Source: a virus (lineage: Duplodnaviria; Caudoviricetes). From it: DNA of 64,000 nucleotides. The position numbers were made by a program, and so were the translations under genes. The notes under the pieces are model-generated. The model was not told where the DNA came from. It was given only the letters and a program-made list of their open reading frames with translations, and ran no database searches. The stretch covers positions 64,001 to 128,000 of the IMG/VR virus record IMGVR_UViG_3300029288_000079, one strand, 5' to 3'. Numbering within the stretch: the first letter of the stretch is position 1; each line of letters starts with the position of its first letter. Of the stretch, positions 1 to 64,000 are shown in pieces.

Positions 1-153
1 ATTTTCTGTAGTAGATGTTGCACCCCATCCTGTAGGAATTACTGAGATATTAAATTTATTAGACTGAAATAAATCTCTAACTATATCTCGAGCATGAGAC
101 CCATATCCAGAGCGCGAAAACACAGAAGCTTGAAATATTATATTTGTTTTCAT
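1..153 (-). CDS. Glycosyltransferase, N-terminal part (runs off the window)
   Basis: ATG at 153 gives MKTNIIFQASVFSRSGYGSHARDIVRDL..., the SGYG-type N-terminus of phage GT-B glycosyltransferases; directly follows another GT. Confidence 0.7.
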   Translation of the reverse strand, partial: MKTNIIFQASVFSRSGYGSHARDIVRDLFQSNKFNISVIPTGWGATSTTEN

Positions 154-161
154 ATAATTTC

Positions 162-1448
162 CTAGTGAACACTAAAACGCCATGATTTAAATATTTTGGG
201 AGTATTATGAATATCCTGAAGATATTTATCCCATTTCTCTAGAGTATTTTCAATACTATAATTTTCAACCATAAATTTCTGACCTAAATTTCCCACAGTT
301 GTCTTCCAATTACCATCTTTAACTCTCATGTAGGCTTCGGAAAGGGAATTTACAATAGTTTTAACAGATACATAATCTCGATGAATATAAGGTGCCTGTG
401 GAACCCCAAAAAGATCCTTTACTTCAGGTTTCAATAATATACCAAACTCAACATTCTCATCAAAAGCCTTGCAACCTTTACCATCTTCACATTCTACAGC
501 ATCATGATGAACTATAATTTGCATTTGTTCTGTCATACCTCCTGTAGATGTCACTATACAAGGAGTCCCGGCAAACAAAGATTCAGACACACAAAGACCA
601 AATCCTTCAGAATGAGCAATATTCAATGTTACATCTGAAATATTATAAAACATATTTAATTGGTTGGTATCAACACGCTGTTGATTCAAAATTATAGGGG
701 CATTTATAGTATTAAGATCTTTGACTACAGTTGGTATATCAGTTCCTTCGGGATCTACTGCCACTGTATTCATCAATAATATTGAATTAGGGTGTGTTTT
801 ATAAAATTCAATAAAAGATAAAATTACATCCCCAGGACGTTTCCTAGAAATGTTACGATTGTTCCAAAATATAATAAAGTCTGTATTAGGCTTTCCTATA
901 CGCTTCACAAATTCAGATCTTATCTTCTTTACTTCGATAGAATCCATATTAAAAAACTCTGTAGAATCCTGCCCATGATGTATATTTACATTATTTATAT
1001 TATTAGATTGAAGTAGATCATGACTAAACTTAGAAATAGTAGTAATATAATCACAAGCACTATAATAAGGTATATTAAATTTTGGGAAGGGGGTATTATC
1101 CCATGTATGATATAAAACTACTTTGGATTTTAACCTAATTTCATTATCCATAGAAAATACATAACTAAAGAATCTAGGGTCTGAAAATAATATAATAATA
1201 TCCGGCTTTTCAATATTCATTACCATTCTAAGAAGATTTGGATTACCATAAGCATCTGAGGTGGGATATAATTTAATATCTTTAAAAACCAATGGTGTAT
1301 TGTTCTGTTTACGTAAGGATCCTGCTATAGATGATACTATATATCTTCCAGACTTCACCAGTCCTTGCATAATCTTCAATGCTTGTATTCCTACACCAGT
1401 GGGCATACGAATATCATCGGTTACGAATAAAACCTTGATTTTATCCAA
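162..1448 (-). CDS. GT-B (family 4-like) glycosyltransferase
   Basis: N-terminal TG(V)G loop, NRNxxRKR, and HSEGFGLCVSES...GTPCI GT4 signature; GGAGGAG SD before TTG start. Confidence 0.9.
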   Translation of the reverse strand: MDKIKVLFVTDDIRMPTGVGIQALKIMQGLVKSGRYIVSSIAGSLRKQNNTPLVFKDIKLYPTSDAYGNPNLLRMVMNIEKPDIIILFSDPRFFSYVFSMDNEIRLKSKVVLYHTWDNTPFPKFNIPYYSACDYITTISKFSHDLLQSNNINNVNIHHGQDSTEFFNMDSIEVKKIRSEFVKRIGKPNTDFIIFWNNRNISRKRPGDVILSFIEFYKTHPNSILLMNTVAVDPEGTDIPTVVKDLNTINAPIILNQQRVDTNQLNMFYNISDVTLNIAHSEGFGLCVSESLFAGTPCIVTSTGGMTEQMQIIVHHDAVECEDGKGCKAFDENVEFGILLKPEVKDLFGVPQAPYIHRDYVSVKTIVNSLSEAYMRVKDGNWKTTVGNLGQKFMVENYSIENTLEKWDKYLQDIHNTPKIFKSWRFSVH

Positions 1449-1491
1449 AAATAGCTCCTCCTAAGAATTGATCTCTATTATATATAATGTC

Positions 1492-1509
1492 CAATAAAAT
1501 GTGATTATT
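1492..1509 (-). promoter_or_regulatory. Shared upstream element, copy 1 (CAATAAAATGTGATTATT)
   Basis: 17/18 match to 3533..3550; both copies are intergenic and lie upstream of minus-strand gene clusters next to TATAAT-like boxes. Confidence 0.45.
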
Positions 1510-1551
1510 TATCGAAATTATAAATAAATTTAAGATTTTTAAAATATATAT

Positions 1552-2070
1552 TTAAGACTTTGCAGTGGAAAGAAGTTGCTCGAGTGTTTTAGGTGTGTAA
1601 TTATTTTGCTCAACACAAATGTTTATAAATTTATCTTTATGTATTAATCTTTCATGTGTATGTCCATATAGAATATGATCCCTAATCTTGATGATATCCT
1701 CACTAACTTTGCTAGGATCATGAACTACACAAACTGTACCAGAATTATATAGAGATACAACCTCTTTAAATCCCATTTCTCTCATACTTTTAGAAGATCT
1801 ATCATGATTTCCTCTAACAAGTATTTTATCCCCATTTAGACATTCCAATATATGTTTTGCCGTATCAAAATTACACAAGGCAAAGTCTCCACCATGTATT
1901 ACCAAATCCCCCTGCTGCACAACTGAATTCCAATTTCTTATCATAGTTTCATTCATCTCATTTACATCAACAAATGGCCTATCACAATACTTGATGATAT
2001 TTGTGTGAAAAAAATGATTGTCCGATGTATAGAATATATTCATAATCTTATAGATTTTCTTTCCCATCAC
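1552..2070 (-). CDS. Calcineurin-like metallophosphoesterase (true start probably MNIFYTSD at 2043)
   Basis: SDxH, GDF, GNHD, HD, GHTH motifs. Confidence 0.9.
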   Translation of the reverse strand: MMGKKIYKIMNIFYTSDNHFFHTNIIKYCDRPFVDVNEMNETMIRNWNSVVQQGDLVIHGGDFALCNFDTAKHILECLNGDKILVRGNHDRSSKSMREMGFKEVVSLYNSGTVCVVHDPSKVSEDIIKIRDHILYGHTHERLIHKDKFINICVEQNNYTPKTLEQLLSTAKS

Positions 2071-2239
2071 CTATGACCCTAAAACAATGAAATTCATCAC
2101 AGCCCGAGGACCAATTCACTATTTTCTTCTTTATTTTGCAAAACCCTTCACCACTATTATCAAATGGCTTTTTCTTTGGTGAGAGATATATACAAAAATC
2201 ACATACTATATCACAATTTTCACTGCATTTTGTAGCCAT
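2048..2239 (-). CDS. Small Cys-rich hypothetical protein
   Basis: CxxxC, CxxC and CxxxxC motifs; tightly packed in the operon. Confidence 0.6.
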   Translation of the reverse strand: MATKCSENCDIVCDFCIYLSPKKKPFDNSGEGFCKIKKKIVNWSSGCDEFHCFRVIGDGKENL

Positions 2240-2240
2240 A

Positions 2241-2648
2241 TTATTTCCAAATTTGATATAAATTAATGCACCATTTTTTAAATGTCCAATTCTTCATAAG
2301 TAGAACATGATATACTAGCGTAAAGCTCGGGACCCAGAAACAAAGCCATCCTAATAATATCACTCTCCACCATTCCCAGCCTTGAAGAACAAAGGGAGCT
2401 ACTATCATGGCTATCACAGCTAATAGATTTCGAATAGTATCAAAAAAATGCCAATAACCTGCACTCCATGGATAACCTTGATTTACCTTTTCTGTAAGCA
2501 AACCTCTTTTTTCATCATACCAATTAACCAAAATCTGCCCAAATTTTTCAAGATAAGGGCGAATAATTTTTTCACCATCTTTATGAGCATCCGTAATAGC
2601 CTTACATATATAGATTAATGTCCATAATACAACTAGTATCCACCACAT
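2241..2648 (-). CDS. Hypothetical membrane protein
   Basis: Three hydrophobic segments; GAGGTGA SD. Confidence 0.7.
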   Translation of the reverse strand: MWWILVVLWTLIYICKAITDAHKDGEKIIRPYLEKFGQILVNWYDEKRGLLTEKVNQGYPWSAGYWHFFDTIRNLLAVIAMIVAPFVLQGWEWWRVILLGWLCFWVPSFTLVYHVLLMKNWTFKKWCINLYQIWK

Positions 2649-2656
2649 AGATCACC

Positions 2657-3382
2657 TCAAAATATTATTGAATTTAATTTACCATTTTCAGTAATTTCCA
2701 TTATCATATGTTTACTCTGTAAACAATCAATACAGTAATTTTCATCTCTTTTTCTAAATTCAGACCCAGGAGTATGTCCAAATATCTGTCGTAAGCCTTC
2801 AATCGAATCAAAATCCCAACAATAATCACACCAGAAAATGCCACCTACATTATTTGCACCTCCCCGAGAAGCTCCTATGTTGTATACCATTCCAAAGTCT
2901 AGGTTTCGAATCTCTTGATCAAGCCACATTGTAAGCATGTTCATATCATCAAGTGTATTACTATCATATGGTATTAGTCTTTTTGTAAGACCTGCATGTG
3001 TTATCAATATTTTATGCTCAACAATTAACTCATATGGCTTCAGTAATTGGTGCATGTCACTAAAATGGCACATTAACTGTGCTGCAAAACTACTAGCATT
3101 GCCACTACACCCCATTCTTTCAGGCATCAAATAACCCAGCTCATGATTCCCTTTTAATGCTATAAATTTTCTACAATCACCTGTTATTTTATCTGTATAA
3201 GAACTTCTTCTTACATCATTCAAAATCTCTTCAATCAATAGTAATTGTTGTTTTCTTGTTTTATTAAAGGAATCAACATAATCACCTACCAAAATAATAT
3301 CATGATCTTTAAATTTATCTTTTATCTCATGATATATGTCTATATCTCCATGAAGATCACCTACAACTATTTTTTTAGTCAT
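2657..3382 (-). CDS. Metallophosphoesterase (Ser/Thr phosphatase-like)
   Basis: GDLHG, GDYVD, GNHE, HAG, GHT motifs. Confidence 0.9.
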   Translation of the reverse strand: MTKKIVVGDLHGDIDIYHEIKDKFKDHDIILVGDYVDSFNKTRKQQLLLIEEILNDVRRSSYTDKITGDCRKFIALKGNHELGYLMPERMGCSGNASSFAAQLMCHFSDMHQLLKPYELIVEHKILITHAGLTKRLIPYDSNTLDDMNMLTMWLDQEIRNLDFGMVYNIGASRGGANNVGGIFWCDYCWDFDSIEGLRQIFGHTPGSEFRKRDENYCIDCLQSKHMIMEITENGKLNSIIF

Positions 3383-3532
3383 GACACTCCTGTTAAATAA
3401 AAATGTCTTAATATAAGATAATTATAAAAAGACATTTTTACAATAGACATTTTTACAATAGAAAAAGAAAATATGTTAAAATTAAGTAAATTAGAACCTT
3501 TGATAATTAATACATATAATGTATATATTATA

Positions 3533-3550
3533 CAATAAAAAGTGATTATT
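3533..3550 (-). promoter_or_regulatory. Shared upstream element, copy 2 (CAATAAAAAGTGATTATT), overlapping an extended -10-like TGTATAAT
   Basis: See 1492..1509. Confidence 0.45.
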
Positions 3551-3581
3551 TATTTAAATGAAAAACTAATTATTTAATTCA

Positions 3582-5279
3582 TTAATCAAATTTATAAATA
3601 TAACTTATTTCTGCAGATCCATTAATACCACTGTAGCCAGTTGTAAATTTATACCACCATCCTGGAGGTACGAAAAATGACATATTACCAAATGTAAATA
3701 AAACATCAGTGCTGTAATAATTATTGTATTTTTGAGTTCCTACAATACCTACTTGCATAGTACAGGCGGCATTAGTGGGGCCAATATATGCCATACTATA
3801 GCCATAACCTATACCAGAAGCTGTAGCTCCATATCCAGAAACAACTCCTCGAGCGGTTATAAATATTGTATAAGGTTTAGTGTTTTGATAAGCTACGTTA
3901 GCGATTGTAGTACTTGTAATGTCATTTACGCATCCAAATTGATTGGCAAGAGATTTTTGACCACTACCCGACCCACCAATAATTACAGGCATACTTCCAG
4001 GAAAAGCATCTACACTACCTGTTGAAATCAATCCTATAGCCCCTCTAATCATTCTAAGCTCATCCTGCAGAGATCCTGAAGCCACGCTTGTATTAAAAGC
4101 TACGGGAGATCTATTAGATAATGATGCATCACGTATATCTGATGTATCCATTGTATAGAATTGTCTCGAGTCTGTATAAACTATTTGGATTCCCCCATCA
4201 TTAACTACAGCTGAGCCTAGTTTTAAATATTGAGAGTACTTATGTGGATTTTCATCCTCCCATATATAAGATGTCTGACTTATAAATGCAGGAACACAAG
4301 CCGAATTCACAACTACCCAATAATTACCATCAGCCATTAGAGGAGATACTGCATATAAGTTTGGAATAGACCCAGAAACCATATTCCCATTAATTAACAT
4401 ATATGCACTACTTGGAGTTTGAAACTCTATATAGTCAATTCCTAAATCTATTACAGATCCTAAATAACTGGATTTTGCTATATCATTTCTAGAAGTTAAT
4501 ATTATACCATTTACATGACTATAACGTTCATGATCTGCAATATCTTGACCTGTATATCCAAGATCGGATAGGTTCTGACCATGAGGGTTTGTAGTAGATA
4601 TAGCAGCATGACCAATAGCCTTTACATGATCTTCTACACTAGTCCAACCCATAGTTAAAGATGGTTCAATCAAAGGATCTAATATAACAGAATTTGCAGG
4701 AGTAATTGTTCTACAATACTGTCTCATGTCTGTAATAATTCCACTGATATACCCACTACTATTTGCAGTAAATCTACCTAAAGGTATTTCACCTACGGAT
4801 GCTGATGCAGCTTCAATTCTTATTTGATAACTATCATAATAACGAGTATAAAAATTTATACCTATATCATCAGATTGTAAAGATCCCGAAGACTCCTGAT
4901 ATTTTAATTTAATATATTTTGTGCCAGATGTAGTTTCAGTCCAATAAGAAGTTGCTGTATTATCACCTAATGTAATAGTATGACTATTATTTATATTAAT
5001 AAAATTTCCACTAGAATCTAAAGCAGATCCTGAAGCAACTATAATTATAGTAGAACTATTTTGATTACAATAGAAATTACTGGTAGTCTTAGCATAATCC
5101 TGAGGAGAACCATATATACCTCCCTGAGATATATTACCTCCTGTAAGAGAGGATATACCACCAGAATTTCCTAAAGTTGACAAAGATCTTTTGGCAACCT
5201 GGTTAGAAACGGATGATTCAATGTTATTAAGATCATCGGACATTACATCTTGATCATTAAAAAAGTTAGCTCGTTCCAT
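3582..5279 (-). CDS. Baseplate/tail-fibre attachment protein
   Basis: Follows baseplate wedge genes; NPH motif; C-terminal YQNT...FFVPPGWWY fibre-type domain. Confidence 0.6.
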   Translation of the reverse strand: MERANFFNDQDVMSDDLNNIESSVSNQVAKRSLSTLGNSGGISSLTGGNISQGGIYGSPQDYAKTTSNFYCNQNSSTIIIVASGSALDSSGNFININNSHTITLGDNTATSYWTETTSGTKYIKLKYQESSGSLQSDDIGINFYTRYYDSYQIRIEAASASVGEIPLGRFTANSSGYISGIITDMRQYCRTITPANSVILDPLIEPSLTMGWTSVEDHVKAIGHAAISTTNPHGQNLSDLGYTGQDIADHERYSHVNGIILTSRNDIAKSSYLGSVIDLGIDYIEFQTPSSAYMLINGNMVSGSIPNLYAVSPLMADGNYWVVVNSACVPAFISQTSYIWEDENPHKYSQYLKLGSAVVNDGGIQIVYTDSRQFYTMDTSDIRDASLSNRSPVAFNTSVASGSLQDELRMIRGAIGLISTGSVDAFPGSMPVIIGGSGSGQKSLANQFGCVNDITSTTIANVAYQNTKPYTIFITARGVVSGYGATASGIGYGYSMAYIGPTNAACTMQVGIVGTQKYNNYYSTDVLFTFGNMSFFVPPGWWYKFTTGYSGINGSAEISYIYKFD

Positions 5280-5301
5280 AATTTCACCAATTTAATTTAA
5301 G

Positions 5302-8300
5302 TTATGTTTTCTCTAAGGGTAATTTATACAGGTTATAATAAGATAAATCCTTACTTCTAAAAACTCGTGGTTCAATAGCTTTTAAAGCAAATCCATAATA
5401 TTGAAAGTCTCCGGAACCTGAAGCAAATACAGAAACCTTAGACTGATAATAGTTATCCACTGATCCTGACGCTATAATTATAGGCTCAATATATCTAGGA
5501 GCATACTGAATAAATCTTTCTTTAATAGAATCAGGAGTAGATGCCCATGGAGATATCATTATTTCATCTATAGCTATATTATAAGAAGATGAATTATTAT
5601 TACTTATATATAATTCTGTAGGAGAATTAGATATATTCTGTGGATTTACAGTTATAGATCCAGAAGAAATATATTCTCCATCAACAAAAAACTTTGCTTT
5701 ATTATTTTTACATGTTACTGTAAAATAATGATATCTTCTTGGTTCTTCTAATAAATATGTTGATATAGATGCTGATGCGACACTAGTAGTAGATCCTGAC
5801 TTTGCAGTATAAGAAAAAGTTTCTTCATCAGAATCTATAGATATCAAATATCCATCTCCTACCAATGAAGTACCTGCAGCAGATGTAGTCTCGCGCTTCA
5901 AAATTATAAGTCCCGTACCGTCAGCAAAGGTTTTATCAACTCCATTTATTAAAAATTCTGCAGTCAGACCTGCATATGAGTCTATATCATTTGTAGTATT
6001 GCCCGTATAAATTAAACTACTATTAACACCATGATCAACTAAATTCATAGACAAAGCTAGTCTATCTGAAGATCTGCCTATTTCAAATATAGGGTTATTA
6101 GAAGAGCTAGATTTTTGTAGATTATTCATATTACCTGAAATATCCCAAAGTGAACTGCTGCTAAGCATTACCCAATGAGCCCCACAAGCTCCTTTTATTC
6201 CACTATATATAGAATTAATTCCAGTAATATCTATGATACATCCAGAACCAGAACCACCTGTAGTTATATTTCTTTTATTTACAACATATCCACTAGATCC
6301 ACTTGATAATAGAGTTACCTCTGAAACTATACCCCCAGAAATTGCTTTTACTTCAGTTATATTAACAGTACATCCTGATCCTGAACCACCTGTAGTTACA
6401 TTTCCTGTACTTACAGAATATCCACTAGAACCTTCAGAAATTAACTCTAATAAATTAACTTCTCCACCAGTATTTTTATTAATACCTGTTATATTAACAG
6501 TACATCCTGATCCTGAACCACCTGTAGTTACATTTCCTGTACTTACAGAATATCCACTAGAACCACTTGATAATAATGAAATAGAAGATACAACACCTCC
6601 AAGCAGACCCACATCAGGTGTTACCTCAGTTATATTAACAGTACATCCTGATCCTGAACCACCTGTAGTTACATTTCCCGATCCAACTGTATATTTCGAT
6701 TGCCCCCCATAATATAATGAAACTGATGTAGCAGAACCGCCACCATTAGCTTCAATACCTGTTATATTAACAGTACATCCTGATCCTGAACCACCTGTAG
6801 TTACATTTCCTGTACTTACAGAATATCCACTAGAACCACTTGATAATAAATTAACATCTACAATACTACCACCACCACTAGCTTCAATACCTGTTATTTC
6901 AATAGTACATCCTGATCCTGAACCACCTGTAGTTACATTTCCTGTACTTACAGAATATCCACTAGAACCACTTGATAATAATGAAACTGAACCAACTCCC
7001 CCTCCTGATCCTAAAGTTATAATAGACCCAGACATAGTTTGTGTAGGATCACTATACGAACAAAGTATTCCCGAAGCATAATATCCTGGTAAAATTGATG
7101 TTAGAGTAACTACAGGTAATGAACCTGTACCATTCGTAGCAATATGCTTTGTACCTTCATTTATTTTAGATACAATAGCATTAGCGGTATTTACTGCAGA
7201 AGAACCTGATCCTATAGTTAAACTATATCCCGTGTATCCTAAAAGATAAATAGAAGCTATTGATCCTGAACTACTAGTCCCATTTACTGTTATATTAAAA
7301 GATTCTTGTACACCACCACTACTAACAGTTAAAACCTTAGCTACAGCATCACCAGACCCACCCGTTAAAGTAATTAAATCATCTACAGCATAACCTGATC
7401 CACTAGCAGTTGTAGTAGAGTTTATAGCAGAAATTAAACCTGTTAAAGTACTGGCAGAAGCAACTTGTACAGTAGCATCACCAGAACCACCTGTAAGTGT
7501 AAGTATATCTCCTGTTACATAAAGTAATCCTGAAGCAGTTGGGGCAGAAGCTATAGAAGATACCTTACCTATAAGATTTGTTGCTGCTGACACATTAACT
7601 GTAGCATCTCCCGAGCCTCCTACAACAATAAGTCTATCATTAACTACATATCCTGTACCTGAAGCTGTGGGAGAAGAAGCTACTGATATAATTTTACCAC
7701 CACTAGCTTCAATACCTGTTATTTCAATAGTACATCCTGATCCTGAACCACCTGTAGTTACATTTCCTGTACTTACAGAATATCCACTAGAACCACTTGA
7801 TAATAATGAAACTGAACCAACTCCCCCTCCTGATCCTAAAGTTATAATAGACCCAGACATAGTTTGTGTAGGATCACTATACGAACAAAGTATTCCCGAA
7901 GCATAATATCCTGGTAAAATTGATGTTAGAGTAACTACAGGTAATGAACCTGTACCATTCGTAGCAATATGCTTTGTACCTTCATTTATTTTAGATACAA
8001 TAGCATTAGCGGTATTTACTGCAGAAGAACCTGATCCTATAGTTAAACTATATCCCGTGTATCCTAAAAGATAAATAGAAGCTATTGATCCTGAACTACT
8101 AGTCCCATTTACTGTTATATTAAAAGATTCTTGTACACCACCACTACTAACAGTTAAAACCTTAGCTACAGCATCACCAGACCCACCCGTTAAAGTAATT
8201 AAATCATCTACAGCATAACCTGATCCACTAGCAGTTGTAGTAGAGTTTATAGCAGAAATTAAACCTGTTAAAGTACTGGCAGAAGCAACTTGTACAGTAG

Positions 8301-9762
8301 CATCACCAGAACCACCTGTAAGTGTAAGTATATCTCCTACATTATATTTAGAACCCACAACAGTTGGAGTTGAATTTATAGATAATATCGATCCAGATGC
8401 AGTGCTTACTGTCTTAACCTTAACTGTAGCATCTCCAGAACCACCTGTAAGTGTAAGTATATCATCCACCTCATATAGAGATCCCTTAGCTGTAGGAATT
8501 ACATCTATGTTTGATATATTAAATGTTAAAGTACTGGCAGAAGCAACTTGTACAGTAGCATTTCCAGAACCACCTAAAACTGTAAGTATATTTCCTACAA
8601 CATACAGAGATCCGGCAGAATAAGGTGTTGGATTTATAGATGATATTGTTCCTGCTGAAGATAAATCTCCCTCTCCAGCCATCCATTTTATTGGCTCTGA
8701 AGATACTAATTGATAATAGACAGAATCGGGAATAGAAGATGATGCGTAAGATCTTAAATATCTATCATAGTAAGCATCATTCTTAGCCAAACAAGTCCAA
8801 TCTACTACACTTCCACTAGATTGATATATCAAATTAGATGTGTCTAAAACCTCACTTATAATATTATGATTATTACTATCTATCCCCCAAGTAGTTTCTA
8901 TACTATTGGTAAGAAATGAATTTTTCATTTCAAAATAATTAGAATTATATGTTGAGCCTGTAGCACGACTTAAAATATAATCACTCTTATAAAAAAATCT
9001 TGGAACAATATCTGCACGAATATTTTTTGAAATACTTTTTTCAATAGAGTCTTTAAAAGAAGAATCATTAATCAAGGAATAAATATATATGTCCAACCCA
9101 TTGTAAAATTGCTGTCTACTACGTAATTTTGTATTATGACCTAACTTAGTATATGTTACTTTAAAAGTATCCCCTACAGAAAAAGATATATCTGTAGGAA
9201 GAATAGTTCCTATACGAGATATTGATGTGTCAGATATAATAAATCCTTTTCCAATAGCTATAACAGATCCTGATTGATTCGACAAACACCAACCATCATA
9301 TCCAGACCTTTGACTATCAATGATATAGGGGGCCACTCCTAAGTAAGATTGACTAATTAAATCAATACCCATTTGTGTAGTGGCTACATTAGATGCTTCA
9401 TTTATTAATTTTAAGTTTGTACGGTAATCCTGAAGACCTGAATCATTATTATATGTCTCGTAATCTTGATTGCTTTGCTTTAATAATTGTGCAAGTACAC
9501 CAAAATTTTCATATATTTTAGTATTATCACTAGATCCTACAGGTATAGTCCTAACTTCATCAATATTAAGATCATTATATGTATTATTTATTTCTGTAGA
9601 AGCTGAGGATAACTGATCAGCACTCATATAAAGCATCTTGTAAATAGAAGTTCCAAGAATATTTACGGGATACCAACGAGGTGACAAATAAGAAAACATA
9701 TTTGCAACTATTCTATTAACTGAGCCTGCAGCATGATCAGACCATTTTAAGTATATTGCCAT
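5302..9762 (-). CDS. Large baseplate wedge-associated protein with nested beta-repeats and a C-terminal LamG/ConA-like domain
   Basis: Directly downstream of baseplate J; GSGY/GGSG repeats; YHYFTVT..FFVDG..IDEI LamG-like pattern. Confidence 0.7.
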   Translation of the reverse strand: MAIYLKWSDHAAGSVNRIVANMFSYLSPRWYPVNILGTSIYKMLYMSADQLSSASTEINNTYNDLNIDEVRTIPVGSSDNTKIYENFGVLAQLLKQSNQDYETYNNDSGLQDYRTNLKLINEASNVATTQMGIDLISQSYLGVAPYIIDSQRSGYDGWCLSNQSGSVIAIGKGFIISDTSISRIGTILPTDISFSVGDTFKVTYTKLGHNTKLRSRQQFYNGLDIYIYSLINDSSFKDSIEKSISKNIRADIVPRFFYKSDYILSRATGSTYNSNYFEMKNSFLTNSIETTWGIDSNNHNIISEVLDTSNLIYQSSGSVVDWTCLAKNDAYYDRYLRSYASSSIPDSVYYQLVSSEPIKWMAGEGDLSSAGTISSINPTPYSAGSLYVVGNILTVLGGSGNATVQVASASTLTFNISNIDVIPTAKGSLYEVDDILTLTGGSGDATVKVKTVSTASGSILSINSTPTVVGSKYNVGDILTLTGGSGDATVQVASASTLTGLISAINSTTTASGSGYAVDDLITLTGGSGDAVAKVLTVSSGGVQESFNITVNGTSSSGSIASIYLLGYTGYSLTIGSGSSAVNTANAIVSKINEGTKHIATNGTGSLPVVTLTSILPGYYASGILCSYSDPTQTMSGSIITLGSGGGVGSVSLLSSGSSGYSVSTGNVTTGGSGSGCTIEITGIEASGGKIISVASSPTASGTGYVVNDRLIVVGGSGDATVNVSAATNLIGKVSSIASAPTASGLLYVTGDILTLTGGSGDATVQVASASTLTGLISAINSTTTASGSGYAVDDLITLTGGSGDAVAKVLTVSSGGVQESFNITVNGTSSSGSIASIYLLGYTGYSLTIGSGSSAVNTANAIVSKINEGTKHIATNGTGSLPVVTLTSILPGYYASGILCSYSDPTQTMSGSIITLGSGGGVGSVSLLSSGSSGYSVSTGNVTTGGSGSGCTIEITGIEASGGGSIVDVNLLSSGSSGYSVSTGNVTTGGSGSGCTVNITGIEANGGGSATSVSLYYGGQSKYTVGSGNVTTGGSGSGCTVNITEVTPDVGLLGGVVSSISLLSSGSSGYSVSTGNVTTGGSGSGCTVNITGINKNTGGEVNLLELISEGSSGYSVSTGNVTTGGSGSGCTVNITEVKAISGGIVSEVTLLSSGSSGYVVNKRNITTGGSGSGCIIDITGINSIYSGIKGACGAHWVMLSSSSLWDISGNMNNLQKSSSSNNPIFEIGRSSDRLALSMNLVDHGVNSSLIYTGNTTNDIDSYAGLTAEFLINGVDKTFADGTGLIILKRETTSAAGTSLVGDGYLISIDSDEETFSYTAKSGSTTSVASASISTYLLEEPRRYHYFTVTCKNNKAKFFVDGEYISSGSITVNPQNISNSPTELYISNNNSSSYNIAIDEIMISPWASTPDSIKERFIQYAPRYIEPIIIASGSVDNYYQSKVSVFASGSGDFQYYGFALKAIEPRVFRSKDLSYYNLYKLPLEKT
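6871..7513. repeat. 643-bp direct repeat, copy 1
   Basis: Appears identical to 7696..8338 (offset 825). Confidence 0.9.
7696..8338. repeat. 643-bp direct repeat, copy 2
   Basis: Appears identical to 6871..7513. Confidence 0.9.
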
Positions 9763-9763
9763 T

Positions 9764-11170
9764 TTAACTCATCAAATTTATTGTAGTTGTACCTGCTATG
9801 CAATACCCATATGCAGGTAATTGTAAATTACCTAAAGAGTTTTTAACTATAGTACCATCAGAACTTTGAAATGTTGTTAAGGGTAATAATATATCATCAA
9901 CTCCAGGAACATTAAGTATAATCCTAGTCAAATCCGCCTGTTGAATTTCACTACCAATAACTAATCCGGATAAATATGTTGAAAGTTCGGATGTTACTAT
10001 AGCTTCTACATCCGAGAAACTAAATCCACTTATAACTTTCATTGAAAACTCTATATTTATAGGTATTTCCTGAGCCCACTTTACTAAAATATTAGCATTT
10101 AAAGTATCCGTATTAGTTTTATTGAATAAATTTTGAATATCCTCTACAAGACCATTATAATTATAAATAACAGATACTACACCATAACTACTATCTGTTG
10201 ATATAATCCAGTTTAACTTATCTTGAGCTGCAACAGAACCTCTATAGGATCCTGTATCTTTAACAAGACTATAATTTGAGGATGAGATTGATCCAGAAGA
10301 ACTGGACAACACAGATACAATTCCACTAGTTAGTATAGGTTGTTTAGAAAATACTACACTTTCAAAATCAGTTCCTAATGGGATTATAACTTCAGTATTA
10401 GATTTAGTAACTATTCCTTTTACATAAACATCTATGGCTCCCAATTGTTCTCTTTCTGTACCTCCATGAGCTACTATCACAACATCCTCAACAGCTTGCT
10501 GAGATGCTACCAATGATTGTATACCATTCTCTGTACTAACATTAACTCCTAACCATCTTGCAGCTATCCTAGAGCATAATTGATCATTTGATTCTGCATC
10601 AACCCCACCTGTTGTAGCACTAGTATTTGTACATCCGTTTATACCATTTATAGAATTTATTAGAGATACTATAGTTCCTGACCCCACATTACCTACGGTA
10701 CCACCTGTAAGAGCCTCTATAGATGCGGATATTTCATATCGACCTGTTACTGCATTAAAATAATTAGATGAAAAATCTGCATACATAACTACTGTTTGAA
10801 TAGTTGAAAATTGTATATTTGAAGAGGTTGTAGATGATAATGTGGCCACCGTAGTATTAACAGGTATAGTAATGTCTGCTGTTGGTACGCTGTTCACATA
10901 AAATACAACATTTCCTCTGGCAGATCTAGCAGATTTCCTTATAAGACCCATGTTATTCGCAATAACATTCAATCCGGAATCTGAAGCTGTTTCTGTAGAC
11001 TGATCCAATTGTGTTAACTCTACTTCATCATATAAAGATTCTATCTCCTTGGCAGGTGCTGATATTACTACATCAGACAAAAAAGTTCCTTCCGATGTAT
11101 TTGCAGTAGGATAAAGACTCAAAATATATGACTTCATTGAATTAACAATATTTATAAAAGACTTAATCAT
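9764..11170 (-). CDS. Baseplate J-like wedge protein
   Basis: GLIRK.A..ARG.V.F, GTVGNVGSGTI, GGVDAESNDQL..RI, VPGVD motifs. Confidence 0.9.
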   Translation of the reverse strand: MIKSFINIVNSMKSYILSLYPTANTSEGTFLSDVVISAPAKEIESLYDEVELTQLDQSTETASDSGLNVIANNMGLIRKSARSARGNVVFYVNSVPTADITIPVNTTVATLSSTTSSNIQFSTIQTVVMYADFSSNYFNAVTGRYEISASIEALTGGTVGNVGSGTIVSLINSINGINGCTNTSATTGGVDAESNDQLCSRIAARWLGVNVSTENGIQSLVASQQAVEDVVIVAHGGTEREQLGAIDVYVKGIVTKSNTEVIIPLGTDFESVVFSKQPILTSGIVSVLSSSSGSISSSNYSLVKDTGSYRGSVAAQDKLNWIISTDSSYGVVSVIYNYNGLVEDIQNLFNKTNTDTLNANILVKWAQEIPINIEFSMKVISGFSFSDVEAIVTSELSTYLSGLVIGSEIQQADLTRIILNVPGVDDILLPLTTFQSSDGTIVKNSLGNLQLPAYGYCIAGTTTINLMS

Positions 11171-11174
11171 TTTA

Positions 11175-11660
11175 TTACCTTGATAATATTGTGTTAATTT
11201 CTGGTTTTTGATTAGAAACTGTTCTTAATGTTAGAACTATGTCCAATTTTCTAGGTTCTATTATGTTTTGCATAACATTTAATGATACAATAGATTTTAT
11301 TTCTTCGTTAGTACTTATCTTTACACCTCTAGATTTTTCTTCTTGTTGCATTGTACTCAAATATGAGATACACCTTACTATTTCTCTATATACAGCTAAG
11401 GTTGTTGTAGTATCTATAACACCTTTCATCAAGGAATAGTCAAATCCATATCCCGTAGACCTCTTATTTTCTGTCAATATTTTTAATACCTGTTGATTAA
11501 GACTACTTTGATTATATATTGCTGAAAGATTTCCCAAACTATCAAATTTACACTCTCCAATATATCCCAACCCCAAACATTTTGGACAGTTATTTAATGT
11601 ATATCCAACAGAAGGATCCCCTGCTATATGATCACATGTAACCCTATTTAATATATCCAT
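11175..11660 (-). CDS. gp25/W-like baseplate wedge (sheath initiator) protein
   Basis: Size and position just upstream of baseplate J; CPKC.G.G then LKILTE...YG pattern. Confidence 0.65.
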   Translation of the reverse strand: MDILNRVTCDHIAGDPSVGYTLNNCPKCLGLGYIGECKFDSLGNLSAIYNQSSLNQQVLKILTENKRSTGYGFDYSLMKGVIDTTTTLAVYREIVRCISYLSTMQQEEKSRGVKISTNEEIKSIVSLNVMQNIIEPRKLDIVLTLRTVSNQKPEINTILSR

Positions 11661-12697
11661 TATCCAACCTTTATTGTATCACTAGCTTTTGTAATTTTAC
11701 CTGTAAGTGTTATGGTACTAATATTATTATGAGTATTAGAATCTACAGTAATTTCACCTGGATTTACTGTCACTGTTACCTCATCGTCTAATCTTGCAGC
11801 ACCTTTAGTACCATTATTCAATATAATTTGTTGAGCATTAAGTAATAATTGTTTCATTAAATGCATTACCACATCTTCAGCTAAATTTGCGTATACTTTA
11901 CCATCTTTTGCTATTTTTATGTTCAATAATTCTGTACCACCCCTTTGTATTATTAAATCTAAGCAAAGTGCGTTAACACTGTCAGCTACAACTACCGAGC
12001 CTACATGATTTAAAGCTTCTCCATCATCATTTACAACAGTTCCTGCAGCTATATCTATAATAGGATCTTCAGTACTACCTATAGCATTATCAGCCTTTTC
12101 AGATATTTGTAATTTATATTCAGTTAAATAATCGCCAGATGAATTTTTTATAAATTGTAAAGACTTAGATCCTAAACTAGTAACCATTCTTTTAATAAGA
12201 CCCATAAAAGAAATTCCAGCCTCAGAAATATTTTTTATATTAATTGTATCTGTAAAAAATGTTCCTGTAGAAGCTTCTAATTGTATCTTATTCTGATCAG
12301 GTGTAAGAGCAACTATATCTCCATTAACTCGCATGTGTAAAGTAGTACCGGCAACTTCAAACAAAGACTCACCTGGCTTTAATTTTGGTAAGGAATGTTG
12401 CTTTATTACACGACTAGCATGACCTCTATTTATATAACGTAAAATTCTGGCTTGCTCCATAGAATCGAATCCAATAATAACTATAGAACCAACCTCGGGT
12501 ATAACCCAATCCTTATTATTGGCCTGTGTTAGAATTACATCCTTTCTTACTCCAGGTCTATCAAACCATCGAACATCACAAATTCCTCTCTCAGCATCTA
12601 CAGTTACAATTTGACCAGTCCTTAAATATTGATTAAGATTCCTCTGTATAATAGGACTTTGCAACTGCCTGGGATATAGTTTTTTACGTCGTATCAT
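11660..12697 (-). CDS. Baseplate spike / gpV-like protein
   Basis: N-terminal OB-fold pattern (GQIVTVD...IPEVGSIVIIGF); C-terminal GAARLDD...GKITKAS. Confidence 0.7.
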   Translation of the reverse strand: MIRRKKLYPRQLQSPIIQRNLNQYLRTGQIVTVDAERGICDVRWFDRPGVRKDVILTQANNKDWVIPEVGSIVIIGFDSMEQARILRYINRGHASRVIKQHSLPKLKPGESLFEVAGTTLHMRVNGDIVALTPDQNKIQLEASTGTFFTDTINIKNISEAGISFMGLIKRMVTSLGSKSLQFIKNSSGDYLTEYKLQISEKADNAIGSTEDPIIDIAAGTVVNDDGEALNHVGSVVVADSVNALCLDLIIQRGGTELLNIKIAKDGKVYANLAEDVVMHLMKQLLLNAQQIILNNGTKGAARLDDEVTVTVNPGEITVDSNTHNNISTITLTGKITKASDTIKVG

Positions 12698-12772
12698 GAT
12701 TTGTTTTTATCCATACCTTACACTTATATATGTGCCAAAAAATCCAAAATTCAATATATTATAACTATAATA

Positions 12773-14449
12773 TTACGATGGTGTCAATTTGTAATAGCTA
12801 ACCCACAGATGAGATCCCTTGTATATTATCTTCGTTGCCTCATATTCTTCTCCCACACCTACTGGTGGTAATGAGTGAGTGTATTCAGCAGTAACTCCTT
12901 CTGGTGTAATACCTAAAACTTTAAAATTATCGGTATTTAGTGTATACTCTATTGAAAATGCCCCAGTATTATCGCTTGCAACAGCCGCATAAGTTAACTC
13001 CACTGCAAAAGTTGGATAAGATTGTATTGCGAGTGTAGATTTATTAATTCTTATAAAATTATTAGATATAGGTACACTATAATTTGACATAGTTGCCCAA
13101 ATATAGTCACCCCCATCACATACACCCAATATGTATAAAGGTCCTGGTAATGTAATTGTATTGATAACACTACCATCTTTAGAAATACGGTACATATCAG
13201 AGAAATCGCACCACATATGTGTACCATCGTAAACAAAATCATAAAGATTGATAGTTCCTGGAAAATCCAAAAACCACGTAAATACCCCTGAAGGACTTAC
13301 TTTATATATTACACCATAATGCTTAGTTGTATCCCCACCTGCAAACCAGCAATCAGTCCCATCGCACCCTAGAGATCCATACTGAAGATTGTAATTCAAA
13401 TTAGCAGGTATATTAGCTGTATATATTGATGGTACACCTGCTAATGTAATTTTACCAAATGCAAGATCAAAATCTATATCGTTATCATACCCAACAAACC
13501 ATATTTCATTATTTCCTATAGCCATTGATAGAATACTATATATCCCAGTAGCCCATGTCGCTACTATGTTACCATTTACATCTACCTTACGTATGCTACC
13601 GCTGTAACTAAAATATCCGTATGTACCATCTGATACTACGCTTCCACCTAAGCTAACTATAAGTGTGTCCCAAGTTTTTTTAGGATCATAAGGTTCTTCA
13701 GTTACATGTGGTATAGCTGAGAATGAAGCTTTATTATCTGTAGAAATTTTACCTAATATTTTAATTTTAGGCCTTCCAATAGACTTAATATCTATTATTT
13801 TTTTTAATTTAGATATTTTAATAGATTTAATATCTACTATTTTTTTTATCAAAAGTTTTTCTAAACCTATATTAGGATTCTGTACATTATGATATTCAAA
13901 AGGTTTTTCAGGTATTAGCCTTACTGGATCTGTAGGCAAATACTCTTCTCTATATGAATCTGAGGATCCTATAGAATCTTTTTCAAAAAACATTATTCCA
14001 GGACAAGTTGTTGAAGATTCATCGTCGTGGTAAATTATATCAGTTATAGTAAGTATATCTTTTTTCAAGAATGCCAGCACCTGTTGCAAGGAGTTAAGTT
14101 GAAAATTTGATGGTCTTACAATATCAAAGTTACCTACTAAAGCTATATGTACATAATGTAGATTGGAGTAATAGGTGTCTCCTGCATCCGACAAATGATG
14201 TCTCGTAAATCTTTTAGCTAATGTATTTATACTAACATTTTCGGAATAATTATTAGAATTGCTTCCAAACATCCATCGAGCAGTAAGATCGATCTTACCA
14301 TCATAATTTATCAGAATATCATAAGGAGCTCCAAATTGTTGATTCTTTATAAATATATTATTGACCTCTTTACCAACTATACCTGATTGAGTATTAGTGT
14401 GATGTAACATGATCTTAGTAATATCAGTATTTAATCTTATAGAGATCAT
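12773..14449 (-). CDS. Amidase_2-like N-acetylmuramoyl-L-alanine amidase fused to a beta-propeller-like domain
   Basis: LHHT...YD.LI..DG...IALVGNFD...YH...TTCPG; C-terminal DGTxxW repeats. Confidence 0.7.
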   Translation of the reverse strand: MISIRLNTDITKIMLHHTNTQSGIVGKEVNNIFIKNQQFGAPYDILINYDGKIDLTARWMFGSNSNNYSENVSINTLAKRFTRHHLSDAGDTYYSNLHYVHIALVGNFDIVRPSNFQLNSLQQVLAFLKKDILTITDIIYHDDESSTTCPGIMFFEKDSIGSSDSYREEYLPTDPVRLIPEKPFEYHNVQNPNIGLEKLLIKKIVDIKSIKISKLKKIIDIKSIGRPKIKILGKISTDNKASFSAIPHVTEEPYDPKKTWDTLIVSLGGSVVSDGTYGYFSYSGSIRKVDVNGNIVATWATGIYSILSMAIGNNEIWFVGYDNDIDFDLAFGKITLAGVPSIYTANIPANLNYNLQYGSLGCDGTDCWFAGGDTTKHYGVIYKVSPSGVFTWFLDFPGTINLYDFVYDGTHMWCDFSDMYRISKDGSVINTITLPGPLYILGVCDGGDYIWATMSNYSVPISNNFIRINKSTLAIQSYPTFAVELTYAAVASDNTGAFSIEYTLNTDNFKVLGITPEGVTAEYTHSLPPVGVGEEYEATKIIYKGSHLWVSYYKLTPS

Positions 14450-14451
14450 TA

Positions 14452-16758
14452 TTATTTCTGCTCAAATTTTGTATGTTTATTACTGCTATCTGAGATATCA
14501 CTTCTATCACTCCCATTGACAGTATTCATACTACTCATAAAATTAGTTTTATCTAAAGTATCTTTTGCAGTGAATGTAGATGATTTGAGTCCAACTTTAG
14601 ACAGTGGATCTGTACTTTTATCACTTTTAGATGAATCATTTAAAGAACTCTTTTTAGATTTTTCTGTATTTTTAGAAGCACTTTTATGGTTTATAGAAGA
14701 TCCCATTAGATCGCTGGCTGAAATATACAAAATCTCAGGAACGGTTTCCCATGGCTTTCTTCCGTAAGACAAATGCAGAGTTGTCTCAAACCTGCTGCCA
14801 AAAGTAAAAGAATGATCCACACTCTCTACATAGTATATCATATTACGTATAGGAACATAGATAGGATATCCTGGAGATATTTCAGGCCTACCAACTATTG
14901 TGAGTTGTCCTGTATTATTTTCTGCTAACATTTTCTTAAATAGATTCTTTGCATACATCTGTAAAACTTGATGATTTTTTGAAAACATATCATTATTTAC
15001 TTTACCACTATTATCTATAAATGTTCCTTTGGTATTAATTAACGGATTACTATATGTAAAAATTCTTTGTCCATATTGAAGTATAATATTTTCATCTCGT
15101 ACTGTTGCAGTATAAGGAACTAATTCATTTATTTCTCCGTCAGAGAATTCCCAATCAGGTTCAGTATTAACAGTAATAGAACTATATATTTTAGAATCAT
15201 CCTCTATAAAGCCATAGCTAACAATATCCTCTGTTCTAACTATATATATTTCCGGATTCTCGGCAGTAATAATATGTGTGTTGTTAAATCTAGGTGGACA
15301 AAACCAAACTTCCCCATTTCTATCGGCATAGAAGGTAAATGCAGAATCTTCAGCAACTTTATAAGCAATATCTCTTTTTACCTGAAAGTCATTCTGAAAA
15401 AGTCTATAGTTACCATCTTTAAAGGCCATTTCATATGATCGAAACCCTTCTATTTTTGAACTATGTATAAAAGGATCAATAATATGAACTTTAGAAGGTG
15501 TAAAAAGATCCCCCAATATACTTTTAAAAGAGGCTAATGAGTAATTTTTATTACTATTCCGCATCTTTTTTAGCCTAGAAGCTTCATCTTTATCATCAAT
15601 TCTTTTAATAATCTTATTACCTTGATTATCTACCGATATTTCAATATCATATTGTGTTTTTTTATTTCCATCTGTATCAGGTGCAATCTCCCAATATCCC
15701 GTACCTTTTATATTTATATTTCTTCCAGCAGATTTAAAATTACCTCCTACTGTAAAATATTTTATAATCTCAGGTGGTGTTAAACTTCTAAGTATGTCTG
15801 TATACAGAGTTATGTCATCTTCAGCAGATCTATCAGGAGCTACATCTTTGTTAGACGACAACGAGGGATTAACATTAACCACAGATAATCGCATCATCTT
15901 AGTTACATCTTCACCCTGTATCTCAATAGTATTATTATTCTCAGAATATCCCTGTTGAACTGTATTAATAAATCCAGTAAAAACTCTCATAAGCTTCCTA
16001 CCATCATTACTATTCGAAGTAGACTCCGACTCTTCATTTTCAAATCTTTTAGATAAAAATATTACAATTCTATCCATTGGAGATATCCGGCATCTACCTC
16101 TTAGAAATAGTTTAGTATCCTCACCCTGTTCCTCTTTGTCTCTATATTTTGTAATAAAATCTTCATTTTTATGTTTAATTACTGTAAACTTTTGCATCTC
16201 CCCAGATGAATTTTTAGTCTTTAAAACTTTGAAAGATATAATATTACCATTACTTACACCTATAAATGGATCTGTAGTACCTGTAGGCATTATCCATATA
16301 ACTCCACCCTCACTATTAAAAGCCCAACGTTCTACTATAGTCTGATTTATATCTCTACGATAATATACAGGATATATGCCATTCTTATCTTTTAAAGAAA
16401 TATGATCAAAACTCAACCAATCATCATAATTTTTAAATTCATAGTAGTTTGCCCCGCTAAAGTTAGCGTTAGCAACACCTTTTAAAACACTTTTTGTTTT
16501 ACCTTCACTGTAACCATATAGATTCTCTATTTCTACTACAGGATCTTCTTGAGCAAGATACTTGTTAGCAGTATCTGAGATAGTTAGACTAAATGTTCCA
16601 GGACTGTTATTTACAGTCAAATTAACTGAAACAGACATTATTTCTGGCTTAGATCCTATATTAGAGAACATCATAGTCTCAGATTCTTTTATCTGATTAT
16701 CTTGAAATCCTGGAACAATTAAAACCATACAGTCAGGATAAAAATGCTTTGTATTCAT
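14452..16758 (-). CDS. Baseplate hub protein (gp27/gpD-like)
   Basis: FTGFI..V, IQGED, FYADRNG, GRPEI.PGYP.Y...YYVESVDHSF..G motifs. Confidence 0.8.
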   Translation of the reverse strand: MNTKHFYPDCMVLIVPGFQDNQIKESETMMFSNIGSKPEIMSVSVNLTVNNSPGTFSLTISDTANKYLAQEDPVVEIENLYGYSEGKTKSVLKGVANANFSGANYYEFKNYDDWLSFDHISLKDKNGIYPVYYRRDINQTIVERWAFNSEGGVIWIMPTGTTDPFIGVSNGNIISFKVLKTKNSSGEMQKFTVIKHKNEDFITKYRDKEEQGEDTKLFLRGRCRISPMDRIVIFLSKRFENEESESTSNSNDGRKLMRVFTGFINTVQQGYSENNNTIEIQGEDVTKMMRLSVVNVNPSLSSNKDVAPDRSAEDDITLYTDILRSLTPPEIIKYFTVGGNFKSAGRNINIKGTGYWEIAPDTDGNKKTQYDIEISVDNQGNKIIKRIDDKDEASRLKKMRNSNKNYSLASFKSILGDLFTPSKVHIIDPFIHSSKIEGFRSYEMAFKDGNYRLFQNDFQVKRDIAYKVAEDSAFTFYADRNGEVWFCPPRFNNTHIITAENPEIYIVRTEDIVSYGFIEDDSKIYSSITVNTEPDWEFSDGEINELVPYTATVRDENIILQYGQRIFTYSNPLINTKGTFIDNSGKVNNDMFSKNHQVLQMYAKNLFKKMLAENNTGQLTIVGRPEISPGYPIYVPIRNMIYYVESVDHSFTFGSRFETTLHLSYGRKPWETVPEILYISASDLMGSSINHKSASKNTEKSKKSSLNDSSKSDKSTDPLSKVGLKSSTFTAKDTLDKTNFMSSMNTVNGSDRSDISDSSNKHTKFEQK

Positions 16759-17528
16759 ATAATTAAATTATTATTTACTGCTAGAGTTGTAGATAATTCT
16801 TCTTGAACCTTAAATGTAAATGAGAAATCTACTATATAAGGTTTTTCAGAACTGGCTATGGGACCAGTAAAATCGGTAAAGTATCCTATGAAATATTTAT
16901 CATAATAGTTCATCCCTAACAAAATTGTATCTTTCTGATTCTTAACTCTATGATCACTGTCATATAAGGCTTTCAATTGATTTAACCTCTGCCAAGCTAT
17001 AGATGTAGTAACATCATCTTCTTTACCTAGAACAGTACCATGTGTAAACTTATGCAAGCCACCTGACTTTCCTTCAACCCTTACTTCTGTTAAGGCATCT
17101 CCCCAATGTTGTATTTCCCACCCACCTCTAGTTCTTATTTCTGTTTGTAACTTCCTATACGTAGGAGTTATATGCTGAGGATCTAGATAGAATTCAAATA
17201 CATTTGGAACTGTCGCATTATCTTCTTCGTTAGTTTTTTCTTCCGTACCTTTTATATAATATTTTTTACTATCCATTTTTATATAAAGACCATATTTATT
17301 TGGACCATGCACAGTTTTGTCCATATACTGAAATGTGGATCCGCTATATTCAGGTATACTACTTGGATATATTCTGACTTTACCCTCTACCCATGATTTA
17401 TCAGAATAGATAATATCATTTTCTGAGATATCCTCAAGATACCATGAAGAAGCTAATTTCTCAAACCCAACTTTTTCATTGTTCCCACTTCTCTTTAATC
17501 TATATATTCTAAAAGGAATTTTACCCAT
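16755..17528 (-). CDS. Tail tube initiator-like protein
   Basis: DPQ.I......RTRGG....WG and Y.GYF..F...YxFSF pattern; lies between tape measure and hub. Confidence 0.65.
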   Translation of the reverse strand: MGKIPFRIYRLKRSGNNEKVGFEKLASSWYLEDISENDIIYSDKSWVEGKVRIYPSSIPEYSGSTFQYMDKTVHGPNKYGLYIKMDSKKYYIKGTEEKTNEEDNATVPNVFEFYLDPQHITPTYRKLQTEIRTRGGWEIQHWGDALTEVRVEGKSGGLHKFTHGTVLGKEDDVTTSIAWQRLNQLKALYDSDHRVKNQKDTILLGMNYYDKYFIGYFTDFTGPIASSEKPYIVDFSFTFKVQEELSTTLAVNNNLII

Positions 17529-18090
17529 TTAATGCTCCCATTATTCCAAAACTAAGGTTAGAATTTTTTTTAGGTGTTAATAATACACCCCAATTTTGAA
17601 AGGATTGTCTAGGTAAAGTATCTATATCATCTCTTTGCATAACTAATTGTAACTGAGTATCATCATCATCGATAAACAATGTTGTACCCAAAGGCTTACA
17701 ATATTCACTTTTATCTATATTCATTTTTAAAACAATTTCATAATTAAAGTATTGATATATATTAAATTTTTTCAATAGCATAATAGAAGGTTGTGCATCA
17801 AAAGGTCTGTTTAATTTTTCCCCTCTACTCACAATACCCATATTAACATCATTCTGATCCAGTGTCTTTAACACATCTAAAACATTCTCTTGAAGCTCGA
17901 TTATATTTCCTCTAATATCCTGTAAAACTCCTATAGATATAAGCTTATAAGGAGATTCTGTTTCATATGCCCCAATACCATCTCCATTAGGAGAATGACA
18001 ATTCCAGATAGTATTATCTAGATCAAAGATAATAGTATCATAAGGTTCAAGAATAGTATTTTCTAATGTATTATTTGAATATTCTGTCAT
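17521..18090 (-). CDS. HAD-superfamily phosphatase (Mdp-1-like)
   Basis: IIFDLDNTIW (DxDxT), VSR, K, FIDD motifs. Confidence 0.85.
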   Translation of the reverse strand: MTEYSNNTLENTILEPYDTIIFDLDNTIWNCHSPNGDGIGAYETESPYKLISIGVLQDIRGNIIELQENVLDVLKTLDQNDVNMGIVSRGEKLNRPFDAQPSIMLLKKFNIYQYFNYEIVLKMNIDKSEYCKPLGTTLFIDDDDTQLQLVMQRDDIDTLPRQSFQNWGVLLTPKKNSNLSFGIMGALNG

Positions 18091-18730
18091 AACCTTTTTG
18101 AGTAAGAACTATATTGTGATCATCATCTACATCTAGATATTTATTTACTAACATAAAGTTATAGGCTCTGACAATCTTCATTCTTACTTCACCCCTATTT
18201 GCTTGCATTTTAGCTACATCATTTCCAAATGTATTTTTTAATGATTTATTTGTAACATAATCTATAAAATCTTTACTATGTTTGAAAACCTTATCATACT
18301 TATAAATAGTTTTAGCTATCATTTCAGGCAAGTCTTCCAACTCAGATAGTTGCTTATACTCTTTATCCTCAGGTGTAGCGTTTTCATCTAAAGTATTTTC
18401 TTCGGGAACTTTTTTTTCTGTATTAGGCTCTGCTATAGACTCATTTTTCATCACATAAAAATATTGTCCCCCACCTAATAAAGATCCTGTAGAAAAAAAG
18501 AACCACCAAGGTCCTACTTCAGTTTGAATAGCAAAACAACCTGCATACTTATTACTAAAATCCACTACTTTATATGGCCTATTAGCTTGTATTCTTAATT
18601 TACCATTCTTGTCACGAAGATCTTCTTTAGTAAAAACGGTATCCCCAACCTTTAACTTACCCCCCTCCACGAAGTCTACAGTTAAATTAATATCTGCCTT
18701 CTTTATAAAGGCTGTTCTCCAATTATTCAT
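18071..18730 (-). CDS. Hypothetical protein with N-terminal WRxxF..KKAD motif
   Basis: Coupled ORF; LKVGD SH3/KOW-like start. Confidence 0.65.
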   Translation of the reverse strand: MNNWRTAFIKKADINLTVDFVEGGKLKVGDTVFTKEDLRDKNGKLRIQANRPYKVVDFSNKYAGCFAIQTEVGPWWFFFSTGSLLGGGQYFYVMKNESIAEPNTEKKVPEENTLDENATPEDKEYKQLSELEDLPEMIAKTIYKYDKVFKHSKDFIDYVTNKSLKNTFGNDVAKMQANRGEVRMKIVRAYNFMLVNKYLDVDDDHNIVLTQKGYDRIFK

Positions 18731-18732
18731 AT

Positions 18733-20841
18733 TTACCTTGTATTATTATAGGTTTGAACAGATGTTGATGAGTTAAATACAAAATCAATCACAGCTCTAT
18801 TATTTTCCACACTCTGTTTTCTTACATTACCATCATCTGTATGTATGTATAAATCTATAGTTGAGCTATTTCCCCCATTTCCAACAACTTCTCCATTGAG
18901 AATTTTCTGTGTAGCAGCTTCTTTTCCTCCAACATCTTTAATAAACTGATTTGCTTTATCAGAAGCCGTATTGATTTGAGATTGCATAAATTTATTATAT
19001 TCCTTAATAGAACCTGCTCCCTGTGAAGCTGCCCTACGTTGCCCAACAGCTTCAGAAGTATTTAACATACTTATCTGTACAAAGTCTTTGGGAGCTACCT
19101 TAGCTAAATTTGTCATCATCTCACCACGTTGTTTAGATTGAATTTCATTGAGTGTTTCAGCCCCTTCTGCAGCCATAAAAGGTATAGATAGATATGGTAA
19201 AAATTTACCAAAAGACTTAGCTTTATTAAAAAGTCCTCCAGTTTTACTAATTTTACCTCCACTATTAAAACCATTCATTGCAAAGGCAAGATCTGCTTCT
19301 TCAGACATAGTTGAGGAAGCAATTGAAGACCCTCCACCCCCTCCGAAAAGACCTGATAAAAATTTTCCACGAGGTGCCCCCTTACCTCGTAATAATTTCC
19401 ACATAGCATAAAATTGAGCTGCATCTGCAGCCATTCCAATACCTGTACCTACAGTTTCAAGTGCAGTGGGAGCTATATCTCTAACTGAATCTGGTAAATT
19501 ATTTTGTAATGTTTGTTTTTTTTGTTCAAACCAATCTTTTAAAGTCCTATTACCCTTTATAACTCCTTTTAAAGATTCTTCATATTCAGTAAATAAAGTA
19601 GGATTTTTTTTAAGAGATTCTTGCCAATCTTTTAGTGATTTATTTACATCCCCTTGTATTTTTCTATAATCCTCTTCTGATACTTTAGACATGGCTAACA
19701 TCTTTTCTCTAGCTTCTTGTCCAGTACCTATGTTCATAAACTTGCCAAAAGTATTTACCAATGCCATACTTCTAGGATCATCCCCCATTCCTGGTAATTT
19801 CCTAGAAACATCAAACATTAACTTTATGATATCTTCAGGTTTTCTAACATCAATTCCTTGAGTACTTACACCCGCCATATGTGCTGCACCTAAAAGTTGT
19901 TCCTTACCTGCAACAGAAGTAGATGTTGAAATGGCCCCACCAATTATACTTCCTGCATTAGTAGCCCCAAATTGAGCTCCTTTCATACCCAAGGCTCCTA
20001 CCATACCCATTGCCTTGGCATAAGCCTGCTCTTCATTAGCAACTCCGGGAGTACCTATTAAGCTACTAGCAATATCATTTATATTGCTAAGACTTTGGCC
20101 CATATTACCTACATTACCAGAAAAACTTAATAAACCTGAATTTTTATGGACAGCATTTGCTAAAGATCTTTGTATAGTAAATTGCTTATTTGTATTACTT
20201 ACACCACCAAATCCACCATGTCTACTTTGAAACCCTAATATAGAAGATGCTAAATCAGTACCTCCACCAACTTGATACATACCTGCAAGAGTGGCCAATG
20301 ACTCCATATTTTTAGTATCCATATTATTTCCAGTCATCTGACCAAATAACTGCTTATAAGCCTGCATAGTCTGTTCTGCAGTAGCTACATTAGTATTACC
20401 TATAACATTTCCTCTGAATACACCCATATATTTTGCACTACCTAAAGCAGTTGTAGCACCCCCAGGTAAATTGCTCAAGTTGCTAAAATGCCCCATCTGT
20501 AAAGCAGTTTCTCTCAGCTGATTATTCAAGTTAGCAACAGATTGAGTAATACCACCAATAAATATACCTACACGAGCAAATTGTGTCGAGGTATTAACTA
20601 CCTTCTCCATATTAGATATTTGTTCTTTAGTTAGATCATTAGCCTCTCGAATAGCTTTTATATAATGATTTCTTATCTGATTAGATAAACCTATAAACAC
20701 TGTACCAGACATTATAGGATTTCTAGATATGCTACTTAAACTATTTCCAAATTCTTGAAGAATTGTAGTGGCACCAAGTAACTTAGTAGAGGCATCTCCA
20801 ACAGTCTGTTCAGCCTGCAATATATTTTTGTCTTCAGCCAT
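18733..20841 (-). CDS. Tape measure protein
   Basis: Ala/Gly-rich helical protein downstream of tube and chaperones. Confidence 0.75.
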   Translation of the reverse strand: MAEDKNILQAEQTVGDASTKLLGATTILQEFGNSLSSISRNPIMSGTVFIGLSNQIRNHYIKAIREANDLTKEQISNMEKVVNTSTQFARVGIFIGGITQSVANLNNQLRETALQMGHFSNLSNLPGGATTALGSAKYMGVFRGNVIGNTNVATAEQTMQAYKQLFGQMTGNNMDTKNMESLATLAGMYQVGGGTDLASSILGFQSRHGGFGGVSNTNKQFTIQRSLANAVHKNSGLLSFSGNVGNMGQSLSNINDIASSLIGTPGVANEEQAYAKAMGMVGALGMKGAQFGATNAGSIIGGAISTSTSVAGKEQLLGAAHMAGVSTQGIDVRKPEDIIKLMFDVSRKLPGMGDDPRSMALVNTFGKFMNIGTGQEAREKMLAMSKVSEEDYRKIQGDVNKSLKDWQESLKKNPTLFTEYEESLKGVIKGNRTLKDWFEQKKQTLQNNLPDSVRDIAPTALETVGTGIGMAADAAQFYAMWKLLRGKGAPRGKFLSGLFGGGGGSSIASSTMSEEADLAFAMNGFNSGGKISKTGGLFNKAKSFGKFLPYLSIPFMAAEGAETLNEIQSKQRGEMMTNLAKVAPKDFVQISMLNTSEAVGQRRAASQGAGSIKEYNKFMQSQINTASDKANQFIKDVGGKEAATQKILNGEVVGNGGNSSTIDLYIHTDDGNVRKQSVENNRAVIDFVFNSSTSVQTYNNTR

Positions 20842-20842
20842 A

Positions 20843-21487
20843 TTATAATATTATATCCAAATCTTTTGGTAGTTCAGAATCTGCTTCTGCCATAGCTTTT
20901 CGTTGCTTATTAAAAGCCACATTATCATGCTTAGCTACCTTATGTTTTTCTACATCAGACCACAATTTAGGGTTTATCCATGGGATGATGCTATCTCTAA
21001 CAGCTTCTATAAGATCTATATTTTCTTCCTTATCTATAATAGTACTATAAAGAATCCACATCTTTTGTTCATCTATCATGTCTTTAATAGGTGTCTTTGA
21101 AGCATGATTATAAATTATCCAATTACTTCTAGATATATTTTTTCTACAAAAATCTTCTACATTTTCTCTTACATATTCAGACCATTCCTCCAAAGCACCC
21201 TTAAAATCACTCCATAATTCTGAAACTAAATAAGTAGATAAATTTTTAATTATATTAGTATTTTCACAGCCAAAACTTTTCTCTAATATATTTATAGGCA
21301 TGGTGTTACATAAACCAATCAATGTAACTGGAAACTGTAATTTATTAAGATTTATATTTGATGAATCTTGAAAAGGACGCAATAATACTTTAGGAGGTAT
21401 CCCGTCTATAAAAGCTTTTTCAAGATCTGGTTGGGTAAACTTAAACCGCTTTGGGGCAGGACTCTCTATGTTTCTTAAATTCCTCAA
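20843..21487 (-). CDS. Second tail assembly chaperone ORF (start uncertain: TTG near 21487 or frameshift fusion)
   Basis: Open frame overlapping the end of 21441..22196, directly before the tape measure gene. Confidence 0.55.
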   Translation of the reverse strand: MRNLRNIESPAPKRFKFTQPDLEKAFIDGIPPKVLLRPFQDSSNINLNKLQFPVTLIGLCNTMPINILEKSFGCENTNIIKNLSTYLVSELWSDFKGALEEWSEYVRENVEDFCRKNISRSNWIIYNHASKTPIKDMIDEQKMWILYSTIIDKEENIDLIEAVRDSIIPWINPKLWSDVEKHKVAKHDNVAFNKQRKAMAEADSELPKDLDIIL

Positions 21488-22196
21488 GACTATCCAGCTC
21501 CTTCCCACATTTACAATTATAATCGGAGAACTCGAAAGAGCCATCAGGCTCATCGACTTTTGCTTCAGAGTTAGTTTCTGAAGCTTTTGTAGCAAGATTT
21601 GATGATTCTTCCTCTTCATTTTCTTCGAAATTAAAATCTTGCAAGGATATTTTATCTTTACAATTTGGACATATAATTTCTGCAAGACTATATTTTAAAA
21701 CAAAAGAATCTTCTGGAAAGTTTTTTTCTGAAAAAACTTGACCACAATAACCACAAGATAAATTATTATTAAGAACTCTAACTTGTTTTAATTGCAAGCC
21801 TGAATATACAAATTGCAATCTCTCTATAACAATATTTTCTAGATTTTGAATCCAGCCCCTCAGATATTGTAATTCAGAAAGATTTGTTTTATGCTGATCA
21901 TTATATTTTTTAAGTTCTTCAAGAGAAATAAGAGATCTACCATCTATAGACCAAATAGATCTTATTAGTGTTTCTTGAACTGTAGATATATCTCTTGCAT
22001 TTTCTGGAATCTCATCACAATATTTAGCAATATCTAAAACCTCTCCTGCATTACATATACGCATACCAAAAATTTTATTTTTCCATTTAGTTCCAACCCA
22101 ATCATGGAAGGGTTTTATTTCATAAATACTACTATCTTTTGTTATTTGACCCAGCTCCTCCAGCGAAGTCAATATATCATTGACAGGCTCCATCAT
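21441..22196 (-). CDS. Tail assembly chaperone with Zn-finger motifs
   Basis: Lies between tube and tape measure; acidic; CxxC pairs; GGAGG SD. Confidence 0.65.
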   Translation of the reverse strand: MMEPVNDILTSLEELGQITKDSSIYEIKPFHDWVGTKWKNKIFGMRICNAGEVLDIAKYCDEIPENARDISTVQETLIRSIWSIDGRSLISLEELKKYNDQHKTNLSELQYLRGWIQNLENIVIERLQFVYSGLQLKQVRVLNNNLSCGYCGQVFSEKNFPEDSFVLKYSLAEIICPNCKDKISLQDFNFEENEEEESSNLATKASETNSEAKVDEPDGSFEFSDYNCKCGKELDSLEEFKKHRESCPKAV

Positions 22197-22211
22197 ATAA
22201 CCTCCATTATA

Positions 22212-22658
22212 TTATCCAATAACAATGAATTCCACTTGCAGAGAAACATTCTCTGTAACTGTTATCTGACCCTCACGAATATTTTTACCTAGAGAATCTA
22301 TCCAGCAATTGTGATATTCGGTCTTTTTAATTTCACCATTAGGACCTTGAAGAATCTCCGTTATATTAATCGGGTTTGTAGCTTTGGATACTTCATCAGA
22401 ATTGCTAATACCTAGGGCTTCTAATAGACTATTTTCATAAGTTTCTAATCTATCAATAGTTATTCTATATTCACTACGGCCAGGAACTATCTCAAAGGTA
22501 TCTTTGTCACTAGCATTTCTATTTATCTCAAAAATGCGTTCCAAACGTCTACTCATTGTAGCATTAAACCCTTGTAGAGTTCCAATAGCCTTACCATTGT
22601 TATTTTTTACAGTATAGGCGTAAGAAACAACTGTTTTTCTATTTGGAATACTTGCCAT
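22212..22658 (-). CDS. Tail tube protein
   Basis: Follows sheath; IG.LQ..., EIVPG, Y.NCWI motifs. Confidence 0.85.
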   Translation of the reverse strand: MASIPNRKTVVSYAYTVKNNNGKAIGTLQGFNATMSRRLERIFEINRNASDKDTFEIVPGRSEYRITIDRLETYENSLLEALGISNSDEVSKATNPINITEILQGPNGEIKKTEYHNCWIDSLGKNIREGQITVTENVSLQVEFIVIG

Positions 22659-22720
22659 TTTATTTTTCCTTTATAAGTTTAATTCTATAAATTACAAAAT
22701 CTATATTATCAATCATTGTA

Positions 22721-24190
22721 TTATCCGACATATGTTGATACAGTACAAGAAATAAATTTTAACGGGTATAATGGCATATAACTACATGTAAGATCCACCT
22801 GTCTTGGTTCTATAGAATTCTGAACCGCTGATATAGCAACCTCACCTGTTATAGGATTATCAACTTGGCCATATCTATTTATTTCCCTAGCATTAATTAG
22901 AGATTGTAAAATACTACCACCAGTTGCAATTACATCAAGTATTGTTGTAGATGTTATTACAACGCCTTTACCTTTAAATGCATTATCTAAACCATCTTTT
23001 AAAGTTCGTTTTACTAATCTACGAACTGATTCCACAGACTCTTCCTCAGTATCTGCTGACGTTGAGTCGGTAGTGATACAGTCTCTAATAGTTATGACAC
23101 CTGAACGACTTTCTAATACGAGAGCACCTGCAGCTCCCAATTGATTCATCTCATATTCATTCCACTTTTCATCTTCAATAATTATACCTGTAACAACCAT
23201 TCCAGTTAAAGGTGTTGATCGTAAAGATTGAGATCCTTTAAGACCTGCAACAGCAATAGCTGCATAATTACCATCAAGTTCCATATATGCATTGTTAGCG
23301 TCTTTTCTACGCACACGACTAGGAACAACATATATTCTTCGTCTATCATTTATAGCATTAGCTCGATAACAATATGTTCCAGAAGCTGTAGTATCACCTA
23401 TAGTATCAAACCCATCTGATGCACTATAGGGTGAAGGAGATCCATCCATAAGTCCACGACCTCTATTAGCATTGTCCATAGTTAATACATGCGTATAGGC
23501 ATATGTTATAATAGATTGCTGACTTGCAGCAGTAACACTTCCAGAAGGAAATACACATACAACAGATTCAATATTTTTCTTTTTCTTCAACGTATCAATT
23601 GCAGTCTTATATGCAGCTTCTGAATAAGTAGATCCAGAAGACTGAACCAACATAACTGCAGGACTTCCATTCTCAATTGCAATTGACCCAGCAATTGCAA
23701 GTATACCATTTGTGGTATTTTCAGAACCATACTTTGCTAGAATAGAAGTTTTGTCACTCATAATAGCAGGATCAAATTGAGTTGTAGGAACATCATAATT
23801 ATATGTTACATAGTATGTTGATCCTGTTGCAGGAATATCTGCAGGAACTGTACCTTGTGTCCAGCTCATAATACCTGTAGTTCCTGTAGAACCTGATGCA
23901 GCTACATTATTTGCATATAAAGCACCATTAATTACTATATCAATTGCAGCGGCAGATCCTGAAGCAATTCCTGGAGTATTAGCTATTTGTGTTGTAACAA
24001 CTGATGTAGCAGGATATGCAGATAGATTATCTGTAGCCCCAACACCTCGCGTAATAGCCTCATCAATGACATATCTTTTCATCGGACCTATTCCGACAAT
24101 TGCCGGAATCATATTATCACCAGCAATATTAATTATTCTTGGATTGTCTACTGTGTTTACAGTAGTTCCAGGTTGTCTATAACTAGGCAT
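22721..24190 (-). CDS. Tail sheath protein
   Basis: Y.QPG N-terminus; C-terminal EPRQVD..CSYMPLYPLKFI. Confidence 0.9.
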   Translation of the reverse strand: MPSYRQPGTTVNTVDNPRIINIAGDNMIPAIVGIGPMKRYVIDEAITRGVGATDNLSAYPATSVVTTQIANTPGIASGSAAAIDIVINGALYANNVAASGSTGTTGIMSWTQGTVPADIPATGSTYYVTYNYDVPTTQFDPAIMSDKTSILAKYGSENTTNGILAIAGSIAIENGSPAVMLVQSSGSTYSEAAYKTAIDTLKKKKNIESVVCVFPSGSVTAASQQSIITYAYTHVLTMDNANRGRGLMDGSPSPYSASDGFDTIGDTTASGTYCYRANAINDRRRIYVVPSRVRRKDANNAYMELDGNYAAIAVAGLKGSQSLRSTPLTGMVVTGIIIEDEKWNEYEMNQLGAAGALVLESRSGVITIRDCITTDSTSADTEEESVESVRRLVKRTLKDGLDNAFKGKGVVITSTTILDVIATGGSILQSLINAREINRYGQVDNPITGEVAISAVQNSIEPRQVDLTCSYMPLYPLKFISCTVSTYVG

Positions 24191-24259
24191 TATGTATCTC
24201 CTTAAATTTAATTTGTCTACTATCTATGATATATATGTGTTTTTTAATAAAAAAATCAA

Positions 24260-25330
24260 CTAGTCAGTATCATAAAATGCTGTTGGTATTGCCGTTGTAT
24301 CCTTCAAATAATTAGCATTAAACTGTTGTGACCATTCTGTCATTACAGTAAGTGATATCGGTACAGTAAAAATAAGGTCTTTTTCACCTCTTCTACGATT
24401 TTCTACAGCTCCTATTCGAATATCCTTAATATTTATACCTGCAACAGATAGTGTTCCTGAAGAGTTTGAATAAGAGATAGTAGGTAACTCCATACCATCA
24501 ATAGCATCAGATTCTCTGCTTATAACAGCATGTTTACCTAAAGATAAATATTGAATTATAAGTTCAGACAAATCATAAGCTTGTGCAGTTTGATTCTTTG
24601 ACATGCATCTAAAGACCATATTACACTCATATAAGCCACCAAATGTTAGACTACTTGGAAATCTTACAAATCCTACAACACTTCCTGTGGATTGGATACT
24701 ACCCGTACCAGAAATATATTTTGTAGTCCTGGTAGTATCTATTCCAATATAATAATCACTACCCGAAGCTACTTGAAGTTCAATCCAATAATCTTGTTGA
24801 TCTAACGTAATTGTTGGAAATAATTCAGTTTCCATATCTTGAAATGTTATTTCAGTTATACCTGATAAAGACCCTGAAGCAACTAATATAGGTGTTGTAA
24901 GATAATCTTTATATAAATTAACTGTAATGTCATCTCCACCCCCACCTGTCTGTGACCAAGCTCCTTTTAAAGATATGTTTCCTAAAGTTTTAGTTAGTAA
25001 ATTATCAGTCAATGAAAATGCTACTGGAGCATTTGATGATAAAATAACCATTGAAAGATTTCTATTACCTATAATCTCCACACTATCAGCTCCTGTAGTT
25101 AAAAAGTCATTAAATCCAAAAGGAGTTATAGATCCTCCATTACTTCCTAACGTTATTACAGGATATTTCTCATTCTCATTATAAAATTGTTCAAATACTA
25201 ATTGCTCACTTCCACTTGAGAATTGTACAATCTCTACTCCCAGATTAACCCATTGAGAGTTATAACGAAAAACTCTGCGGAGATAATTTGTTAAATTACT
25301 TATGAGATATTTGTTTAAATGATAATGCAT
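24260..25330 (-). CDS. Tail terminator / neck protein
   Basis: Upstream of sheath; E.YP.I motif; internal beta-rich insertion. Confidence 0.55.
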   Translation of the reverse strand: MHYHLNKYLISNLTNYLRRVFRYNSQWVNLGVEIVQFSSGSEQLVFEQFYNENEKYPVITLGSNGGSITPFGFNDFLTTGADSVEIIGNRNLSMVILSSNAPVAFSLTDNLLTKTLGNISLKGAWSQTGGGGDDITVNLYKDYLTTPILVASGSLSGITEITFQDMETELFPTITLDQQDYWIELQVASGSDYYIGIDTTRTTKYISGTGSIQSTGSVVGFVRFPSSLTFGGLYECNMVFRCMSKNQTAQAYDLSELIIQYLSLGKHAVISRESDAIDGMELPTISYSNSSGTLSVAGINIKDIRIGAVENRRRGEKDLIFTVPISLTVMTEWSQQFNANYLKDTTAIPTAFYDTD

Positions 25331-25571
25331 TTTTTATTGCCTCTATTTCAAATGATTTAAACCACATTAGGTCTTTCATATTTGGAAATTGCACTCCCCA
25401 AGCATCATTACCTTTATCTAATCTCCTGACTATTCCAATTGATCTATTCTGCTGCAATTTTTTTAATACATATTCTAATGAAAACGTAGGTGTTACTTCA
25501 TAGTGAAATTTTGTTATTCCAGGACTCAAAGTAACTCGAGATCCCAATTCAATGTCAGGATTTGGTTTCAT
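25296..25571 (-). CDS. Hypothetical SH3-like protein
   Basis: LGSRV...IGIV...WGVQF pattern. Confidence 0.5.
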   Translation of the reverse strand: MKPNPDIELGSRVTLSPGITKFHYEVTPTFSLEYVLKKLQQNRSIGIVRRLDKGNDAWGVQFPNMKDLMWFKSFEIEAIKNALSFKQISHK

Positions 25572-25710
25572 TAATTTCTATGCCGCAAATTGAATGTAAG
25601 TGTATTTTGTAATTTTTCTACAGTCCATATACCATCTATTACAAGATAGAGAAGATATTTGTAAGGTTTTAAAATATGTACATAATTTTTTATACTACTA
25701 TCTAACTTTT

Positions 25711-26580
25711 TCATACTGTTGTTATAGATATATTATATCTTGGGTCCGTTTTTTCTATATACCTTAATTTAAATCTCTGCGTAATAAGAGACCCCTGGAT
25801 ATATGAATCTCTTTTATCTACAACTTCATAACGTTCTTCTTCACCACTGAAAGTTTGATCACCAAATGCCACAAAAATATCATAATTATAAATTTTAGGC
25901 TCCCAAATTATCCAGCAATCTGCCTGTTCCATCTCAACTCGGCCCTCCTCATTGACTATGAGCTCATTTTGAGATAATGGGTACCTGAGTAATACTTGAT
26001 TAACTCCTCTAAATCCATCAAAGGTAGTGTCAAGATATTGCTTCCACCCATATAAAGAGTCATTAGTACCTTCACCAGACTTCACTCTTTCAACGTTAAT
26101 TCCAGGTTCTAGAGTAGTATAATAATACTGGATAATAGACCCAGAAGCATTGAAGCCTGTATTAAATACTAACTCCACTCTTGCAGGAGACAGATCCACA
26201 CGCTTGACAACTGCAAACTCATTATCATTTACAAGGTCATCAATATCAATAACCCGAGTAGCTTCTACAGAATTTATTAGAACAGATATAGAACCTTTTC
26301 CATCATTAGTATATGGCCTTATATCCGGATGATTGGATCCTGAGGACCAGATAGAAGCTCTATATCTTGGAATTGTCTCAACATAAGATGTCACTGTGTA
26401 TGGACTTGTAGCATTACCTGCAACTGATCCCGATCCCAAAGTTTGTAATAAATATACTTTAAGCGGAGATATCCTAGATTGGATAACCATAGATTCTCTT
26501 ATATAGTTTATAATTTCTGTCTCACAACAACCAAGCATTCCATCATAGTCATTGATACTTGGATAATTAGGATCAGACAT
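25711..26580 (-). CDS. Head closure / neck protein
   Basis: W.IWEP.I..YD.., RYEV, Q.F.L..IE..DP.Y pattern; position among neck genes. Confidence 0.6.
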   Translation of the reverse strand: MSDPNYPSINDYDGMLGCCETEIINYIRESMVIQSRISPLKVYLLQTLGSGSVAGNATSPYTVTSYVETIPRYRASIWSSGSNHPDIRPYTNDGKGSISVLINSVEATRVIDIDDLVNDNEFAVVKRVDLSPARVELVFNTGFNASGSIIQYYYTTLEPGINVERVKSGEGTNDSLYGWKQYLDTTFDGFRGVNQVLLRYPLSQNELIVNEEGRVEMEQADCWIIWEPKIYNYDIFVAFGDQTFSGEEERYEVVDKRDSYIQGSLITQRFKLRYIEKTDPRYNISITTV

Positions 26581-26610
26581 ATTTTATTTTCCTTGTATTA
26601 TTCCAACTAA

Positions 26611-27207
26611 TTATTTTAAAACTTCATTTTCTGTAAAAAGTGTATAATCAAAAAACTCAGACCATTTGTTATATAAATGATCGTCTATCTGACTCATAAA
26701 AGTATCAAACTCAGAAAGCTTTGCTATCACTTGGCATCCTGCAGACCACTTATCTACTACAGTACTATCAACTCCCGCATGGTGTATATTAATCCCATCA
26801 TGCTCAGAATCTTGTGGTGTGGTTTGATCATATTCGCCATCTTTATCATTATCACGCCACACTCTTAATTTTCCACACTGTACTAATGCACGATATTGAC
26901 CTTTATGTAATCCTATTTTATGGCTGCACAAGTATTGTCCAGGAATCAAAATTGCAGTTCCTTTAATATTTATAGGATTATTTAAATAAAAAAGTCCTGG
27001 ATCAGTTGTTGCATTACACAATAAAGCCTCCCGAACACCTCCATTATTCATTCTGAGTATACCAATTATGTCATCAAACTTATTAATAGCTCCTAAATCA
27101 GCCCTGATACCGAAGATATTTGCCTGGTATATCCCATAGGTAAGTTTATATTTTTTATCATTATAAGCTTTTAATAAATTGTCGGTTGTAATATCTGCCC
27201 AGTTCAA
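26611..27207 (-). CDS. Putative peptidoglycan-active enzyme (YkuD/L,D-peptidase-like HxxG...SxGC motif); lysin candidate
   Basis: TTDPG, PGQY, GINIHHAG...WSAGCQV. Confidence 0.6.
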   Translation of the reverse strand: MNWADITTDNLLKAYNDKKYKLTYGIYQANIFGIRADLGAINKFDDIIGILRMNNGGVREALLCNATTDPGLFYLNNPINIKGTAILIPGQYLCSHKIGLHKGQYRALVQCGKLRVWRDNDKDGEYDQTTPQDSEHDGINIHHAGVDSTVVDKWSAGCQVIAKLSEFDTFMSQIDDHLYNKWSEFFDYTLFTENEVLK

Positions 27208-27208
27208 T

Positions 27209-27700
27209 TTATTTCTCCAATATGGGATCTAAAATATTTAACATGGCGGGTGTTATTCCAGATTCAGGAAGCAAATCTAGTTTAACTTTAGATAAGACAA
27301 TTTCCACGTCTTCCTTTAAAATATCTTCAACCTCTTTCAACTGTAACCTACGCTTCTCTAATGTATCTTTATGAGTTTCACCCAGCTTTTTAAATTCTTC
27401 ATTGAATTTTACCAACCCATCTCCAGATAATTTATAAGAATTATTTTCAATAATGGGTTGATTATCCTTATCTTTTTCAGCATAAGTTTTAGCTAATGTA
27501 GCTCTTTCTTCATCATATTTTTTAAACATATCATCGGGATTCCCAACCTTTTTGATAATTTCTACTAAAGAATCTAGTACAGATAGGTTAGTTAATATTA
27601 TATAACTAAATTTAGTTTTAACTAACATTTTTCCTGTGTTGATCTCATTTTCTAAATACTTAAGAATATTCCAAAGTTCTACAGCCTGGCTCTTAAACAT
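27209..27700 (-). CDS. Helical protein, possible fibre assembly chaperone
   Basis: Directly after the long fibre gene; charged and helical; AGGAG SD. Confidence 0.5.
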   Translation of the reverse strand: MFKSQAVELWNILKYLENEINTGKMLVKTKFSYIILTNLSVLDSLVEIIKKVGNPDDMFKKYDEERATLAKTYAEKDKDNQPIIENNSYKLSGDGLVKFNEEFKKLGETHKDTLEKRRLQLKEVEDILKEDVEIVLSKVKLDLLPESGITPAMLNILDPILEK

Positions 27701-27730
27701 GACTCTCTCCTTTAATTTATAATTAATTAA

Positions 27731-30700
27731 TTATAACTTCACTATACCTACCTTATACAACGTCCCACCAACATCTAGTTGTATATACTGTGTTGTATCT
27801 AATGAAACTGTGGCAGCCACACGAACACCAAATTTCCAAAATGCAGCAGTACCTCCACTGGGAGCCCCTGTCTTCAAACCACCAGTAACCAAGCACTGAG
27901 CTGCGGTTATATAAAATCCATAACCAGCAGCGTTGGTCTGAGTACCAGCATACAAAGCATTGCCATTATTAGCTGCTGCATAAATAACATCACCTGCAGT
28001 AGTACCACCAGGACCAACAGTAAGTGTGCCCACAACTGTCACCTTACCACTAAAGTAGCCAGCATGAACTGCGCCCCCTGTATAAGCAGTACCAGCTATT
28101 GCATATAATGCATAACTTGTTGATCCTGTGTTTGTAGCATTACCCCCTTGTGCATAAATACCGTAAGAAATAGCAGTACCTGCATCTACATTTTGTGCAA
28201 GTCCGCCAAGAAAATATCCAGCATAAGAGTACTGAGTTCCTACGGAGCAGTAATTAACTCCTCCAGTTACTTTCAACGCATAAGAACTTGTGTCTGTTGT
28301 GTTATTAGTATTAGTGATATTAAACACACCAGTTGCCCCATCCACATCTTGCGAGATGGTCATTGTAGCAGCTGTTGAAGTCAAAGGGCTATTTGCCAAT
28401 CCCGTAGCATCAGAAACATGGTAAGGTACATAGCTATTAGTAAGACCACTAAGTTTAGCTGTTACAAATACAGGACTATCAGCTGTAGTTAACCCAGATA
28501 CAACAGACTGATTTAATGTTTGCCAACTTTTATCACCTCTCCAATACTGAGATACAGATCCTGTAGATATTACTGGTTCATACACTCCAGTATGTAAATG
28601 ATCACCATAAGCAGCGGTTGCATGGTCTGTTCCAAATCCTGGAAAAGTAGTTAAACCATTCCAATTAGACTGATCTGTAGTTGTAGGAATATAATATCCA
28701 CTTCCAGAACTTACTGTAATATTTGTAGTTCCAGATCCAGAAATTACTCCTGTTAATGTAATATTTTGATTCTCAGTTAAAAAAGTAGAATTATCATAAG
28801 ATATTAAAGATCCTGAAGCTTTTATAAAACCTAATCCATTTATAATATTTTGTTTATTATAAAATGTATTCCAATCAGTAGATGATAATACACCAGTAGT
28901 AGATATAGATGCTGAAGCAATAGATATCTCTTGAATGTTTAATGATAACCCATTTGAAGGACTTCCTATAGTAACAGGTGGATGTGGAGCATAGGTATTA
29001 TCCCAAGTTAAACTTCCAGAACCATTATTGTATAAATGTCCAATATCATTAGATAAATTTCCTATTGTAGTTAAATTTGCATATGCATTTTGTTTATTAT
29101 AAAATGTATTCCAATCAGTAGAATCCAGATAACCAGATATAGAAGAAGAAGATTTTGTAATTTGCAAAGTAACTCCAGACCCAATAACAGACCCAGAACC
29201 TCCTGTAATTACAATAACAGAGCTTTCAATTTCAGTTAAATTACCCTTTGCAAGAACTGCTTCTCTAGATGTGTCAATAGGATGAACATGATCGGCTCTT
29301 GGAAGATTTTCAAGAAAACCAACTGAAACCTCTCCATTCATCTTTATATTACTTATGGATGTTTCAAAATCTTTATTAAAAGTAGAGCCAGAAGCAATTC
29401 CTATAAGAGATGTTCCATTGTTAAAAATAGCAATTTGCCCAGAGCTTCCAGACCCTATAATAGGATTTGTTAATAAGTCTTGTTTACTATTAAATGTATT
29501 CCAATCTTCTGAAGATAAATAACCATCAGTAGAAGCTGAAGATTTTTGTACAGATATAGAAGTACCTGAACCTATAACAGAATTTGTACCTCCTGTAATT
29601 GTTAAGATAGAAGATCCTGTTTCTGTTAAAGAACCAGATGAAAATGCATTTTGTTTAGAGTTCCATGTAACTGCAGAAGATATATAAGCATCAGCAAGAG
29701 GTGTACCAAGAGTAATTCCACCACTAAAGCCAACACTGCCACTATTCCCAGTTAATACATTTGAATTGGGTAGAGTTAGAGTGCCAAATAATTGTGTTGA
29801 ACCATCCCCAAAAACTGCAAGTCCCGTTTCCCAGCCACTCAACCCCTGTAAGCGCGTTGCAAAACCAGACCAGTTACCACATGTCAATATAATATCGTCA
29901 ACTGAATTTATAAAAAACTGCCCACTCCCGGTGTGTTCAAAAAAAGAACCACCACCAATCGCCGACGCAACAAAGTGCATTTGTGATGTCCCATCAGTTT
30001 TACTGTAAATATTCCCACAAGTCAGCGTACCCGGCCCTATATCTATTGCACCAAAGCCACTTGTAATACTGCCAGAAGCTAATGCACCCACAGTTGTAAT
30101 TGTAGATGAACCAGTATTCGCCAAAGCAGCCATTGTTCCAATGTTGGTAGCAGATAGATCCCCAGTGATAACTGTATTCCCATAAATATTTACAACTCCA
30201 TTTGCACCAGCACCGGCACCATAGCCAACCTGTATAGCAACACTACCACCATCGCCTTCATTCGCTGCACTACCTGCCTGAATACTTATAGAGCCACCAT
30301 CACCAGAGGTTGCTCCACCATTATTTGCATACAGAGCTATAGAACCACCACCTTCAATTTCTCCTGCAGACTCCGAATAACCTAATTCTAAGAGATTACC
30401 CTCAAAGCTAAAATAAGGTTTTTGTTCTTGTCCTACACCAACACCCGTAATATAGCCAGCATCAATTTCTGTTAGCCAATTTCCAGCTTCCCCTAATGTG
30501 ATGGAGCCACTAGCAGTTATATTACCACTACTATTAATATCACCACAATCTAGAGTTCCATTAATAGTTAAAACTCCTACATCGCTACGATATAATGTAA
30601 TATCATTATTCCAACTTAATTTACCCTCAGTAGCGAATCTGATTGCAGCATTCTCAGTTCCTCCTACTGTTTGATCATCAAAATAAGCACCCCAAGCATT

Positions 30701-32875
30701 TGTCATCGTGCCATTTTGAAGTAGATGTGCTACAAATTTAACTCCTATAGCGTTAGTACTTATTGTTGCAGCACCACCACCCATCCAACTATTATGTTGT
30801 ACTTGGGTAGATATACCTATTAAGTCTGTTACGGTGCCCGCAGCTAAATTAATCGAGATAAACTTTCCTGCAATTACTAACGCTGGAGCATAGTTACCAT
30901 TAGTAGCACCACCTGTCCCTATAGATACATTTGATTCTATCCCATACGCTATTGCTGGTTGTACAGAACCTGATGGATCAGTATGTCTTACAAATCTTGC
31001 AGCCCCTGTTTCATCAATAGCATTATATGGAATAGGTCCTACTCTATCTACACATAATAAAGCATGTGGAGTCATATTCAACACACGGTCTGCAATATAC
31101 ATTGAAGCTTTTGTTCTGTCAGTACCAGGATTTATTCTTACATTCCCATTAACCAGTAACTGATTAATATTAGATGTACCACCAATTCCTACCAAACCAA
31201 TACTACTTATACTCATTCTAGCTACACCAGTAGGATAATCACCCCCTGTATAAAATACATAACCTCCGTTACCAGTAATCCAATTTACATTTCCATCATA
31301 ATCAGTCCGCCACTTTGCCGATAAATTCCCATTTACAAACGAACTAATTACATTCTGTCCTGTGGCACTCGGATTCGTCATTATTATATGAGAACCAGCA
31401 CCTCCAACATTAGTATAGTCTATATTGGTTTTATTAATAGTTAAACTATCACCACAACCAATAGAGCCACTTGCACTTAATCCACCACAAGTTTCAACTG
31501 TTCCAAGAGTAGTAATATTTGTACTACCTGCCCAAGTAGATAGTGCTGTATCTTCAACGGATCCTAACCCTACAGCAGACTTATCCAATGTCTGCCAACT
31601 CTTGTCCCCTCTCCAATACTGAGATACAGATCCTGTAGATATTACTGGTTCATACACTCCAGTATGAGTATGATCCCCATATGCTGCATGTGTATGGTCT
31701 GTTCCAAATCCTGGAAAAGTAGTTAAACCATTCCAATTAGACTGATCTGTAGTTGTAGGTATATAATATCCACTTCCAGAACTTACTGTAATATTTGTAG
31801 TTCCAGATCCAGAAATTACTCCTGTTAATGTAATATTTTGATTCTCAGTTAAAAAAGTAGAATTATCATAAGATATTAAAGATCCTGAAGCTTTTATAAA
31901 ACCTAATCCATTTATAATATTTTGTTTATTATAAAATGTATTCCAATCAGTAGATGATAAATAACCATCAGTAGAAGCTGAAGATTTTTGTACAGATATA
32001 GAAGTACCTGACCCTATAACAGAATTTGTACCTCCTATAATTGTTAAGATGTTAGAAGTAGATTCTGTTAATGATCCGGATGAGAATACAGTCTGATAAA
32101 TATTTGTATCTATAGATAATGATCCACTTGAATCCGTAGTCTTTACAAATCCATTATCAGTAAGATTAGTTATTTTTGTTAAACTAGCATCTCCCAATAT
32201 AGGATTAATAAGTGTTGGTAATTCATTTAAAACTATTAAACCACTACCTGTAGTACCTGATCCTAATTGAGTTACATTTTCAATCACTAAACCATGCACA
32301 GAGCCCGTTGAAATTGTAGAGTGTATATACGCAGAATTCCAATTTGTAGCAGAAGATATATAAACATCAACTAATGGAGACCCTAAGGTTAAACTACCAC
32401 TACTATTAATATTTCCACAATTTGTAATATCCCCCAATGTAGTTATATTTGTACTTCCAACCCAAGTTGAAAGTGCCGTATTTTCTACATTACTAAGTCC
32501 TATATCAGAATGAGTAGGTATGGAGTATGAAATAGATCCCGAACCATCATTATGCAACCAACCAATAGAATCTGATAAATTACCTAACGCAACTAAATTT
32601 ATAGGTCTGTCCAATAATGTAATCCAACTAGAAGCTGATGCTGAGGCTGGGGCAATCCATGACCTAGTTCCTGAGATATCAGATGAAAGAATATAACCAC
32701 TCTCAAAGGGGCTACCTAATGCAGGCTCATAAGATCCTGAAGGCAATGTAATATTTGAATTAACCCATCCCTGACCATTATACTGAATAATATTGCCTGA
32801 GGCAGCATTAGTAATATACACATCTAAAAGGCTAGATAAATTATATCCTAATCTATTTATACCTGCTGATTCCAC
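27731..32875 (-). CDS. Long fibre protein (1714 aa) with internal duplications
   Basis: Gly/Ser/Thr-rich; LSSLLDV.I N-terminus; four DWNTFxxKQ units; duplicated blocks. Confidence 0.8.
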   Translation of the reverse strand: MESAGINRLGYNLSSLLDVYITNAASGNIIQYNGQGWVNSNITLPSGSYEPALGSPFESGYILSSDISGTRSWIAPASASASSWITLLDRPINLVALGNLSDSIGWLHNDGSGSISYSIPTHSDIGLSNVENTALSTWVGSTNITTLGDITNCGNINSSGSLTLGSPLVDVYISSATNWNSAYIHSTISTGSVHGLVIENVTQLGSGTTGSGLIVLNELPTLINPILGDASLTKITNLTDNGFVKTTDSSGSLSIDTNIYQTVFSSGSLTESTSNILTIIGGTNSVIGSGTSISVQKSSASTDGYLSSTDWNTFYNKQNIINGLGFIKASGSLISYDNSTFLTENQNITLTGVISGSGTTNITVSSGSGYYIPTTTDQSNWNGLTTFPGFGTDHTHAAYGDHTHTGVYEPVISTGSVSQYWRGDKSWQTLDKSAVGLGSVEDTALSTWAGSTNITTLGTVETCGGLSASGSIGCGDSLTINKTNIDYTNVGGAGSHIIMTNPSATGQNVISSFVNGNLSAKWRTDYDGNVNWITGNGGYVFYTGGDYPTGVARMSISSIGLVGIGGTSNINQLLVNGNVRINPGTDRTKASMYIADRVLNMTPHALLCVDRVGPIPYNAIDETGAARFVRHTDPSGSVQPAIAYGIESNVSIGTGGATNGNYAPALVIAGKFISINLAAGTVTDLIGISTQVQHNSWMGGGAATISTNAIGVKFVAHLLQNGTMTNAWGAYFDDQTVGGTENAAIRFATEGKLSWNNDITLYRSDVGVLTINGTLDCGDINSSGNITASGSITLGEAGNWLTEIDAGYITGVGVGQEQKPYFSFEGNLLELGYSESAGEIEGGGSIALYANNGGATSGDGGSISIQAGSAANEGDGGSVAIQVGYGAGAGANGVVNIYGNTVITGDLSATNIGTMAALANTGSSTITTVGALASGSITSGFGAIDIGPGTLTCGNIYSKTDGTSQMHFVASAIGGGSFFEHTGSGQFFINSVDDIILTCGNWSGFATRLQGLSGWETGLAVFGDGSTQLFGTLTLPNSNVLTGNSGSVGFSGGITLGTPLADAYISSAVTWNSKQNAFSSGSLTETGSSILTITGGTNSVIGSGTSISVQKSSASTDGYLSSEDWNTFNSKQDLLTNPIIGSGSSGQIAIFNNGTSLIGIASGSTFNKDFETSISNIKMNGEVSVGFLENLPRADHVHPIDTSREAVLAKGNLTEIESSVIVITGGSGSVIGSGVTLQITKSSSSISGYLDSTDWNTFYNKQNAYANLTTIGNLSNDIGHLYNNGSGSLTWDNTYAPHPPVTIGSPSNGLSLNIQEISIASASISTTGVLSSTDWNTFYNKQNIINGLGFIKASGSLISYDNSTFLTENQNITLTGVISGSGTTNITVSSGSGYYIPTTTDQSNWNGLTTFPGFGTDHATAAYGDHLHTGVYEPVISTGSVSQYWRGDKSWQTLNQSVVSGLTTADSPVFVTAKLSGLTNSYVPYHVSDATGLANSPLTSTAATMTISQDVDGATGVFNITNTNNTTDTSSYALKVTGGVNYCSVGTQYSYAGYFLGGLAQNVDAGTAISYGIYAQGGNATNTGSTSYALYAIAGTAYTGGAVHAGYFSGKVTVVGTLTVGPGGTTAGDVIYAAANNGNALYAGTQTNAAGYGFYITAAQCLVTGGLKTGAPSGGTAAFWKFGVRVAATVSLDTTQYIQLDVGGTLYKVGIVKL
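28521..28888. repeat. ~370-bp near-identical repeat with 31593..31960
   Basis: Same DNA at offset 3072 with a few substitutions. Confidence 0.85.
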
Positions 32876-32878
32876 TTA

Positions 32879-33535
32879 TTAATTCCATTCTTTTATTCTA
32901 ACACTACAAGACCCTGATTGAACTACTCCGTAGATAGCTTCCTGACCACAATATGGCATAGAGTCATTATATACCGACAAAGGAGGTATTGGCATACCTG
33001 TAAATATGGACACATCAGAACTACCTAAAAAACAAGTGTTTGTAGTGGACAGATTAAATAATATTATCTTCTTTCTTATTATTGATGCTGCTATTAATAA
33101 TGTAGGAGAAGTTACTACATTTACAGCAGAAGGATTAGACCCTTGAGCTATAGGATAATCAATCTTCCATGGCGTAGATCCTGAAGCACCTTGTGTAATA
33201 CCAGTAGATAATAATATTGTACTTATATTCTGAATAGATTCTAATGTAGCTGGATTTATTATAGATCCCGTAGAATCAGTCAAAGCTATATTATCAGTAG
33301 GTCCACCTAAAGCAATATTGGCATCAAGACTACCATCTGTGTATACCTTTAATTTATTAGAACTAGATCCATCTTCAATTTTTACATTACCAAGAGTTAT
33401 GGATCCTACAGTAAGACTAACACTACCTGAGGCAATAGCAACTCGAATAGAATCATCTGCCCTGTCAAATGATCTATTAAAGATTTGTTCTGAAGAAATA
33501 ACATTATCAAAATAAGATTCATGAGGAAGCGTCAT
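32879..33535 (-). CDS. Virion structural protein
   Basis: Beta-rich C-terminal domain (RKKIILFNLS..CFLG); SGS motifs. Confidence 0.55.
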   Translation of the reverse strand: MTLPHESYFDNVISSEQIFNRSFDRADDSIRVAIASGSVSLTVGSITLGNVKIEDGSSSNKLKVYTDGSLDANIALGGPTDNIALTDSTGSIINPATLESIQNISTILLSTGITQGASGSTPWKIDYPIAQGSNPSAVNVVTSPTLLIAASIIRKKIILFNLSTTNTCFLGSSDVSIFTGMPIPPLSVYNDSMPYCGQEAIYGVVQSGSCSVRIKEWN

Positions 33536-33780
33536 TACTTACCTAACAATTTAAATACCAATGACAGAACGTCTTTGTATTGTATTCCAAGAAACCAAAA
33601 TGTTTGAATTATAAAATAAATGAGTAGTATAATTCTTAAAGTCCAAGTGAAATTTCTAACTCCAAATCGATAAGGCAAAACATCTTTACGAATAAAAACT
33701 TGGCGTATTTTTGAAGCAAAGGGTACTGGTAAAGGAAATGGCTGCTCACCTATCTTAGATCTGTAATCAGAATGTCTCAT
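33535..33780 (-). CDS. Small membrane protein
   Basis: One C-terminal hydrophobic helix. Confidence 0.55.
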   Translation of the reverse strand: MRHSDYRSKIGEQPFPLPVPFASKIRQVFIRKDVLPYRFGVRNFTWTLRIILLIYFIIQTFWFLGIQYKDVLSLVFKLLGK

Positions 33781-33913
33781 TATAATATTCCAATTTATAT
33801 TAATATAATTATGTAATACTATTCCATCTATGAAATATACCTATACAGTAATTGAAGGTGCTAAAGATTTAGTATAATATTGTAAAGTAATAATAGTTAT
33901 AGTAATTGCATTG

Positions 33914-34285
33914 TTATACTGTAACTTCAAATATGGATAATCTTGGAGAAGATCCGGAGGCTGAGATTATCCCTGTATATTGTTGCTCGCTTAAAATTCC
34001 ACCCTTACCATCATCTTGTACAGAACCCCCCTGCAAAACAATTGAAAACTTAGTATTTGATGCCCCAGTCCCAAAATTAATATAAATTGGATTTGTACTA
34101 AGATTTTGAATTACACGTTCTATAGCTAATGTATTTTCAGCTAATATAGTTCCATTACTTGTGACAATACTTCCTGAAGATGTAGATGACATAATAAGAG
34201 AAGTTGTAATCGATGCAACATCACCTATTAATACAGATATTTTATTAAGAATTCCTGCAGGATCTAACATTGTACTATTTTTCAT
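33914..34285 (-). CDS. Small virion structural protein, similar to the C-terminal domain of 32879..33535
   Basis: R.IQNLSTNPIYINFG versus RKKIILFNLSTTNTCFLG. Confidence 0.55.
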   Translation of the reverse strand: MKNSTMLDPAGILNKISVLIGDVASITTSLIMSSTSSGSIVTSNGTILAENTLAIERVIQNLSTNPIYINFGTGASNTKFSIVLQGGSVQDDGKGGILSEQQYTGIISASGSSPRLSIFEVTV

Positions 34286-34303
34286 AAATATTTTCCTTAA
34301 CTA

Positions 34304-34573
34304 TTATTGAGTTTCTTCAGACTTATTTTTTTCAGATTTCATTTCTGTATATGAGGAATATGCCCTACCAAGTGTTGCTATAGTAAATATACCTATATAA
34401 CCTTCTGTAGCACCTCCAGGTACACCTATTTTATTAATTGCACAATAAAAAGTTAAAAAAACCCAAGCTATAGGAATTACTATACCTGAAAATACTGCAA
34501 TAAATCTAGATGAACTTATAGTATTGGACGTGTCAAGTAAATCTCTAAAAAATCTTTTTAAATTATGAAACAT
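34304..34573 (-). CDS. Holin-like two-TM protein
   Basis: SSSRF motif, two TM segments, charged C-terminus. Confidence 0.6.
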   Translation of the reverse strand: MFHNLKRFFRDLLDTSNTISSSRFIAVFSGIVIPIAWVFLTFYCAINKIGVPGGATEGYIGIFTIATLGRAYSSYTEMKSEKNKSEETQ

Positions 34574-34582
34574 ATAGTCTCC

Positions 34583-35014
34583 TTAATTACCCATATACCA
34601 TTTAACTATAATAGAAATTAATTCTAATGGATTATTTATTGTTATAAATCCTAAAGAATGCAGTAACGGAAATAATAGAATAAAAATAGATATTCCTATT
34701 ATCCACTTACCAGATTTTTTATTAAACAATCTTCCAATAACTGTATCTGTCTTCCACACTTCAAAAGCTTCCCTTAAATTCTTCTTCGCCCTAAGTTCTG
34801 TGGTTGCAGCGTATAAAATTCGCAAGGATTCCTCTAGTGTAAATCTTTCATCATTACCATTCAATTTAATACTATTCATACTCAGTAATAGATTCTTTAT
34901 ATCCACATGCTCTTTTGTGTTTATTTTAGACTGCTTACTCATGAGCTTATGAATATTTTTTCTATCTTCAATTGATTCTTTCATAAAAATTTCAATCTTT
35001 TTTGCGGTTGGCAT
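34583..35014 (-). CDS. Coiled-coil protein with C-terminal membrane anchor
   Basis: Hydrophobic C-terminus; adjacent to holin candidate. Confidence 0.55.
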   Translation of the reverse strand: MPTAKKIEIFMKESIEDRKNIHKLMSKQSKINTKEHVDIKNLLLSMNSIKLNGNDERFTLEESLRILYAATTELRAKKNLREAFEVWKTDTVIGRLFNKKSGKWIIGISIFILLFPLLHSLGFITINNPLELISIIVKWYMGN

Positions 35015-35065
35015 ATAAATCCTTCAGAGTTAACCCAATAATTATAGCATTTGTATGCTAATCTT

Positions 35066-35641
35066 TTATGATAAATTTCCTAATCTAGTACCACGTAATC
35101 CTCGAGTAAGTGATCTGGGCATAGATATAGTACCGCTCCATTGCCCTTTGATACCTATTCGTTTAAATCCTAAAGTTTTTCTAATCGCAGGTAATGCCGT
35201 AGTTATATATTGTAAAATACCTGTCCCAATATTCTGATAGTCTTGTTGTTTAACACGCTCCAAAGTTATGCCATTGTCATTATATCTGAAATGTTTTCCT
35301 GCTTCAAACCATTGTAGTCTGAGACCTGTAAAGAACATTGCACACATCATAACACTAGTATTAAATATAGATGCAAGTGTTTCTGTTTCCGGAGATAAAG
35401 GATCTTCATTTGACGCAGTAGCTATAGAAGATGCATCATATAAATCTTTTGAAGAATACATTGTAATTATAGGAGGTGTAGTATTGAACATATTTAGACC
35501 TAATCTTACATCTTCCCAAAGCTCAACATCACTTAATTTTGAAGGAAGTTGAAAAGCTGATCCTGATGCTGCAGTAACTCTCATTGAGAGCATACTACGC
35601 AATAGATTTACTAAATATTGTTGCTCAATTGATAGTGCCAT
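35066..35641 (-). CDS. Head-tail adaptor protein
   Basis: FN.TPP and F.YNDNG.TL motifs; two genes after the major capsid protein. Confidence 0.7.
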   Translation of the reverse strand: MALSIEQQYLVNLLRSMLSMRVTAASGSAFQLPSKLSDVELWEDVRLGLNMFNTTPPIITMYSSKDLYDASSIATASNEDPLSPETETLASIFNTSVMMCAMFFTGLRLQWFEAGKHFRYNDNGITLERVKQQDYQNIGTGILQYITTALPAIRKTLGFKRIGIKGQWSGTISMPRSLTRGLRGTRLGNLS

Positions 35642-35709
35642 GCGCTCTCCATAAAACTAGGATATACCCAAGTGTCCTATAGGGCATAGGAATGAATATA
35701 TCCTAATGA

Positions 35710-35907
35710 TTAACTCATGACAGATGTATAATTTTTTTTGGTAACGACTGCTTCATAAAAACTTGAGCCCGTATTCTTGCGAACTCGAAGATCTTTAGAA
35801 TCATCCTGTATAAGTGTTACAACATCACTTACTGCAGGTTTTAACCCACATCGTTTTACCTGAAAAAAATATTTTTTATTTAAATTTGCTAATGTATAAG
35901 TAGACAT
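35710..35907 (-). CDS. Hypothetical protein
   Basis: AGGAG SD. Confidence 0.6.
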   Translation of the reverse strand: MSTYTLANLNKKYFFQVKRCGLKPAVSDVVTLIQDDSKDLRVRKNTGSSFYEAVVTKKNYTSVMS

Positions 35908-35924
35908 GTATTTCTCCTGGCAGC

Positions 35925-35955
35925 AAAAATGGTAGGTGCCAGTTAAGGCACCTAC
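35925..35955 (-). terminator. Intrinsic terminator after the major capsid gene
   Basis: GTAGGTGCC-ttaact-GGCACCTAC stem followed by CATTTTT. Confidence 0.7.
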
Positions 35956-36003
35956 GTAATCATTTTAAAAATTATTTTATTCTAATTGAATAAAATAAAC
36001 TGC

Positions 36004-38278
36004 TTAGTTATGTGTACCTGTAGATACACCATTAGCATTGACTGCAGACATGCCAAGCTCTTCGTAGCCCACATATCCTATCTTAGCTTCTTTTGGTGAA
36101 TCATCCGGCATTAACATAACTTCAGTACGGATAGGCATGACACCAAAGAATCGTGGTTCTGATAACGAGAACACTGTTCCTGTTAACACAAGACGATTAA
36201 CAACGATATCTATACCCCAGATATTGCCCCGAAGACCTGTCTCAATAATTTCACGCATTGAAACTGGGTCCAATTCAGCAGTACCCCATGTACGAATATC
36301 TTTAAAGCTAGCAAATCGCATCAAGAAAGAATAACATGGTAAATCATGATCCATGATAATTGCAGAGACTTTATTCAAAAAGTCTTTATCACAACCAGAC
36401 GTAGAAGTTGAGATAGCATTGTTTGCAGTATTACCAGAAGCAGTAGTCGTAAACAACGCTATTGCTTGCAGATCCTCTTGCAATTGCATTGCAATTCGAA
36501 TCTTTTCTTGTGTACGATCAAGGACGTTGAAACGTCTTTGCTGAATCTGACTCAAGCGAATTTCAGCAGGCGAGAAAATTTCCCATGTAGTTGGTTCTAC
36601 ATAGGTGCCTTCTATTGTCCACTCTTGAACTGTACCGCGTTTTGCTACGACATATGATGGCACGGTTATATCTTTATCATACTTTTTGTTACTACAATCA
36701 TTTAAGATTGTGACATAGACGTTTCCGCTATGTTCTTATTGTCTCCAATAAGGTCGGACTGTATCACCATCTCATTACTGAGAGCTTTACTTGCAGTCTC
36801 TGAAGGTCGAATAATTTTGTATTCCATAGATTTTAATTGTAATTTGCTAAGAATTTCAGAAACCTTATACTTAGTTTCAGATGCAAAATATAAAGTATAA
36901 TAAGTTTTTCCACTAGATTTTTGTATAGTTTTCATTATTGTAGTTTTAATACCAAATTTACTATACAACATCTTGCGAATAAGTTTCTGTTCCTCTAAAC
37001 TAAACTGACATGTAGCTAAGGAATAATATTTTTGCTTTATTTTATTAGTTCCATGATAATATGATTTATTAGCACAACCATCATCAAAAAACCACCAAAT
37101 AAAACCTTCATATGTCAATAAATCTAAAGCTTCTTTTGTTACATGTTTTTTACCATTTACATCATATAACAATTTTCTTATTTCAAATAGATCAGGGTGA
37201 AAAACTGTAGAAAATGTATAAAATTTTAAGATTTCATTTTCATTCTCATATCTAGGTCTTTCCCCATATCTTAATGGCATTATTATAAGATCAGAAAGCT
37301 TGTTGTATTTATATTCTATCCACTCTTTTTGAACATGTCCATGAGATATGGATAAATAAGCTAAGGTTTTTTGTTTATTCAAACCTAAAAAACCATCCCC
37401 AAGAACTGTCCCAACTATACAGCCTACTAAAGCCGAGTCAAGTTTTTGTAATCTAATTTTTTCTATAGACTCATCAGATCTTCCACTTTTAATTCCATAT
37501 TGTTTTCTTCGTTCTTGAACAACACCAATAGGAACTCTTAATTCATCTGAAAGTTTTCTATCTGATTTACAATCTATAGTAGCTTGTAATAAAACATCTC
37601 TGGTTACAATATCCAGAAACTTTCTTCTACTTCTAACAACCCATCTCTTACCTTTTGTTGACATATAAATTATTCTTTCTTGCGGATTGTCCCTACCAAT
37701 TACATTTTTACGTATCTACCGTAGCAATTGTTTAACAGGAGTTTCCCGCATATTAGTAAAGTTTTAAGCGCGCTATGATTAGTTAACGCGCAATTTGACC
37801 CTGTGCAAGCACATCAATTTCGAAAAATTTACGTGCTGTGCCAACGAAATCTAACTGTTCCCTAATAGGAACGGCCCAAATTGTTACTCTTATTTTCATA
37901 AGGATGTAGACATTTCTGCTACATTCTTCATATCTCTATGAAGCTCGGACTGTATCTTCAACTTTTTAAGTTGTTTCACGTACTAGTCTCTGAGGAACAA
38001 TTTTAAAAACTTTTCCTGCTGATTGACTCTATCTTTTAGATTATTACATTTTAATGTACTAAAAGCTTAACAAGTGTTTCCAGCATATAGTGAAATTACC
38101 AGACAGCTTAGTTTATCTGGGCACCGAGAGCCTGACGACCTGCTTCAGTCGTTAAAGCTTCCCATATTGCATCGCCATTCACAACTGATTTCTCGTAGTT
38201 TTGGTACGGATCATTTGTCGATGCGGTTTTTGCAAGACTAAACCCTTTGCCAGGGTTGCTTGTTGGAATTTGGATCAT
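36004..38278 (-). CDS. Major capsid protein, spliced join(38278..38115, 37876..37786, 36681..36004), 310 aa
   Basis: AAGGAG SD and ATG at 38278; exons join in frame: ...GRQALGAQ-M-AVPIREQLDFVGTARKFFEIDVLAQGQIAR-YDKDITVPSYVV...; HK97-like C-terminal features (EDLQ, GNIWGIDI, EPRFFG.MPIR, GYEELG). Confidence 0.9.
36682..37785 (-). ncRNA. Group I intron 2 in the major capsid gene (1104 nt)
   Basis: P1 GCGCGU:GCGCGC with U.G wobble; P10 ATCATA:TATGAT; P ATATGCGGGAAA, Q AATCCGCA, R TTCAGAGACTG, S GATACAGTCC; terminal G at 36682. Confidence 0.92.
36702..37664 (-). CDS. Intron-encoded LAGLIDADG homing endonuclease
   Basis: IVGTVLGDG and WWFFDDG double motif; inserted between Q and R, and reads through R and S. 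Confidence 0.9.
   Translation of the reverse strand: MSTKGKRWVVRSRRKFLDIVTRDVLLQATIDCKSDRKLSDELRVPIGVVQERRKQYGIKSGRSDESIEKIRLQKLDSALVGCIVGTVLGDGFLGLNKQKTLAYLSISHGHVQKEWIEYKYNKLSDLIIMPLRYGERPRYENENEILKFYTFSTVFHPDLFEIRKLLYDVNGKKHVTKEALDLLTYEGFIWWFFDDGCANKSYYHGTNKIKQKYYSLATCQFSLEEQKLIRKMLYSKFGIKTTIMKTIQKSSGKTYYTLYFASETKYKVSEILSKLQLKSMEYKIIRPSETASKALSNEMVIQSDLIGDNKNIAETSMSQS
37877..38114 (-). ncRNA. Group I intron 1 in the major capsid gene (238 nt, no ORF)
   Basis: P1 CCAGAU:GUCUGG with U.G wobble; P ATATGCTGGAAA, Q AATCAGCAGG, R CTCAGAGACTA, S AAGATACAGTCC; terminal G at 37877; splits the ATG codon as AT|G. Confidence 0.92.
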
Positions 38279-38299
38279 AATATGATCTCCTTTAATTAT

Positions 38300-38447
38300 T
38301 TATGAAAGTGGTTTACCCACTAAAAAGTGCTTAACGCACTGTAGATACTTTACTAATCTCGGTATCCATCGAGTAAAACTAGCAGAGGTTTCTGGCACCG
38401 ACCCAGACATATGCATTATCTACATATGTGTCCAACATAACCTCTTT
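38300..38447 (-). promoter_or_regulatory. Structured 5' leader of the capsid gene
   Basis: Multi-branch stem plus tandem hairpins before the SD (see findings). Confidence 0.5.
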
Positions 38448-38450
38448 GTC

Positions 38451-38487
38451 AAAAAACAAAATATGCTGGGGCTCGAAAGCCCCAGCT
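38451..38487 (-). terminator. Intrinsic terminator after the decoration gene
   Basis: GCTGGGGCT-TTCG-AGCCCCAGC followed by ATATTTTGTTTTTT. Confidence 0.8.
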
Positions 38488-38533
38488 TAAGTTCGATCTT
38501 ACGGGAGGAGCGGAGGGCGTAAGACCGAAATTC

Positions 38534-38977
38534 TTATATCCGCAATATAATACCCAGACCATAGTTATTGTCCGATGTTGGAACTTGGTACATCTTTCCT
38601 TTAACGGAACCTGTTGCAGTTGTCTGCCATTTACCAGCAGTGCCAATATACAGATTTGCATTCGGAGACGCTGAAGCAACTTCTGATTCATATGCACGAG
38701 TAGCTGAGCCTGCAGCAACTTCTTCACTATGATCAATGACGAATTTTGTACCACTGCCATAGATACCTGATAAGAGAGATCCAGTAGGCGGTGCAGAAAC
38801 TTCATCATCATCATCAATGCCAATAAACATGGCATTATCAACAGACGCTATGTCAGCATAATCACCAGTTGAATTTAACTGGAAAGCTTGACCTGGCATC
38901 CAAGTTGCAGCTACGACGGCAGCCGTGACAGGATATGTATCTGCAAACAGCTTGTGATAAATTATTACTTTACTCAT
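38534..38977 (-). CDS. Capsid decoration/cement protein
   Basis: Small beta-rich protein between scaffold and major capsid protein; AAGGAG SD. Confidence 0.7.
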   Translation of the reverse strand: MSKVIIYHKLFADTYPVTAAVVAATWMPGQAFQLNSTGDYADIASVDNAMFIGIDDDDEVSAPPTGSLLSGIYGSGTKFVIDHSEEVAAGSATRAYESEVASASPNANLYIGTAGKWQTTATGSVKGKMYQVPTSDNNYGLGIILRI

Positions 38978-39032
38978 TGTAAAACTCCTTTAATTAAAAT
39001 TATGTGTTAGTTAAACTTTTCTCATAAGAGAC

Positions 39033-40862
39033 TTATTGACGATATTTTGGACGCATAATTCTCGCTTTTTCAGGTGAAATACCTTTTTCACGTAAACGAT
39101 TACCTACTGTTGAGAATAATCCAGAGAAGTCAAACTTTTCATTATTCTCAGATGCCTGTCTAATCATTTGTGGTACAATGCTAGAAACTTTAGCATCAGA
39201 CTTCACTGTAGCATCAACACCTTCAGTCTTTACTTGAGCTTTAGGATCACTAACACCCTCTGCAGGATTTCCAACAATACCTGTTTCAGTGTCTGGAATA
39301 TGAGCTGATTTCAGTGCAGCTTCATTTATGATCGGCAATTCATCAAGAGTTTTACTCTTAACTTCATACTCTTCACTAGAAAGCTTTTGAATCTCACGAG
39401 CCTTACTCAAAATAGATTCTTTTGTAAAAGGAATTGCACCAATTGCAGCATATTTACGAGAAAGTTCAACTGCTTTATAAGCTTTGGCTTTGATCACCTG
39501 AGGATCTTGAGCAGAAAGTTTTCCCGGACCATCTTTTACTTCACCTTTATTTTTGTCTGCAGGATGCTCATCAGCAGGTTTATACTTTATATCCATTTTT
39601 GAAGTATCTTCAGCTGCCTTTTTTTCTTCCTTTTTCTCTTCCTTTTTCTCTTCAGCTTTTTCAGCTTTCTCTTCTTTTTTCTCTTCTTTTTCATCTTCCT
39701 CTAGTTTATCCCAAGCAGTCATTTTCTTAGCATATTCACCCTTACCATAAGCATCTTTATAATAGCGTCTAATAGATGCTTTATCCTTTACTTTTGGTTC
39801 TGCAGCTTCTTTTACAGATGCATAACGACCATTAAGTAATTGGCGTACAACTTCAATACCATCAACAGGTTTCTCATTTGCAGTTTTTATACTCCCCTGT
39901 TCCATAATCTTATTAACAACTTTTTCACCATATTGTGACGAACTAAACTGTCTAAAGCCATTCTCATTCTTTTGACCAAGATTAGATGGTGCGTTTGCAA
40001 AATCTGCTATGATACGTTTTCCTGATAGAGTATCTGTAATATCCCAATAGGAAGCATATTTGTTTTCTGGAACTATTACAAATGATGCATTCACATGTGG
40101 TTTTTCATCACGCGAATAATCTTCCACATTCAATCGGTTATCGACTGCTGGGTTTGGACGAGCATCTTCAAACTTGCGATCTTTTTGGAACTTTCCGGCA
40201 CCATCTGCCCATGCACGATTTTCAACTTCTGCTGGGTTCTTTCCACCAGGAAATTTATCCCCAGTAAACTCAGAACCTGTCGGAGGAACTGCAGTACTAA
40301 ATCTGCGCGAGGCAGTTCGGTCCACAATTCTATTAATACGATCTACATCTTCCAATGTCTCAGCAACATTTTTTAGACTTGAGTTTTGAATTTTACTTGC
40401 GGGATTTTTCAATGCACTTAAGAATGCCCAATGATTCATGGCATCATCAGCATCTTGTATAACTTTTTGAGCCGATACAGCTAAAGTTTGGATAGATCCA
40501 GCATAACGATCATTCTGACGTTTGAAAGAGGCTTTCTTTTCCTCTTCTTCAACTTGACCACAAATACCATCAAGAGAATCAACAACATTTTGCAAATCCG
40601 TTTTAGCTTCCTCTAGAACAGCTTTCGCATCTGCAGGTGTTTTAATTTTCTTTTCTTTTGATTCTTCCTTGTTTCCCTCAGGAAGTTCTTTAGTAGCTTC
40701 ACCAGATTCACCGGGAATTTCTTGATCAATTACATCATTCGGTGCAACTTCACCAAGATCTTCGAGAAAGTCTGCAGCACGTTTTTTAGTTACATTAAGT
40801 TCTGCCGCCATGCTCTTCAGACCACTCTGAAGTGTTGCGGTTGAATAGCGAGAATTAACCAT
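39033..40862 (-). CDS. Prohead scaffold protein
   Basis: Highly charged and helical, EEKK tracts, repeated K/R-x-A(S); upstream of decoration and capsid genes. Confidence 0.7.
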   Translation of the reverse strand: MVNSRYSTATLQSGLKSMAAELNVTKKRAADFLEDLGEVAPNDVIDQEIPGESGEATKELPEGNKEESKEKKIKTPADAKAVLEEAKTDLQNVVDSLDGICGQVEEEEKKASFKRQNDRYAGSIQTLAVSAQKVIQDADDAMNHWAFLSALKNPASKIQNSSLKNVAETLEDVDRINRIVDRTASRRFSTAVPPTGSEFTGDKFPGGKNPAEVENRAWADGAGKFQKDRKFEDARPNPAVDNRLNVEDYSRDEKPHVNASFVIVPENKYASYWDITDTLSGKRIIADFANAPSNLGQKNENGFRQFSSSQYGEKVVNKIMEQGSIKTANEKPVDGIEVVRQLLNGRYASVKEAAEPKVKDKASIRRYYKDAYGKGEYAKKMTAWDKLEEDEKEEKKEEKAEKAEEKKEEKKEEKKAAEDTSKMDIKYKPADEHPADKNKGEVKDGPGKLSAQDPQVIKAKAYKAVELSRKYAAIGAIPFTKESILSKAREIQKLSSEEYEVKSKTLDELPIINEAALKSAHIPDTETGIVGNPAEGVSDPKAQVKTEGVDATVKSDAKVSSIVPQMIRQASENNEKFDFSGLFSTVGNRLREKGISPEKARIMRPKYRQ

Positions 40863-41069
40863 GGTAAAACTCCTTTTATTATATTTGTAGTTTCAAAAAC
40901 TTATGTTCCGATTCTACAGTATATATAGCATTTGGCAGAATAAAAGCAAGAAATTTTACAATAAAAGTAATAAAAGTAGTATTTTGGCTTAAATTTTACA
41001 TATTTAAATCTATATAACTTGATTTTCACACATAAATATGCTAATATACTTAATATTAAGAATTTGTAT

Positions 41070-41924
41070 ATGAGTAAATCATTAAAATTAACAAATAAAA
41101 GATTTGAAAAATTATTGGTAATAAGAAAAGAAGATAGAGATAAATGAGGAAACTTTCGTTGGTTATGCAAGTACAATTGTGGAAGTAATATTAAAGTTAC
41201 GGGGAGTAGACTCATGTCAGGAAATGCCATAAGTTGTGGATGTATAAAACCTAATATAAATTTTTCCATAGGATCTAAGTTTGGACTTTGGACCCTTATT
41301 AAATTAGATCATAAAATAAAATATGGTAATAGTACACAAAAAGTTTTCCTTTGTCAATGTGAGTGTGGTTTAGAAAAATTAGTAAATCAATCTCAATTAT
41401 TAAATAAATTATATAAAGCATCTCCTAGATGTAGAAACTGTGCAAGTAAAAATTTACACAATTTATGTAAATTGAAAGGATTATCTGTTACATCAAAATC
41501 ATATGGTAGTTGGAGAAATATGATTTCTCGTTGTTATAATAAAAATAATAATGCATATAAATATTATGGGGGTAGAGGTATAATAGTTTGTAATAGTTGG
41601 AGAAAAAGTTTTTTAAATTTTTATAATGACATGGGTGAACGACCCCTAAATTTAACTTTAGACCGTATTAAGTCAAACGGTAATTACAAACTTTCTAATT
41701 GTAAATGGTCTACTAGAAGAGAGCAAATAATAAATCGCAGCATGACAATTCATGACGAGTTTAGTAATCTAAATATGTCTAATCAGAGAAAAAAGCAAAA
41801 ACGTTGGGAAAGAGATAAGAGATGTACTTGCTGTGGAAAAATTAGATATGATACTTTATTATGTAAAAAATGTAAAAATAAACAAAAACAATATAGACAT
41901 AACTATTACATTAAAAATTTATAG
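41070..41924 (+). pseudogene. HNH-type homing endonuclease with an in-frame TGA at 41145 (41214..41924 still open)
   Basis: M..RC.N..Y..YGGRGI.VC..W..F..F..DMG.RP..TLDRI..GNY..NC.W; upstream in-frame MSKSLKLTNKRFEKLLVI...DK*GNFRWLC matches the usual N-terminal repeat. Confidence 0.75.
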
Positions 41925-41928
41925 GCAA

Positions 41929-41958
41929 TAAAAAAGACGCTTTTCAGCGTCTTTCTTT
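41929..41958. terminator. Bidirectional terminator between convergent genes
   Basis: AAAAAAGACGCT-tttc-AGCGTCTTTCTTT. Confidence 0.75.
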
Positions 41959-41991
41959 ACATATACAATTATTATAGGTATTTTAATTTAA

Positions 41992-42810
41992 TTATTTAGG
42001 TTGTAGAACCCCGCAATCTGGACAAAATTTATGAGATTTCTTAAGTATTTTACCACATTCTACACAAAATATTTCATTCTCTCCCAATAAAAAATTCTTA
42101 TTAGATCTAGATTTATTATCTACAAGTTTTAATGGAGAAATTAATCTCAATTTGAATTCAAGCACATCGTCTTCAAGTTCTCCTATAGTAGTAAAACTAA
42201 AGGCTTGATTAGACTCTGATCCTTTAACAGTAGCACCTAGTTGTGAAGGATCTATAGAGGATTTTAAAGAATCTGAATTATTAGTTAATGTAATACTAGA
42301 ATTTGAAAAACACGTAGATATAATCTGATGATTAGGTATTGGGTCCCCTGTATTATTATAAGGCCATACAAATGGATTTACTTTAGGTCTTATCCATATA
42401 GGCTGATAAGGCCATACTGTTATTGGAATAACATTTTTTTCAAATTGTACTGTTATTACAATATTTCCATTCTGGGAATCCCCCGGATCTTCAACACCTG
42501 CATCATTTAATGATACAAATTTAAAATGCTTACCTTTCAGTAAATCCTCTCCTATAAGAAATCTTTCAAGATCCAATTTACTATCAGCCATTAAAACAAT
42601 ATTCGCTGCATCTTTACCATCAATTTTAATGCCTACGATAGCACGTTTGCCTCGATGTTTGTTTTGCAAAGATATGAAATATTCGGAATCGAAGGGGAGT
42701 GTAACCACTCCTCCATGTTCCTGTAATGGATTGCGTTTTGCGTCTTTAATGCAGACACAGAAGTTGTTCTTGTACATATTAAGTCTCCTTTGAATATTTT
42801 TAGACCTCAA
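41992..42810 (-). CDS. Conserved-looking phage protein with C-terminal zinc ribbon (start probably 42777)
   Basis: LPFDSEY.I.L.N..RA.V.I.IDG; FCVECG...FCPDCG; AAGGAG SD before MYKNNF. Confidence 0.75.
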   Translation of the reverse strand: MRSKNIQRRLNMYKNNFCVCIKDAKRNPLQEHGGVVTLPFDSEYFISLQNKHRGKRAIVGIKIDGKDAANIVLMADSKLDLERFLIGEDLLKGKHFKFVSLNDAGVEDPGDSQNGNIVITVQFEKNVIPITVWPYQPIWIRPKVNPFVWPYNNTGDPIPNHQIISTCFSNSSITLTNNSDSLKSSIDPSQLGATVKGSESNQAFSFTTIGELEDDVLEFKLRLISPLKLVDNKSRSNKNFLLGENEIFCVECGKILKKSHKFCPDCGVLQPK

Positions 42811-42876
42811 CCAAGGGTCTGATTTAAAGTTGTTGTAACCTATTTTTAGATCCGGGTCAGGATCGGTTGGAAACTT

Positions 42877-45249
42877 TTACATCTGATTATCTAAAAATTC
42901 TTTTTCGTCTTCTTTTAAATCTCCAATAAATATATGTTCATATTCATAAGGACCTTTACCTATAGCTTTTTCTACATATAAAACAGCTCCTATTAAACTA
43001 TCAAACCCCATACCTCTATCTAATGACCCATCACCAAGCATCTCATTTGCTTTTTGTAATAATGCCTCTATAGATTCATATCCTGTTAATGATTTTGTAG
43101 GATATGCACCCTTTCCTCCACCCCATAAATATCCCAATACAAGTCCTTCTGCATTATATTCTACTTTAGGTATATCCCATGATTGTTTAAACTGTACAAT
43201 TTTAAAATCACCAATAGTATAAACCCAAGCTTCATCTAATATGTAAACTATTGAATCAGAATTATTCATGTAATCATGCCACATTTCACCAGGTAATATT
43301 TTAGCTGTAACAACACCCTTCACACATGTAGTTGAATTTACATTATTGTCTGAATTATACATCCCACGTCTTAAATGTGGATGCATATTAGTATTTATAA
43401 CTTTTACGGGACCAACATAGGCTTCTATAGTATCTCCTACTTCAGGTCCTTCAGGAGATATATCCCAACTTAATTTATTACTTGAATTTTCTTTTATAAT
43501 AGCTTCAATTAATTCTACAGCTTTATATGTAATTCCACTTATGTTCCATTCATTAATGTCTTCTAATGCAATACCACTCTCACCTAAATAACCCTTTCCA
43601 ATTTCCCAATCATGAATACAAGCTACGACAGTAATAAATTCATCTTCTGGATCTTCAATATGAACTTCCCATTCTACTGTCTCTTCCATATAAGGTTCCC
43701 AAGTAGGCCTACCAAATATTCTAAGCATTGTATTATAATCGCATACTATTCCCCCTACTTTATGCATACCACTAGGATTACTAATTTCATCCGGAGCTAC
43801 TGTTTTAAATTTTATCTTATCTTTTGGCAAATCCCAACTAAATTTTAAACTGGATTCTGCAGATAAATATTGTAACATTTTATTAATCTTATTTACTTTT
43901 TCAGTATTTCCCTCAGCTTTAGCTTTATTTAGGTCATCTAAATATTCATCTATTAATTCTTTACGATTTTGTTCTACATTTTCTTTAGAAAGATTACTAT
44001 CAAATTTTAAATCATTAGAATTAAGATTTGATTCTTCTTTAGGGGCATCTGTATTTTTTAATACATTTTTAAATGGATTATTCTTCTTTAAAATTCCAGA
44101 TTTCTCTACTTTTTTTGCTTCATAAATAATATTTTCAATCCCTTTCCAATAAACAGAATTAGTTTCTGGAAGGCCTACAAATTTTACTTTTTCTATTAAT
44201 TTAGAGGGATCAGGATCCCAGCAGTATCCCAAATTACCTCCCATAGGTCCTATTTTTTCACCATTACAGTATGCTTTATAACAATCCATAGCTTTTTCTA
44301 TAGATCCATTACCCCAAACAATATCAAAATCATTATACTTGGGATTTATTTTTGTAAGAGAGAATTCAAACCCTACAATTGGTAAACAAACTCCATACCC
44401 ATTTTTTTTAAAATTTCCAATACCTTTAACTAGCCATCCTGCATAACTAAGATGACTCTCATCACTAGGTTTAAAATTCTTAAAATCATAATCCCCAAAC
44501 ATATTCAATATGTCATTATTATCCCAAGCCTTCTTTTTAAATAATTCAGATATCACCATTTCATTAGTCTTAATTATTAAGGGATCATCATCCAAACTTA
44601 TTTCTCTGAATTCGTCATCTGAAGATAATTTTTCTCCATTTTCATATATTAAAGTTAATGGCCAAGACTCGTCTGAAAACCCACAACCACTCCAGATCCA
44701 ATTGTTAAATCTGCAATCAATAATATCTCTCCATTTAGCATCACCATATATTACTTCTGGACCAAATGAAAACATCATACCTATGTGCAAATAAATATTA
44801 TCAGCATCTATTTTACTAGATTTCCAAACTTGATAAGGTTTACATAAAGATTTAAAATCCTCAAAATTAGAAGCTATAACTTGCATAGATATATCCCAAG
44901 ATTTCTTCTCATCCTCAATAATACCTACATATTCCAAAAGATTAAAATCCTTAGGACTAAATAAACATCTTGTAAGTTGACCACCATCTATAATCTTTCT
45001 ATTAGCTTTAGGATTTAGTTTTAACCATTCAAATTTTTCTTTAGCCATATCAGGACTATCTGACCACATAGACCAAACTCGAACATCACCATTTTCAGAT
45101 GTTACTAAAGATATAACTCCATACTTATAACCCATACCCGTCCTAACAGTTGTATCATCTACCAACCATCCTATATAGCTATCAGGATCATAATCAACAG
45201 GTAACGCTGGTCCTATATCCCAACTCAATATGTTATTTTGCACTTGCAT
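42877..45249 (-). CDS. SWDI-linked modular polyprotein (790 aa)
   Basis: ILSWDI, KKSWDI, KKAWDN, KFSWDL, KLSWDI, KQSWDI delimit separate modules. Confidence 0.75.
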   Translation of the reverse strand: MQVQNNILSWDIGPALPVDYDPDSYIGWLVDDTTVRTGMGYKYGVISLVTSENGDVRVWSMWSDSPDMAKEKFEWLKLNPKANRKIIDGGQLTRCLFSPKDFNLLEYVGIIEDEKKSWDISMQVIASNFEDFKSLCKPYQVWKSSKIDADNIYLHIGMMFSFGPEVIYGDAKWRDIIDCRFNNWIWSGCGFSDESWPLTLIYENGEKLSSDDEFREISLDDDPLIIKTNEMVISELFKKKAWDNNDILNMFGDYDFKNFKPSDESHLSYAGWLVKGIGNFKKNGYGVCLPIVGFEFSLTKINPKYNDFDIVWGNGSIEKAMDCYKAYCNGEKIGPMGGNLGYCWDPDPSKLIEKVKFVGLPETNSVYWKGIENIIYEAKKVEKSGILKKNNPFKNVLKNTDAPKEESNLNSNDLKFDSNLSKENVEQNRKELIDEYLDDLNKAKAEGNTEKVNKINKMLQYLSAESSLKFSWDLPKDKIKFKTVAPDEISNPSGMHKVGGIVCDYNTMLRIFGRPTWEPYMEETVEWEVHIEDPEDEFITVVACIHDWEIGKGYLGESGIALEDINEWNISGITYKAVELIEAIIKENSSNKLSWDISPEGPEVGDTIEAYVGPVKVINTNMHPHLRRGMYNSDNNVNSTTCVKGVVTAKILPGEMWHDYMNNSDSIVYILDEAWVYTIGDFKIVQFKQSWDIPKVEYNAEGLVLGYLWGGGKGAYPTKSLTGYESIEALLQKANEMLGDGSLDRGMGFDSLIGAVLYVEKAIGKGPYEYEHIFIGDLKEDEKEFLDNQM

Positions 45250-46186
45250 ATAGCTCTAACTTCGTCTGCCAAACACCTTGAGGAATTAATTCACGCCATT
45301 CATGACCCTGCTTAGCAATCTTCTGAAATTCAATCTCATCATTACCTTTCATTATTCGAATACCTGCATGAGTAACACATTCCCTACCCTCTAGTCTATA
45401 ATCACCTTTTTGATCTATTAACCAAGTAGTAGGTTCAATGGAAGTTGTAGTGCTAAGAGCTGGCTGAGGTTGATTTTTTTGATTATACTCTTTTTCATGA
45501 TTAAACTCACCAAAAGCCCAATCTTCAAATACTAAAGGTTCCTCATTACTAAGATGTTCTCTATCCATATATGTATGATATTCCTGTAAGAATTCTTGAT
45601 CTTTTGATTTTGCAGCAAGCCATGTTTTGAATTCCGGATTACTCTCATAAAAAGCCTTACGTTCAGAAGCACTTTTTTCAGAAATTTTCTTTTCAGGTTC
45701 TGTAGGTTCTATAGGCTGAACTTCAGGAGATATAGGAGCAGACACCTGACCTTGCTGGACACCTTGCTGGACACCTTGTCCAGGTAAAGGTGTAGTAATA
45801 TCTATCTGTAAAGATCCATCAGGCTTTGTCTTTACACTTGTATCAGCTTTTTTAGTTAAAAAAGTATATCTCCAATCAGGAATATTTGATGCTTTCTGAA
45901 AGAATCTACTAGCTGATCTACTACGTAAGCTTTCAAAGCGTTCCCGCCTTGTCTTCCCATCCATTAGGGGTGAGTTCTTATCCACAGAAATCTCCTTTTT
46001 AGAGTCAGACCTTTGCAATCCATTACCTTCTTTCCAGGCTGACTGTTCTTTATTTACAGGATTTCCAGAGCTAGGAAACTTGTCTCCTGTAAATGTTGCA
46101 TTATTTGGGATCTGTTTTCCATCAGGTATTTTATATACCCCAGGTTTTTGATCTTCCTTAGTTGAGAATATTTTTCTCCAGTTCAT
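45233..46186 (-). CDS. Head-associated protein sharing a motif with the scaffold
   Basis: FTGDKFP..NP...AW..G.G motif also in 39033..40862; N-terminal NWRKIF. Confidence 0.6.
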   Translation of the reverse strand: MNWRKIFSTKEDQKPGVYKIPDGKQIPNNATFTGDKFPSSGNPVNKEQSAWKEGNGLQRSDSKKEISVDKNSPLMDGKTRRERFESLRSRSASRFFQKASNIPDWRYTFLTKKADTSVKTKPDGSLQIDITTPLPGQGVQQGVQQGQVSAPISPEVQPIEPTEPEKKISEKSASERKAFYESNPEFKTWLAAKSKDQEFLQEYHTYMDREHLSNEEPLVFEDWAFGEFNHEKEYNQKNQPQPALSTTTSIEPTTWLIDQKGDYRLEGRECVTHAGIRIMKGNDEIEFQKIAKQGHEWRELIPQGVWQTKLELYASAK

Positions 46187-46201
46187 TTTGAATCTCCTTA
46201 T

Positions 46202-48196
46202 TTATATTTTAATTATTGCTTCTTTTGCCTTACTTACAGGTATTGATATTACTTTCGGAGTAGCATTTGTGTAATTCACATCTTTATGTATAATTGATAT
46301 TACAATCTCTCCATCCTCCCAAACCTTAGGCCAACCAGGATGCTTTTCATAATCAGTTCTAATTATTTCTAATATTCTTTTATCACTATTATAAAAATCT
46401 TTGTTGCCTACATTATCACAATACCAACTGAATACTATCCAACTTTTTATTTTAACCTTATCTCCCACCTCAAATTCATCTATTTCTGGTATATCCCATG
46501 AATTAATTAAAGGTGAATCCTTTACAAATATTAAAGGAAAATCAGTCTCTCCAAAATTGTATATACCTTTAACATTCCAACTAATAGGATATGTTATTTT
46601 TGGTTCATCATAAAACCACATAATAGAATAAATAAAAACTGTATTGAAATTCGATATCTCATATCTATATGCATTACCTAGTATAAAATAAAAATATTTA
46701 GCCTTTATACTATCAAAAGTTTTCCATACCTGTCTTGGGCCAGCTATACTTATAAAATCTTCTATTGTATCTGCTTGATAACCTGAATTTAATATAGGTT
46801 TAATATCCCATTCTTCAGAAAATCTCAAACTACTAGTAGTTTCTTGTGTATATTCCCATATATCTTCTTGAGCTTTAGCTAGTAAACTATCAAAATCAAT
46901 ATTCTTATTAGTTCGTTTAGCAGCTTGTCTTGCATATTTTATAGCATTAGCAGCAAAAAAAGCAGCAGCATTATCAGAAAAAAAAGCAGCAGCATTATCA
47001 GCATAATAAGCAGTAGCATAAGCAGCATAATAAGCAGTAGCATTAGCAGCATAAGCAGCAGTAGCAGCATAACCAGCAGCAGCATTAGCAGCAGAATAAG
47101 CAGAATAAACTTTATCTCTATTTTCTTTACTAGGATTCTTAAAACAAGTTTTTGCTGCTTCTATACATTTTCTAACTCTATCATCATTAGGATATTGCTC
47201 TTCATAAATACTTAATACAGCTTCTGCACAGTATATAGCATAAAGTAAATTTACTTTTTTAGGATCTACTTCTATAGGTTTAATGTCCCAGGATATCAAG
47301 TCCTTTTGAAAAATATCCTGCACCTGCCATTTATCGGGTGGACCGATACCACCAAATATCCACACTACAGCTTCTTTATTAAGAATATTGTTTTGTAATA
47401 ATTCAAATATGCAATCCACAAATTGTTGATTGTCTTGTATATCTTGAATAGCTACTTCATTTTTATTATGACTAACTCTTCCCAACATACTAACATGGTA
47501 TACCTCGGGACCTATACTTTCTCTAAGATCTGAATGAGTTTGTTTTGAGTCTCCTATTATAAGCTTACCATTATTATATAAAAAAGGTCGTCCTGCGCCA
47601 GTCTCAACATCGAATCCAGAATAGCTTGAAACTTTTCTATGTCTTTTATATCTATCTTTCACTTGTATATTAGGATCATATCCATCATGGTCTACTAAAC
47701 CTCTTCTTACATAATCCTCATCACAATCAGTATGATAAAATACTGTATCTATTTTTTCACCATTTAGATATACATCCCAAGTACCTGAATGCTCAGGTTT
47801 CTTAGGCTCTATATCCCATGATCTCTTTTTGGGACCACTAAAATTTAAATAATCTTTCGCAGATTCTATTATATCTTTTGAAACATTATCTATACTTCCT
47901 ATATGTGTACCTAAATAAATTGCCTTAGAAAAGGTTTTATTTTGTTCTGAAATATTTTTATTAGCATAAGTAGAGCTAAATCCTTTCCAGTTACCATTAT
48001 AACCACAATAAATGTAATCTCCTAATAATTTATTATCAATATGTTTAAAATTTCCTAATATATATAAATTATTTGCTACATTTTCATATAAGTAAACATC
48101 ATCATCTTTTATAGAATTTACAAACTCTTCAAAAGAGTCTATCCATGATATATCAGGAATATCCCAACTTAAAGATTTAATTTCTATAGGTTCCAT
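46202..48196 (-). CDS. SWDI-linked modular polyprotein (664 aa)
   Basis: SLSWDI, KRSWDI, LISWDI, EEWDI, INSWDI linkers; includes an Imm5-like module. Confidence 0.75.
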   Translation of the reverse strand: MEPIEIKSLSWDIPDISWIDSFEEFVNSIKDDDVYLYENVANNLYILGNFKHIDNKLLGDYIYCGYNGNWKGFSSTYANKNISEQNKTFSKAIYLGTHIGSIDNVSKDIIESAKDYLNFSGPKKRSWDIEPKKPEHSGTWDVYLNGEKIDTVFYHTDCDEDYVRRGLVDHDGYDPNIQVKDRYKRHRKVSSYSGFDVETGAGRPFLYNNGKLIIGDSKQTHSDLRESIGPEVYHVSMLGRVSHNKNEVAIQDIQDNQQFVDCIFELLQNNILNKEAVVWIFGGIGPPDKWQVQDIFQKDLISWDIKPIEVDPKKVNLLYAIYCAEAVLSIYEEQYPNDDRVRKCIEAAKTCFKNPSKENRDKVYSAYSAANAAAGYAATAAYAANATAYYAAYATAYYADNAAAFFSDNAAAFFAANAIKYARQAAKRTNKNIDFDSLLAKAQEDIWEYTQETTSSLRFSEEWDIKPILNSGYQADTIEDFISIAGPRQVWKTFDSIKAKYFYFILGNAYRYEISNFNTVFIYSIMWFYDEPKITYPISWNVKGIYNFGETDFPLIFVKDSPLINSWDIPEIDEFEVGDKVKIKSWIVFSWYCDNVGNKDFYNSDKRILEIIRTDYEKHPGWPKVWEDGEIVISIIHKDVNYTNATPKVISIPVSKAKEAIIKI
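46808..47293. repeat. 486-bp module duplication, copy A
   Basis: Appears identical to 62660..63145 (offset 15852). Confidence 0.9.
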
Positions 48197-48230
48197 ACAG
48201 TATATTTAGCCAATTTCTATATAAAAACAA

Positions 48231-48458
48231 CTATTTGTCTATATCTTCTCTAGTCACATGGAGCCACTTCGCTACTATATCAAAACTATCTATGCCAATA
48301 TCAAATCCATCTTTACAATAGTCATATTCTGCACCAGGTTCATACTTTAGAAAGAACTCATCCTTGTGGACACAGATACAATTATCACATTGAAACCAAC
48401 CATCAGGCACATATATCCACGTGGCCATTTTACCACAACTACAGAGTTCTTTTTCCAT
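48231..48458 (-). CDS. Small Cys-rich protein
   Basis: CSCGK.A.W...CDNC. Confidence 0.6.
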   Translation of the reverse strand: MEKELCSCGKMATWIYVPDGWFQCDNCICVHKDEFFLKYEPGAEYDYCKDGFDIGIDSFDIVAKWLHVTREDIDK

Positions 48459-48478
48459 TTAACTAACTTTATCCATTT

Positions 48479-48526
48479 AAATAATATCCTATTCGAATTC
48501 AAATAATATCCTATTCGAATTCAAAT
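48479..48526. repeat. 22-bp tandem duplication over a stop codon
   Basis: AAATAATATCCTATTCGAATTC x2. Confidence 0.8.
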
Positions 48527-48855
48527 TCTAATCCATTAGATTCTATACCATGAGCTTCTGCAGGAGGTAATGTCAAAACTTCTGCAGATCCTGGGTACTT
48601 CATATTTAAACGTTTAGCTAATTTTTGTACAGTCTCGGTATCATTTAGAGGCCATAATAATAAACTCTTGTCATCGTAATCAAATCTTAAATCTTCCCAC
48701 TGTAAACTACAAAACCTTTTAAGATTCTGAGGTAAGGCGGAAGCTTTTAAAGATACATAATCTACAGGAGTTTCTAGATCACCTTGATGTGTTAATATAA
48801 GAATTCTACGCCAATTAGTTCCAAATTCTAATCCATTTTCCTGTTCTTGCCCCAT
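48511..48855 (-). CDS. Hypothetical protein with NGLEF at both ends
   Basis: AGGTGA SD. Confidence 0.65.
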   Translation of the reverse strand: MGQEQENGLEFGTNWRRILILTHQGDLETPVDYVSLKASALPQNLKRFCSLQWEDLRFDYDDKSLLLWPLNDTETVQKLAKRLNMKYPGSAEVLTLPPAEAHGIESNGLEFEFE

Positions 48856-48862
48856 ATATCAC

Positions 48863-50212
48863 CTATATATTAGCTGAGAAATGCCCCGAGTAACCTTTTT
48901 CTTTTGACCACAAGTAACCTTCTGCAGCTCTAGTACTCTTTACATAACCTTTCTTAAAATGCCAAGAGTCAGTACCTGAAAGACTTGGTAGAGTCCTTAC
49001 TGTTACAGATCCATAACTATCATCCATACCGTAAGCCATTCTTTTCCTAGTATGCGTATGTCCAATATGCCACTCCTTACTTATACAATCCGCCCATGCT
49101 TCTGAAGCCTCATCAGCCATTAATGTAGGTAACATGCTATGTTTCTCATCATCTCCATGAGTAAATCCTATAAGACATCTCCCGTAATGAACATACTTTC
49201 TTGGAGAGGGAGATACATCTACGATAACATTATTTACACCCTTATACCAAGCCGCTAACTCTCTTACTAGGTGATATGAAGATGTTCGATCATGATTTCC
49301 TGGAACCCATAGAATATCTACTGGTGCAATAGCTCTTAAATAATCAATAGCATTTACACAAGCCAAAACTCCTTTAGCAAATATTTTAGGATACCTAGAA
49401 TCAACGTCTTGAGGTGTGTCATTTACAGTAGTATTTCGTGCATTGTCTATATGAAAGAAGTCTTGACCCACAGGAAATAGAATCTTTTCTATAGGAAATC
49501 CCTTTGTCTTAGAACAAAGCTCTACTACAGCATCATGATATATTTTTTCAGCTATTTTCATATCGTAGTCAGTACCTGTTTCTTTTCCCCAAGCAAGCTT
49601 TCCAAAGTGAAGATCAAATATACTAATCTCCAGTAGATGTTTATCCTTTACAGGTTTAGGTGTCTGAATTTTAGTATACTTAGGAAAATGTTTCTTTGCT
49701 TCTTTAAGTAATTCATCCAAACCATCAGACACTTTTTTGTCCACTTTTCTTCTAAGCCATACTTTAACTTGCCACAAAGGTTGGGTGAGCCATTCATTCT
49801 TTCTTATAGAATGTCCATCCATAATACCTTTATCCCATTTCAAATTTTGATCTCTATATTTTGCTCCCACCTCCCATTTATTTATAACATATCTATCTAC
49901 TTCCCAAATACCCGTATCTACGTTACCCGCCTTCAGTGCATCTTCCAAAGTTTTTATAGAGTGAGATACTGAAACTAAAGATTTCTGATTATCATTACCC
50001 TCTTCTGTAAAATTCTCTTGTGGCTTCTCAATAATACTCCGTAATTTTTCTGCAAAAGGTTTCTTCAATCTCCTCGCCCTGTGATCTCCACATTTAAACC
50101 TTCCCATCAACTCATCAATTGTTACAGTCGGGTCTTTTTCAATAAATTCTATTATTTCTTTATCCGATGCTGTTTTCACATTTGATTTAGATTCCATCTC
50201 TATACCTTCCAT
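48863..50212 (-). CDS. Metallophosphoesterase / Mre11-SbcD-like nuclease with N-terminal HTH-like extension
   Basis: DLHFG, GQDFFH.D, PGNHD, THGD, GHTH motifs. Confidence 0.85.
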   Translation of the reverse strand: MEGIEMESKSNVKTASDKEIIEFIEKDPTVTIDELMGRFKCGDHRARRLKKPFAEKLRSIIEKPQENFTEEGNDNQKSLVSVSHSIKTLEDALKAGNVDTGIWEVDRYVINKWEVGAKYRDQNLKWDKGIMDGHSIRKNEWLTQPLWQVKVWLRRKVDKKVSDGLDELLKEAKKHFPKYTKIQTPKPVKDKHLLEISIFDLHFGKLAWGKETGTDYDMKIAEKIYHDAVVELCSKTKGFPIEKILFPVGQDFFHIDNARNTTVNDTPQDVDSRYPKIFAKGVLACVNAIDYLRAIAPVDILWVPGNHDRTSSYHLVRELAAWYKGVNNVIVDVSPSPRKYVHYGRCLIGFTHGDDEKHSMLPTLMADEASEAWADCISKEWHIGHTHTRKRMAYGMDDSYGSVTVRTLPSLSGTDSWHFKKGYVKSTRAAEGYLWSKEKGYSGHFSANI

Positions 50213-50264
50213 TTAGTTTTAGTTAGAAACGGATCCATTCGCTCCTCCGTTTCAGTTCATATAC

Positions 50265-50498
50265 TTACTGTAATTTTATTGTATTATCCTTTACTGATTG
50301 TAAACATCTTGTAAGAAAGTCTATAGCACATTCTTTTGCTGTTTTATAATAATGTGATGAAACATACTCTGTCCCAGGTATTATCCAATAATAGCTATCT
50401 GAATTATGCCTAATTCGCTCCTCTGATTGATAAATTTCAAAAGAAATTATCCTATTATCTTCCATAAAAGTTTTCCTCCATATACTGTTCTTAATCAT
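50265..50498 (-). CDS. Hypothetical protein
   Basis: GAAGG and GGAGG SD candidates. Confidence 0.5.
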   Translation of the reverse strand: MIKNSIWRKTFMEDNRIISFEIYQSEERIRHNSDSYYWIIPGTEYVSSHYYKTAKECAIDFLTRCLQSVKDNTIKLQ

Positions 50499-50530
50499 AT
50501 ACCTTCCTATATATTTATATACCTTTGTAT

Positions 50531-50559
50531 ATAATACTTACTACACAACATTCTTACAA
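50531..50559 (-). promoter_or_regulatory. Sigma70-like promoter
   Basis: TTGTAA-N17-TATTAT in an intergenic gap. Confidence 0.5.
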
Positions 50560-50568
50560 CCTACAAAT

Positions 50569-50895
50569 CTATACACTATCTATTAACCAAGAATAGTCAA
50601 ATGAATCAATAAAACTAATATCCATATCAAATCCAAGTAATCTAATTTTAATATGAGGTTGACCAAGTTTAACAGGATCTAAAATGACCACATCCAAATC
50701 TGAATCATTTCTGTAATCCCCAAAAATTCTACTACCAAATAATTTAATATCAGAAACATCATACCCAAATTTTCTAGATATATTATTCTTTATATCTAAA
50801 ATAGACCTCCCATTTAACCCAAGATGTTCAAAATCTTTAGAAACTTTAAATATTTGTCTCCACCTAACCATAGTATACCCTATTGTAAAGAACAA
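50569..50895 (-). CDS. Minimal pol-beta-type nucleotidyltransferase (start probably MVRWRQIF at 50871)
   Basis: LFGSR..G.....SDLDV motif plus distal D. Confidence 0.85.
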   Translation of the reverse strand: MFFTIGYTMVRWRQIFKVSKDFEHLGLNGRSILDIKNNISRKFGYDVSDIKLFGSRIFGDYRNDSDLDVVILDPVKLGQPHIKIRLLGFDMDISFIDSFDYSWLIDSV

Positions 50896-52316
50896 GCACT
50901 ACTAATATCACCATCTTTAATCAACATATCATACATATCCAAAACATTGTCTCGACCTAACTCTTTATAAAGTCTACGCAGATATTCGTCCCTGCCCTCA
51001 TCTTGTTGACGAGCATATTTCTCCAGTACTATAGCATCCTTAAATGCAGGAGAGGCCACAACAGATAGTTCAAAGAATGATAATTCATGATTAATTTCTA
51101 AATTTCTAGCTATAACATATCTGCTACTTGTACCGTTTAGTACTTCTTGTATATCTCGCTGACTAGACAAAATATGGGGTAGCCATTCCGGACGTAAATG
51201 TTCACTATCAAGAAGATCTCTTATTTGATTTGCAGATACACTTGTAAGCCTACCCTTGTTGCCCTGCTTCATATGAGTACAATAATCTGAACTATAACGA
51301 GCTTTTGTATTACAAACTGAGCAAGTAGAATAGTTTACATTACAATTATGGACAATAATACCTCCCGCAACATAACTATGATCATGCTCTACTTCGAAAT
51401 TATATACATTACCATCATAATCAATTTCTTCTATATTGTCAACATAAAATCTGATAAGACTCATAGTACTATCAAACCCCATTACCTTATTATCTATAGC
51501 AAGGTCCCCAGCCTCTATCCAATATACTTCTTCAATTTTATAGTCATAATCAGTAGCCACTGGATGCTCTAAGGTAATAATTATTGGTTTATCACTACTT
51601 GGAGTTATAATTTTTAAAGCCTTACCTTTATATTGTCGAATCATTGTTTCAGTTACCTTTTGTATTGCTCCTGTATGGGATATGACTGAATCTCCCACCG
51701 ATACAGATTCTATTGGCATAGAAGACTTATCGGCCATAGTTACCAAAGCTCCTGGAGCAAAACATCCCATTGAACATGTTAAATTTTGTCCAGTGTCAAT
51801 CATACGAACAATACGTTCTAGTAACTCCTTGGTCTTCCTATCATGACTAGCAGACTTAACTAATTGGGTATCAATTCTCATTAATACTTCTATGTCCCCA
51901 AGAGTTTGGTCTTTAGCTTCTAATATATTTTTACGAAGTACATCTTGCTTTCTAGATAGCAATGATGCCCATTTCTTTTCTTTAACTTCCTCTGGATAAT
52001 TAAATCTATTCAGAAAAGCATCCGGAAGATCACCAATAGAACCACGAAGACCAAGTTTTGAATTATGTTCCGCGTGACTTTTTTTACCAATAAAACTTTT
52101 ATACCCATACCCAGGACGTTCATCTTCAAAATATTCATAAGGAAACGCATCAGCATTTCCGTTGGCCCCTGACTTTTCGAAATTTCCAATGGCTCTAAAA
52201 CGAAGATATCTGAATTCGTTTGTGTCTAATGGTAAAATTCTTTTCTCGTACTTAGCTGCTTGCCTAGATGTCAAAGGCTGAGGTTTAATAATTTGATTAC
52301 ATACTTTAACTAACAT
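50880..52316 (-). CDS. Prohead maturation protease containing an intein
   Basis: NGNADAF, H.EH, SMG|C..CSVC..C.H, FFELSVV..PA motifs; AGGTGA SD before ATG 52316. Confidence 0.8.
   Translation of the reverse strand: MLVKVCNQIIKPQPLTSRQAAKYEKRILPLDTNEFRYLRFRAIGNFEKSGANGNADAFPYEYFEDERPGYGYKSFIGKKSHAEHNSKLGLRGSIGDLPDAFLNRFNYPEEVKEKKWASLLSRKQDVLRKNILEAKDQTLGDIEVLMRIDTQLVKSASHDRKTKELLERIVRMIDTGQNLTCSMGCFAPGALVTMADKSSMPIESVSVGDSVISHTGAIQKVTETMIRQYKGKALKIITPSSDKPIIITLEHPVATDYDYKIEEVYWIEAGDLAIDNKVMGFDSTMSLIRFYVDNIEEIDYDGNVYNFEVEHDHSYVAGGIIVHNCNVNYSTCSVCNTKARYSSDYCTHMKQGNKGRLTSVSANQIRDLLDSEHLRPEWLPHILSSQRDIQEVLNGTSSRYVIARNLEINHELSFFELSVVASPAFKDAIVLEKYARQQDEGRDEYLRRLYKELGRDNVLDMYDMLIKDGDISSACSLQ
51345..51764 (-). 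mobile_element. Mini-intein (140 aa, no endonuclease)
   Basis: C1 CFAPGA, block B TLEHP, block F VYNFEV, terminal VHN followed by +1 Cys. Confidence 0.92.
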
Positions 52317-54057
52317 TTTTATCACCTGTAGTTTGTAGAAATTGATCCATTGTATATGGAGTAAAATCATTGGCAAATATTACAGCTACATCATCACTTG
52401 TAAAATTATTACATATTAATCTATCTAAACAATCTACAAGCTTATCAAACTCATCAGAAAATTCTTCAGGCTTATAGTCAGGGTTCCAGAATACAACAGC
52501 GTTAGTTCCCGCCCTACCTACAAAAGCATTTTTATAATCATTCAAATCAATATTAATATCAGGTATATCTCTATGTAAATCACCTTTACGACCAAAGCTT
52601 AATTTTCCATTTTCATAAAAAAATGGAATACCTTGAACACCTGCTAGCATAGATTTAGGTATATTAGAGTGTTTTGATAAAGAAGATTGTTTATTATTAG
52701 CAAGCTCTAAATCACTACCAAATATAATATAAGTATACCCATTATGTACTAAAGGTTCCACCTCATATATCATTTTTCCAGTCTTATTATGAACATCTTC
52801 TGGATATATCTCATGAATTACTTTATATTTCTTATGATATTCCAGTCTTTCATATTTATATTTACCTTCTATATCTAATATAATATCATCCCCTTCTTCA
52901 TCAAAAATAGCAGCAGGATCAGTGTCACGAATTTTAGTAACAATATCACCTATAATAAATTCCTGTTCTAAGTCTGGTATATCCCAGCTTAATGATCCGA
53001 ATTTATCCGAAAGATAATCTTGAATACTGCCATAAAATAACTCCTTATGCACACCATTGGCAGTGATTACAACCTTAGTTGCATCTGTCTTACGCAAAAA
53101 CTCTATTATAAAACCCTTCTGATTTCCTATGACACCTTTATTCCAAACTTCAAAATAAATAACCCCCTCTTGCAAATTACTTCGAACCCATCCCTTATTT
53201 AAAAGATACTCTTGAGGTTTAACATTATATTCACTGTTACCTGCATCCATTATACCTGAAGCCTCTTCTTCATAGTTAGGATAGAATTTTAATATCAAAG
53301 GTATAGCAGACTTGGTGTGATCATCCAAAGCATCAAAATTATCCCCCATAGGAGATATCCAACACCTACTATAGTCTGTTGTATATCCATTATAAAGAGT
53401 TATAGGATTCTCAACCTCAATATCTGGAACATCCCAGCTTAAATTCATATTCTGTTTCGGAAAGGAATAAAGTTCAGCTTTGCCAGAATCACCTGTTTTT
53501 CTTGAGTCAGTGATAATATGTTTAGATTTATCTTTTAAAAGATTGTGTCTATAATTAACCATATGTTCACCAACATCTGTTTGAATATTACCATGTATTT
53601 CTAACCCAGGATAATTTTTCTGCACATAATCTACAAACATTTTTTGCATCTGTTTTCCATATCCCTGATTTCTATACTCCGGCAATATATAAAAAGTAAT
53701 TACTTTTATAATTGGCTCATTTAAATCTTTCGAAGATTTTTCTATAGCAAATCCTAACAACCCAACATCTAGACCATTATCAATTAATACTAAAGCATTA
53801 AGGGCATAAACATAGTGTTTAAAAAAATCAGACCCTTTACTACCCCCCTCGGCATCTTTATTTTCTACAAACTCATGCCCCGGCATTCTCTTTACAGTTT
53901 CTTCAGGAAGTACATAATTATCTTTATTACCATAAGGATGCTCCCATGATAACCAACCTCTAAAAAAAGATTGATCTATAGGTTTTAAATTTTTCAATTC
54001 CCATCGAAATCCTATGCCAGAACCATCAAAGCTTAATATATTTCTAACCTTCTCCAT
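52306..54057 (-). CDS. SWDI-linked modular protein with N-terminal GNAT acetyltransferase
   Basis: YILPEYRNQGYG acetyl-CoA motif; ILSFD, NLSWDV, SLSWDI linkers. Confidence 0.8.
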   Translation of the reverse strand: MEKVRNILSFDGSGIGFRWELKNLKPIDQSFFRGWLSWEHPYGNKDNYVLPEETVKRMPGHEFVENKDAEGGSKGSDFFKHYVYALNALVLIDNGLDVGLLGFAIEKSSKDLNEPIIKVITFYILPEYRNQGYGKQMQKMFVDYVQKNYPGLEIHGNIQTDVGEHMVNYRHNLLKDKSKHIITDSRKTGDSGKAELYSFPKQNMNLSWDVPDIEVENPITLYNGYTTDYSRCWISPMGDNFDALDDHTKSAIPLILKFYPNYEEEASGIMDAGNSEYNVKPQEYLLNKGWVRSNLQEGVIYFEVWNKGVIGNQKGFIIEFLRKTDATKVVITANGVHKELFYGSIQDYLSDKFGSLSWDIPDLEQEFIIGDIVTKIRDTDPAAIFDEEGDDIILDIEGKYKYERLEYHKKYKVIHEIYPEDVHNKTGKMIYEVEPLVHNGYTYIIFGSDLELANNKQSSLSKHSNIPKSMLAGVQGIPFFYENGKLSFGRKGDLHRDIPDINIDLNDYKNAFVGRAGTNAVVFWNPDYKPEEFSDEFDKLVDCLDRLICNNFTSDDVAVIFANDFTPYTMDQFLQTTGDKNVS

Positions 54058-56032
54058 TTATCTTCCTAAGTAATGCAATATTCTCAATTTTCTTTGCATC
54101 TAACAAACTCTTGTTTTCAAATGAAAGAGTAACATCATCTCGAGTAACATCTCCAATTACTTCTCGATGTAATTGATCCATTTGACTTGCCATTCCTGCT
54201 GGAGGAGTTTGACCTCCTGCAGATTCCGGAGGACCACCCATACCTATTGGAGCTGGTCCTAGACCATCAGCCCCACCTTCCGGACCACCTGGAGCTTCAC
54301 CCTCTGGACCACCTACACTAATATCTCCTATACCCCCAAAATCAATAGGACCACCTCCACCCCCCGCACCACCCTTTTTATTATCCTGCATAAATGGTAA
54401 CAATCCTGATTTAGATATAGTTATTAACCGCTGTTGCTTACGTCTCAAATCCTCAATATAGGCTTTTTCTTGAGTATCACGATCAAGTCTGCCAAGTCTA
54501 GCTAATGTAGCATCATCAACTAAATGTGGCCTTTTATCTACCAACCATTTTATAAAATTCTTTAAATTTTCATCTGTAGAAGCTGATAAAGATCCCCAAT
54601 CTAATTTAGGATATACATATTCACGCACTTGACGTTGTTGCTGTTGCTGAACTTCATCAGCCTTCACCTTTAAGTAACTTTTAAATTCTTTATTATCTTG
54701 AATATCACGCAGAGTAGTAAATTGTTGCCCAATCTTTTGCATAATGTCATTACCACTACCATATTTGGAAGATCTAACTCCACCATACCCTGCAACAGCA
54801 TTTTTTACACGATAGAATCCACAAAGATCAGCCGTTGTTTTAAACACACCTGAGTGAACAAAGTTTTCAATCTTTAATTGATAGTTAAGGTAACGCTGTC
54901 TTTGTACTTCCATATTTATGTACGCTTGACTGTATGACCCACCTTGACCTGCAAGTAATTGTTCATGAACTCCGAGTCCAATAAATTTCAATCGATATAT
55001 GCGATCAAGCTCGGGTCCAACAGGAAGCATTTTACCATTACTACCCACGTGTTCCACATTTATTCCATAATGGTAGAAGATTGAAAAATTGGGATCCAAT
55101 TCAAATGCAGCAAACATATTACGAACTTCCTCAAGCTCTGCATTGTCTGGCATATACCCAGAAGTTGGATCTCCGATTTTAACAAGCATCATTGGAACTG
55201 CATGGCGTGTGGCTAATGCAAAATTAGCTTGATTGAATCTATCCTCCAACATTAAGGTTTTAAGAATACGTTTAATTATACTCTTACCCTGCTGTTCATA
55301 AGGTCGTTTCGCATGAGCTATATGAAATACGTTGTTTGGGTCCAGTGGAATCTCTTGATTAAATAATACATATCTTACAATCTCGGGAGGCAGTTGATCA
55401 TATATGAATCTAGGAGTCTTTGTTTGTACTATTTTCCTCAATGTCTCATCAGGAATTAATTTGATCAATGGACGTTGATTAACCCATGTTGATTCTATCT
55501 TAACATAGTCAGGATTCAATATTGCAAATTGATCCCACATGTAATCCGCATTGTTCCACGCACCAAAGGCATAAACATTTCCTATTTCAAAATATTCTTG
55601 TGAGATATCTGTCAACATTTTAAAACCATTTATTCTCTCCCACATATCTGTAAAATGCTGCTGTATACCTGAATCCTCGCATTGCCCTAACCGTAAATCT
55701 GATAGAGGCATTTCCGCAAGCATCTTAACGGCAGCACCTACAATAGGATCAGTCTCTCCAAAGAAACGATACAGGCCATGCAAAGTTCTACTATCTGGCG
55801 GAATAGCCAATGTAGAACTAGAATAGCGAGGATCGTTGAACATTGGAGCTATACGTGTTATATCAGACGAAGCCTTAGCTCGAATCTGTGCTACCTTATC
55901 CAATGACAGATTACTACGTTGTGGTAATATTGAAGGGGTTTGAACTAATGTTGCCTCTATTCTTGCAGCCTCAATATTACTATTCGAGATATCTGTTATA
56001 ATGTGTTTGCCACCTGGTTGTAGTTTGTACAT
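54044..56032 (-). CDS. Portal protein
   Basis: YRFF..DP.V, LNPDYV, FH.A...YE..G.S.I.R, P..LVK.G; Gly/Pro-rich C-terminal tail. Confidence 0.88.
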   Translation of the reverse strand: MYKLQPGGKHIITDISNSNIEAARIEATLVQTPSILPQRSNLSLDKVAQIRAKASSDITRIAPMFNDPRYSSSTLAIPPDSRTLHGLYRFFGETDPIVGAAVKMLAEMPLSDLRLGQCEDSGIQQHFTDMWERINGFKMLTDISQEYFEIGNVYAFGAWNNADYMWDQFAILNPDYVKIESTWVNQRPLIKLIPDETLRKIVQTKTPRFIYDQLPPEIVRYVLFNQEIPLDPNNVFHIAHAKRPYEQQGKSIIKRILKTLMLEDRFNQANFALATRHAVPMMLVKIGDPTSGYMPDNAELEEVRNMFAAFELDPNFSIFYHYGINVEHVGSNGKMLPVGPELDRIYRLKFIGLGVHEQLLAGQGGSYSQAYINMEVQRQRYLNYQLKIENFVHSGVFKTTADLCGFYRVKNAVAGYGGVRSSKYGSGNDIMQKIGQQFTTLRDIQDNKEFKSYLKVKADEVQQQQQRQVREYVYPKLDWGSLSASTDENLKNFIKWLVDKRPHLVDDATLARLGRLDRDTQEKAYIEDLRRKQQRLITISKSGLLPFMQDNKKGGAGGGGGPIDFGGIGDISVGGPEGEAPGGPEGGADGLGPAPIGMGGPPESAGGQTPPAGMASQMDQLHREVIGDVTRDDVTLSFENKSLLDAKKIENIALLRKINGEG

Positions 56033-56050
56033 AACTTTACCTTTTTAGTT

Positions 56051-59000
56051 TCAAATTAATTCCATGTCTGTATAAAATATAAACCAACTATCCTTTAAAT
56101 GCGTATATGTATCCAATATTACATACCAATAATAAGGGTTTCCACATTGTTTTAATAATGTTCCTTCCGATCCTTTAGCCAAATTAACTTCAGAAATTCC
56201 TATAAAATTAAATACATCATTTTTTAGTCTAACCCTATCTCCAGCTATAAACTCATTTTCTATTATAGGTATATCCCAAGATTGTTTTTGTTCAGAATAT
56301 TGATCCACTATCTCTATATCTTTACTTAACATATATACAGAACCCTCCTCACTTATAAATACATTATATATAGGTTCCTCCAGATATTTTTTAGTTAAGC
56401 CTGCTGGACAAACTCCTTTAGCATCTCTATTTGCTTCCTCAGAATTTTTAAAAATTAAATATATATAACCTATTTTACCAATAATTGATTTTACAAAGTT
56501 AGGGTCTAAATTACCAATAGATTTAGATAATATTTTTACCTTATCCCCAACTTTGGGATCTATATCTGGTATATCCCAAGATAATCTTGGTAAAGCATTA
56601 TCATGCCTTTCCATACAATGAATAGCTAAATGTTGGAGTTCTTGTGTAGGTATACCCTCAGTCTTTTTAGATTCTTTTTTGGGTACTATAGTATCAAAGA
56701 GGTTATATTGAGAAAGGTCGATATTTTGTTCATAATTATCCTCATTAATATCCGATTCAATATAGATATTTCTTATATTATTGTCAATAGCTATCTCACT
56801 TGCACTTATATCACATGCTTCCGGAGCTATATGATCCGGTGTCTCCATATCAATATCAGGTTCTTCAGCTTCAGATTCTGGTATCAAGTTTAATTGAGTC
56901 TCCGGTTCTACAGGATCTACCCGTCTCTGCCTACGCTGTCTAGGCTGTAATTGCTCATAATTTCCTATTGGAATTCCATCCCACCCAATTTCTATTCTAT
57001 AATTAGCATCAAATTTATAAGGGTGCTCAAAATCATAATTTAGAGTATAAAGCATTTCACCCCTTTTACTAAATACACTCCCAGGAACATTAAATTTGTT
57101 TAGCCAGAAATTAATTCTAGATTTTGTTGTAGGTGTATTATAATTTCCATTATCTACTATAATTCTATCCCCATAAAATACTACAACATCAGTAGACCAG
57201 TATCTTATAGCTATACCATCTCCAAATACCCTATGCATTATGGTTTTATGGCCCACTACTCTTTCTGACTTATTCTTAAACCTTCCATTATTAGTTAATA
57301 TATTTTCAATATCTTGCATCTGCCATGCAGGAGTATTAGAAATATCCCATGCTAAAGTATTAATATTATCATCAACTTTAACTAAGGTCATAGGCATGTT
57401 AGATTCCCAAACTACAGCATAAGCTGTTTTAGGATATTTAATTTTATAGACAGGTCTTATATTACTAAAATATTTAGAATCAGCTAGATTTACAGCCCTA
57501 CTTTCTAAATTATCTTCATTATTATTAAAATCATAAATACCAAAATTTTCATAGTTTGGCCCTATATGTAAATAATTATCCCCAAGATGAGTATCATCTT
57601 TCCATACTTGCCCTGGTGCAGCTACTTCTAAGAACTCTTCTAGTGTATTTACAATATGTCCCTCTTGTAAAAATGGTATATCCCAACTATGCATATATCT
57701 TGTTTTATTTGCATTTTCTACTTGAACAAGTTCCATAGGATATGCTTCATCCATTACATAACATCTATCAGATATAGCTACAGATTTCCAATGTCGATCT
57801 TCATTACTTCCAAACCATTGACTAGATCTGATAGATAAAGCTTTACCAGCTTTAATAGCACTGATCTCACTACTATCTTCTGTAACAATAAAAATATTAG
57901 GATTGCTCTTAATATATAAGAATGATCCTAAAGTCTTACTTCTCCAGACCTGCCCGGCTCTTGCATTTTCTCTAAACTCTTTTTGACTATTTGCAATATC
58001 ACCTAATTCAGGATCTATAGATATATTCCAAGCCAATACATCTGTAGCAATTTTACCCTCTGTATCAAAATCATAATCATTAGACTCAATTAATTCTATA
58101 ATAGCTTCTTTAGATGTTAAATATTCATATTCATGTCTCAGCATAGTTAGATAATCGTCACAAAGAGCTTTTTTAAACTCATCCTCAAGATCTTCTATTG
58201 ACCCATCAATCTCATATTCATTGTCCTCTGTTCTTTCACTCTCCAATAATCTTAAACTTTCTTTAAATCTCAGTGCAGTTTTATATGTATCACAAGTATT
58301 ACCATGATCACGCATTATATCTGCAATGCATTCCGACATACTTTGAGTAAGTTCTCCTGAACAATAACTACCCCTATCAATATCGAATCCTGTTATTTTT
58401 AGTCCAATATTTGCAGCATCGTCATATGTACACTCCCACCAATCATAATCTACATTTTTATCATAAAGGTTTTCAATAGCTTTTTCCTGTATATCTTCAG
58501 GTAATTCATTATATTTATATGTAGTATCTTTATCATCGGGATCAAATATAGGAGATATATCCCATGAAAGATTTAAATTATTTCTAAATCTTAAACTACT
58601 AGTAGTTTCTTGTGTATATTCCCATATATCATTTTCTGCTTTAGCTAGTAAACTATCAAAATCAATATTTTTATTAACCTGTTCAGCAGCTCTTTTAGCA
58701 TATTTTATAGCATAAGCAGCATCAATAGCAGCATCAATAGCAGCATCAATAGCAGCATCAATAGCATAAGCAGCAGCATTAGCAACATAATAAGCAGCAG
58801 CATTAGCAACATAAGCAGCAGCATCAATAGCAGCATCATAAGCAGCATCAGCAGCAGCAGTAGCAGCATAACCAGCAGAATAAGCTTTATTTCTATTTTC
58901 TTTACTAGGATTCTTAAGACAAGCTTTTGCTGCCTCTATTGCTGCTCTAGGTCTGCTATCATTAGGATATTTAGATTCAAATATAGGTAGTACAGCTTCT

Positions 59001-62000
59001 GCACAGTAAATAGCATAAAGTAAATTTACTTTTTTAGGATCTACTTCTATAGGTTTAATATCCCAGGAGAGGTTTTCATTTATTAATTTAATATCATTTA
59101 TATTAACAGCCCACCCTAGACGAGAAGTACCTGGATGACTTATTGATAAAAGAGAGAAATTATCCCAATCAACACTAACATACCCATCACCTCTTAATTC
59201 TGTTATAGTACCTTTACTACCCTTCCGTATAGGTTCCACATTATTAACATAATAGGCTTCATCATCACGTATGAATTCTATTCTATCCCCTATTTCGAAT
59301 TCTCCAGGAATTCTAGGTAAGTCCCAGCTTAAACTAGATCCATAAGGCATCAAAGGACGCATATCGTTTACTTTATCAAGAGTTCTATGCAAGCCACGTT
59401 CAAACCACATATCAGAATCATCTTTATCAAGCTTTCTAGCTGCAGGATCCTGCTGTTGTTTCTGATCCGTCGGTCCTCTACGAACCACCTCTTCAGGTTG
59501 TGGATCTAACACACTATCATATTCATCTGAAGCTTTAACCTCAAATGGAAATACACCTACAAATCTTATAGGTTTTAAAGTAGTAATATTAGTAAAACTT
59601 AATTTTCCACCATCAATAATCACCTTAGCTAATTCAGGCTTTGCTAAAAGTTCATTAAAAAATGCTTCAGCATCTTCTTCACTAAATCCAACATACCGAT
59701 ATGCATAATTAATTTTTACAGCTACAACTACTCCATAAGTATTGTAGAGATTAGCGTATGTCATCCACCCTAAGAAACTCTCAGGATTTGATATATCAGG
59801 TTTTGCGGGAGATATATCCCATGACATTTTCTCTGGATCTTTAAATTTATTCAAAAGATTAATTATCACTCTATCATGATCATCTAAATAATCTTTTTTA
59901 GTTATGTAAGATGCCTCCCTATCTGAAAGTGCCAAATTAGAAATTCTAGCTACATCAGCATTTGATGGACTATCATCTATATCTTGATGAATTAGCGTAG
60001 ATGGAAAATACTTTATATCATTTTCTCCGGGCAACCAATCCTTTGGAGTAGTTATATCTAAGTGATCTTCTTGTCTAAAGAATAAAGCCTGCTGATCAAA
60101 CTGATCTTTAGACATATCTATATCTGATTTATCTGTATAAGATTCCGGAGTTGAAACTTTTATAGATGCTTCTCTTATATCTCCATCCTGCAAAGAATCT
60201 TCATTCTTTCTACGATCTAACTCTTGTTCAATCCATTCCCTTAACTTCAGATCAAATACACTAAAACATTGCTCCGCATCCTCTATAATGCTATTCAATG
60301 ACTTTAGTTCTTTTTCAAGGTTCTCTGTAGGTCCTTTTAGTAATTTTACAACCCAATTCTCCTCAGGCTTGGGATCTGAAATATCCCATGCCAACTTACT
60401 AATCTTTTCCTTTACCTTACCTGAATTTAATGATACTTTATACATCTCATCATCCGAGAACTTACAACATATTTCTTTTGCTGACCAACTAAAAGGTTTG
60501 AGATCCTTAAGATTAGCTTTACCATTACCCTCGTATTTTAATGTAACATGGGGTAAGTATCCAAACTTGCGATCAAATTCATCAATTACTGATTCAACGG
60601 CTTCTAAACATTTCTGATAAACCTCGGCACCATCAATGCAATTAACCAATGCAGCAACTGTGTTATCTCCATTATCAAATGTACCTAAACCTGTAAATTT
60701 ACATTTTATCTTCTTATATTGTTTCGCTACTGATTGGATAGCCTTAACAATCTTTTTCTTTTCATTAGGCGTGAGTTTCTTATCCTTCACGCATATCAAT
60801 GTCATATGTAAGTCTTGATCAAGATTACTTATATGATTGAATCTTTTTCTAACAGACTTAGGAAGATCTAAATAAATGAATATCTCATCCTTGAATTCAT
60901 TTTTCTTAGATGCTGTGTTATCTATAGAAGGTATAAATTCTAAATCCTGAGCAATATAAAAAGACCAAGCAACATTATTACGTACTCCAGTTTTGTATTC
61001 TACTGTGTAGTAATGTTGTCCCAAATATTTCTCACCTTGATTCTCATAAAAAGTAGAACTGTTAATAGTATCTTCTGATATCCCCACAATTCTACCAGTA
61101 AGACCTATACCCATAGTAGCAAATTTGGGTCTTGCATACACACTTTTTGATAGTATCTTTACTTTGTCCCCAACTTTAAACTCTGGAGTGTATGATATAT
61201 CCCAAGATAAAGTTTCAAGTATTCCTATATATCGAATAGGTTTAAGCCATGTTAAATAACATTCAAATGTTTCAATATTTTTAGATAGTCTAGCCTCAGT
61301 TCTATTTACTCCTATAGTAGCAGCTACCTCATACCAATTACTAAAACCCATGCCCTGTCCTATTAATTTGATGCCCTGAATTACACAATACTGATTATCA
61401 AAATCTCTTTTACATAACCATCCTATAAAATCTTCGGGAGAACTATTATATGTAGGTACCTCAGGATCCATAGATATATTCCAAGATAAATGTGAGCCTA
61501 TTTTTTCTATGTATCTCTGCCAATAACTCAAGGGTATATCAAAATGAATTTCATTACCATCTTTATTATAGCCTTCAATAATGACCTTACCCCTCCCCCA
61601 GTTAGGTATGTCTTTAGGAAGTTCCCAAACATCACAACCTTCATCAACATAATTATATTTAAAATTAATTTCTACAACCTCAAATTCATTTTTATCAAAA
61701 TCATCAAAGTATTCATTATCAATATCAATTTCAGACGATGATTGAGGTATAAGACTTACCTTATCCCCAACTTTTAATTCTATATCAGGTATATCCCAAG
61801 CCAAAGCTGATCTATAATCTTCCAACATACTATGTAGATGTAATGGAAAATCATATTTTTCATCAACGATAGTAGTTCCAAAATCTTGCTCTATATCCAC
61901 ATCAGATTTATTTTCAGGTTTCATCCATACCGCATTCTTCAAAATAAGCTTATTATCATTTTTTCTCTCATACTCAATAGGATGATTTGGAGATAATACC

Positions 62001-63616
62001 AATGCAAATCCTGACCGACTATACCATATCTGACTTGGTTGTGCTTCTTTTATAAATTTCTCTACAGCAGCTTCATTAGCAGCAGTAGACTCAAAAGATA
62101 ATTTATCATTCACAACTTCTAAAAAATCTTCCCATTTATTGTATGGAAATGTATTTGTAGCTCCATGAAAATGAACATATACTCTTCCTGTGTATAATCC
62201 TCCACAATCATACTCATATTCATGATCAGGCAAAATTTCAATAACTTTTCCTACAGATCCCTGAAAATAAGAATCTACATCAATATTATCTAAATAATTT
62301 CTATCAGCTATGACTCGAACAATATCCCCTTCTTTTATGTTAGTAATAATATCCCAAGACTTCTTATTATTATTAGAATCTATGAGTGTAACCCACCTAT
62401 CATAATCTGGAAGAGGTATGATAAAAGATATCATATCACCCTCTACGTCTTTACCTTCTATACGCATGGCTCCTGCATGTCCTTCGGAAGAAAACCATGA
62501 ACTACTTTTTTTCACAATTGTAACTACAAAATCATTTTTGTCAAAGAGATTACTAAACGTAACAGGATCTGAATATGCTGGATCCTTAATAATCTCATGT
62601 AAATTTTCAGGTATTATGGAAAAGTGGTCCCCAATTTTAGGTACATACAGTTTAATGTTCCATTCTTCAGAAAATCTCAAACTACTAGTAGTTTCTTGTG
62701 TATATTCCCATATATCTTCTTGAGCTTTAGCTAGTAAACTATCAAAATCAATATTCTTATTAGTTCGTTTAGCAGCTTGTCTTGCATATTTTATAGCATT
62801 AGCAGCAAAAAAAGCAGCAGCATTATCAGAAAAAAAAGCAGCAGCATTATCAGCATAATAAGCAGTAGCATAAGCAGCATAATAAGCAGTAGCATTAGCA
62901 GCATAAGCAGCAGTAGCAGCATAACCAGCAGCAGCATTAGCAGCAGAATAAGCAGAATAAACTTTATCTCTATTTTCTTTACTAGGATTCTTAAAACAAG
63001 TTTTTGCTGCTTCTATACATTTTCTAACTCTATCATCATTAGGATATTGCTCTTCATAAATACTTAATACAGCTTCTGCACAGTATATAGCATAAAGTAA
63101 ATTTACTTTTTTAGGATCTACTTCTATAGGTTTAATGTCCCAGGAGAGAGTATTTGAATCTCCTTCAAGATTTATAATATCTGCTTTTATAACAGCCCAA
63201 TGTTTATTTGCATCACCGAAAGCATCTTCACATGTGGGCTGATTATCCCAATCTACAAATACAAAATCCTGGCCCTTCATTAAATCCATAACCACACCCG
63301 TAGAACCATATGAGACTTCACAACTATAATCAATGGTCCCCCAATAAGAATTTCGATCTTTCTTAATCCATTTAACTCTATCACCTATTTCAAACTGGCC
63401 CGGCTTTCTAATCGTAACTATGTCCCATGCACTTACAGGAGTTCCATATTCCTTAACTTTAAATAATTCCTTATCTTCTCTATCCAAATCTGGAAGAGCT
63501 AGATCTGTATTCCAAGGTTCTTGAAAATCTAAGGAATTATATCCAGGGGCAGGAGACTCCTTTTCAAAAGGATCACCTATACTTTTCAATCTATCTATGA
63601 TAACATCTTTTGCCAT
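56051..63616 (-). CDS. Giant SWDI-linked modular polyprotein (2521 aa) with a 2H phosphoesterase, two Imm5-like and many SH3/KOW-like modules
   Basis: 16 [SA]W[DN][IL] linkers plus EEWNI; HMT and HVT 2H motifs. Confidence 0.8.
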   Translation of the reverse strand: MAKDVIIDRLKSIGDPFEKESPAPGYNSLDFQEPWNTDLALPDLDREDKELFKVKEYGTPVSAWDIVTIRKPGQFEIGDRVKWIKKDRNSYWGTIDYSCEVSYGSTGVVMDLMKGQDFVFVDWDNQPTCEDAFGDANKHWAVIKADIINLEGDSNTLSWDIKPIEVDPKKVNLLYAIYCAEAVLSIYEEQYPNDDRVRKCIEAAKTCFKNPSKENRDKVYSAYSAANAAAGYAATAAYAANATAYYAAYATAYYADNAAAFFSDNAAAFFAANAIKYARQAAKRTNKNIDFDSLLAKAQEDIWEYTQETTSSLRFSEEWNIKLYVPKIGDHFSIIPENLHEIIKDPAYSDPVTFSNLFDKNDFVVTIVKKSSSWFSSEGHAGAMRIEGKDVEGDMISFIIPLPDYDRWVTLIDSNNNKKSWDIITNIKEGDIVRVIADRNYLDNIDVDSYFQGSVGKVIEILPDHEYEYDCGGLYTGRVYVHFHGATNTFPYNKWEDFLEVVNDKLSFESTAANEAAVEKFIKEAQPSQIWYSRSGFALVLSPNHPIEYERKNDNKLILKNAVWMKPENKSDVDIEQDFGTTIVDEKYDFPLHLHSMLEDYRSALAWDIPDIELKVGDKVSLIPQSSSEIDIDNEYFDDFDKNEFEVVEINFKYNYVDEGCDVWELPKDIPNWGRGKVIIEGYNKDGNEIHFDIPLSYWQRYIEKIGSHLSWNISMDPEVPTYNSSPEDFIGWLCKRDFDNQYCVIQGIKLIGQGMGFSNWYEVAATIGVNRTEARLSKNIETFECYLTWLKPIRYIGILETLSWDISYTPEFKVGDKVKILSKSVYARPKFATMGIGLTGRIVGISEDTINSSTFYENQGEKYLGQHYYTVEYKTGVRNNVAWSFYIAQDLEFIPSIDNTASKKNEFKDEIFIYLDLPKSVRKRFNHISNLDQDLHMTLICVKDKKLTPNEKKKIVKAIQSVAKQYKKIKCKFTGLGTFDNGDNTVAALVNCIDGAEVYQKCLEAVESVIDEFDRKFGYLPHVTLKYEGNGKANLKDLKPFSWSAKEICCKFSDDEMYKVSLNSGKVKEKISKLAWDISDPKPEENWVVKLLKGPTENLEKELKSLNSIIEDAEQCFSVFDLKLREWIEQELDRRKNEDSLQDGDIREASIKVSTPESYTDKSDIDMSKDQFDQQALFFRQEDHLDITTPKDWLPGENDIKYFPSTLIHQDIDDSPSNADVARISNLALSDREASYITKKDYLDDHDRVIINLLNKFKDPEKMSWDISPAKPDISNPESFLGWMTYANLYNTYGVVVAVKINYAYRYVGFSEEDAEAFFNELLAKPELAKVIIDGGKLSFTNITTLKPIRFVGVFPFEVKASDEYDSVLDPQPEEVVRRGPTDQKQQQDPAARKLDKDDSDMWFERGLHRTLDKVNDMRPLMPYGSSLSWDLPRIPGEFEIGDRIEFIRDDEAYYVNNVEPIRKGSKGTITELRGDGYVSVDWDNFSLLSISHPGTSRLGWAVNINDIKLINENLSWDIKPIEVDPKKVNLLYAIYCAEAVLPIFESKYPNDSRPRAAIEAAKACLKNPSKENRNKAYSAGYAATAAADAAYDAAIDAAAYVANAAAYYVANAAAYAIDAAIDAAIDAAIDAAYAIKYAKRAAEQVNKNIDFDSLLAKAENDIWEYTQETTSSLRFRNNLNLSWDISPIFDPDDKDTTYKYNELPEDIQEKAIENLYDKNVDYDWWECTYDDAANIGLKITGFDIDRGSYCSGELTQSMSECIADIMRDHGNTCDTYKTALRFKESLRLLESERTEDNEYEIDGSIEDLEDEFKKALCDDYLTMLRHEYEYLTSKEAIIELIESNDYDFDTEGKIATDVLAWNISIDPELGDIANSQKEFRENARAGQVWRSKTLGSFLYIKSNPNIFIVTEDSSEISAIKAGKALSIRSSQWFGSNEDRHWKSVAISDRCYVMDEAYPMELVQVENANKTRYMHSWDIPFLQEGHIVNTLEEFLEVAAPGQVWKDDTHLGDNYLHIGPNYENFGIYDFNNNEDNLESRAVNLADSKYFSNIRPVYKIKYPKTAYAVVWESNMPMTLVKVDDNINTLAWDISNTPAWQMQDIENILTNNGRFKNKSERVVGHKTIMHRVFGDGIAIRYWSTDVVVFYGDRIIVDNGNYNTPTTKSRINFWLNKFNVPGSVFSKRGEMLYTLNYDFEHPYKFDANYRIEIGWDGIPIGNYEQLQPRQRRQRRVDPVEPETQLNLIPESEAEEPDIDMETPDHIAPEACDISASEIAIDNNIRNIYIESDINEDNYEQNIDLSQYNLFDTIVPKKESKKTEGIPTQELQHLAIHCMERHDNALPRLSWDIPDIDPKVGDKVKILSKSIGNLDPNFVKSIIGKIGYIYLIFKNSEEANRDAKGVCPAGLTKKYLEEPIYNVFISEEGSVYMLSKDIEIVDQYSEQKQSWDIPIIENEFIAGDRVRLKNDVFNFIGISEVNLAKGSEGTLLKQCGNPYYWYVILDTYTHLKDSWFIFYTDMELI
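62660..63145. repeat. 486-bp module duplication, copy B
   Basis: Appears identical to 46808..47293; a diverged third copy lies at ~58590..59070. Confidence 0.9.
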
Positions 63617-63618
63617 AG

Positions 63619-64000
63619 TTATTCTTCAAATTTTAAACCACCCGATACTTCTGCTTTAGGAGTTTTACCATTATTACCATACCCATAGTCAATACCAAAT
63701 TCTAAACCCTTACTTGGTCTATATCTTTGCTCAGGATATACTGAAGGATGTCTGCATTCTGCACATAGACCTGAAGGATTACCCATCGTATTTCTACCAC
63801 ATTCTCGACATTCATGACTTAATGGAAGATTCATCTCTCTAGCTGAATGAAGCCCCCCTAATCTTTCCATTATACTATCTTCAAAAAAGTTTAGTGAACT
63901 TTCTGCTGATAAATACTGTAGCATCTTATTTATTTTTTCTATTCTCTCAATATTACCCTCGGACTTAGCTTGTGCTAATTCATCTAAATATTCATCCATA
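63619..64000 (-). CDS. C-terminal part of a gene entering from the right
   Basis: Open to the window edge; shares the DEYLD..AK.EGN...INKMLQYLSAESSL.F module with 42877..45249. Confidence 0.7.
   Translation of the reverse strand, partial: MDEYLDELAQAKSEGNIERIEKINKMLQYLSAESSLNFFEDSIMERLGGLHSAREMNLPLSHECRECGRNTMGNPSGLCAECRHPSVYPEQRYRPSKGLEFGIDYGYGNNGKTPKAEVSGGLKFEE

Follow-up and report, generated by a model that had tools for sequence, protein, structure and literature searches.

The window analysed here is a stretch of 64,000 nucleotides from the Caudoviricetes record IMGVR_UViG_3300029288_000079, and all positions are counted from its first letter. As listed in Table 1, it contains a long gene, P0001, on the minus strand. 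The start of this gene lies 2 nt downstream of the gene at 9764-11170, which matches phrog_6 (E 5e-35) and PF04865 Baseplate_J (E 1.8e-18). P0001 is thus placed within the baseplate module and occupies the slot of gp7 or P2 gpI, directly after the gp6-like gene. Near the C-terminus, the match to PF13385 scores 30.9 bits in the whole protein and 36.1 bits in the C-terminal fragment, both exceeding the gathering threshold of 27.6 bits. For the N-terminal region, Pfam and PHROG searches with aa 1-365 gave nothing at E < 0.1, and this region has nothing in common with the 112 repeat homologues described below. Because the gene adjoins Baseplate_J, aa 1-366 are presumed to serve in baseplate attachment.

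Table 1. Features of P0001 in the window; positions are those of the whole stretch.
Feature	Position	Strand	Residues	Description
Whole gene, P0001	5302-9762	-	1486 aa	Adjoins Baseplate_J / gp6-like wedge gene, downstream side
N-terminal region	8665-9762	-	aa 1-366	No family match
A1	8536-8664	-	43 aa	Proposed first half; motif and HMM
A2	8407-8535	-	43 aa	Proposed first half; motif and HMM
A3	8278-8406	-	43 aa	Proposed first half; motif and HMM
A4	8149-8277	-	43 aa	Proposed first half; run A1-A4 is 8149-8664, aa 367-538
X1	7843-8148	-	aa 539-640	Proposed short-branch tip; resembles tail-sheath protruding domain
B1	7714-7842	-	aa 641-683	Proposed partner half of A4
A5	7582-7710	-		Motif and HMM
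A6	7453-7581	-		Motif and HMM
A7	7324-7452	-		Run A5-A7 is 7324-7710, aa 685-813
X2	7018-7323	-	aa 814-915	Proposed long-branch tip; identical to X1
B2	6889-7017	-		Motif and HMM
B3	6757-6885	-		Motif and HMM
B4	6625-6753	-		Motif and HMM
B5	6484-6612	-		Motif and HMM
B6	6352-6480	-		Motif and HMM
B7	6220-6348	-		Run B2-B7 is 6220-7017, aa 916-1181
Exact 643-bp repeat, copy 1	7696-8338	-	aa 475-689	Second half of A3, A4, X1, B1, linker
Exact 643-bp repeat, copy 2	6871-7513	-	aa 750-964	Second half of A6, A7, X2, B2, linker
Laminin_G_3 / concanavalin-A-like lectin domain	5524-5874	-	aa 1297-1413	C-terminal region; PF13385

Between these terminal regions, parsing by regular expressions and HMMs divides 815 residues (aa 367-1181, window 6220-8664) into 14 units of 43 aa and two identical 102-aa domains, X. 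Seven units carry the motif GGSG[DN]A and belong to class A, and seven carry TTGGSGSGC and belong to class B. They stand in the order AAAA-X-B-AAA-X-BBBBBB, which is the order that the first-pass annotation had read, and the span agrees with the 6215-8645 given there. That annotation had described the units as 'open' and 'close' half-domains. The existence of two distinct classes is upheld, with the A model giving 35-44 bits for A units and below 0 for B units, and the B model giving 39-46 bits for B units and 3-9 for A units. They are not unrelated pieces, however, but homologous subtypes. Because the two models are equally long and can be aligned colinearly (hhalign E 5.6e-4), A and B are, on this alignment, two subtypes of one 43-aa, three-strand repeat unit.

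Only two of the 13 junctions between units are turns from A to B, and both are occupied by X (chance 1 in 78). Residues 2-95 of X match positions 98-192 of the 493-position phrog_165 'tail sheath' profile (E 2.6e-6), and apart from X no part of P0001 matches a sheath family in PHROG or Pfam, so that no sheath core was found. X was also compared with the repeat as a possible degenerate AB pair; hhalign and HMM results were not significant, and only a B-like alignment with a 21-residue insert was obtained. PDB sequence searches with whole P0001, the AB-pair profile and X found no relative, tblastn with whole P0001 and X against 50,697 phage records found no match, and matches in the ESM Atlas were limited to unnamed viral clusters with scores below 0.9. 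Rows for Shiga toxin B subunit in NCBIfam (18 bits against cut-offs of 165-201) were discarded as noise caused by the repeats.

The balanced order of A and B in P0001 alone is weak evidence of nesting, since 429 of the 3432 possible orderings of seven A and seven B units, or 1 in 8, are balanced. An exhaustive HMMER search produced 107 relatives of the repeat, and the set used for the grammar comprised 112 proteins labelled with iterated A/B models. The numbers of A and B units are equal (nA = nB) in 88 of the 112, with 33.6 expected if labels were independent; the expectation of the first-pass annotation that homologues keep the two counts equal is thus strongly confirmed. This equality extends over more than 80 proteins with mutual identity below 50%. 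Same-family halves in strict bracket order, the arrangement by which recursive self-insertion is recognised, are seen in P0001 and in 87 of the 112 homologues. The words include AB (16 proteins), AABB (16), ABAB (8), AAABBB (7), A4B4 (4), A5B5 (2) and the reversed form B^nA^n (13), which reaches B6A6. Branched words, AABABB, BBABAA and BBABBAAA, are also present, as are AABBAB and AAABBBAB. Of 53 block-type arrays, 42 have m = n, compared with a permutation mean of 12.8 and a maximum of 26 in 10,000. About 21% of the homologues are unbalanced, some of which are fragments or contain units missed by the models, and an even total with unequal counts is seen in only about six.

The simplest homologues, with a single AB pair, align over about 85 aa, and this stretch matches segments of 65-105 residues in PHROG head-decoration, neck, wedge and fibre families; against phrog_165 the AB-pair proteins have no match. 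Judged by these alignments, an AB pair acts as a single domain. Giant FlgE hook proteins (P0121, P0126 and P0200) also carry fused relatives of the repeat. Large cellular relatives contain long runs of B only, 16 units in P0130 for example, so pairing need not be A with B.

Covariation was measured as summed mutual information between bracket partners, compared with deranged partners inside the same protein. For all bracket pairs the value is 372.0 against 357.6±0.9, and for partners that are non-adjacent in sequence it is 496.1 against 480.7±1.6, a level that none of 200 controls reached. The excess is located in A-beta3 with B-beta1 (Z 6.6) and in A-beta1 with B-beta3 (Z 6.8). It appears in mirror-image cells: A37-B14 (Z 7.1) with A13-B39 (3.9), and A39/40-B10 (4.0/7.9) with A9-B41 (5.5). 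Cells that could be explained by sequence adjacency disappear (A41-B3, Z -0.1). Neighbouring units of the same type have no excess, whether A to A (469.9 against 464.9±4.7) or B to B (504.7 against 502.5±6.0), and the beta3/beta1 signal is absent from them. A generic effect of 'same depth' between proteins is small (354.8 against 348.7±5). Such a two-way beta3/beta1 signal is what a closed six-strand barrel formed by each A+B pair would predict, and it can partly stem from co-duplication of partners rather than contact. A pair potential trained on homologues was powerless when applied to the units of P0001 itself, where 66% of permutations score as well as the nested arrangement; the B units of P0001 are nearly identical to one another.

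Neither of two structure predictions reached good confidence. AlphaFold run 1 covered aa 360-1200 with a 63-row alignment in which the A units were barely covered. It reached pLDDT 51 and was confident only at A7 and B2-B6; three strands per unit were modelled. In the confident part, B2+B3 and B5+B6 are paired (pLDDT 70-95), and A7+B4 form a discontinuous barrel with another barrel inserted. Because the A units were barely aligned, the pairing of B with B may substitute for absent partners. Run 2 covered aa 685-1046 with 16 A4B4/A5B5 homologues in a clean colinear alignment whose register had been checked, and gave pLDDT 44 and pTM 0.27. The claim that each A+B pair makes one nested beta-domain therefore fares unevenly: partner-specific covariation fits one barrel per pair, whereas run 1 places A7 with B4 and not with B2, its bracket partner.

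The modelled two-unit blocks approximate six-strand barrels. With both aligners, their best match is residues 99-188 of the T4 sheath protein gp18 (Z 5.2, rmsd 3.2, 75 aligned), and the equivalent domain is matched in six other sheath structures too, all weakly at Z about 5. Foldseek against the PDB found nothing at E <= 0.001, the top row being gp18 at E 2.1. Lipoyl domains of EmrA and Spr0693 are among the weak fold matches (Z 3.1).

Several other arrangements were weighed against nesting. Neighbouring units could pair regardless of type, like beads on a string, as (A1A2)(A3A4) X (B1A5)(A6A7) X (B2B3)(B4B5)(B6B7), which demands even runs and no nesting. All three runs in P0001 are indeed even (4, 4 and 6), the confident B-B couples of run 1 agree with it, and so do the long B-only arrays of cellular relatives. 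However, it leaves nA = nB unexplained, with only about six even but unequal homologues facing 88 balanced ones, and the covariation excess lies at distant bracket partners and is missing from same-type neighbours. Moreover, the B-B couples may only stand for A partners barely present in the alignment, and this arrangement is considered unlikely. Slightly less credit still is given to pairing between chains, in which the A run of one subunit would join the B run of another in a domain-swapped or antiparallel oligomer. Phage fibre and baseplate proteins are commonly oligomeric, and equal counts would be required equally by this arrangement. Domain-swapped recursive inserts are included in Si3 of cyanobacterial RNA polymerase (PMC11515920). 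Antiparallel identical chains, though, need unit i to complement unit n+1-i, and in P0001 position 5 (B1) meets position 10 (B3); AABBAB and AAABBBAB fail in the same way, while brackets within one chain fit all 87 words.

The units could also be independent small modules or rungs of a beta-solenoid, with equal counts reflecting duplication history and not structure. In keeping with this idea, A and B are homologues of the same length, and the high similarity of unit copies suggests recent amplification or conversion. Nevertheless, tandem duplication of AB cannot yield AABB or A^nB^n, the equality persists across the more than 80 divergent proteins, and covariation specific to partner and strand is not expected from it. 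This explanation is held to be the least probable of the three, and very improbable in itself.

Nesting within one chain is therefore preferred, and aa 367-1181 are probably a stalk in which one chain runs out and back through recursively inserted domains. The branched parse A1(A2(A3[(A4 X B1)(A5(A6(A7 X B2)B3)B4)]B5)B6)B7, with two identical X tips, would follow from the nA = nB grammar together with the partner covariation. The predicted contacts are A1-B7, A2-B6, A3-B5, A4-B1, A5-B4, A6-B3 and A7-B2. Each 43-aa unit would be a three-stranded half-barrel, and A and B would close into a six-stranded antiparallel barrel. Insertions would be accepted at the pole where A-beta3 adjoins B-beta1, and both chain ends would lie at the pole where B-beta3 adjoins A-beta1. 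Because both ends lie together, a whole barrel could fit inside the A|B loop of another. A trunk of three barrels would fork into two arms, one of a single barrel and one of three, each capped by X, a putative contiguous barrel-plus-helix that resembles the sheath protruding domain. If about 2.7 nm per barrel is assumed, the X tips would reach out an estimated 13 and 19 nm. Since two chain strands would cross every barrel-to-barrel joint, a stiff rod is expected, and the N-terminal attachment region and C-terminal lectin-like domain should lie together at the baseplate, because the chain returns to its origin. We infer the barrel fold and rod geometry of aa 367-1181, and likewise the role of the stalk as a spacer or adhesion arm.

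The first-pass annotation had attributed the second branch to an exact duplication of 643 bp. The duplication itself is real: L002, a 96%-identical contig from another sample, reads from copy 1 through the unique spacer into copy 2, and the fragment P0010 reads out of copy 2 and on into the B run. Because these two span its junctions, the repeat is not an assembly artefact. Its proposed role is not supported in that form, since the repeat is restricted to the tip (half of A3/A6, A4/A7, X and B1/B2) and cannot alone have made the branch. Outside it, the similarity of A5, B3, B4 and the initial half of A6 to other units does not exceed that of random paralogues, A5 having 55-59% DNA identity to other units. 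By this comparison both branches look older than the repeat, in which the tip of one seems to have been recently copied or converted to that of the other. A recent tandem duplication of 825 nt was rejected as the origin of the second branch, as the 182-nt spacer between the exact copies shares about 50-70% identity with the sequence preceding copy 1, no more than unrelated units share. A 275-aa tandem unit was likewise rejected, as it would add three A and one B and leave the array unbalanced. A compensating BB duplication would be expected to leave B3 like B5 and B4 like B6; the identities are 83% and 67%, which fits B3 and B5 only.

A literature search on nested phage domains found nothing relevant. 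In T4 gp18, domain I (aa 98-188) lies inside domain II, which itself lies inside domain III; the domain boundaries are those reportedly given by Aksyuk et al. in 2009. P0001 would resemble gp18 as a nested phage tail protein, and X matches the sheath profile exactly over gp18 domain I. The sheath, in contrast, nests three different folds in about three levels without a split repeat, whereas P0001 is without the sheath core and its structural matches to gp18 are weak. Flagellin and hook proteins (D0-D1-D2-D3), AcrA/EmrA adaptors and the streptococcal antigen I/II stalk are hairpin-built surface proteins. These share with the proposed stalk the out-and-back chain, levels made from N-side and C-side segments, and a functional domain at the tip, but their levels differ in fold (or are a helix/PPII pair) and none is known to be forked. 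The closest parallel is the Si3 insertion in the beta' subunit (RpoC2) of cyanobacterial RNA polymerase, where sandwich-barrel hybrid motifs (HABAS) are recursively inserted to a published depth of six levels. In Si3, and by the proposed parse in P0001, same-family domains are repeatedly inserted in each other, out and back, with a fork. Si3, however, lies in the trigger loop of a polymerase and P0001 is a phage baseplate protein, in which both halves are homologous 43-aa units under a bracket rule seen in at least 87 proteins. Counting X, the depth of P0001 would be seven levels, one deeper than Si3. No Pfam match from the hybrid-motif clan and no PDB sequence relative from these families was found for P0001, and in the run 1 fold matches only the weak lipoyl-domain rows could point to the hybrid-motif fold, ranked under sheath and EF-Tu-type barrels.

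Recursive self-insertion has thus been published for Si3 and not for the A/B domain family. On balance, with odds somewhat in its favour, the A/B unit may represent an unnamed split-barrel family with a true bracket grammar, spread over head, neck, baseplate and fibre proteins of phages as well as some surface proteins of cells. It would provide a general, length-adjustable, forkable rod kit, with P0001 as a seven-level forked member whose A and B counts appear to have stayed equal despite unbalanced repeat rearrangements. If nesting is true, this would be the second natural family after Si3 to tolerate unlimited self-insertion, and one well populated in phages. About 800 residues would be assigned in an otherwise unannotated baseplate protein, together with stretches of more than 400 related proteins without a Pfam family, and annotators would be warned against treating arrays of this kind as simple tandem repeats. 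The finding would also inform the evolution of long rigid protein rods and offer a usable design scaffold, and balanced A/B brackets would predict the topology and length of virion appendages from metagenomic sequence.

The gene of P0001, the 1486-aa protein under study, lies in a minus-strand run of virion genes, directly after a Baseplate_J/gp6-like wedge gene, on a 181.7-kb IMG/VR record that is rated complete and has a GC content of about 33%; the window spans bases 64001-128000 of this record. The baseplate module also contains a 558-aa protein with an N-terminal Amidase_2 domain (N-acetylmuramoyl-L-alanine amidase), probably a tail-associated cell-wall hydrolase. Most of the minus-strand virion-module ORFs at 14452-32875, including those of 768, 702, 489 and 1714 aa, have no PHROG or Pfam match, and no sheath, tube or tape-measure gene of the phage could be named among them with these databases. 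Within P0001, only a lectin-like domain is recognised by Pfam, and the N-terminal 365 aa gave no match in Pfam or PHROG.

The central part of P0001 consists of 43-aa, probably three-stranded units of two classes, A and B, and two copies of a 102-aa domain, X. The order of these units proposed by the first-pass annotation was reproduced exactly by regular expressions and HMMs. Its "open" and "close" halves are not two unrelated kinds: A and B have the same length, align colinearly (hhalign E 5.6e-4) and have a common skeleton, G-x-I-x-S-I ... G-S-G-Y-x-V ... T-x-T-G-G-S-G ... V-x-V, and are therefore subtypes of a single repeat. X1 and X2 are identical, and the exact DNA repeat includes half of A3/A6, A4/A7, X and B1/B2. 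A related contig from another sample, IMGVR_UViG_3300037067_013222 (6001-8376), is 96% identical, with the same gene start and the order A1-A4 X B1 A5 A6 A7. It breaks off within the second repeat copy, about 126 nt after that copy begins, as assemblies typically do at long exact repeats. The homologous fragment P0010 displays A7 X B2-B7 and a C-terminus identical to that of P0001. Therefore, the arrangement in P0001 is not an assembly artefact.

Coordinates of P0001, its units and neighbouring genes (bp, window; aa, P0001)
Feature	Position	Strand	Basis or remark
P0001 gene	5302..9762	minus	1486 aa
Baseplate_J / gp6-like wedge gene	9764-11170		phrog_6 E 5e-35; PF04865 E 1.8e-18
Protein with N-terminal Amidase_2	12773-14449	minus	PF01510, E 7e-8
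A1-A4	aa 367-538		regex + HMM
X1	aa 539-640		regex + HMM
B1	aa 641-683		regex + HMM
A5-A7	aa 685-813		regex + HMM
X2	aa 814-915		regex + HMM
B2-B7	aa 916-1181		regex + HMM
Laminin_G_3 lectin-like domain	aa 1297-1413		Pfam
Exact repeat, 643 bp	6871-7513 = 7696-8338
A5	7582-7710
B4	6625-6753

In P0001 alone, a balanced order is only mildly unlikely, as 1 in 8 orderings of 7A+7B is balanced; there are only two A-to-B turns, and X is located at both (1 in 78). When 1.84 billion representatives were searched exhaustively by HMMER, with aa 360-1199 as the query, 107 relatives emerged. With the exception of P0010, these lack the N- and C-terminal regions of P0001, and the repeat block is therefore a mobile module. 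Each protein was spelled as an A/B string by models seeded from the units of the window, iterated on matches and never tuned for balance. As the first-pass annotation had expected, equal numbers of A and B were found in 88 of 112 homologues, compared to 33.6 expected under independent labels. Strict bracket words were read in 87 homologues, among them AB (16), AABB (16), ABAB (8), AAABBB (7), A4B4 (4) and A5B5 (2); mirror words from BA up to B6A6 and the branched words AABABB, BBABAA and BBABBAAA were also present. In block-type arrays, the two runs were equal in 42 of 53 cases (permutation mean 12.8, maximum 26 in 10,000). Tandem duplication of AB cannot yield words of the AABB type, and unequal counts with an even total are rare; therefore, the rule is "equal and nested", not merely "even".

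Covariation was examined in balanced proteins only, by pairing each A with its bracket partner and summing mutual information over every pair of columns; shuffling partners inside each protein provided the control. For all pairs, the nested pairing gave 372.0 compared to 357.6±0.9; for the 106 pairs (37 proteins) whose members are not sequence neighbours it gave 496.1 compared to 480.7±1.6, a value reached by 0 of 200 controls. This excess clusters in two strand combinations, A-beta3 x B-beta1 (Z 6.6) and A-beta1 x B-beta3 (Z 6.8), and it includes mirror-image cells (A37-B14 with A13-B39; A39/40-B10 with A9-B41), whose index sums, about 50, are consistent with antiparallel ladders. Such strand-specific covariation is what a closed six-strand meander barrel would be expected to leave. 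Both chain ends of this barrel would share one pole, opposite the A|B hairpin, a geometry that permits insertion of one barrel into another. The barrel reading is supported by three controls: neighbouring A-A and B-B units showed no covariation excess, a generic depth effect across proteins was small (354.8 compared to 348.7±5), and cells attributable to sequence adjacency vanished in the non-adjacent set.

Both AlphaFold predictions were poor (pLDDT 51 and 44); the confident part of the first has three strands per unit. Two-unit blocks of the pLDDT 51 model match six-strand barrels in structural alignment, best of all T4 sheath gp18 residues 99-188 (Z 5.2, rmsd 3.2, 75 aligned). Counterparts of this domain in the KP1, Milano, E217, Bas63, P1, Mu and diffocin sheaths also matched, and EF-Tu domain-2 and F1-ATPase N-terminal barrels came next; Foldseek ranked gp18 at the top without significance. 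One barrel of this model, A7 + B4, is discontinuous and hosts a second barrel as an insert, so the predictor nests units, although A7-B4 differs from the bracket parse and A units are unmodelled in that prediction. Independently of the structure models, X matched a PHROG tail-sheath profile (positions 98-192, E 2.6e-6); thus, the tips are contiguous barrels of the sheath-protrusion kind.

A nested stalk in P0001 is the probable reading. Its trunk would consist of the barrels A1·B7, A2·B6 and A3·B5, and two tandem inserts would leave the top loop of the third: a short arm, A4·B1, and a long arm, A5·B4, A6·B3 and A7·B2, each bearing X. Because each joint would be crossed by two strands, the rod should be stiff, and as the chain runs back to the base, both the N-terminal anchor and the lectin-like domain near the C-terminus should remain at the baseplate. 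We infer the fold and dimensions of the stalk, and its role as spacer or adhesion arm. Part of the original interpretation, the balanced grammar in homologues, was borne out; the 643-bp duplication as the source of the second branch was not, since A5 and the first half of A6, like B3 and B4, are of old, diverged sequence. Within their classes, A5 (55-59% DNA identity to the other A units) and B4 (57-70% to the other B units) diverge most; that the bracket parse pairs exactly these two is an anecdotal observation. We read the exact repeat as a probable recent tip copy, or conversion between two arms already present, rather than the origin of the second arm.

A profile search of a larger database yielded 421 proteins at E <= 1e-5, in which phage members (P0115-P0120, P0128) read A4B4. 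The cellular members include many giant proteins (Methanoperedens, Planctomycetota, FlgE hook fusions) with long B-like runs; P0130, P0134, P0135, P0154 and other large cellular proteins carry 12-21 B-like units and almost no A, several of them from Candidatus Methanoperedens with multicopper-oxidase domains. A/B pairing is thus not obligatory across the wider family. P0121, P0126 and P0200 are giant FlgE-type flagellar hook proteins (PF06429, PF00460, PF07559; 1288-2528 aa) with 34, 34 and 15 units, mostly alternating BA; outer domains of the hook must likewise be inserted out-and-back. Another phage family (P0040, P0087, P0115-P0120, P0124; about 820-1280 aa) carries PF11134 (phage stabilisation); P0040, its sole member scanned against PHROGs, also matches the C-terminal region of phrog_578 "head closure Hc3". 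On the N-terminal side of this region, the family members have a clean A4B4 block. The same nested module is thus present on neck proteins. A single AB pair matches a stretch of about 85 residues in head-decoration, neck (Hc2/Hc3), wedge and fibre families of PHROG; in Pfam, NCBIfam and PDB, such pairs have no relatives.

Sheath proteins with nested domains and flagellins built as hairpins are known. Recursion and forking as proposed for P0001 have already been published for Si3, an insertion in the RNA polymerase of cyanobacteria. According to a 2026 survey, eight domains build a six-level recursive architecture that has bifurcating nodes (PMC13114784). What is new here is an unnamed, structurally unsolved domain family, the homology of its two halves to each other, a family-wide bracket grammar with covariation behind it and, in a baseplate protein, what is likely a seven-level forked example.

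Follow-up and report, generated by a model that had tools for sequence, protein, structure and literature searches.

The head region and its genes

The window analyzed here, a stretch of 64,000 nucleotides (positions 64,001 to 128,000 of virus record IMGVR_UViG_3300029288_000079), holds four long genes that are punctuated by a short Trp-containing peptide, and these carrier genes flank those for the portal, the prohead protease, a scaffold-like protein (J) and the large terminase. The longest, polyprotein A (56051..63616, minus strand), is 2521 aa long and is divided by 16 linkers into 17 segments, among them two Imm5-like modules, a 2H phosphoesterase (residues 804-1075) and SH3-like modules. 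Polyprotein C (52306..54057, minus strand) has 583 aa, two linkers and a GNAT-like first module; polyprotein F (46202..48196, minus strand) has 664 aa and five strict linkers, the first at residue 10; and polyprotein H (42877..45249, minus strand) has 790 aa and five linkers, the first at residue 9. At the right edge of the window lies the C-terminal end of a further carrier, polyprotein K (63619..64000, minus strand), with one linker, pentapeptide repeats and an Imm5-like module; K is 1548 aa long and its 5' part and start lie beyond that edge (L001:619-5265).

The portal protein (54044..56032, minus strand) is 30% identical to phage G gp14 and does not contain the strict linker. The prohead protease, D (50880..52316, minus strand), likely starts at the ATG at 52316, in an ORF that is open from a TTG at 52376, and it is interrupted by a mini-intein of about 140 aa (51345..51764, minus strand). 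A preliminary description of this DNA had the carrier genes flanking portal, protease and scaffold genes; this stands for the portal and the intein-split protease, and the scaffold-like gene is J (39033..40862, minus strand), which encodes a charged protein with seven [KR]-Φ-[AS]-[SA] sites. The 449-aa gene after the protease, E (48863..50212, minus strand; PHROG 704), was rejected as a scaffold, as its product resembles calcineurin-type phosphoesterases, and the V-K-T-A-S at its residues 12-16 was given no weight as a cleavage site, since it is not conserved in a sister phage.

A recurrent linker peptide

A six-frame scan of the window found [SA]W[DN][ILV] 28 times in the four ORFs (A, 16; C, 2; F, 5; H, 5) and in none of its other real ORFs, the three further matches falling in frames that are open for 5-23 codons only. 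The linker counts given previously hold for these ORFs, including the variant copies EEWNI (A 319), EEWDI (F 463), KKAWDN (H 241) and ILSFD (C 8), with the correction that F has five strict copies (one of them SWNV) plus TWDV. The system itself, put earlier at four genes and some 30 modules, proved to be about twice as large: across the 181.7-kb genome, ten late-region genes, all on the minus strand, hold 48 copies of [S/A/G]-W-[D/N]-[I/L/V]. These span 106.8-163.4 kb, which places six of the ten beyond the end of the window, and a single match lies outside them among genome ORFs of >=60 aa. When the ten proteins were shuffled (2000 shuffles) the motif appeared 1.1 times on average and five times at most, compared to the 48 copies observed, and a quarter of all their Trp residues (48/191) sit in it.

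The linker consensus is x-K/T-L-[S/A/G]-W-D-I-[P/S]. Hydrophilic residues occupy positions -6 to -2, Asp gives way to Asn in five copies, and Pro follows within three residues in 35 of the 48. Successive copies are 25-1055 aa apart, mostly 85-270 aa. Five of the proteins also have the motif near the N-terminus, where it starts at residue 5 in Q, 6 in S, 9 in H, 10 in F and 12 in R, and two sister-phage genes have it at residues 11 and 18; these seven leaders are 4-17 residues long, and Leu occupies position -1 in six of them. At the other extreme, the motif is found ahead of stubs of 8-27 residues at gene ends.

Modules between the linkers

Pfam matches within the ten carriers comprise Imm5_like, 2_5_RNA_ligase2, GNAT, SAM methyltransferase, pentapeptide and LPD28 domains, and several PHROG families, made up of small stand-alone proteins, match inside A. 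Both the 2H and the Imm5-like modules have stand-alone counterparts in other phages, of ~170 aa and ~180 aa, respectively. Borders coincide with the motif: the Imm5_like match begins six residues past it, and LPD28 (PF18843; residues 30-90 of S, a gene outside the window; E 4.2e-12, score 46 against a cut-off of 27) occupies the whole gap between two copies. Together with the five N-terminal copies, this bears out the earlier placement of the motif at module borders and near N-termini. Paralogous modules are common and their alignments start at the motif, about 18 of them sharing the longer start SWDI-P-x-Φ-E-x-x-V-G-D. A homolog search with polyprotein R returned only three proteins.

An initial iterative HMM suggested one repeated fold in 33 modules, but this result was driven by the motif; once the motif was stripped, the SH3 family comprised only 7 modules in the genome, which implies that the motif precedes at least six unrelated families. 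These include Imm5-like helical modules, LPD28, 2H-bearing modules and several SH3-like and unknown families. The view of the intervening modules as autonomous units from several unrelated or paralogous families is supported. An AlphaFold model of module A15 with its flanks (pLDDT 78) shows an SH3-like barrel with the motif outside it, one copy 10 residues ahead of the first strand (block pLDDT 66) and the other after the last strand (pLDDT about 50). DSSP assigns both copies to coil, so that neither this model nor the diversity of families behind the motif conforms to the contrary picture, raised in the preliminary description, of W-D-I as a buried strand of one repeated fold.

It might still be argued that the motif is a structural cap or junction, kept by descent and spread with duplicated modules, that has no signal function. 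The many paralogous modules that align from the motif onward, and their long shared start, are what such a history would leave behind. We consider it very unlikely, as the motif also stands ahead of sequence-unrelated families, W-D-I is kept where the flanks have diverged to 20-35% identity, and copies occur behind seemingly disposable leaders, before the short terminal stubs and in predicted coil.

Comparison with the sister phage, whose portal is 81% identical, shows that the motif is kept there and that whole modules have been gained or lost exactly at it. Starting at the motif, orthologous modules can be aligned over their full length, and their neighbors are absent or replaced. For instance, the sister-phage counterpart of C retains the last module only, behind a 17-aa leader. 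P0124 has one extra module between two motifs. Such precise gain and loss would also be expected if the motif served, as DNA, in the recombination that exchanges cassettes, with the peptide a mere by-product. The DNA, however, makes this extremely unlikely: only TGG is fixed, Leu is encoded by five codons, the third positions of Ile and Asp vary, and the copies share no DNA word of more than ~6 bases. Motif Ser codons are drawn from both classes (25 TCN and 13 AGY), which points to selection at the level of the peptide rather than the DNA.

The prohead protease

The D family matches phage G gp19 in hhalign with 99.8% probability (E 1.8e-27), and gp19 is described as a head maturation protease (PMC12484599). 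A structure model of the family, built on an intein-less ortholog (pLDDT 82), was compared with 48,161 chains by VIA-align, and T4 gp21 (5jbl_A) ranked first (Z 9.1, rmsd 2.9 Å, 130 of 165 residues aligned), followed by the VZV, HCMV and KSHV proteases (Z 8.3, 5.8 and 5.7). As judged from this model, D carries the T4 gp21/herpes assemblin fold. This likeness emerged only in the exhaustive VIA search, Foldseek against the PDB returning nothing significant. At the sequence level the lead to the gp21/assemblin proteases consists, besides the gp19 homology, of an Atlas feature only: D has no protease match in Pfam, including Peptidase_S77, its family aligns with T4 gp21 at an hhalign probability of 0.2%, and a family-profile search of PDB sequences gave no match. 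The candidate catalytic residues His83 and Ser181, the latter in a Ser-Met-Gly motif, are invariant in an alignment of 36 D-family sequences. The mini-intein follows directly after Ser-Met-Gly, two residues past the invariant Ser, and is bounded by a Cys at its start and by His-Asn and then Cys at its end. Complex prediction for a 40-residue linker segment paired with the intein-less ortholog of the protease (alignment A6) gave a score of 0.00, which weighs neither for nor against binding.

Site motifs in the scaffold-like protein and in relatives

Among all ORFs of the genome J ranks first for [KR]-Φ-[AS]-[SA], with 7 sites against 0.5 expected (P 1.3e-6). The sites fall at conserved columns in eight orthologs, and in some relatives the J ortholog is fused behind the protease in one ORF. 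One J site reads K-Y-A-S-Y-W-D-I, and the corresponding segment K-[YF]-[AS]-S-Y-W-[DE] is present in 6/8 orthologs. Head-region ORFs of the distant relatives phage G, L038 and L051, among them those that match the protease and small ORFs just downstream of these, are likewise enriched in [KR]-Φ-[AS]-[SA], approximately threefold, and in phage G gp19 and in relatives L-E-K-V-A-S stands where the protease domain ends. None of scaffold, portal, capsid protein and protease has strict SWDI; all they carry is the looser K-Φ-[A/S]-[S/A] form.

The two motifs, one in scaffold and protease and the other in cargo only, may be joined through intermediates in relatives. Nearer relatives have K-L-S-W or S-S-L-K-F-S as linkers, their syntenic genes reading Q-K-L-S-W (L007) and S-S-L-K-L-S-W (L011), and long multi-domain homologs use SSLKLSW, SLKL[DN]W or SLKF[SA]DIL. 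Relics of the long form persist in the present phage as ESSLKF-SWDL (H residue 471) and SSLRF...NL-SWDI. From these sequences SWDI appears to be one lineage's version of a wider S-S-L-K-[L/F]-[S/A]-W/D linker family shared by related phages, and of a single family of protease sites. K-V-A-S may correspond to K-L-S-W, as this series of relatives suggests. 'SLRVQNN', though enriched in L020, L023 and L025, was not taken as a linker, since the enrichment stems from a single 679-aa ORF with internal repeats.

Proposed processing and delivery of the polyproteins

We infer, with little more than even confidence, that the ten genes encode capsid-packaged polyvalent cargo polyproteins that are cut at their linkers by the prohead protease. 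The earlier suggestion that the linker is a protease site and/or a capsid-targeting tag fits several independent lines of evidence, all of them indirect, and packaging, cleavage, the scissile bond and injection are deduced from these. In the sequence of events we propose, the polyproteins would enter the procapsid along with the scaffold, and D would splice out its intein before cutting the linkers as a Ser/His enzyme. The most likely cut would be between the small residue and Trp, which is favored by analogy with the assemblin site Φ-x-A↓S (the arrow marks the cut) and the scaffold sites K-Φ-[A/S]↓[S/A] of this clade. Alternatively, Asp might be the last residue before the cut, in a register like that of phiKZ, [S/A/G]-x-acid↓. 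The 4-11 residues that lead up to the first linker would be cleaved off, in the manner of T4 internal-protein propeptides, and some fifty small proteins would be freed and ejected with the DNA as early effectors. The module chain would supply Imm5-like proteins, a 2H phosphoesterase, GNAT and methyltransferase enzymes, LPD28, pentapeptide repeats, families of SH3-like barrels and many unknowns. W-D-I, on the primed side of the cut, may at the same time be a loading tag, since it reproduces a segment conserved in the scaffold.

The linker might instead be a loading or docking tag that is never cleaved, with W-D-I and the following Pro-x-Φ-Glu binding scaffold, portal or inner capsid surface, or guiding ejection, and with the polyproteins intact in the virion. 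W-D-I is nearly invariant and far better conserved than the P-side residues (Lys at -2 in 16/48 and Leu at -1 in 28/48), an uncommon pattern among protease sites, and one that a binding tag would explain no less well. The scaffold segment shared by most J orthologs suggests that the linker may copy a scaffold contact, and the residues right after the motif are confidently ordered in the A15 model, which also suggests that the site may be only partly accessible to a protease. Some polyvalent proteins are packaged uncut, as is the N4 virion RNA polymerase (PMC5512222). Yet one tag per polyprotein would suffice for loading, and there is one per module, 16 in A; docking alone would not account for the short leaders ahead of the first tag, in which Leu is conserved; relatives exchange W-D-I for other sequences and keep K-Φ-small; and an intact chain of 2521 aa, with 17 independent domains, would have to traverse the tail. 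On balance we regard a tag that is not cut as unlikely.

Cleavage by an enzyme other than D would be another possibility, the candidates being an MH-clan (M20/M28/M42-like) peptidase, a host protease at work after injection, or self-cleavage. The polyprotein cluster does include, between K and M, a peptidase-like gene of 479 aa (PHROG 4191) with H-x-D, D-D-R-L-G and E-E-S-G motifs, and the canonical prohead-protease substrates are without SWDI. MH-clan enzymes, however, are mostly exopeptidases, and the DapE and M42 matches of this gene are weak and far below the curated cut-offs; it has no phmmer match in the PDB and no resemblance to phage G gp2. Searches of the ten polyproteins against Pfam and PHROG found no peptidase family match, zincin-type domains included, and the linker series of the relatives grades into the site motif of scaffold and protease. 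We therefore hold cleavage by another enzyme to be decidedly unlikely, even if linked peptidases have been proposed to process polyvalent proteins, possibly after delivery (PMC5512222).

A 2A-like skipping peptide, an acid-labile Asp-Pro bond and a sortase signal were also weighed and rejected, as the linker sequences match none of them.

Relationship to known systems

Two known kinds of system meet at this locus, polyvalent proteins and the internal proteins that prohead proteases process, and the linker-joined form described here is a variant of both. As far as our literature search could find, the exact motif is without previous description, as had been claimed, but the architecture belongs to a published class, the polyvalent proteins of phages and conjugative elements described by Iyer, Burroughs, Anand, de Souza and Aravind in 2017 (PMC5512222). 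Like those, the carriers are giant, combine many disparate effector-type domains, have genes for virion morphogenesis as neighbors and are predicted to travel with the DNA, and polyprotein S holds LPD28, a domain of that very family. They differ in their uniform inter-domain linker, of which a search of that paper's text found no mention, and in that the peptidases proposed there, of zincin-, papain- or trypsin-like type, are built in, though not obligatory, whereas the candidate here is a separate prohead protease.

T4 offers a close parallel for leaders and loading. Its internal proteins IPI-III and Alt have a capsid-targeting leader and are cleaved by gp21 (PMC9026906); as here, a short N-terminal leader precedes a motif, and the T4 cargo is loaded via the scaffold core, cut by a protease of the gp21 fold and injected (PMC9026906). 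T4 cargo, however, is encoded by separate genes with one site each, as compared to up to 17 units chained in the present phage. The gp21 cleavage rule is L/I-x-E, to which small residue-Trp-Asp-Ile is unrelated. In phiKZ, 201phi2-1 and SPN3US, likewise large phages, a single short motif, S/A/G-x-E or A-x-E, serves for the processing of many head-internal and ejection proteins, of the portal and of the protease as well (PMC10052503, PMC5694885), with AXE sites and propeptides in SPN3US (PMC10052503). Those sites share with [S/A/G]-W-D a small residue two positions before an acidic one. Nevertheless, cleavage there mostly strips propeptides off single proteins and swappable modules chained together by an invariant linker have not been reported; moreover, the acidic position here is Asp or Asn, and the register may be before Trp or after Asp.

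The herpesvirus assemblins, whose consensus is V/L-x-A↓S, resemble D in fold. The clade's scaffold and protease have K-Φ-A-S sites, one of them at the end of the protease domain, and in some relatives protease and scaffold form one ORF, which recalls the fusion of the two in pUL26, as well as the R and M sites of assemblin (PMC4498786). Herpesviruses, in contrast, cut scaffold and protease only and not cargo polyproteins, and assemblin sites are not known to have Trp right behind the small residue.

We tentatively put forward a broader scheme, which we consider somewhat less probable than not. In a clade of phage G relatives, large and uncultured, capsids would be loaded from "magazine" polyproteins, and an assemblin-fold head protease would read a lineage code that passes from K-Φ-A-S to K-L-S-W and then to L-S-W-D-I. 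The code would co-evolve with the phage, double as a loading tag that copies a scaffold segment, and permit module swaps between phages exactly at the linkers, and in the present phage about fifty separate injected proteins would come from ten genes.

If the linkers are cut, about 28 kb, or 15% of the genome, would be devoted to some fifty proteins delivered together with the DNA, a load of pre-made cargo far above that of T4 or phiKZ. A rule for recognizing injected effectors in metagenomes would also follow, namely to find the motif of the head protease and read off the modules. The linker series across relatives represents a natural experiment on the co-evolution of protease and substrate, and a short portable tag that loads and releases capsid cargo would be useful for engineering. 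Each module is a ready-made, bounded candidate for testing, and those that might act in counter-defence include the 2H phosphoesterase, acetyltransferase, methyltransferase and Imm5-like modules, alongside many unknown folds. Among the Imm5-like modules, that of F is 99% identical to A2 over 165 aa.

The linker motif and its carriers

The contig is single and 181,733 bp long, the window being its bases 64,001-128,000; its G+C content is ~32% and its minus strand holds almost all genes. The preliminary description had placed a linker motif in four ORFs, A (56051..63616), C (52306..54057), F (46202..48196) and H (42877..45249), and a six-frame scan of the window bore this out, with 28 instances of [SA]W[DN][ILV] in these four and none in any further real ORF there. 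When Gly is also permitted at the first position (the SWDI motif), the whole genome holds 48 copies, spread over ten genes of the minus strand that lie within 106.8-163.4 kb, namely H, F, C and A within the window and K, M, N, Q, R and S past its right edge, with one further copy outside these ten carriers; the ten proteins when shuffled gave a mean of 1.1 and a maximum of 5 copies.

The consensus of the 48 copies is x-[K/T]-L-[S38/A8/G2]-W48-[D43/N5]-[I41/L5/V2]-[P/S/K]-x-[I/L]-E, with Pro no more than three residues after the motif in 35. In five genes the leader before the first motif is short, that motif beginning at residue 5-12, and the leader still ends in Leu or Gln. The motif Ser is encoded by TCN in 25 copies and by AGY in 13, and third bases vary at the remaining positions. 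Both Ser codon classes, together with this third-base variation, point to selection on the peptide and rule out a DNA-level recombination signal as the motif's role.

Modules between the linkers

Splitting the ten proteins at the motif yields 58 segments, mostly of 85-270 aa, and the motif lies where domains meet. In each of the five Imm5-like modules, the Pfam Imm5_like match starts six residues past the motif, and in S one LPD28 domain occupies the stretch from the motif at residue 6 to that at residue 105. Residues 1-1200 of A, searched against 1.8 billion representative proteins, returned hundreds of stand-alone proteins, 120-250 aa long, that each match single modules (for instance Imm5-like proteins at A 158-320 and a 2H phosphoesterase at A 903-1080), and A also has internal matches to several PHROG families of small proteins. 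Imm5-like is a very common phage domain; in other elements, rich in alanine and G+C, proteins of 2400-3000 aa (P0134, P0266, P0221, P0210) carry up to ~12 such domains in tandem, and their junctions have sequences of their own, e.g., G-L-x-x-Q-R-x-M-D-I-V-R-E-V-G.

An alternative is that one fold is repeated and the motif is a strand buried in it. We modeled module A15 with 25 flanking residues per side, using an alignment (A5) of 15 paralogous and orthologous modules; the AlphaFold model (mean pLDDT 78) has a confident small barrel core with strands in residues 39-116, which Foldseek matches weakly to SH3-like barrels (the nitrile hydratase beta C-terminal domain, PetP and YorP). The upstream motif (residues 26-29) is coil, ten residues ahead of the first strand (mean pLDDT 66 for residues 21-30), and the downstream motif (126-129) lies within the least confident stretch, residues 125-127 falling below 50. 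Once the motif is removed, the SH3 family comprises only seven of the genome's modules, and other families stand behind the motif too: helical Imm5-like modules, LPD28 and no fewer than three more small paralog families. The coil conformation in the A15 model, the small size of the SH3 family and the variety of families behind the motif uphold the earlier view that it is not a buried strand of one fold.

Module gain and loss between related phages

In one IMG/VR contig with a portal 81% identical to that of the present phage, the syntenic genes carry the same motif, including 17 copies in the 2860-aa protein that corresponds to A. In nine pairs of modules the alignment spans everything from the motif's first residue to the module end, at 44-74% identity, and the modules next to them are absent or substituted. 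The counterpart of C consists of a 17-residue leader and the last module only, that of H is without modules H1, H4 and H5 and terminates eight residues past a motif, and an incomplete R homolog, from a different sample, contains one additional module between two motifs. The motif is kept while whole modules are gained or lost at it, and these alignments indicate that modules move as units.

A predicted prohead protease and a putative scaffold

Gene D (ORF 50880-52376) holds a mini-intein of ~140 residues. Thirty-six intein-less homologs of ~336 aa align well; among them a His and a Ser-Met-Gly are invariant, and a nearly invariant L-E-K-Φ-A stands at the end of the folded part. The mini-intein (51345-51764) sits right after Ser-Met-Gly, two residues beyond the invariant Ser; in many homologs elsewhere, proteins of 730-780 aa, this position is taken by a larger intein, and the large terminase has a LAGLIDADG intein (L002:2497-5667), so that two morphogenesis genes bear inteins. 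Sequence methods gave no link between the D family and T4 gp21. The family is clearly homologous to gp19 of phage G (hhalign probability 99.8%, E 1.8e-27), listed in a 2025 study as a head maturation protease (PMC12484599). Among 48,161 representative chains, the best match to the AlphaFold model of the family (pLDDT 82) was T4 gp21 (Z 9.1, rmsd 2.9 Å over 130 residues), followed by the varicella-zoster, cytomegalovirus and KSHV proteases (Z 8.3, 5.8 and 5.7). We take D to be a predicted prohead protease of the gp21/assemblin fold.

Gene J (39033-40862) encodes a charged protein of 609 aa whose orthologs adjoin most D-family proteases and which we read as a putative scaffold; in three relatives its ortholog and the protease are fused into one ORF, the J part behind the protease. 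These ORFs of ~1400 aa (L020:2864-7075, L023 and L025) belong to more distant D-family proteases and have the arrangement of herpes pUL26. In L020 we also noted a 679-aa ORF (11260-13296) with nine copies of S-V-L-K-S-L-R-V-Q-N-N-E-L-I-G-G spaced 30-75 residues apart, rejected as a module linker because it is a repeat protein.

J ranks first among 180 ORFs of the genome for [KR]-Φ-[AS]-[SA], with 7 sites vs 0.5 expected (Poisson P 1.3e-6), several of which share alignment columns across eight orthologs, one being K-[YF]-[AS]-S-Y-W-[DE]. Sites of this four-residue pattern are also about three times as frequent as expected in the plus-strand head-region ORFs of phage G (21 vs 6.5 expected), L038 (25 vs 9.6) and L051 (30 vs 8.4), where they lie in ORFs with a protease match and small ORFs directly downstream, and in the phage G portal and gp19. 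A point against a cleavage role is that the strict SWDI motif is absent from the canonical prohead-protease substrates of the present genome.

Linker variants and a possible cleavage site

L007 and L011, phages whose proteases are nearer to D, have the linkers Q-K-L-S-W and S-S-L-K-L-S-W, respectively, in their genes syntenic with A, F and H, near N-termini too. Long multi-domain homologs elsewhere show SSLKLSW, SLKL[DN]W, SLKF[SA]DIL or [SA]SIL[ED], and the present phage keeps long-form relics in H (ESSLKF-SWDL) and A (SSLRFRNNLNL-SWDI). Reading these sequences together with the [KR]-Φ-[AS]-[SA] sites, we suggest that all variants belong to a single family of sites, evolving around a basic-hydrophobic-small core, of which SWDI would be the form of the present lineage.

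Herpes assemblins cut at V/L-x-A↓S, a register that would sever the bond joining the small residue to Trp. The A-x-E rule of SPN3US (PMC10052503) and the phiKZ rule S/A/G-x-E↓ are the other guides, and the latter would put the cut after Asp; the predicted cut could be either, neither being favoured by the data. Alternatively, the linker might be a docking tag and not a cleavage site, a reading that its conservation, highest at W-D-I and lower on the P-side, fits at least as well. If it is cleaved, another enzyme may also contribute to processing or trimming of cargo: between K and M lies a 479-aa gene (L001:5281-6720, genome 132281-133720) whose C-terminal half resembles MH-clan metallopeptidases (M20/M28/M42), with H-x-D, DDRLG and EESG motifs and weak DapE and M42 matches.

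T4, phiKZ, 201phi2-1 and SPN3US are established cases in which a gp21-fold protease processes head-internal proteins at one motif; cleavage there mostly strips propeptides from separate proteins, whereas here modules are chained. We came across no phage polyproteins of magazine type with an invariant linker in the literature searched. The architecture of the ten genes, including the LPD28 domain, matches that of polyvalent proteins (PMC5512222), for which self-processing by built-in peptidases was proposed and no uniform linker described.

Other genes of the head region

Between D and F lie a calcineurin-type phosphoesterase-like gene (48863-50212; PHROG 704, with the motifs GNHD and GHTH) and a small gene of the nucleotidyltransferase fold (50569-50895; NTP_transf_2, E 9e-5), both unusual in a head module and perhaps cargo or morons. 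The gene for the major capsid protein is split (36004-38000), residues 61-277 of the phage G MCP matching at 36022-36681 and 31-58 at 37792-37875, with a 320-aa DNA-binding-type ORF (36702-37664) between. Group I intron matches at 37926-38000 (E 4.5e-6, ending at the edge of the searched range) and 36735-36902 (E 0.022) suggest one or two such introns in or beside this gene. A single gene of the region reads on the plus strand and encodes an HNH endonuclease (41214-41924; PHROG 374, E 2e-43), and adjoining it is gene I (41992-42810, minus strand), whose 272-aa product has a zinc ribbon at its end.

What the first reader, a model, noticed from the sequence alone, without database searches (positions are those of the whole stretch)
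46808..63145. A module copied exactly from linker to linker between two genes 15.9 kb apart
Seen: 46808..47293 and 62660..63145 appear identical over 486 bp. Identity begins at the TCC TGG GAC ATT (S-W-D-I) codons and ends at the next linker Trp codon (GAA TGG), with unrelated modules on either side. A diverged third copy (~58590..59070) also starts at CTC TCC TGG GAT ATT AAA CCT. Inference: the linker DNA (mostly TGGGATAT) is the crossover point for in-frame cassette shuffling, an integron-like system at the protein-domain level. Alternatively, selection only retains whole modules.
Basis: partly seen in the sequence, partly recalled or inferred. Interest (0 to 1): 0.8.

Follow-up and report, generated by a model that had tools for sequence, protein, structure and literature searches.

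The report
Exact domain copy between phage polyproteins
A 182-kb uncultured phage has copied one 160-residue protein domain, letter for letter, between two of its giant "beads-on-a-string" head-region proteins, and related phages show that whole domains are gained and lost exactly at the short S-W-D-I peptide joining the beads; ordinary recombination plus selection explains this, with no integron-like machinery.

Summary
Window 46808-47293 and 62660-63145 are identical over 486 bp. On the minus strand this runs in frame from the Ser codon of one S-W-D-I linker to the Trp codon of the next, inside two genes (gB 664 aa, gD 2521 aa) with unrelated flanks.

The unit is an Imm5-like all-helical domain. 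It is one of five copies in the genome, with mosaic interiors.

Between relatives, whole modules come and go at the linker. Two indels between near-identical contigs switch inside GCTATCTTGG and TGGGA. Fourteen of 35 homology-block ends lie within 12 aa of a linker in both genomes (0.7 expected).

The integron analogy fails:
- Linker codons are no more conserved than the peptide plus codon usage predicts.
- There is no integrase or serine recombinase, only a phage RecA.
- Some breakpoints lie inside modules.
- Linker pairs are only 6-26% of the 8-10-nt microhomologies in the gene, so selection for intact modules must do much of the filtering.

The linker is a protein-level signal. It is probably the cut site of a T4 gp21-fold prohead protease that I identified two genes from the portal, but no cut has been shown.

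The scan has noted similar linker-punctuated phage polyproteins on other DNA, and this system in this genome.

The parts
46808..47293 (-). Exact repeat, copy in gB (aa 302-463): Imm5-like helical module, from the Ser codon of its own S-W-D-I linker to the Trp codon of the next linker
   Evidence: 0 mismatches to 62660-63145. Pfam Imm5_like PF21805 E=7e-8. AF2 model pLDDT 84.6, helices 23-173, with the linker residues as coil.
62660..63145 (-). Exact repeat, copy in gD (aa 158-319), the first Imm5-like module of gD
   Evidence: An Imm5-like module occupies this slot in relatives P0002 and P0276, but with a different sequence (75% aa identity) and a different 3' end, RNNLNLSW.
58568..59068 (-). 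Diverged third copy (gD aa 1517-1683), the second Imm5-like module of gD
   Evidence: 82% gapped nt identity to the exact pair and 91% to the copy at genome 130783. Pfam Imm5_like E=1e-15.
47282..47293 (-). Upstream junction linker in gB: TCC TGG GAC ATT. The preceding codon is ATA, against CTC in gD.
63134..63145 (-). Upstream junction linker in gD: TCC TGG GAC ATT
46799..46810 (-). Downstream junction linker in gB: TGG GAT ATT AAA. It heads an unrelated 77-aa module (the PGQVW family).
62651..62662 (-). Downstream junction linker in gD: TGG AAC ATT AAA. It heads the YVPKIGDHF module.
46202..48196 (-). gB, a 664-aa polyprotein with 7 W-[DN]-[ILV] motifs. The first lies 10 aa after the start Met.
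   Evidence: Orthologues in relative R (P0001, rB) lack the Imm5 module.
56051..63616 (-). gD, a 2521-aa polyprotein of about 18 modules with 17 linkers, directly upstream of the portal gene
   Evidence: The R orthologue has 2860 aa, 21 linkers and a different module order.
42877..45249 (-). gA, a 790-aa polyprotein with 6 motifs
52306..54057 (-). gC, a 583-aa polyprotein (GNAT-like module plus two linker-headed modules)
   Evidence: Relatives have only a leader plus the last module.
54044..56032 (-). Portal protein, which places the polyprotein genes in the head-assembly block
   Evidence: phrog_16240 E=2e-56
50880..52376 (-). Candidate prohead (capsid maturation) protease, interrupted by a mini-intein at aa ~204-346, just after the invariant S-M-G
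   Evidence: Hint/intein Pfam and TIGR01443 matches. The model of the intein-free homologue P0280 (pLDDT 86) best matches T4 gp21 5jbl_A (Z 9.3, rmsd 2.8, 132 aligned), then the VZV, KSHV and HCMV proteases.
48863..50212 (-). DNA repair exonuclease homologue lying between gB and the protease gene; part of the phage's general recombination and repair kit
   Evidence: phrog_704 E=2e-76

Best explanation
The 486-bp repeat is a real and very recent non-reciprocal copy (gene conversion or ectopic copy-paste) of one Imm5-like helical domain. It lies in two slots of the phage's cargo polyproteins, which are polyvalent proteins encoded around the portal gene. Every module in these proteins is headed by a peptide signal, consensus K-L-[S/A]-W-[D/N]-[I/L]-P, which is selected at the protein level. 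Its most likely role, inferred and not shown, is recognition and cleavage by the phage's T4 gp21-fold prohead protease, so that the modules are loaded into the capsid and released as separate proteins.

Shuffling needs no dedicated machinery. Paralogous modules exchange sequence by ordinary homologous recombination: the phage has RecA and a repair exonuclease, and the Imm5 copies have near-identical 75-nt and 45-nt ends with mosaic interiors. Unrelated modules are joined by short-homology events at the only sequence they share, the obligatory linker codons TGG GAY ATH plus neighbours (8-12 nt). Such joins are automatically in frame and regenerate exactly one linker. Selection then removes most products that cut through a domain or destroy the signal. 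The linker-to-linker boundaries of the exact copy are where homology between the two contexts ends.
For: Shown:
- The two copies are identical, with unrelated flanks.
- The genome holds five Imm5 copies at 82-100% nt identity, with conserved ends and mosaic interiors; for example the copy at 130783 is gD1-like up to about nt 100 and then 100% gD2-like.
- Module strings differ between phages whose portals are 81-86% identical.
- The three large indels seen between close relatives all lie at the linker Trp. Two are resolved to the nucleotide and one at protein level.
- 14 of 35 block ends lie at a linker in both genomes against 0.71 expected, P<5e-5.
- Linker codons carry no excess DNA conservation.
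- RecA is present; no integrase, resolvase or RecT was found.
- The linker lies outside the fold: residues 13-22 are coil with low pLDDT, and homology to bacterial Imm5-like proteins starts about 8 residues after the Trp.
- The motif also sits 6-18 aa after the start Met of gA, gB, gI, gJ, rA, rC and rI, and heads single-module ORFs in R, so it is a tag and not just a spacer.
- A related lineage uses L-[S/A]-W-E-E instead.
- A gp21/assemblin-fold protease gene lies two genes from the portal.

From the literature: giant-phage gp21-type proteases cut after a small residue-X-Glu motif and trim the propeptides of ejection proteins (PMC10052503).
Against: - No cleavage, packaging or recombination event has been observed; all of it is inferred from sequence.
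- About 14% of linkers have Asn instead of Asp, which is awkward for an acid-specific protease.
- Portal and other recognised structural proteins lack the motif.
- Junction microhomologies are only 8-10 nt, typical of any linker pair, and linker pairs are a minority of such microhomologies in the gene. The mutational contribution of the linker DNA therefore cannot be separated from selection.
- The direction of the copy (gB to gD or the reverse) is unresolved.
- Exact identity could be slightly overstated if the assembler merged near-identical copies.
Confidence: 0.6

Rival explanations
1. Selection only. Illegitimate recombination breaks these genes at random, the linker DNA plays no part, and only products that keep whole domains and one intact S-W-D-I signal survive, so the survivors look as if they crossed over at the linker.
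For: Linker-linker pairs are just 6% (>=8 nt) to 26% (>=10 nt) of in-gene microhomologies. The junction pairs have ordinary microhomology lengths. Linker codons show no DNA-level constraint. Non-linker products do exist, such as the SH3/Imm5-tail fusion in rD found in two independent assemblies.
Against: A homology-free join that restores exactly one in-frame linker needs both breaks at equivalent positions of two linkers, which is very improbable. The observed switches lie inside shared 10-nt and 5-8-nt stretches. Linker pairs make up half of the >=12-nt repeats in rD. The events seen between near-identical contigs are recent, leaving little time for purging.
Confidence: 0.2
2. A dedicated, integron-like cassette system. 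The linker DNA is the site of a specialised recombinase that excises and inserts domain cassettes in frame.
For: Cassette-like behaviour, with one site per module placed at its 5' end and also ahead of the first module. Earlier notes report that the same genome carries integron-type attC arrays elsewhere (unchecked here).
Against: No tyrosine integrase, serine recombinase or RecT in a record rated 100% complete. Ser is encoded by both TCN and AGY codons. Nucleotide identity equals the peptide-based expectation. There is no conserved DNA or symmetry beyond about 12 nt. Two of five Imm5 copies are not followed by a linker. Recombination also occurs inside modules.
Confidence: 0.04
3. Assembly artefact. 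The second copy, or its exactness, was created by the assembler through a chimeric join or by merging two slightly different copies.
For: The record is a short-read metagenome assembly with 127-nt overlaps at its ends, pointing to k=127. A 486-bp exact repeat exceeds k. A near-identical strain (P0005) differs from gB by two indels inside the module, so variants that could be merged do exist.
Against: Both junctions of both copies are in frame in long ORFs. The gD flanks match the order in P0002 and P0276. Independent NCBI contigs reproduce gB-upstream/Imm5 (P0275), gD-upstream/Imm5 (P0022) and Imm5/gB-downstream (P0005), and the first two break 126 nt into the repeat, as a true repeat would cause.
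Confidence: 0.04

Closest known systems
Polyvalent proteins of phages and conjugative elements (Iyer, Burroughs, Anand, de Souza, Aravind 2017, PMC5512222)
   Same: Very long phage proteins that string many unrelated small effector or anti-defence domains together. Here these include GNAT, a 2H/2'-5' RNA ligase-like domain, a SAM methyltransferase, Imm5-like modules and Pfam LPD28. They are encoded among virion genes and thought to be packaged and delivered, and they show extensive mosaicism.
   Different: That paper describes no common linker; the word 'linker' does not occur in it. It assigns processing to in-built zincin-like peptidase domains, which I did not find here. In this phage every module carries one conserved S-W-D-I head, spread over about 10 genes.
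Prohead-protease-processed head cargo: T4 internal proteins with their capsid-targeting leader and gp21, and the phiKZ/SPN3US ejection proteins cut after A/S/G-X-E (PMC10052503)
   Same: A gp21/assemblin-fold protease gene sits in the head block. Short N-terminal leaders end in the motif. The motif has the form small residue-X-acid ([S/A/G]-W-[D/N] here, [S/A]-W-E in a related lineage). Multiple sites occur per protein.
   Different: Known substrates lose propeptides; they are not chains of 5-20 independent domains. P1 would be Asp or Asn rather than Glu, and X is invariably Trp. No proteomic evidence exists for this phage.
Recombination at short conserved motifs that swaps protein segments: His-box motifs in T-even tail-fibre adhesins, and the VENN or PxxxxDPxGL boundary of CdiA/Rhs polymorphic toxins with orphan cassettes (from my own knowledge; polymorphic toxins in PMC3482391)
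   Same: A conserved peptide motif at a domain boundary supplies the DNA identity at which unrelated downstream sequences are exchanged in frame. Spare single-module ORFs exist in R (rh1-rh3).
   Different: Those systems swap one terminal domain using long homology upstream of the motif. Here any internal module can be inserted, deleted or copied, with only 8-12 nt shared.
Integrons (IntI, attI, attC gene cassettes)
   Same: Only the outcome is shared: an ordered array of exchangeable units, each carrying one boundary element.
   Different: No integrase and no structured DNA site. The units are in-frame protein domains rather than promoterless genes, and the boundary element is conserved as a peptide, not as DNA.
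The classical debate on phage mosaicism: conserved 'linker' sequences directing homologous exchange (Susskind and Botstein) versus random illegitimate recombination followed by selection (Hendrix and colleagues) (from my own knowledge)
   Same: The same two alternatives, and, as in lambdoid phages, the data call for both.
   Different: Here it plays out between domains inside single ORFs rather than between genes, so the reading frame and a peptide signal must also be preserved.

Membership tests
Integron | IntI-type tyrosine recombinase encoded with the array | tested here: not met
   Pfam Phage_integrase PF00589 finds nothing in the 181.7-kb record (rated 100% complete), while all 14 control genomes ring. 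No serine recombinase either.
Integron | Structured attC-type DNA site at each cassette boundary, conserved as DNA | tested here: not met
   DNA information is confined to about 12 nt around TGG. Nucleotide identity equals the expectation from peptide plus codon usage, z -1 to +0.9. Ser is encoded by AGT, AGC and TCN.
Integron | Cassettes are promoterless whole genes expressed from Pc | tested here: not met
   The units are in-frame domains inside ORFs of 583-2521 aa.
Polyvalent proteins (Iyer et al. 2017) | Many (2-15 or more) unrelated effector-type domains in one polypeptide of a phage or plasmid | tested here: met
   gD has about 18 modules. Pfam finds Imm5_like x2 and 2_5_RNA_ligase2 in gD, GNAT in gC, methyltransferase in gF, and LPD28 plus Imm5_like in gJ.
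Polyvalent proteins (Iyer et al. 2017) | Carries a domain family defined on polyvalent proteins (LPD) | tested here: met
   PF18843 LPD28 E=4e-12 over cut-off in gJ (L016:11936-15394), outside the window.
Polyvalent proteins (Iyer et al. 2017) | Virion or late-gene context | tested here: met
   The genes flank the portal and the gp21-fold protease gene.
Polyvalent proteins (Iyer et al. 2017) | In-built zincin-like MPTase for autoprocessing (frequent, not universal) | tested here: inconclusive
   No such Pfam hit in gA-gJ. A separate M20/M28/M42-type (HxD, D, EE, D, H) peptidase-like gene lies between gE and gF.
Imm5-like immunity protein domain (Pfam PF21805) | Match to the family HMM above the curated cut-off | tested here: met
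   32.8 bits in gB and 58.3 bits in gD against a cut-off of 25. 2472 library proteins at E<=1e-3, mostly 150-200-aa stand-alone proteins. The model is all-helical.
Prohead-protease-processed capsid cargo (T4 IP/CTS type; phiKZ/SPN3US type) | Phage encodes a gp21/assemblin-fold maturation protease | tested here: met
   The model of intein-free homologue P0280 (81% identical to the extein of window 50880-52376) matches T4 gp21 5jbl_A at Z 9.3, rmsd 2.8, 132/165 aligned, then three herpesvirus proteases at Z 8.4-6.0. The next, unrelated, folds are at <=5.9. Fold only; catalytic residues were not mapped.
Prohead-protease-processed capsid cargo (T4 IP/CTS type; phiKZ/SPN3US type) | Substrates carry the protease's consensus site (small residue-X-Glu) at propeptide and domain boundaries | tested here: inconclusive
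   [S/A/G]-W-[D/N] here and [S/A]-W-E-E in the related lineage resemble AXE (PMC10052503), but P1 is Asp or Asn, and no structural protein with the site was recognised.
Prohead-protease-processed capsid cargo (T4 IP/CTS type; phiKZ/SPN3US type) | Cleaved products present in virions | not testable with these tools
   Needs virion proteomics.

The most novel reading that the evidence does not exclude
The S-W-[D/E] head of each module is a dual-purpose element. As a peptide it is the cut-and-load signal of the prohead protease. Because its codons are nearly fixed, it is also an in-frame recombination joint present about 50 times per genome. Together these give this phage group a domain-level cassette exchange, a prokaryotic-virus counterpart of exon shuffling. 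Anti-defence modules such as the Imm5-like domain can then be copied, amplified (1-2 copies in relative R, 5 here) and diversified among packaged proteins on the time scale of strain divergence.
Probability: 0.3. Interest if true: 0.8.

Novelty: new variant of a known kind. Interest (0 to 1): 0.62.

Why it matters
This repeat catches domain shuffling in the act. The copy has zero differences, both ends fall on a peptide signal, and sister strains differ by whole modules at the same signal.

It gives a concrete, testable case for an old question in phage evolution: do conserved boundary sequences guide mosaicism, or does selection merely filter random joins? Here the question is posed inside single reading frames.

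If the linker is a prohead-protease site, these phages ship dozens of separately evolving small proteins in their capsids. Those proteins include immunity-protein-like domains that may neutralise host toxins. The linker could then be used to find such cargo in metagenomes and to delimit unknown domains.

The theme recurs with other linkers in other phages noted by this scan, and I found no description of it in the literature searched.

Tried and rejected
- Megablast of the 17.8-kb region against 50,697 phage records found nothing.
- A viral-contig search with the module protein and with its conserved 29-nt start found nothing.
I therefore could not fetch the DNA of the contigs holding P0005, P0275, P0022 and P0276, and the gD/P0276 indel is resolved only at protein level.
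- Pfam Peptidase_S77 and S78 found no protease, and the S77 search rang in no control genome, so it is uninformative.
- Foldseek against the PDB gave nothing significant for either model. The protease fold appeared only with the exhaustive aligner.
- The 479-aa 'peptidase' between gE and gF (phrog_4191) was considered as the linker protease. I set it aside because its invariant HxD/D/EE/D/H pattern and weak DapE match point to an M20/M28/M42-type exopeptidase.
- Single-linkage clustering of modules over-merged families F1 and F2, so I used it only for gene maps.
- Direction of the copy is unresolved. Relatives have an Imm5 module at the gD slot but not the gB slot, which suggests gD to gB. But the sequence type and 3' end (SEE-W) now at gD differ from those of relatives at that slot, which suggests overwriting from gB.
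- I tested whether recombined linker pairs have unusually long microhomology: 10 and 8 nt against a median of about 7-8. With n=2 this is not informative.
- No decayed modules were found outside the polyprotein ORFs.
- Other multi-Imm5 proteins (P0006, P0011 and others) do not use this linker.
Full report
**1. The observation**

Window 46808-47293 and 62660-63145 are identical at all 486 positions, and the exact run cannot be extended by a single base on either side. The repeat finder sees the same pair, plus a third member at 58564-59068.

All long ORFs here are on the minus strand. Read on that strand, the identity starts at TCC TGG GAC ATT. This is S-W-D-I, at residues 302-305 of a 664-aa ORF (gB, 46202-48196) and residues 158-161 of a 2521-aa ORF (gD, 56051-63616). 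It ends at GAA TGG, at W463 of gB and W319 of gD. After that, gB reads GAT ATT AAA CCT and gD reads AAC ATT AAA CTG, so a gapped alignment runs 10 nt further at 99.6%.

The flanks are unrelated: 35-42% nt identity, with different module families on both sides.

**2. Context**

The window is part of a 181,733-bp virus record rated complete. It has 33% G+C and 127-nt overlaps at its ends.

The motif [S/A/G/T]-W-[D/N]-[I/L/V] occurs about 50 times in the genome. Nearly all occurrences are in ten minus-strand ORFs, and there are none in the other large ORFs of the window. Four of the ten ORFs are in the window:
- gA, 42877-45249
- gB, 46202-48196
- gC, 52306-54057
- gD, 56051-63616

These genes surround the portal gene, 54044-56032. 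The consensus is K-L-S-W-D-I-P.

The modules between motifs are unrelated to one another and include recognisable domains:
- Imm5-like modules and a 2H/2'-5' RNA-ligase-like domain in gD
- a GNAT-like domain in gC
- a SAM methyltransferase in gF
- Pfam LPD28 ('large polyvalent protein associated domain') in gJ

These are therefore phage polyvalent proteins in the sense of Iyer et al. 2017. That paper never mentions a shared linker, and a literature search for the motif found nothing relevant.

**3. The duplicated unit**

It matches Pfam Imm5_like above the cut-off. About 2,500 library proteins match it, mostly stand-alone proteins of 150-200 aa.

An AlphaFold model built with 88 homologues has mean pLDDT 84.6 and is all-helical from residue 23 to 173 of the 180-aa query. 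The S-W-D-I-K-P-I-E-V-D stretch (residues 13-22) is coil with low confidence. The next linker Trp follows the last helix directly. Homology to bacterial family members also begins about 8 residues after the Trp.

The unit is thus one autonomous domain plus its N-terminal head. Foldseek found no significant PDB relative. The best-shaped weak hit is the immunity chain of a type VI secretion toxin.

**4. A multi-copy, recombining family**

The genome holds five copies: gB, two in gD, and two outside the window, with Trp codons at genome 130783 and 163079. Pairwise nt identities run from 82% to 100%.

All five share an almost invariant first ~75 nt and a 45-nt block near the 3' end, including at synonymous sites. 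The Ala/Tyr-rich middle is variable and mosaic. For example, the copy at 130783 is 95-100% like the exact pair over nt 20-99 and then 100% like the second gD copy over nt 100-259.

Four of the five copies share CTC TCC before the TGG; gB has ATA TCC. At the 3' end, homology stops at ...AGA TTT (R-F) or TCT GAA GAA (S-E-E). Two of the five copies are not followed by a linker at all.

Paralogous modules therefore exchange sequence by ordinary homologous recombination. That process has breakpoints inside the module as well.

**5. Relatives**

A portal search recovered four related sequences:
- a 45.7-kb IMG/VR contig (L001)
- the same phage independently assembled as a 164.6-kb contig in a mis-binned NCBI MAG (L005, 99.93% identical; the whole contig was fetched and is called 'R' here)
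- two short contigs, L002 and L004

R also has about 50 linkers. Its module strings differ greatly from those of this phage, although the portals are 81% identical:
- The gD orthologue has 2860 aa and 21 linkers, with modules in a different order.
- gC is reduced to a leader plus one module.
- gB lacks the Imm5 module.
- R has only one complete Imm5 module plus a remnant.

Four relatives show four different module strings at the C-terminal end of the gD gene.

**6. Where the breakpoints lie**

(a) L004 and L001 are 98% and 89% identical on either side of two whole-module indels. At the first, L004 follows one register of L001 up to GCTATCTTGG (the L-S-W codons) and the other register from there on. 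At the second, the switch is inside TGGGA.

(b) P0276 is the gD of a closer relative and is 80-98% identical in most modules. It has an extra 113-aa module inserted precisely between ...RSALA-W and D-I-P-D-I-E-L.

(c) Between this genome and R, there are 35 internal ends of blastp blocks with at least 55% identity. Of these, 14 lie within 12 aa of a linker Trp in both genomes, against a random expectation of 0.71 (none of 20,000 simulations reached 14). Nineteen lie near a linker in at least one genome.

(d) Counter-examples exist. Sixteen ends are not near any linker. In R, the gD slot that holds SH3-like + linker + Imm5 in this phage holds a single fusion of the SH3-like N-part to the Imm5 tail, with no linker. 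This is a deletion with both breakpoints inside modules, and it is present in two independent assemblies.

**7. Is the linker a DNA site?**

No. The evidence:
- Ser is encoded by AGT (10), TCT (12), TCA (7), TCC (6) and AGC (3).
- Asp is GAT in 35 of 44 linkers, against 91% GAT elsewhere in these genes.
- Ile is ATA 28, ATT 12 and ATC 1, against a background of 53/43/4%.
- Mean pairwise nucleotide identity over the linker codons is 0.63, and 0.74 for the four core codons. Simulation from the peptides and the genes' own codon usage gives 0.62-0.63 and 0.75. In both genomes z lies between -1 and +0.9.
- Information content is confined to positions -2 to +10 around the TGG.
- The genome has RecA (itself split by an insertion) and a repair exonuclease, but no tyrosine integrase, serine recombinase or RecT.

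The integron analogy therefore fails on every defining feature that could be tested.

**8. Mutation bias or selection?**

Any two linkers share a median of 7-8 nt of exact identity through the TGG. The two recombined pairs share 10 and 8 nt.

Among all direct-repeat microhomologies within the R gD gene, linker-linker pairs in register make up these fractions:

| Microhomology length | Linker-linker share |
|---|---|
| >= 8 nt | 6% |
| >= 10 nt | 26% |
| >= 12 nt | 50% |

Microhomology alone would therefore place only a minority of events at linkers, yet all three large indels between close relatives are there. Selection for whole modules and an intact signal must do much of the filtering.

Conversely, a homology-free join that recreates exactly one in-frame linker is very improbable, and the observed switches do lie inside shared stretches. 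I conclude that both processes act. The linker codons make exact in-frame joins reachable, and selection keeps them.

**9. What the linker is for (inferred)**

It is conserved as a peptide, lies outside the folded domain, and heads every module. It also sits 6-18 residues after the start Met of gA, gB, gI, gJ, rA, rC and rI, and it heads single-module ORFs in R. It is therefore a tag rather than a passive spacer. A related lineage (P0009, P0010, P0013) uses L-[S/A]-W-E-E in the same places.

The gene two positions downstream of the portal (50880-52376) is interrupted by a mini-intein placed just after an invariant S-M-G. It has many intein-free homologues of about 336 aa. A model of one of these (pLDDT 86) aligns best with the T4 prohead protease gp21 (Z 9.3, rmsd 2.8 Å, 132 of 165 residues). 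The next three matches are herpesvirus capsid proteases (Z 8.4-6.0), ahead of unrelated folds at 5.9 or below.

Proteases of this family in giant phages cut after a small residue-X-Glu motif and trim ejection-protein propeptides at several sites (PMC10052503). [S/A/G]-W-[D/N], and [S/A]-W-E in the sister lineage, have that form. Cleavage after the acid is thus the most economical reading. However, Asn at that position in about 14% of linkers, and the absence of the motif from recognised structural proteins, are unexplained. No cut has been observed.

**10. Is the repeat an artefact?**

This is unlikely. Both copies are in frame at both ends, and the gD flanks match the order in relatives.

Three independent NCBI contigs reproduce the junctions:
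- P0275 is exactly gB 1-343.
- P0022 is exactly gD 1-199.
- Both stop 42 codons (126 nt) after the first base of the Ser codon, which is where a k=127 assembly graph would branch if the identity begins there.
- P0005 starts at that Ser and runs through an Imm5 module into the rest of gB. It is identical to gB apart from two indels in the Ala/Tyr-rich region.

The module in gB therefore predates this strain, and its interior is still changing. Whether the two copies here are strictly identical or were merged by the assembler can only be settled with reads.

**11. History of the copy**

An Imm5-like module occupies the gD slot in P0002, P0276 and, as a remnant, in R. The gB slot has one only in near-identical strains, so the gB copy is the younger acquisition.

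Yet the sequence now at the gD slot differs from that of relatives at the same slot: 75% aa identity, and a 3' end of S-E-E-W instead of R-N-N-L-N-L-S-W. This is what an overwrite from the gB-type copy would give. I could not resolve the direction.

The module following the insert in gB starts TGG GAT ATT AAA CCT ATA, the same 18 nt (one mismatch) as the start of the Imm5 module. The module following the gD copy starts W-D-I-K-P-Y in the relative. A copy event primed by these 16-21-nt linker-plus-three-codon identities on both sides is plausible, but it is inferred.

**12. Verdict**

Linkers are where modules are exchanged, but through general recombination and selection acting on a peptide signal, not through an integron-like DNA system.

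It has also noted analogous linker-punctuated phage polyproteins with other linkers in other genomes (e.g. e1-5380179, e1-5379636). I did not check those notes.

What this locus adds:
- a zero-divergence copy
- nucleotide-level junctions between sister strains
- a quantitative separation of peptide-level from DNA-level constraint
- a candidate protease

Noticed in passing
window 50880-52376 (-): The candidate prohead protease carries a mini-intein (aa ~204-346) inserted directly after an invariant S-M-G motif. Intein-free homologues of about 336 aa are common in large uncultured phages and have no Pfam family. A conserved Cys/His cluster (C192, C195, C206, H208 in P0280) follows the insertion point.
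   Followed up: partly
L004:1794-3086: The portal gene of a close relative has a 1.29-kb in-frame insertion (ORF 1095 aa against 662-665 aa) that is absent from L001 and from the window. It is probably another intein.
   Followed up: no
genome 14928-16985 (outside the window; G000:C1): The phage RecA matches Pfam in two pieces (positions 2-189 and 189-262) inside one 771-aa ORF, so it too appears to hold an intein-sized insertion. The large terminase (L016:497-3667) holds an intein with a LAGLIDADG domain. A free-standing LAGLIDADG endonuclease ORF lies at window 36702-37664. The genome is unusually rich in homing elements.
   Followed up: partly
L015:4281-5720 (-), genome 132281-133720: A 479-aa protein sits between two polyprotein genes. 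Its C-terminal ~210 aa are about 50% identical to more than 700 metagenomic proteins and carry invariant HxD, DD, EE, D and H residues, the pattern of M20/M28/M42 di-zinc peptidases. No Pfam hit; weak DapE match.
   Followed up: partly
P0003; P0009, P0010, P0013, P0014 (proteins): Other lineages join Imm5-like and other modules with different repeated peptides: E-A-E-D-P-K-T-F-F in P0003 and L-K-[LV]-[SA]-W-E-E in P0009, P0010 and P0013. Several of these proteins start M-N-W-R-K-I-F-S-W-E-E. The window ORF 45233-46186 starts M-N-W-R-K-I-F-S-T-K-E-D, the same leader without the Trp.
   Followed up: no
window 43855-43953 and 63901-63999: A 99-nt repeat at 77% identity encodes a ~60-aa helical segment (...KVNKINKMLQYLSAESSLKFSWDL). 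The segment ends in a linker and recurs before linkers in gA, gE, rA, rE and rJ. It is a shared pre-linker element rather than a module.
   Followed up: partly
window 6871-8476 and 28490-28903 / 31565-31975: Other recent internal duplications occur in this genome. One is a 785-bp tandem pair at 94% identity inside the 1486-aa ORF 5302-9762 (Laminin_G_3 domain). The other is a 414-bp pair at 93% inside the 1714-aa ORF 27731-32875.
   Followed up: no
G000 ends (genome 1-127 = 181482-181608; 180129-180255 = 181607-181733): Two exact 127-nt overlaps at the contig ends suggest a k=127 assembly of a circular or circularly permuted genome, with an unresolved bubble at the join.
   Followed up: no
gB aa 188-303 (window ~47288-47632) and gC C-terminus: A domain of the form 'PF(L/F)Y(N/E)NGKL...H.D' follows its neighbour without a canonical linker in both gB and gC. 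At the same point the R orthologue of gB has K-K-S-W-D-I. gC starts M-E-K-V-R-N-I-L-S-F-D-G, which may be a degenerate head with Phe in place of Trp.
   Followed up: no
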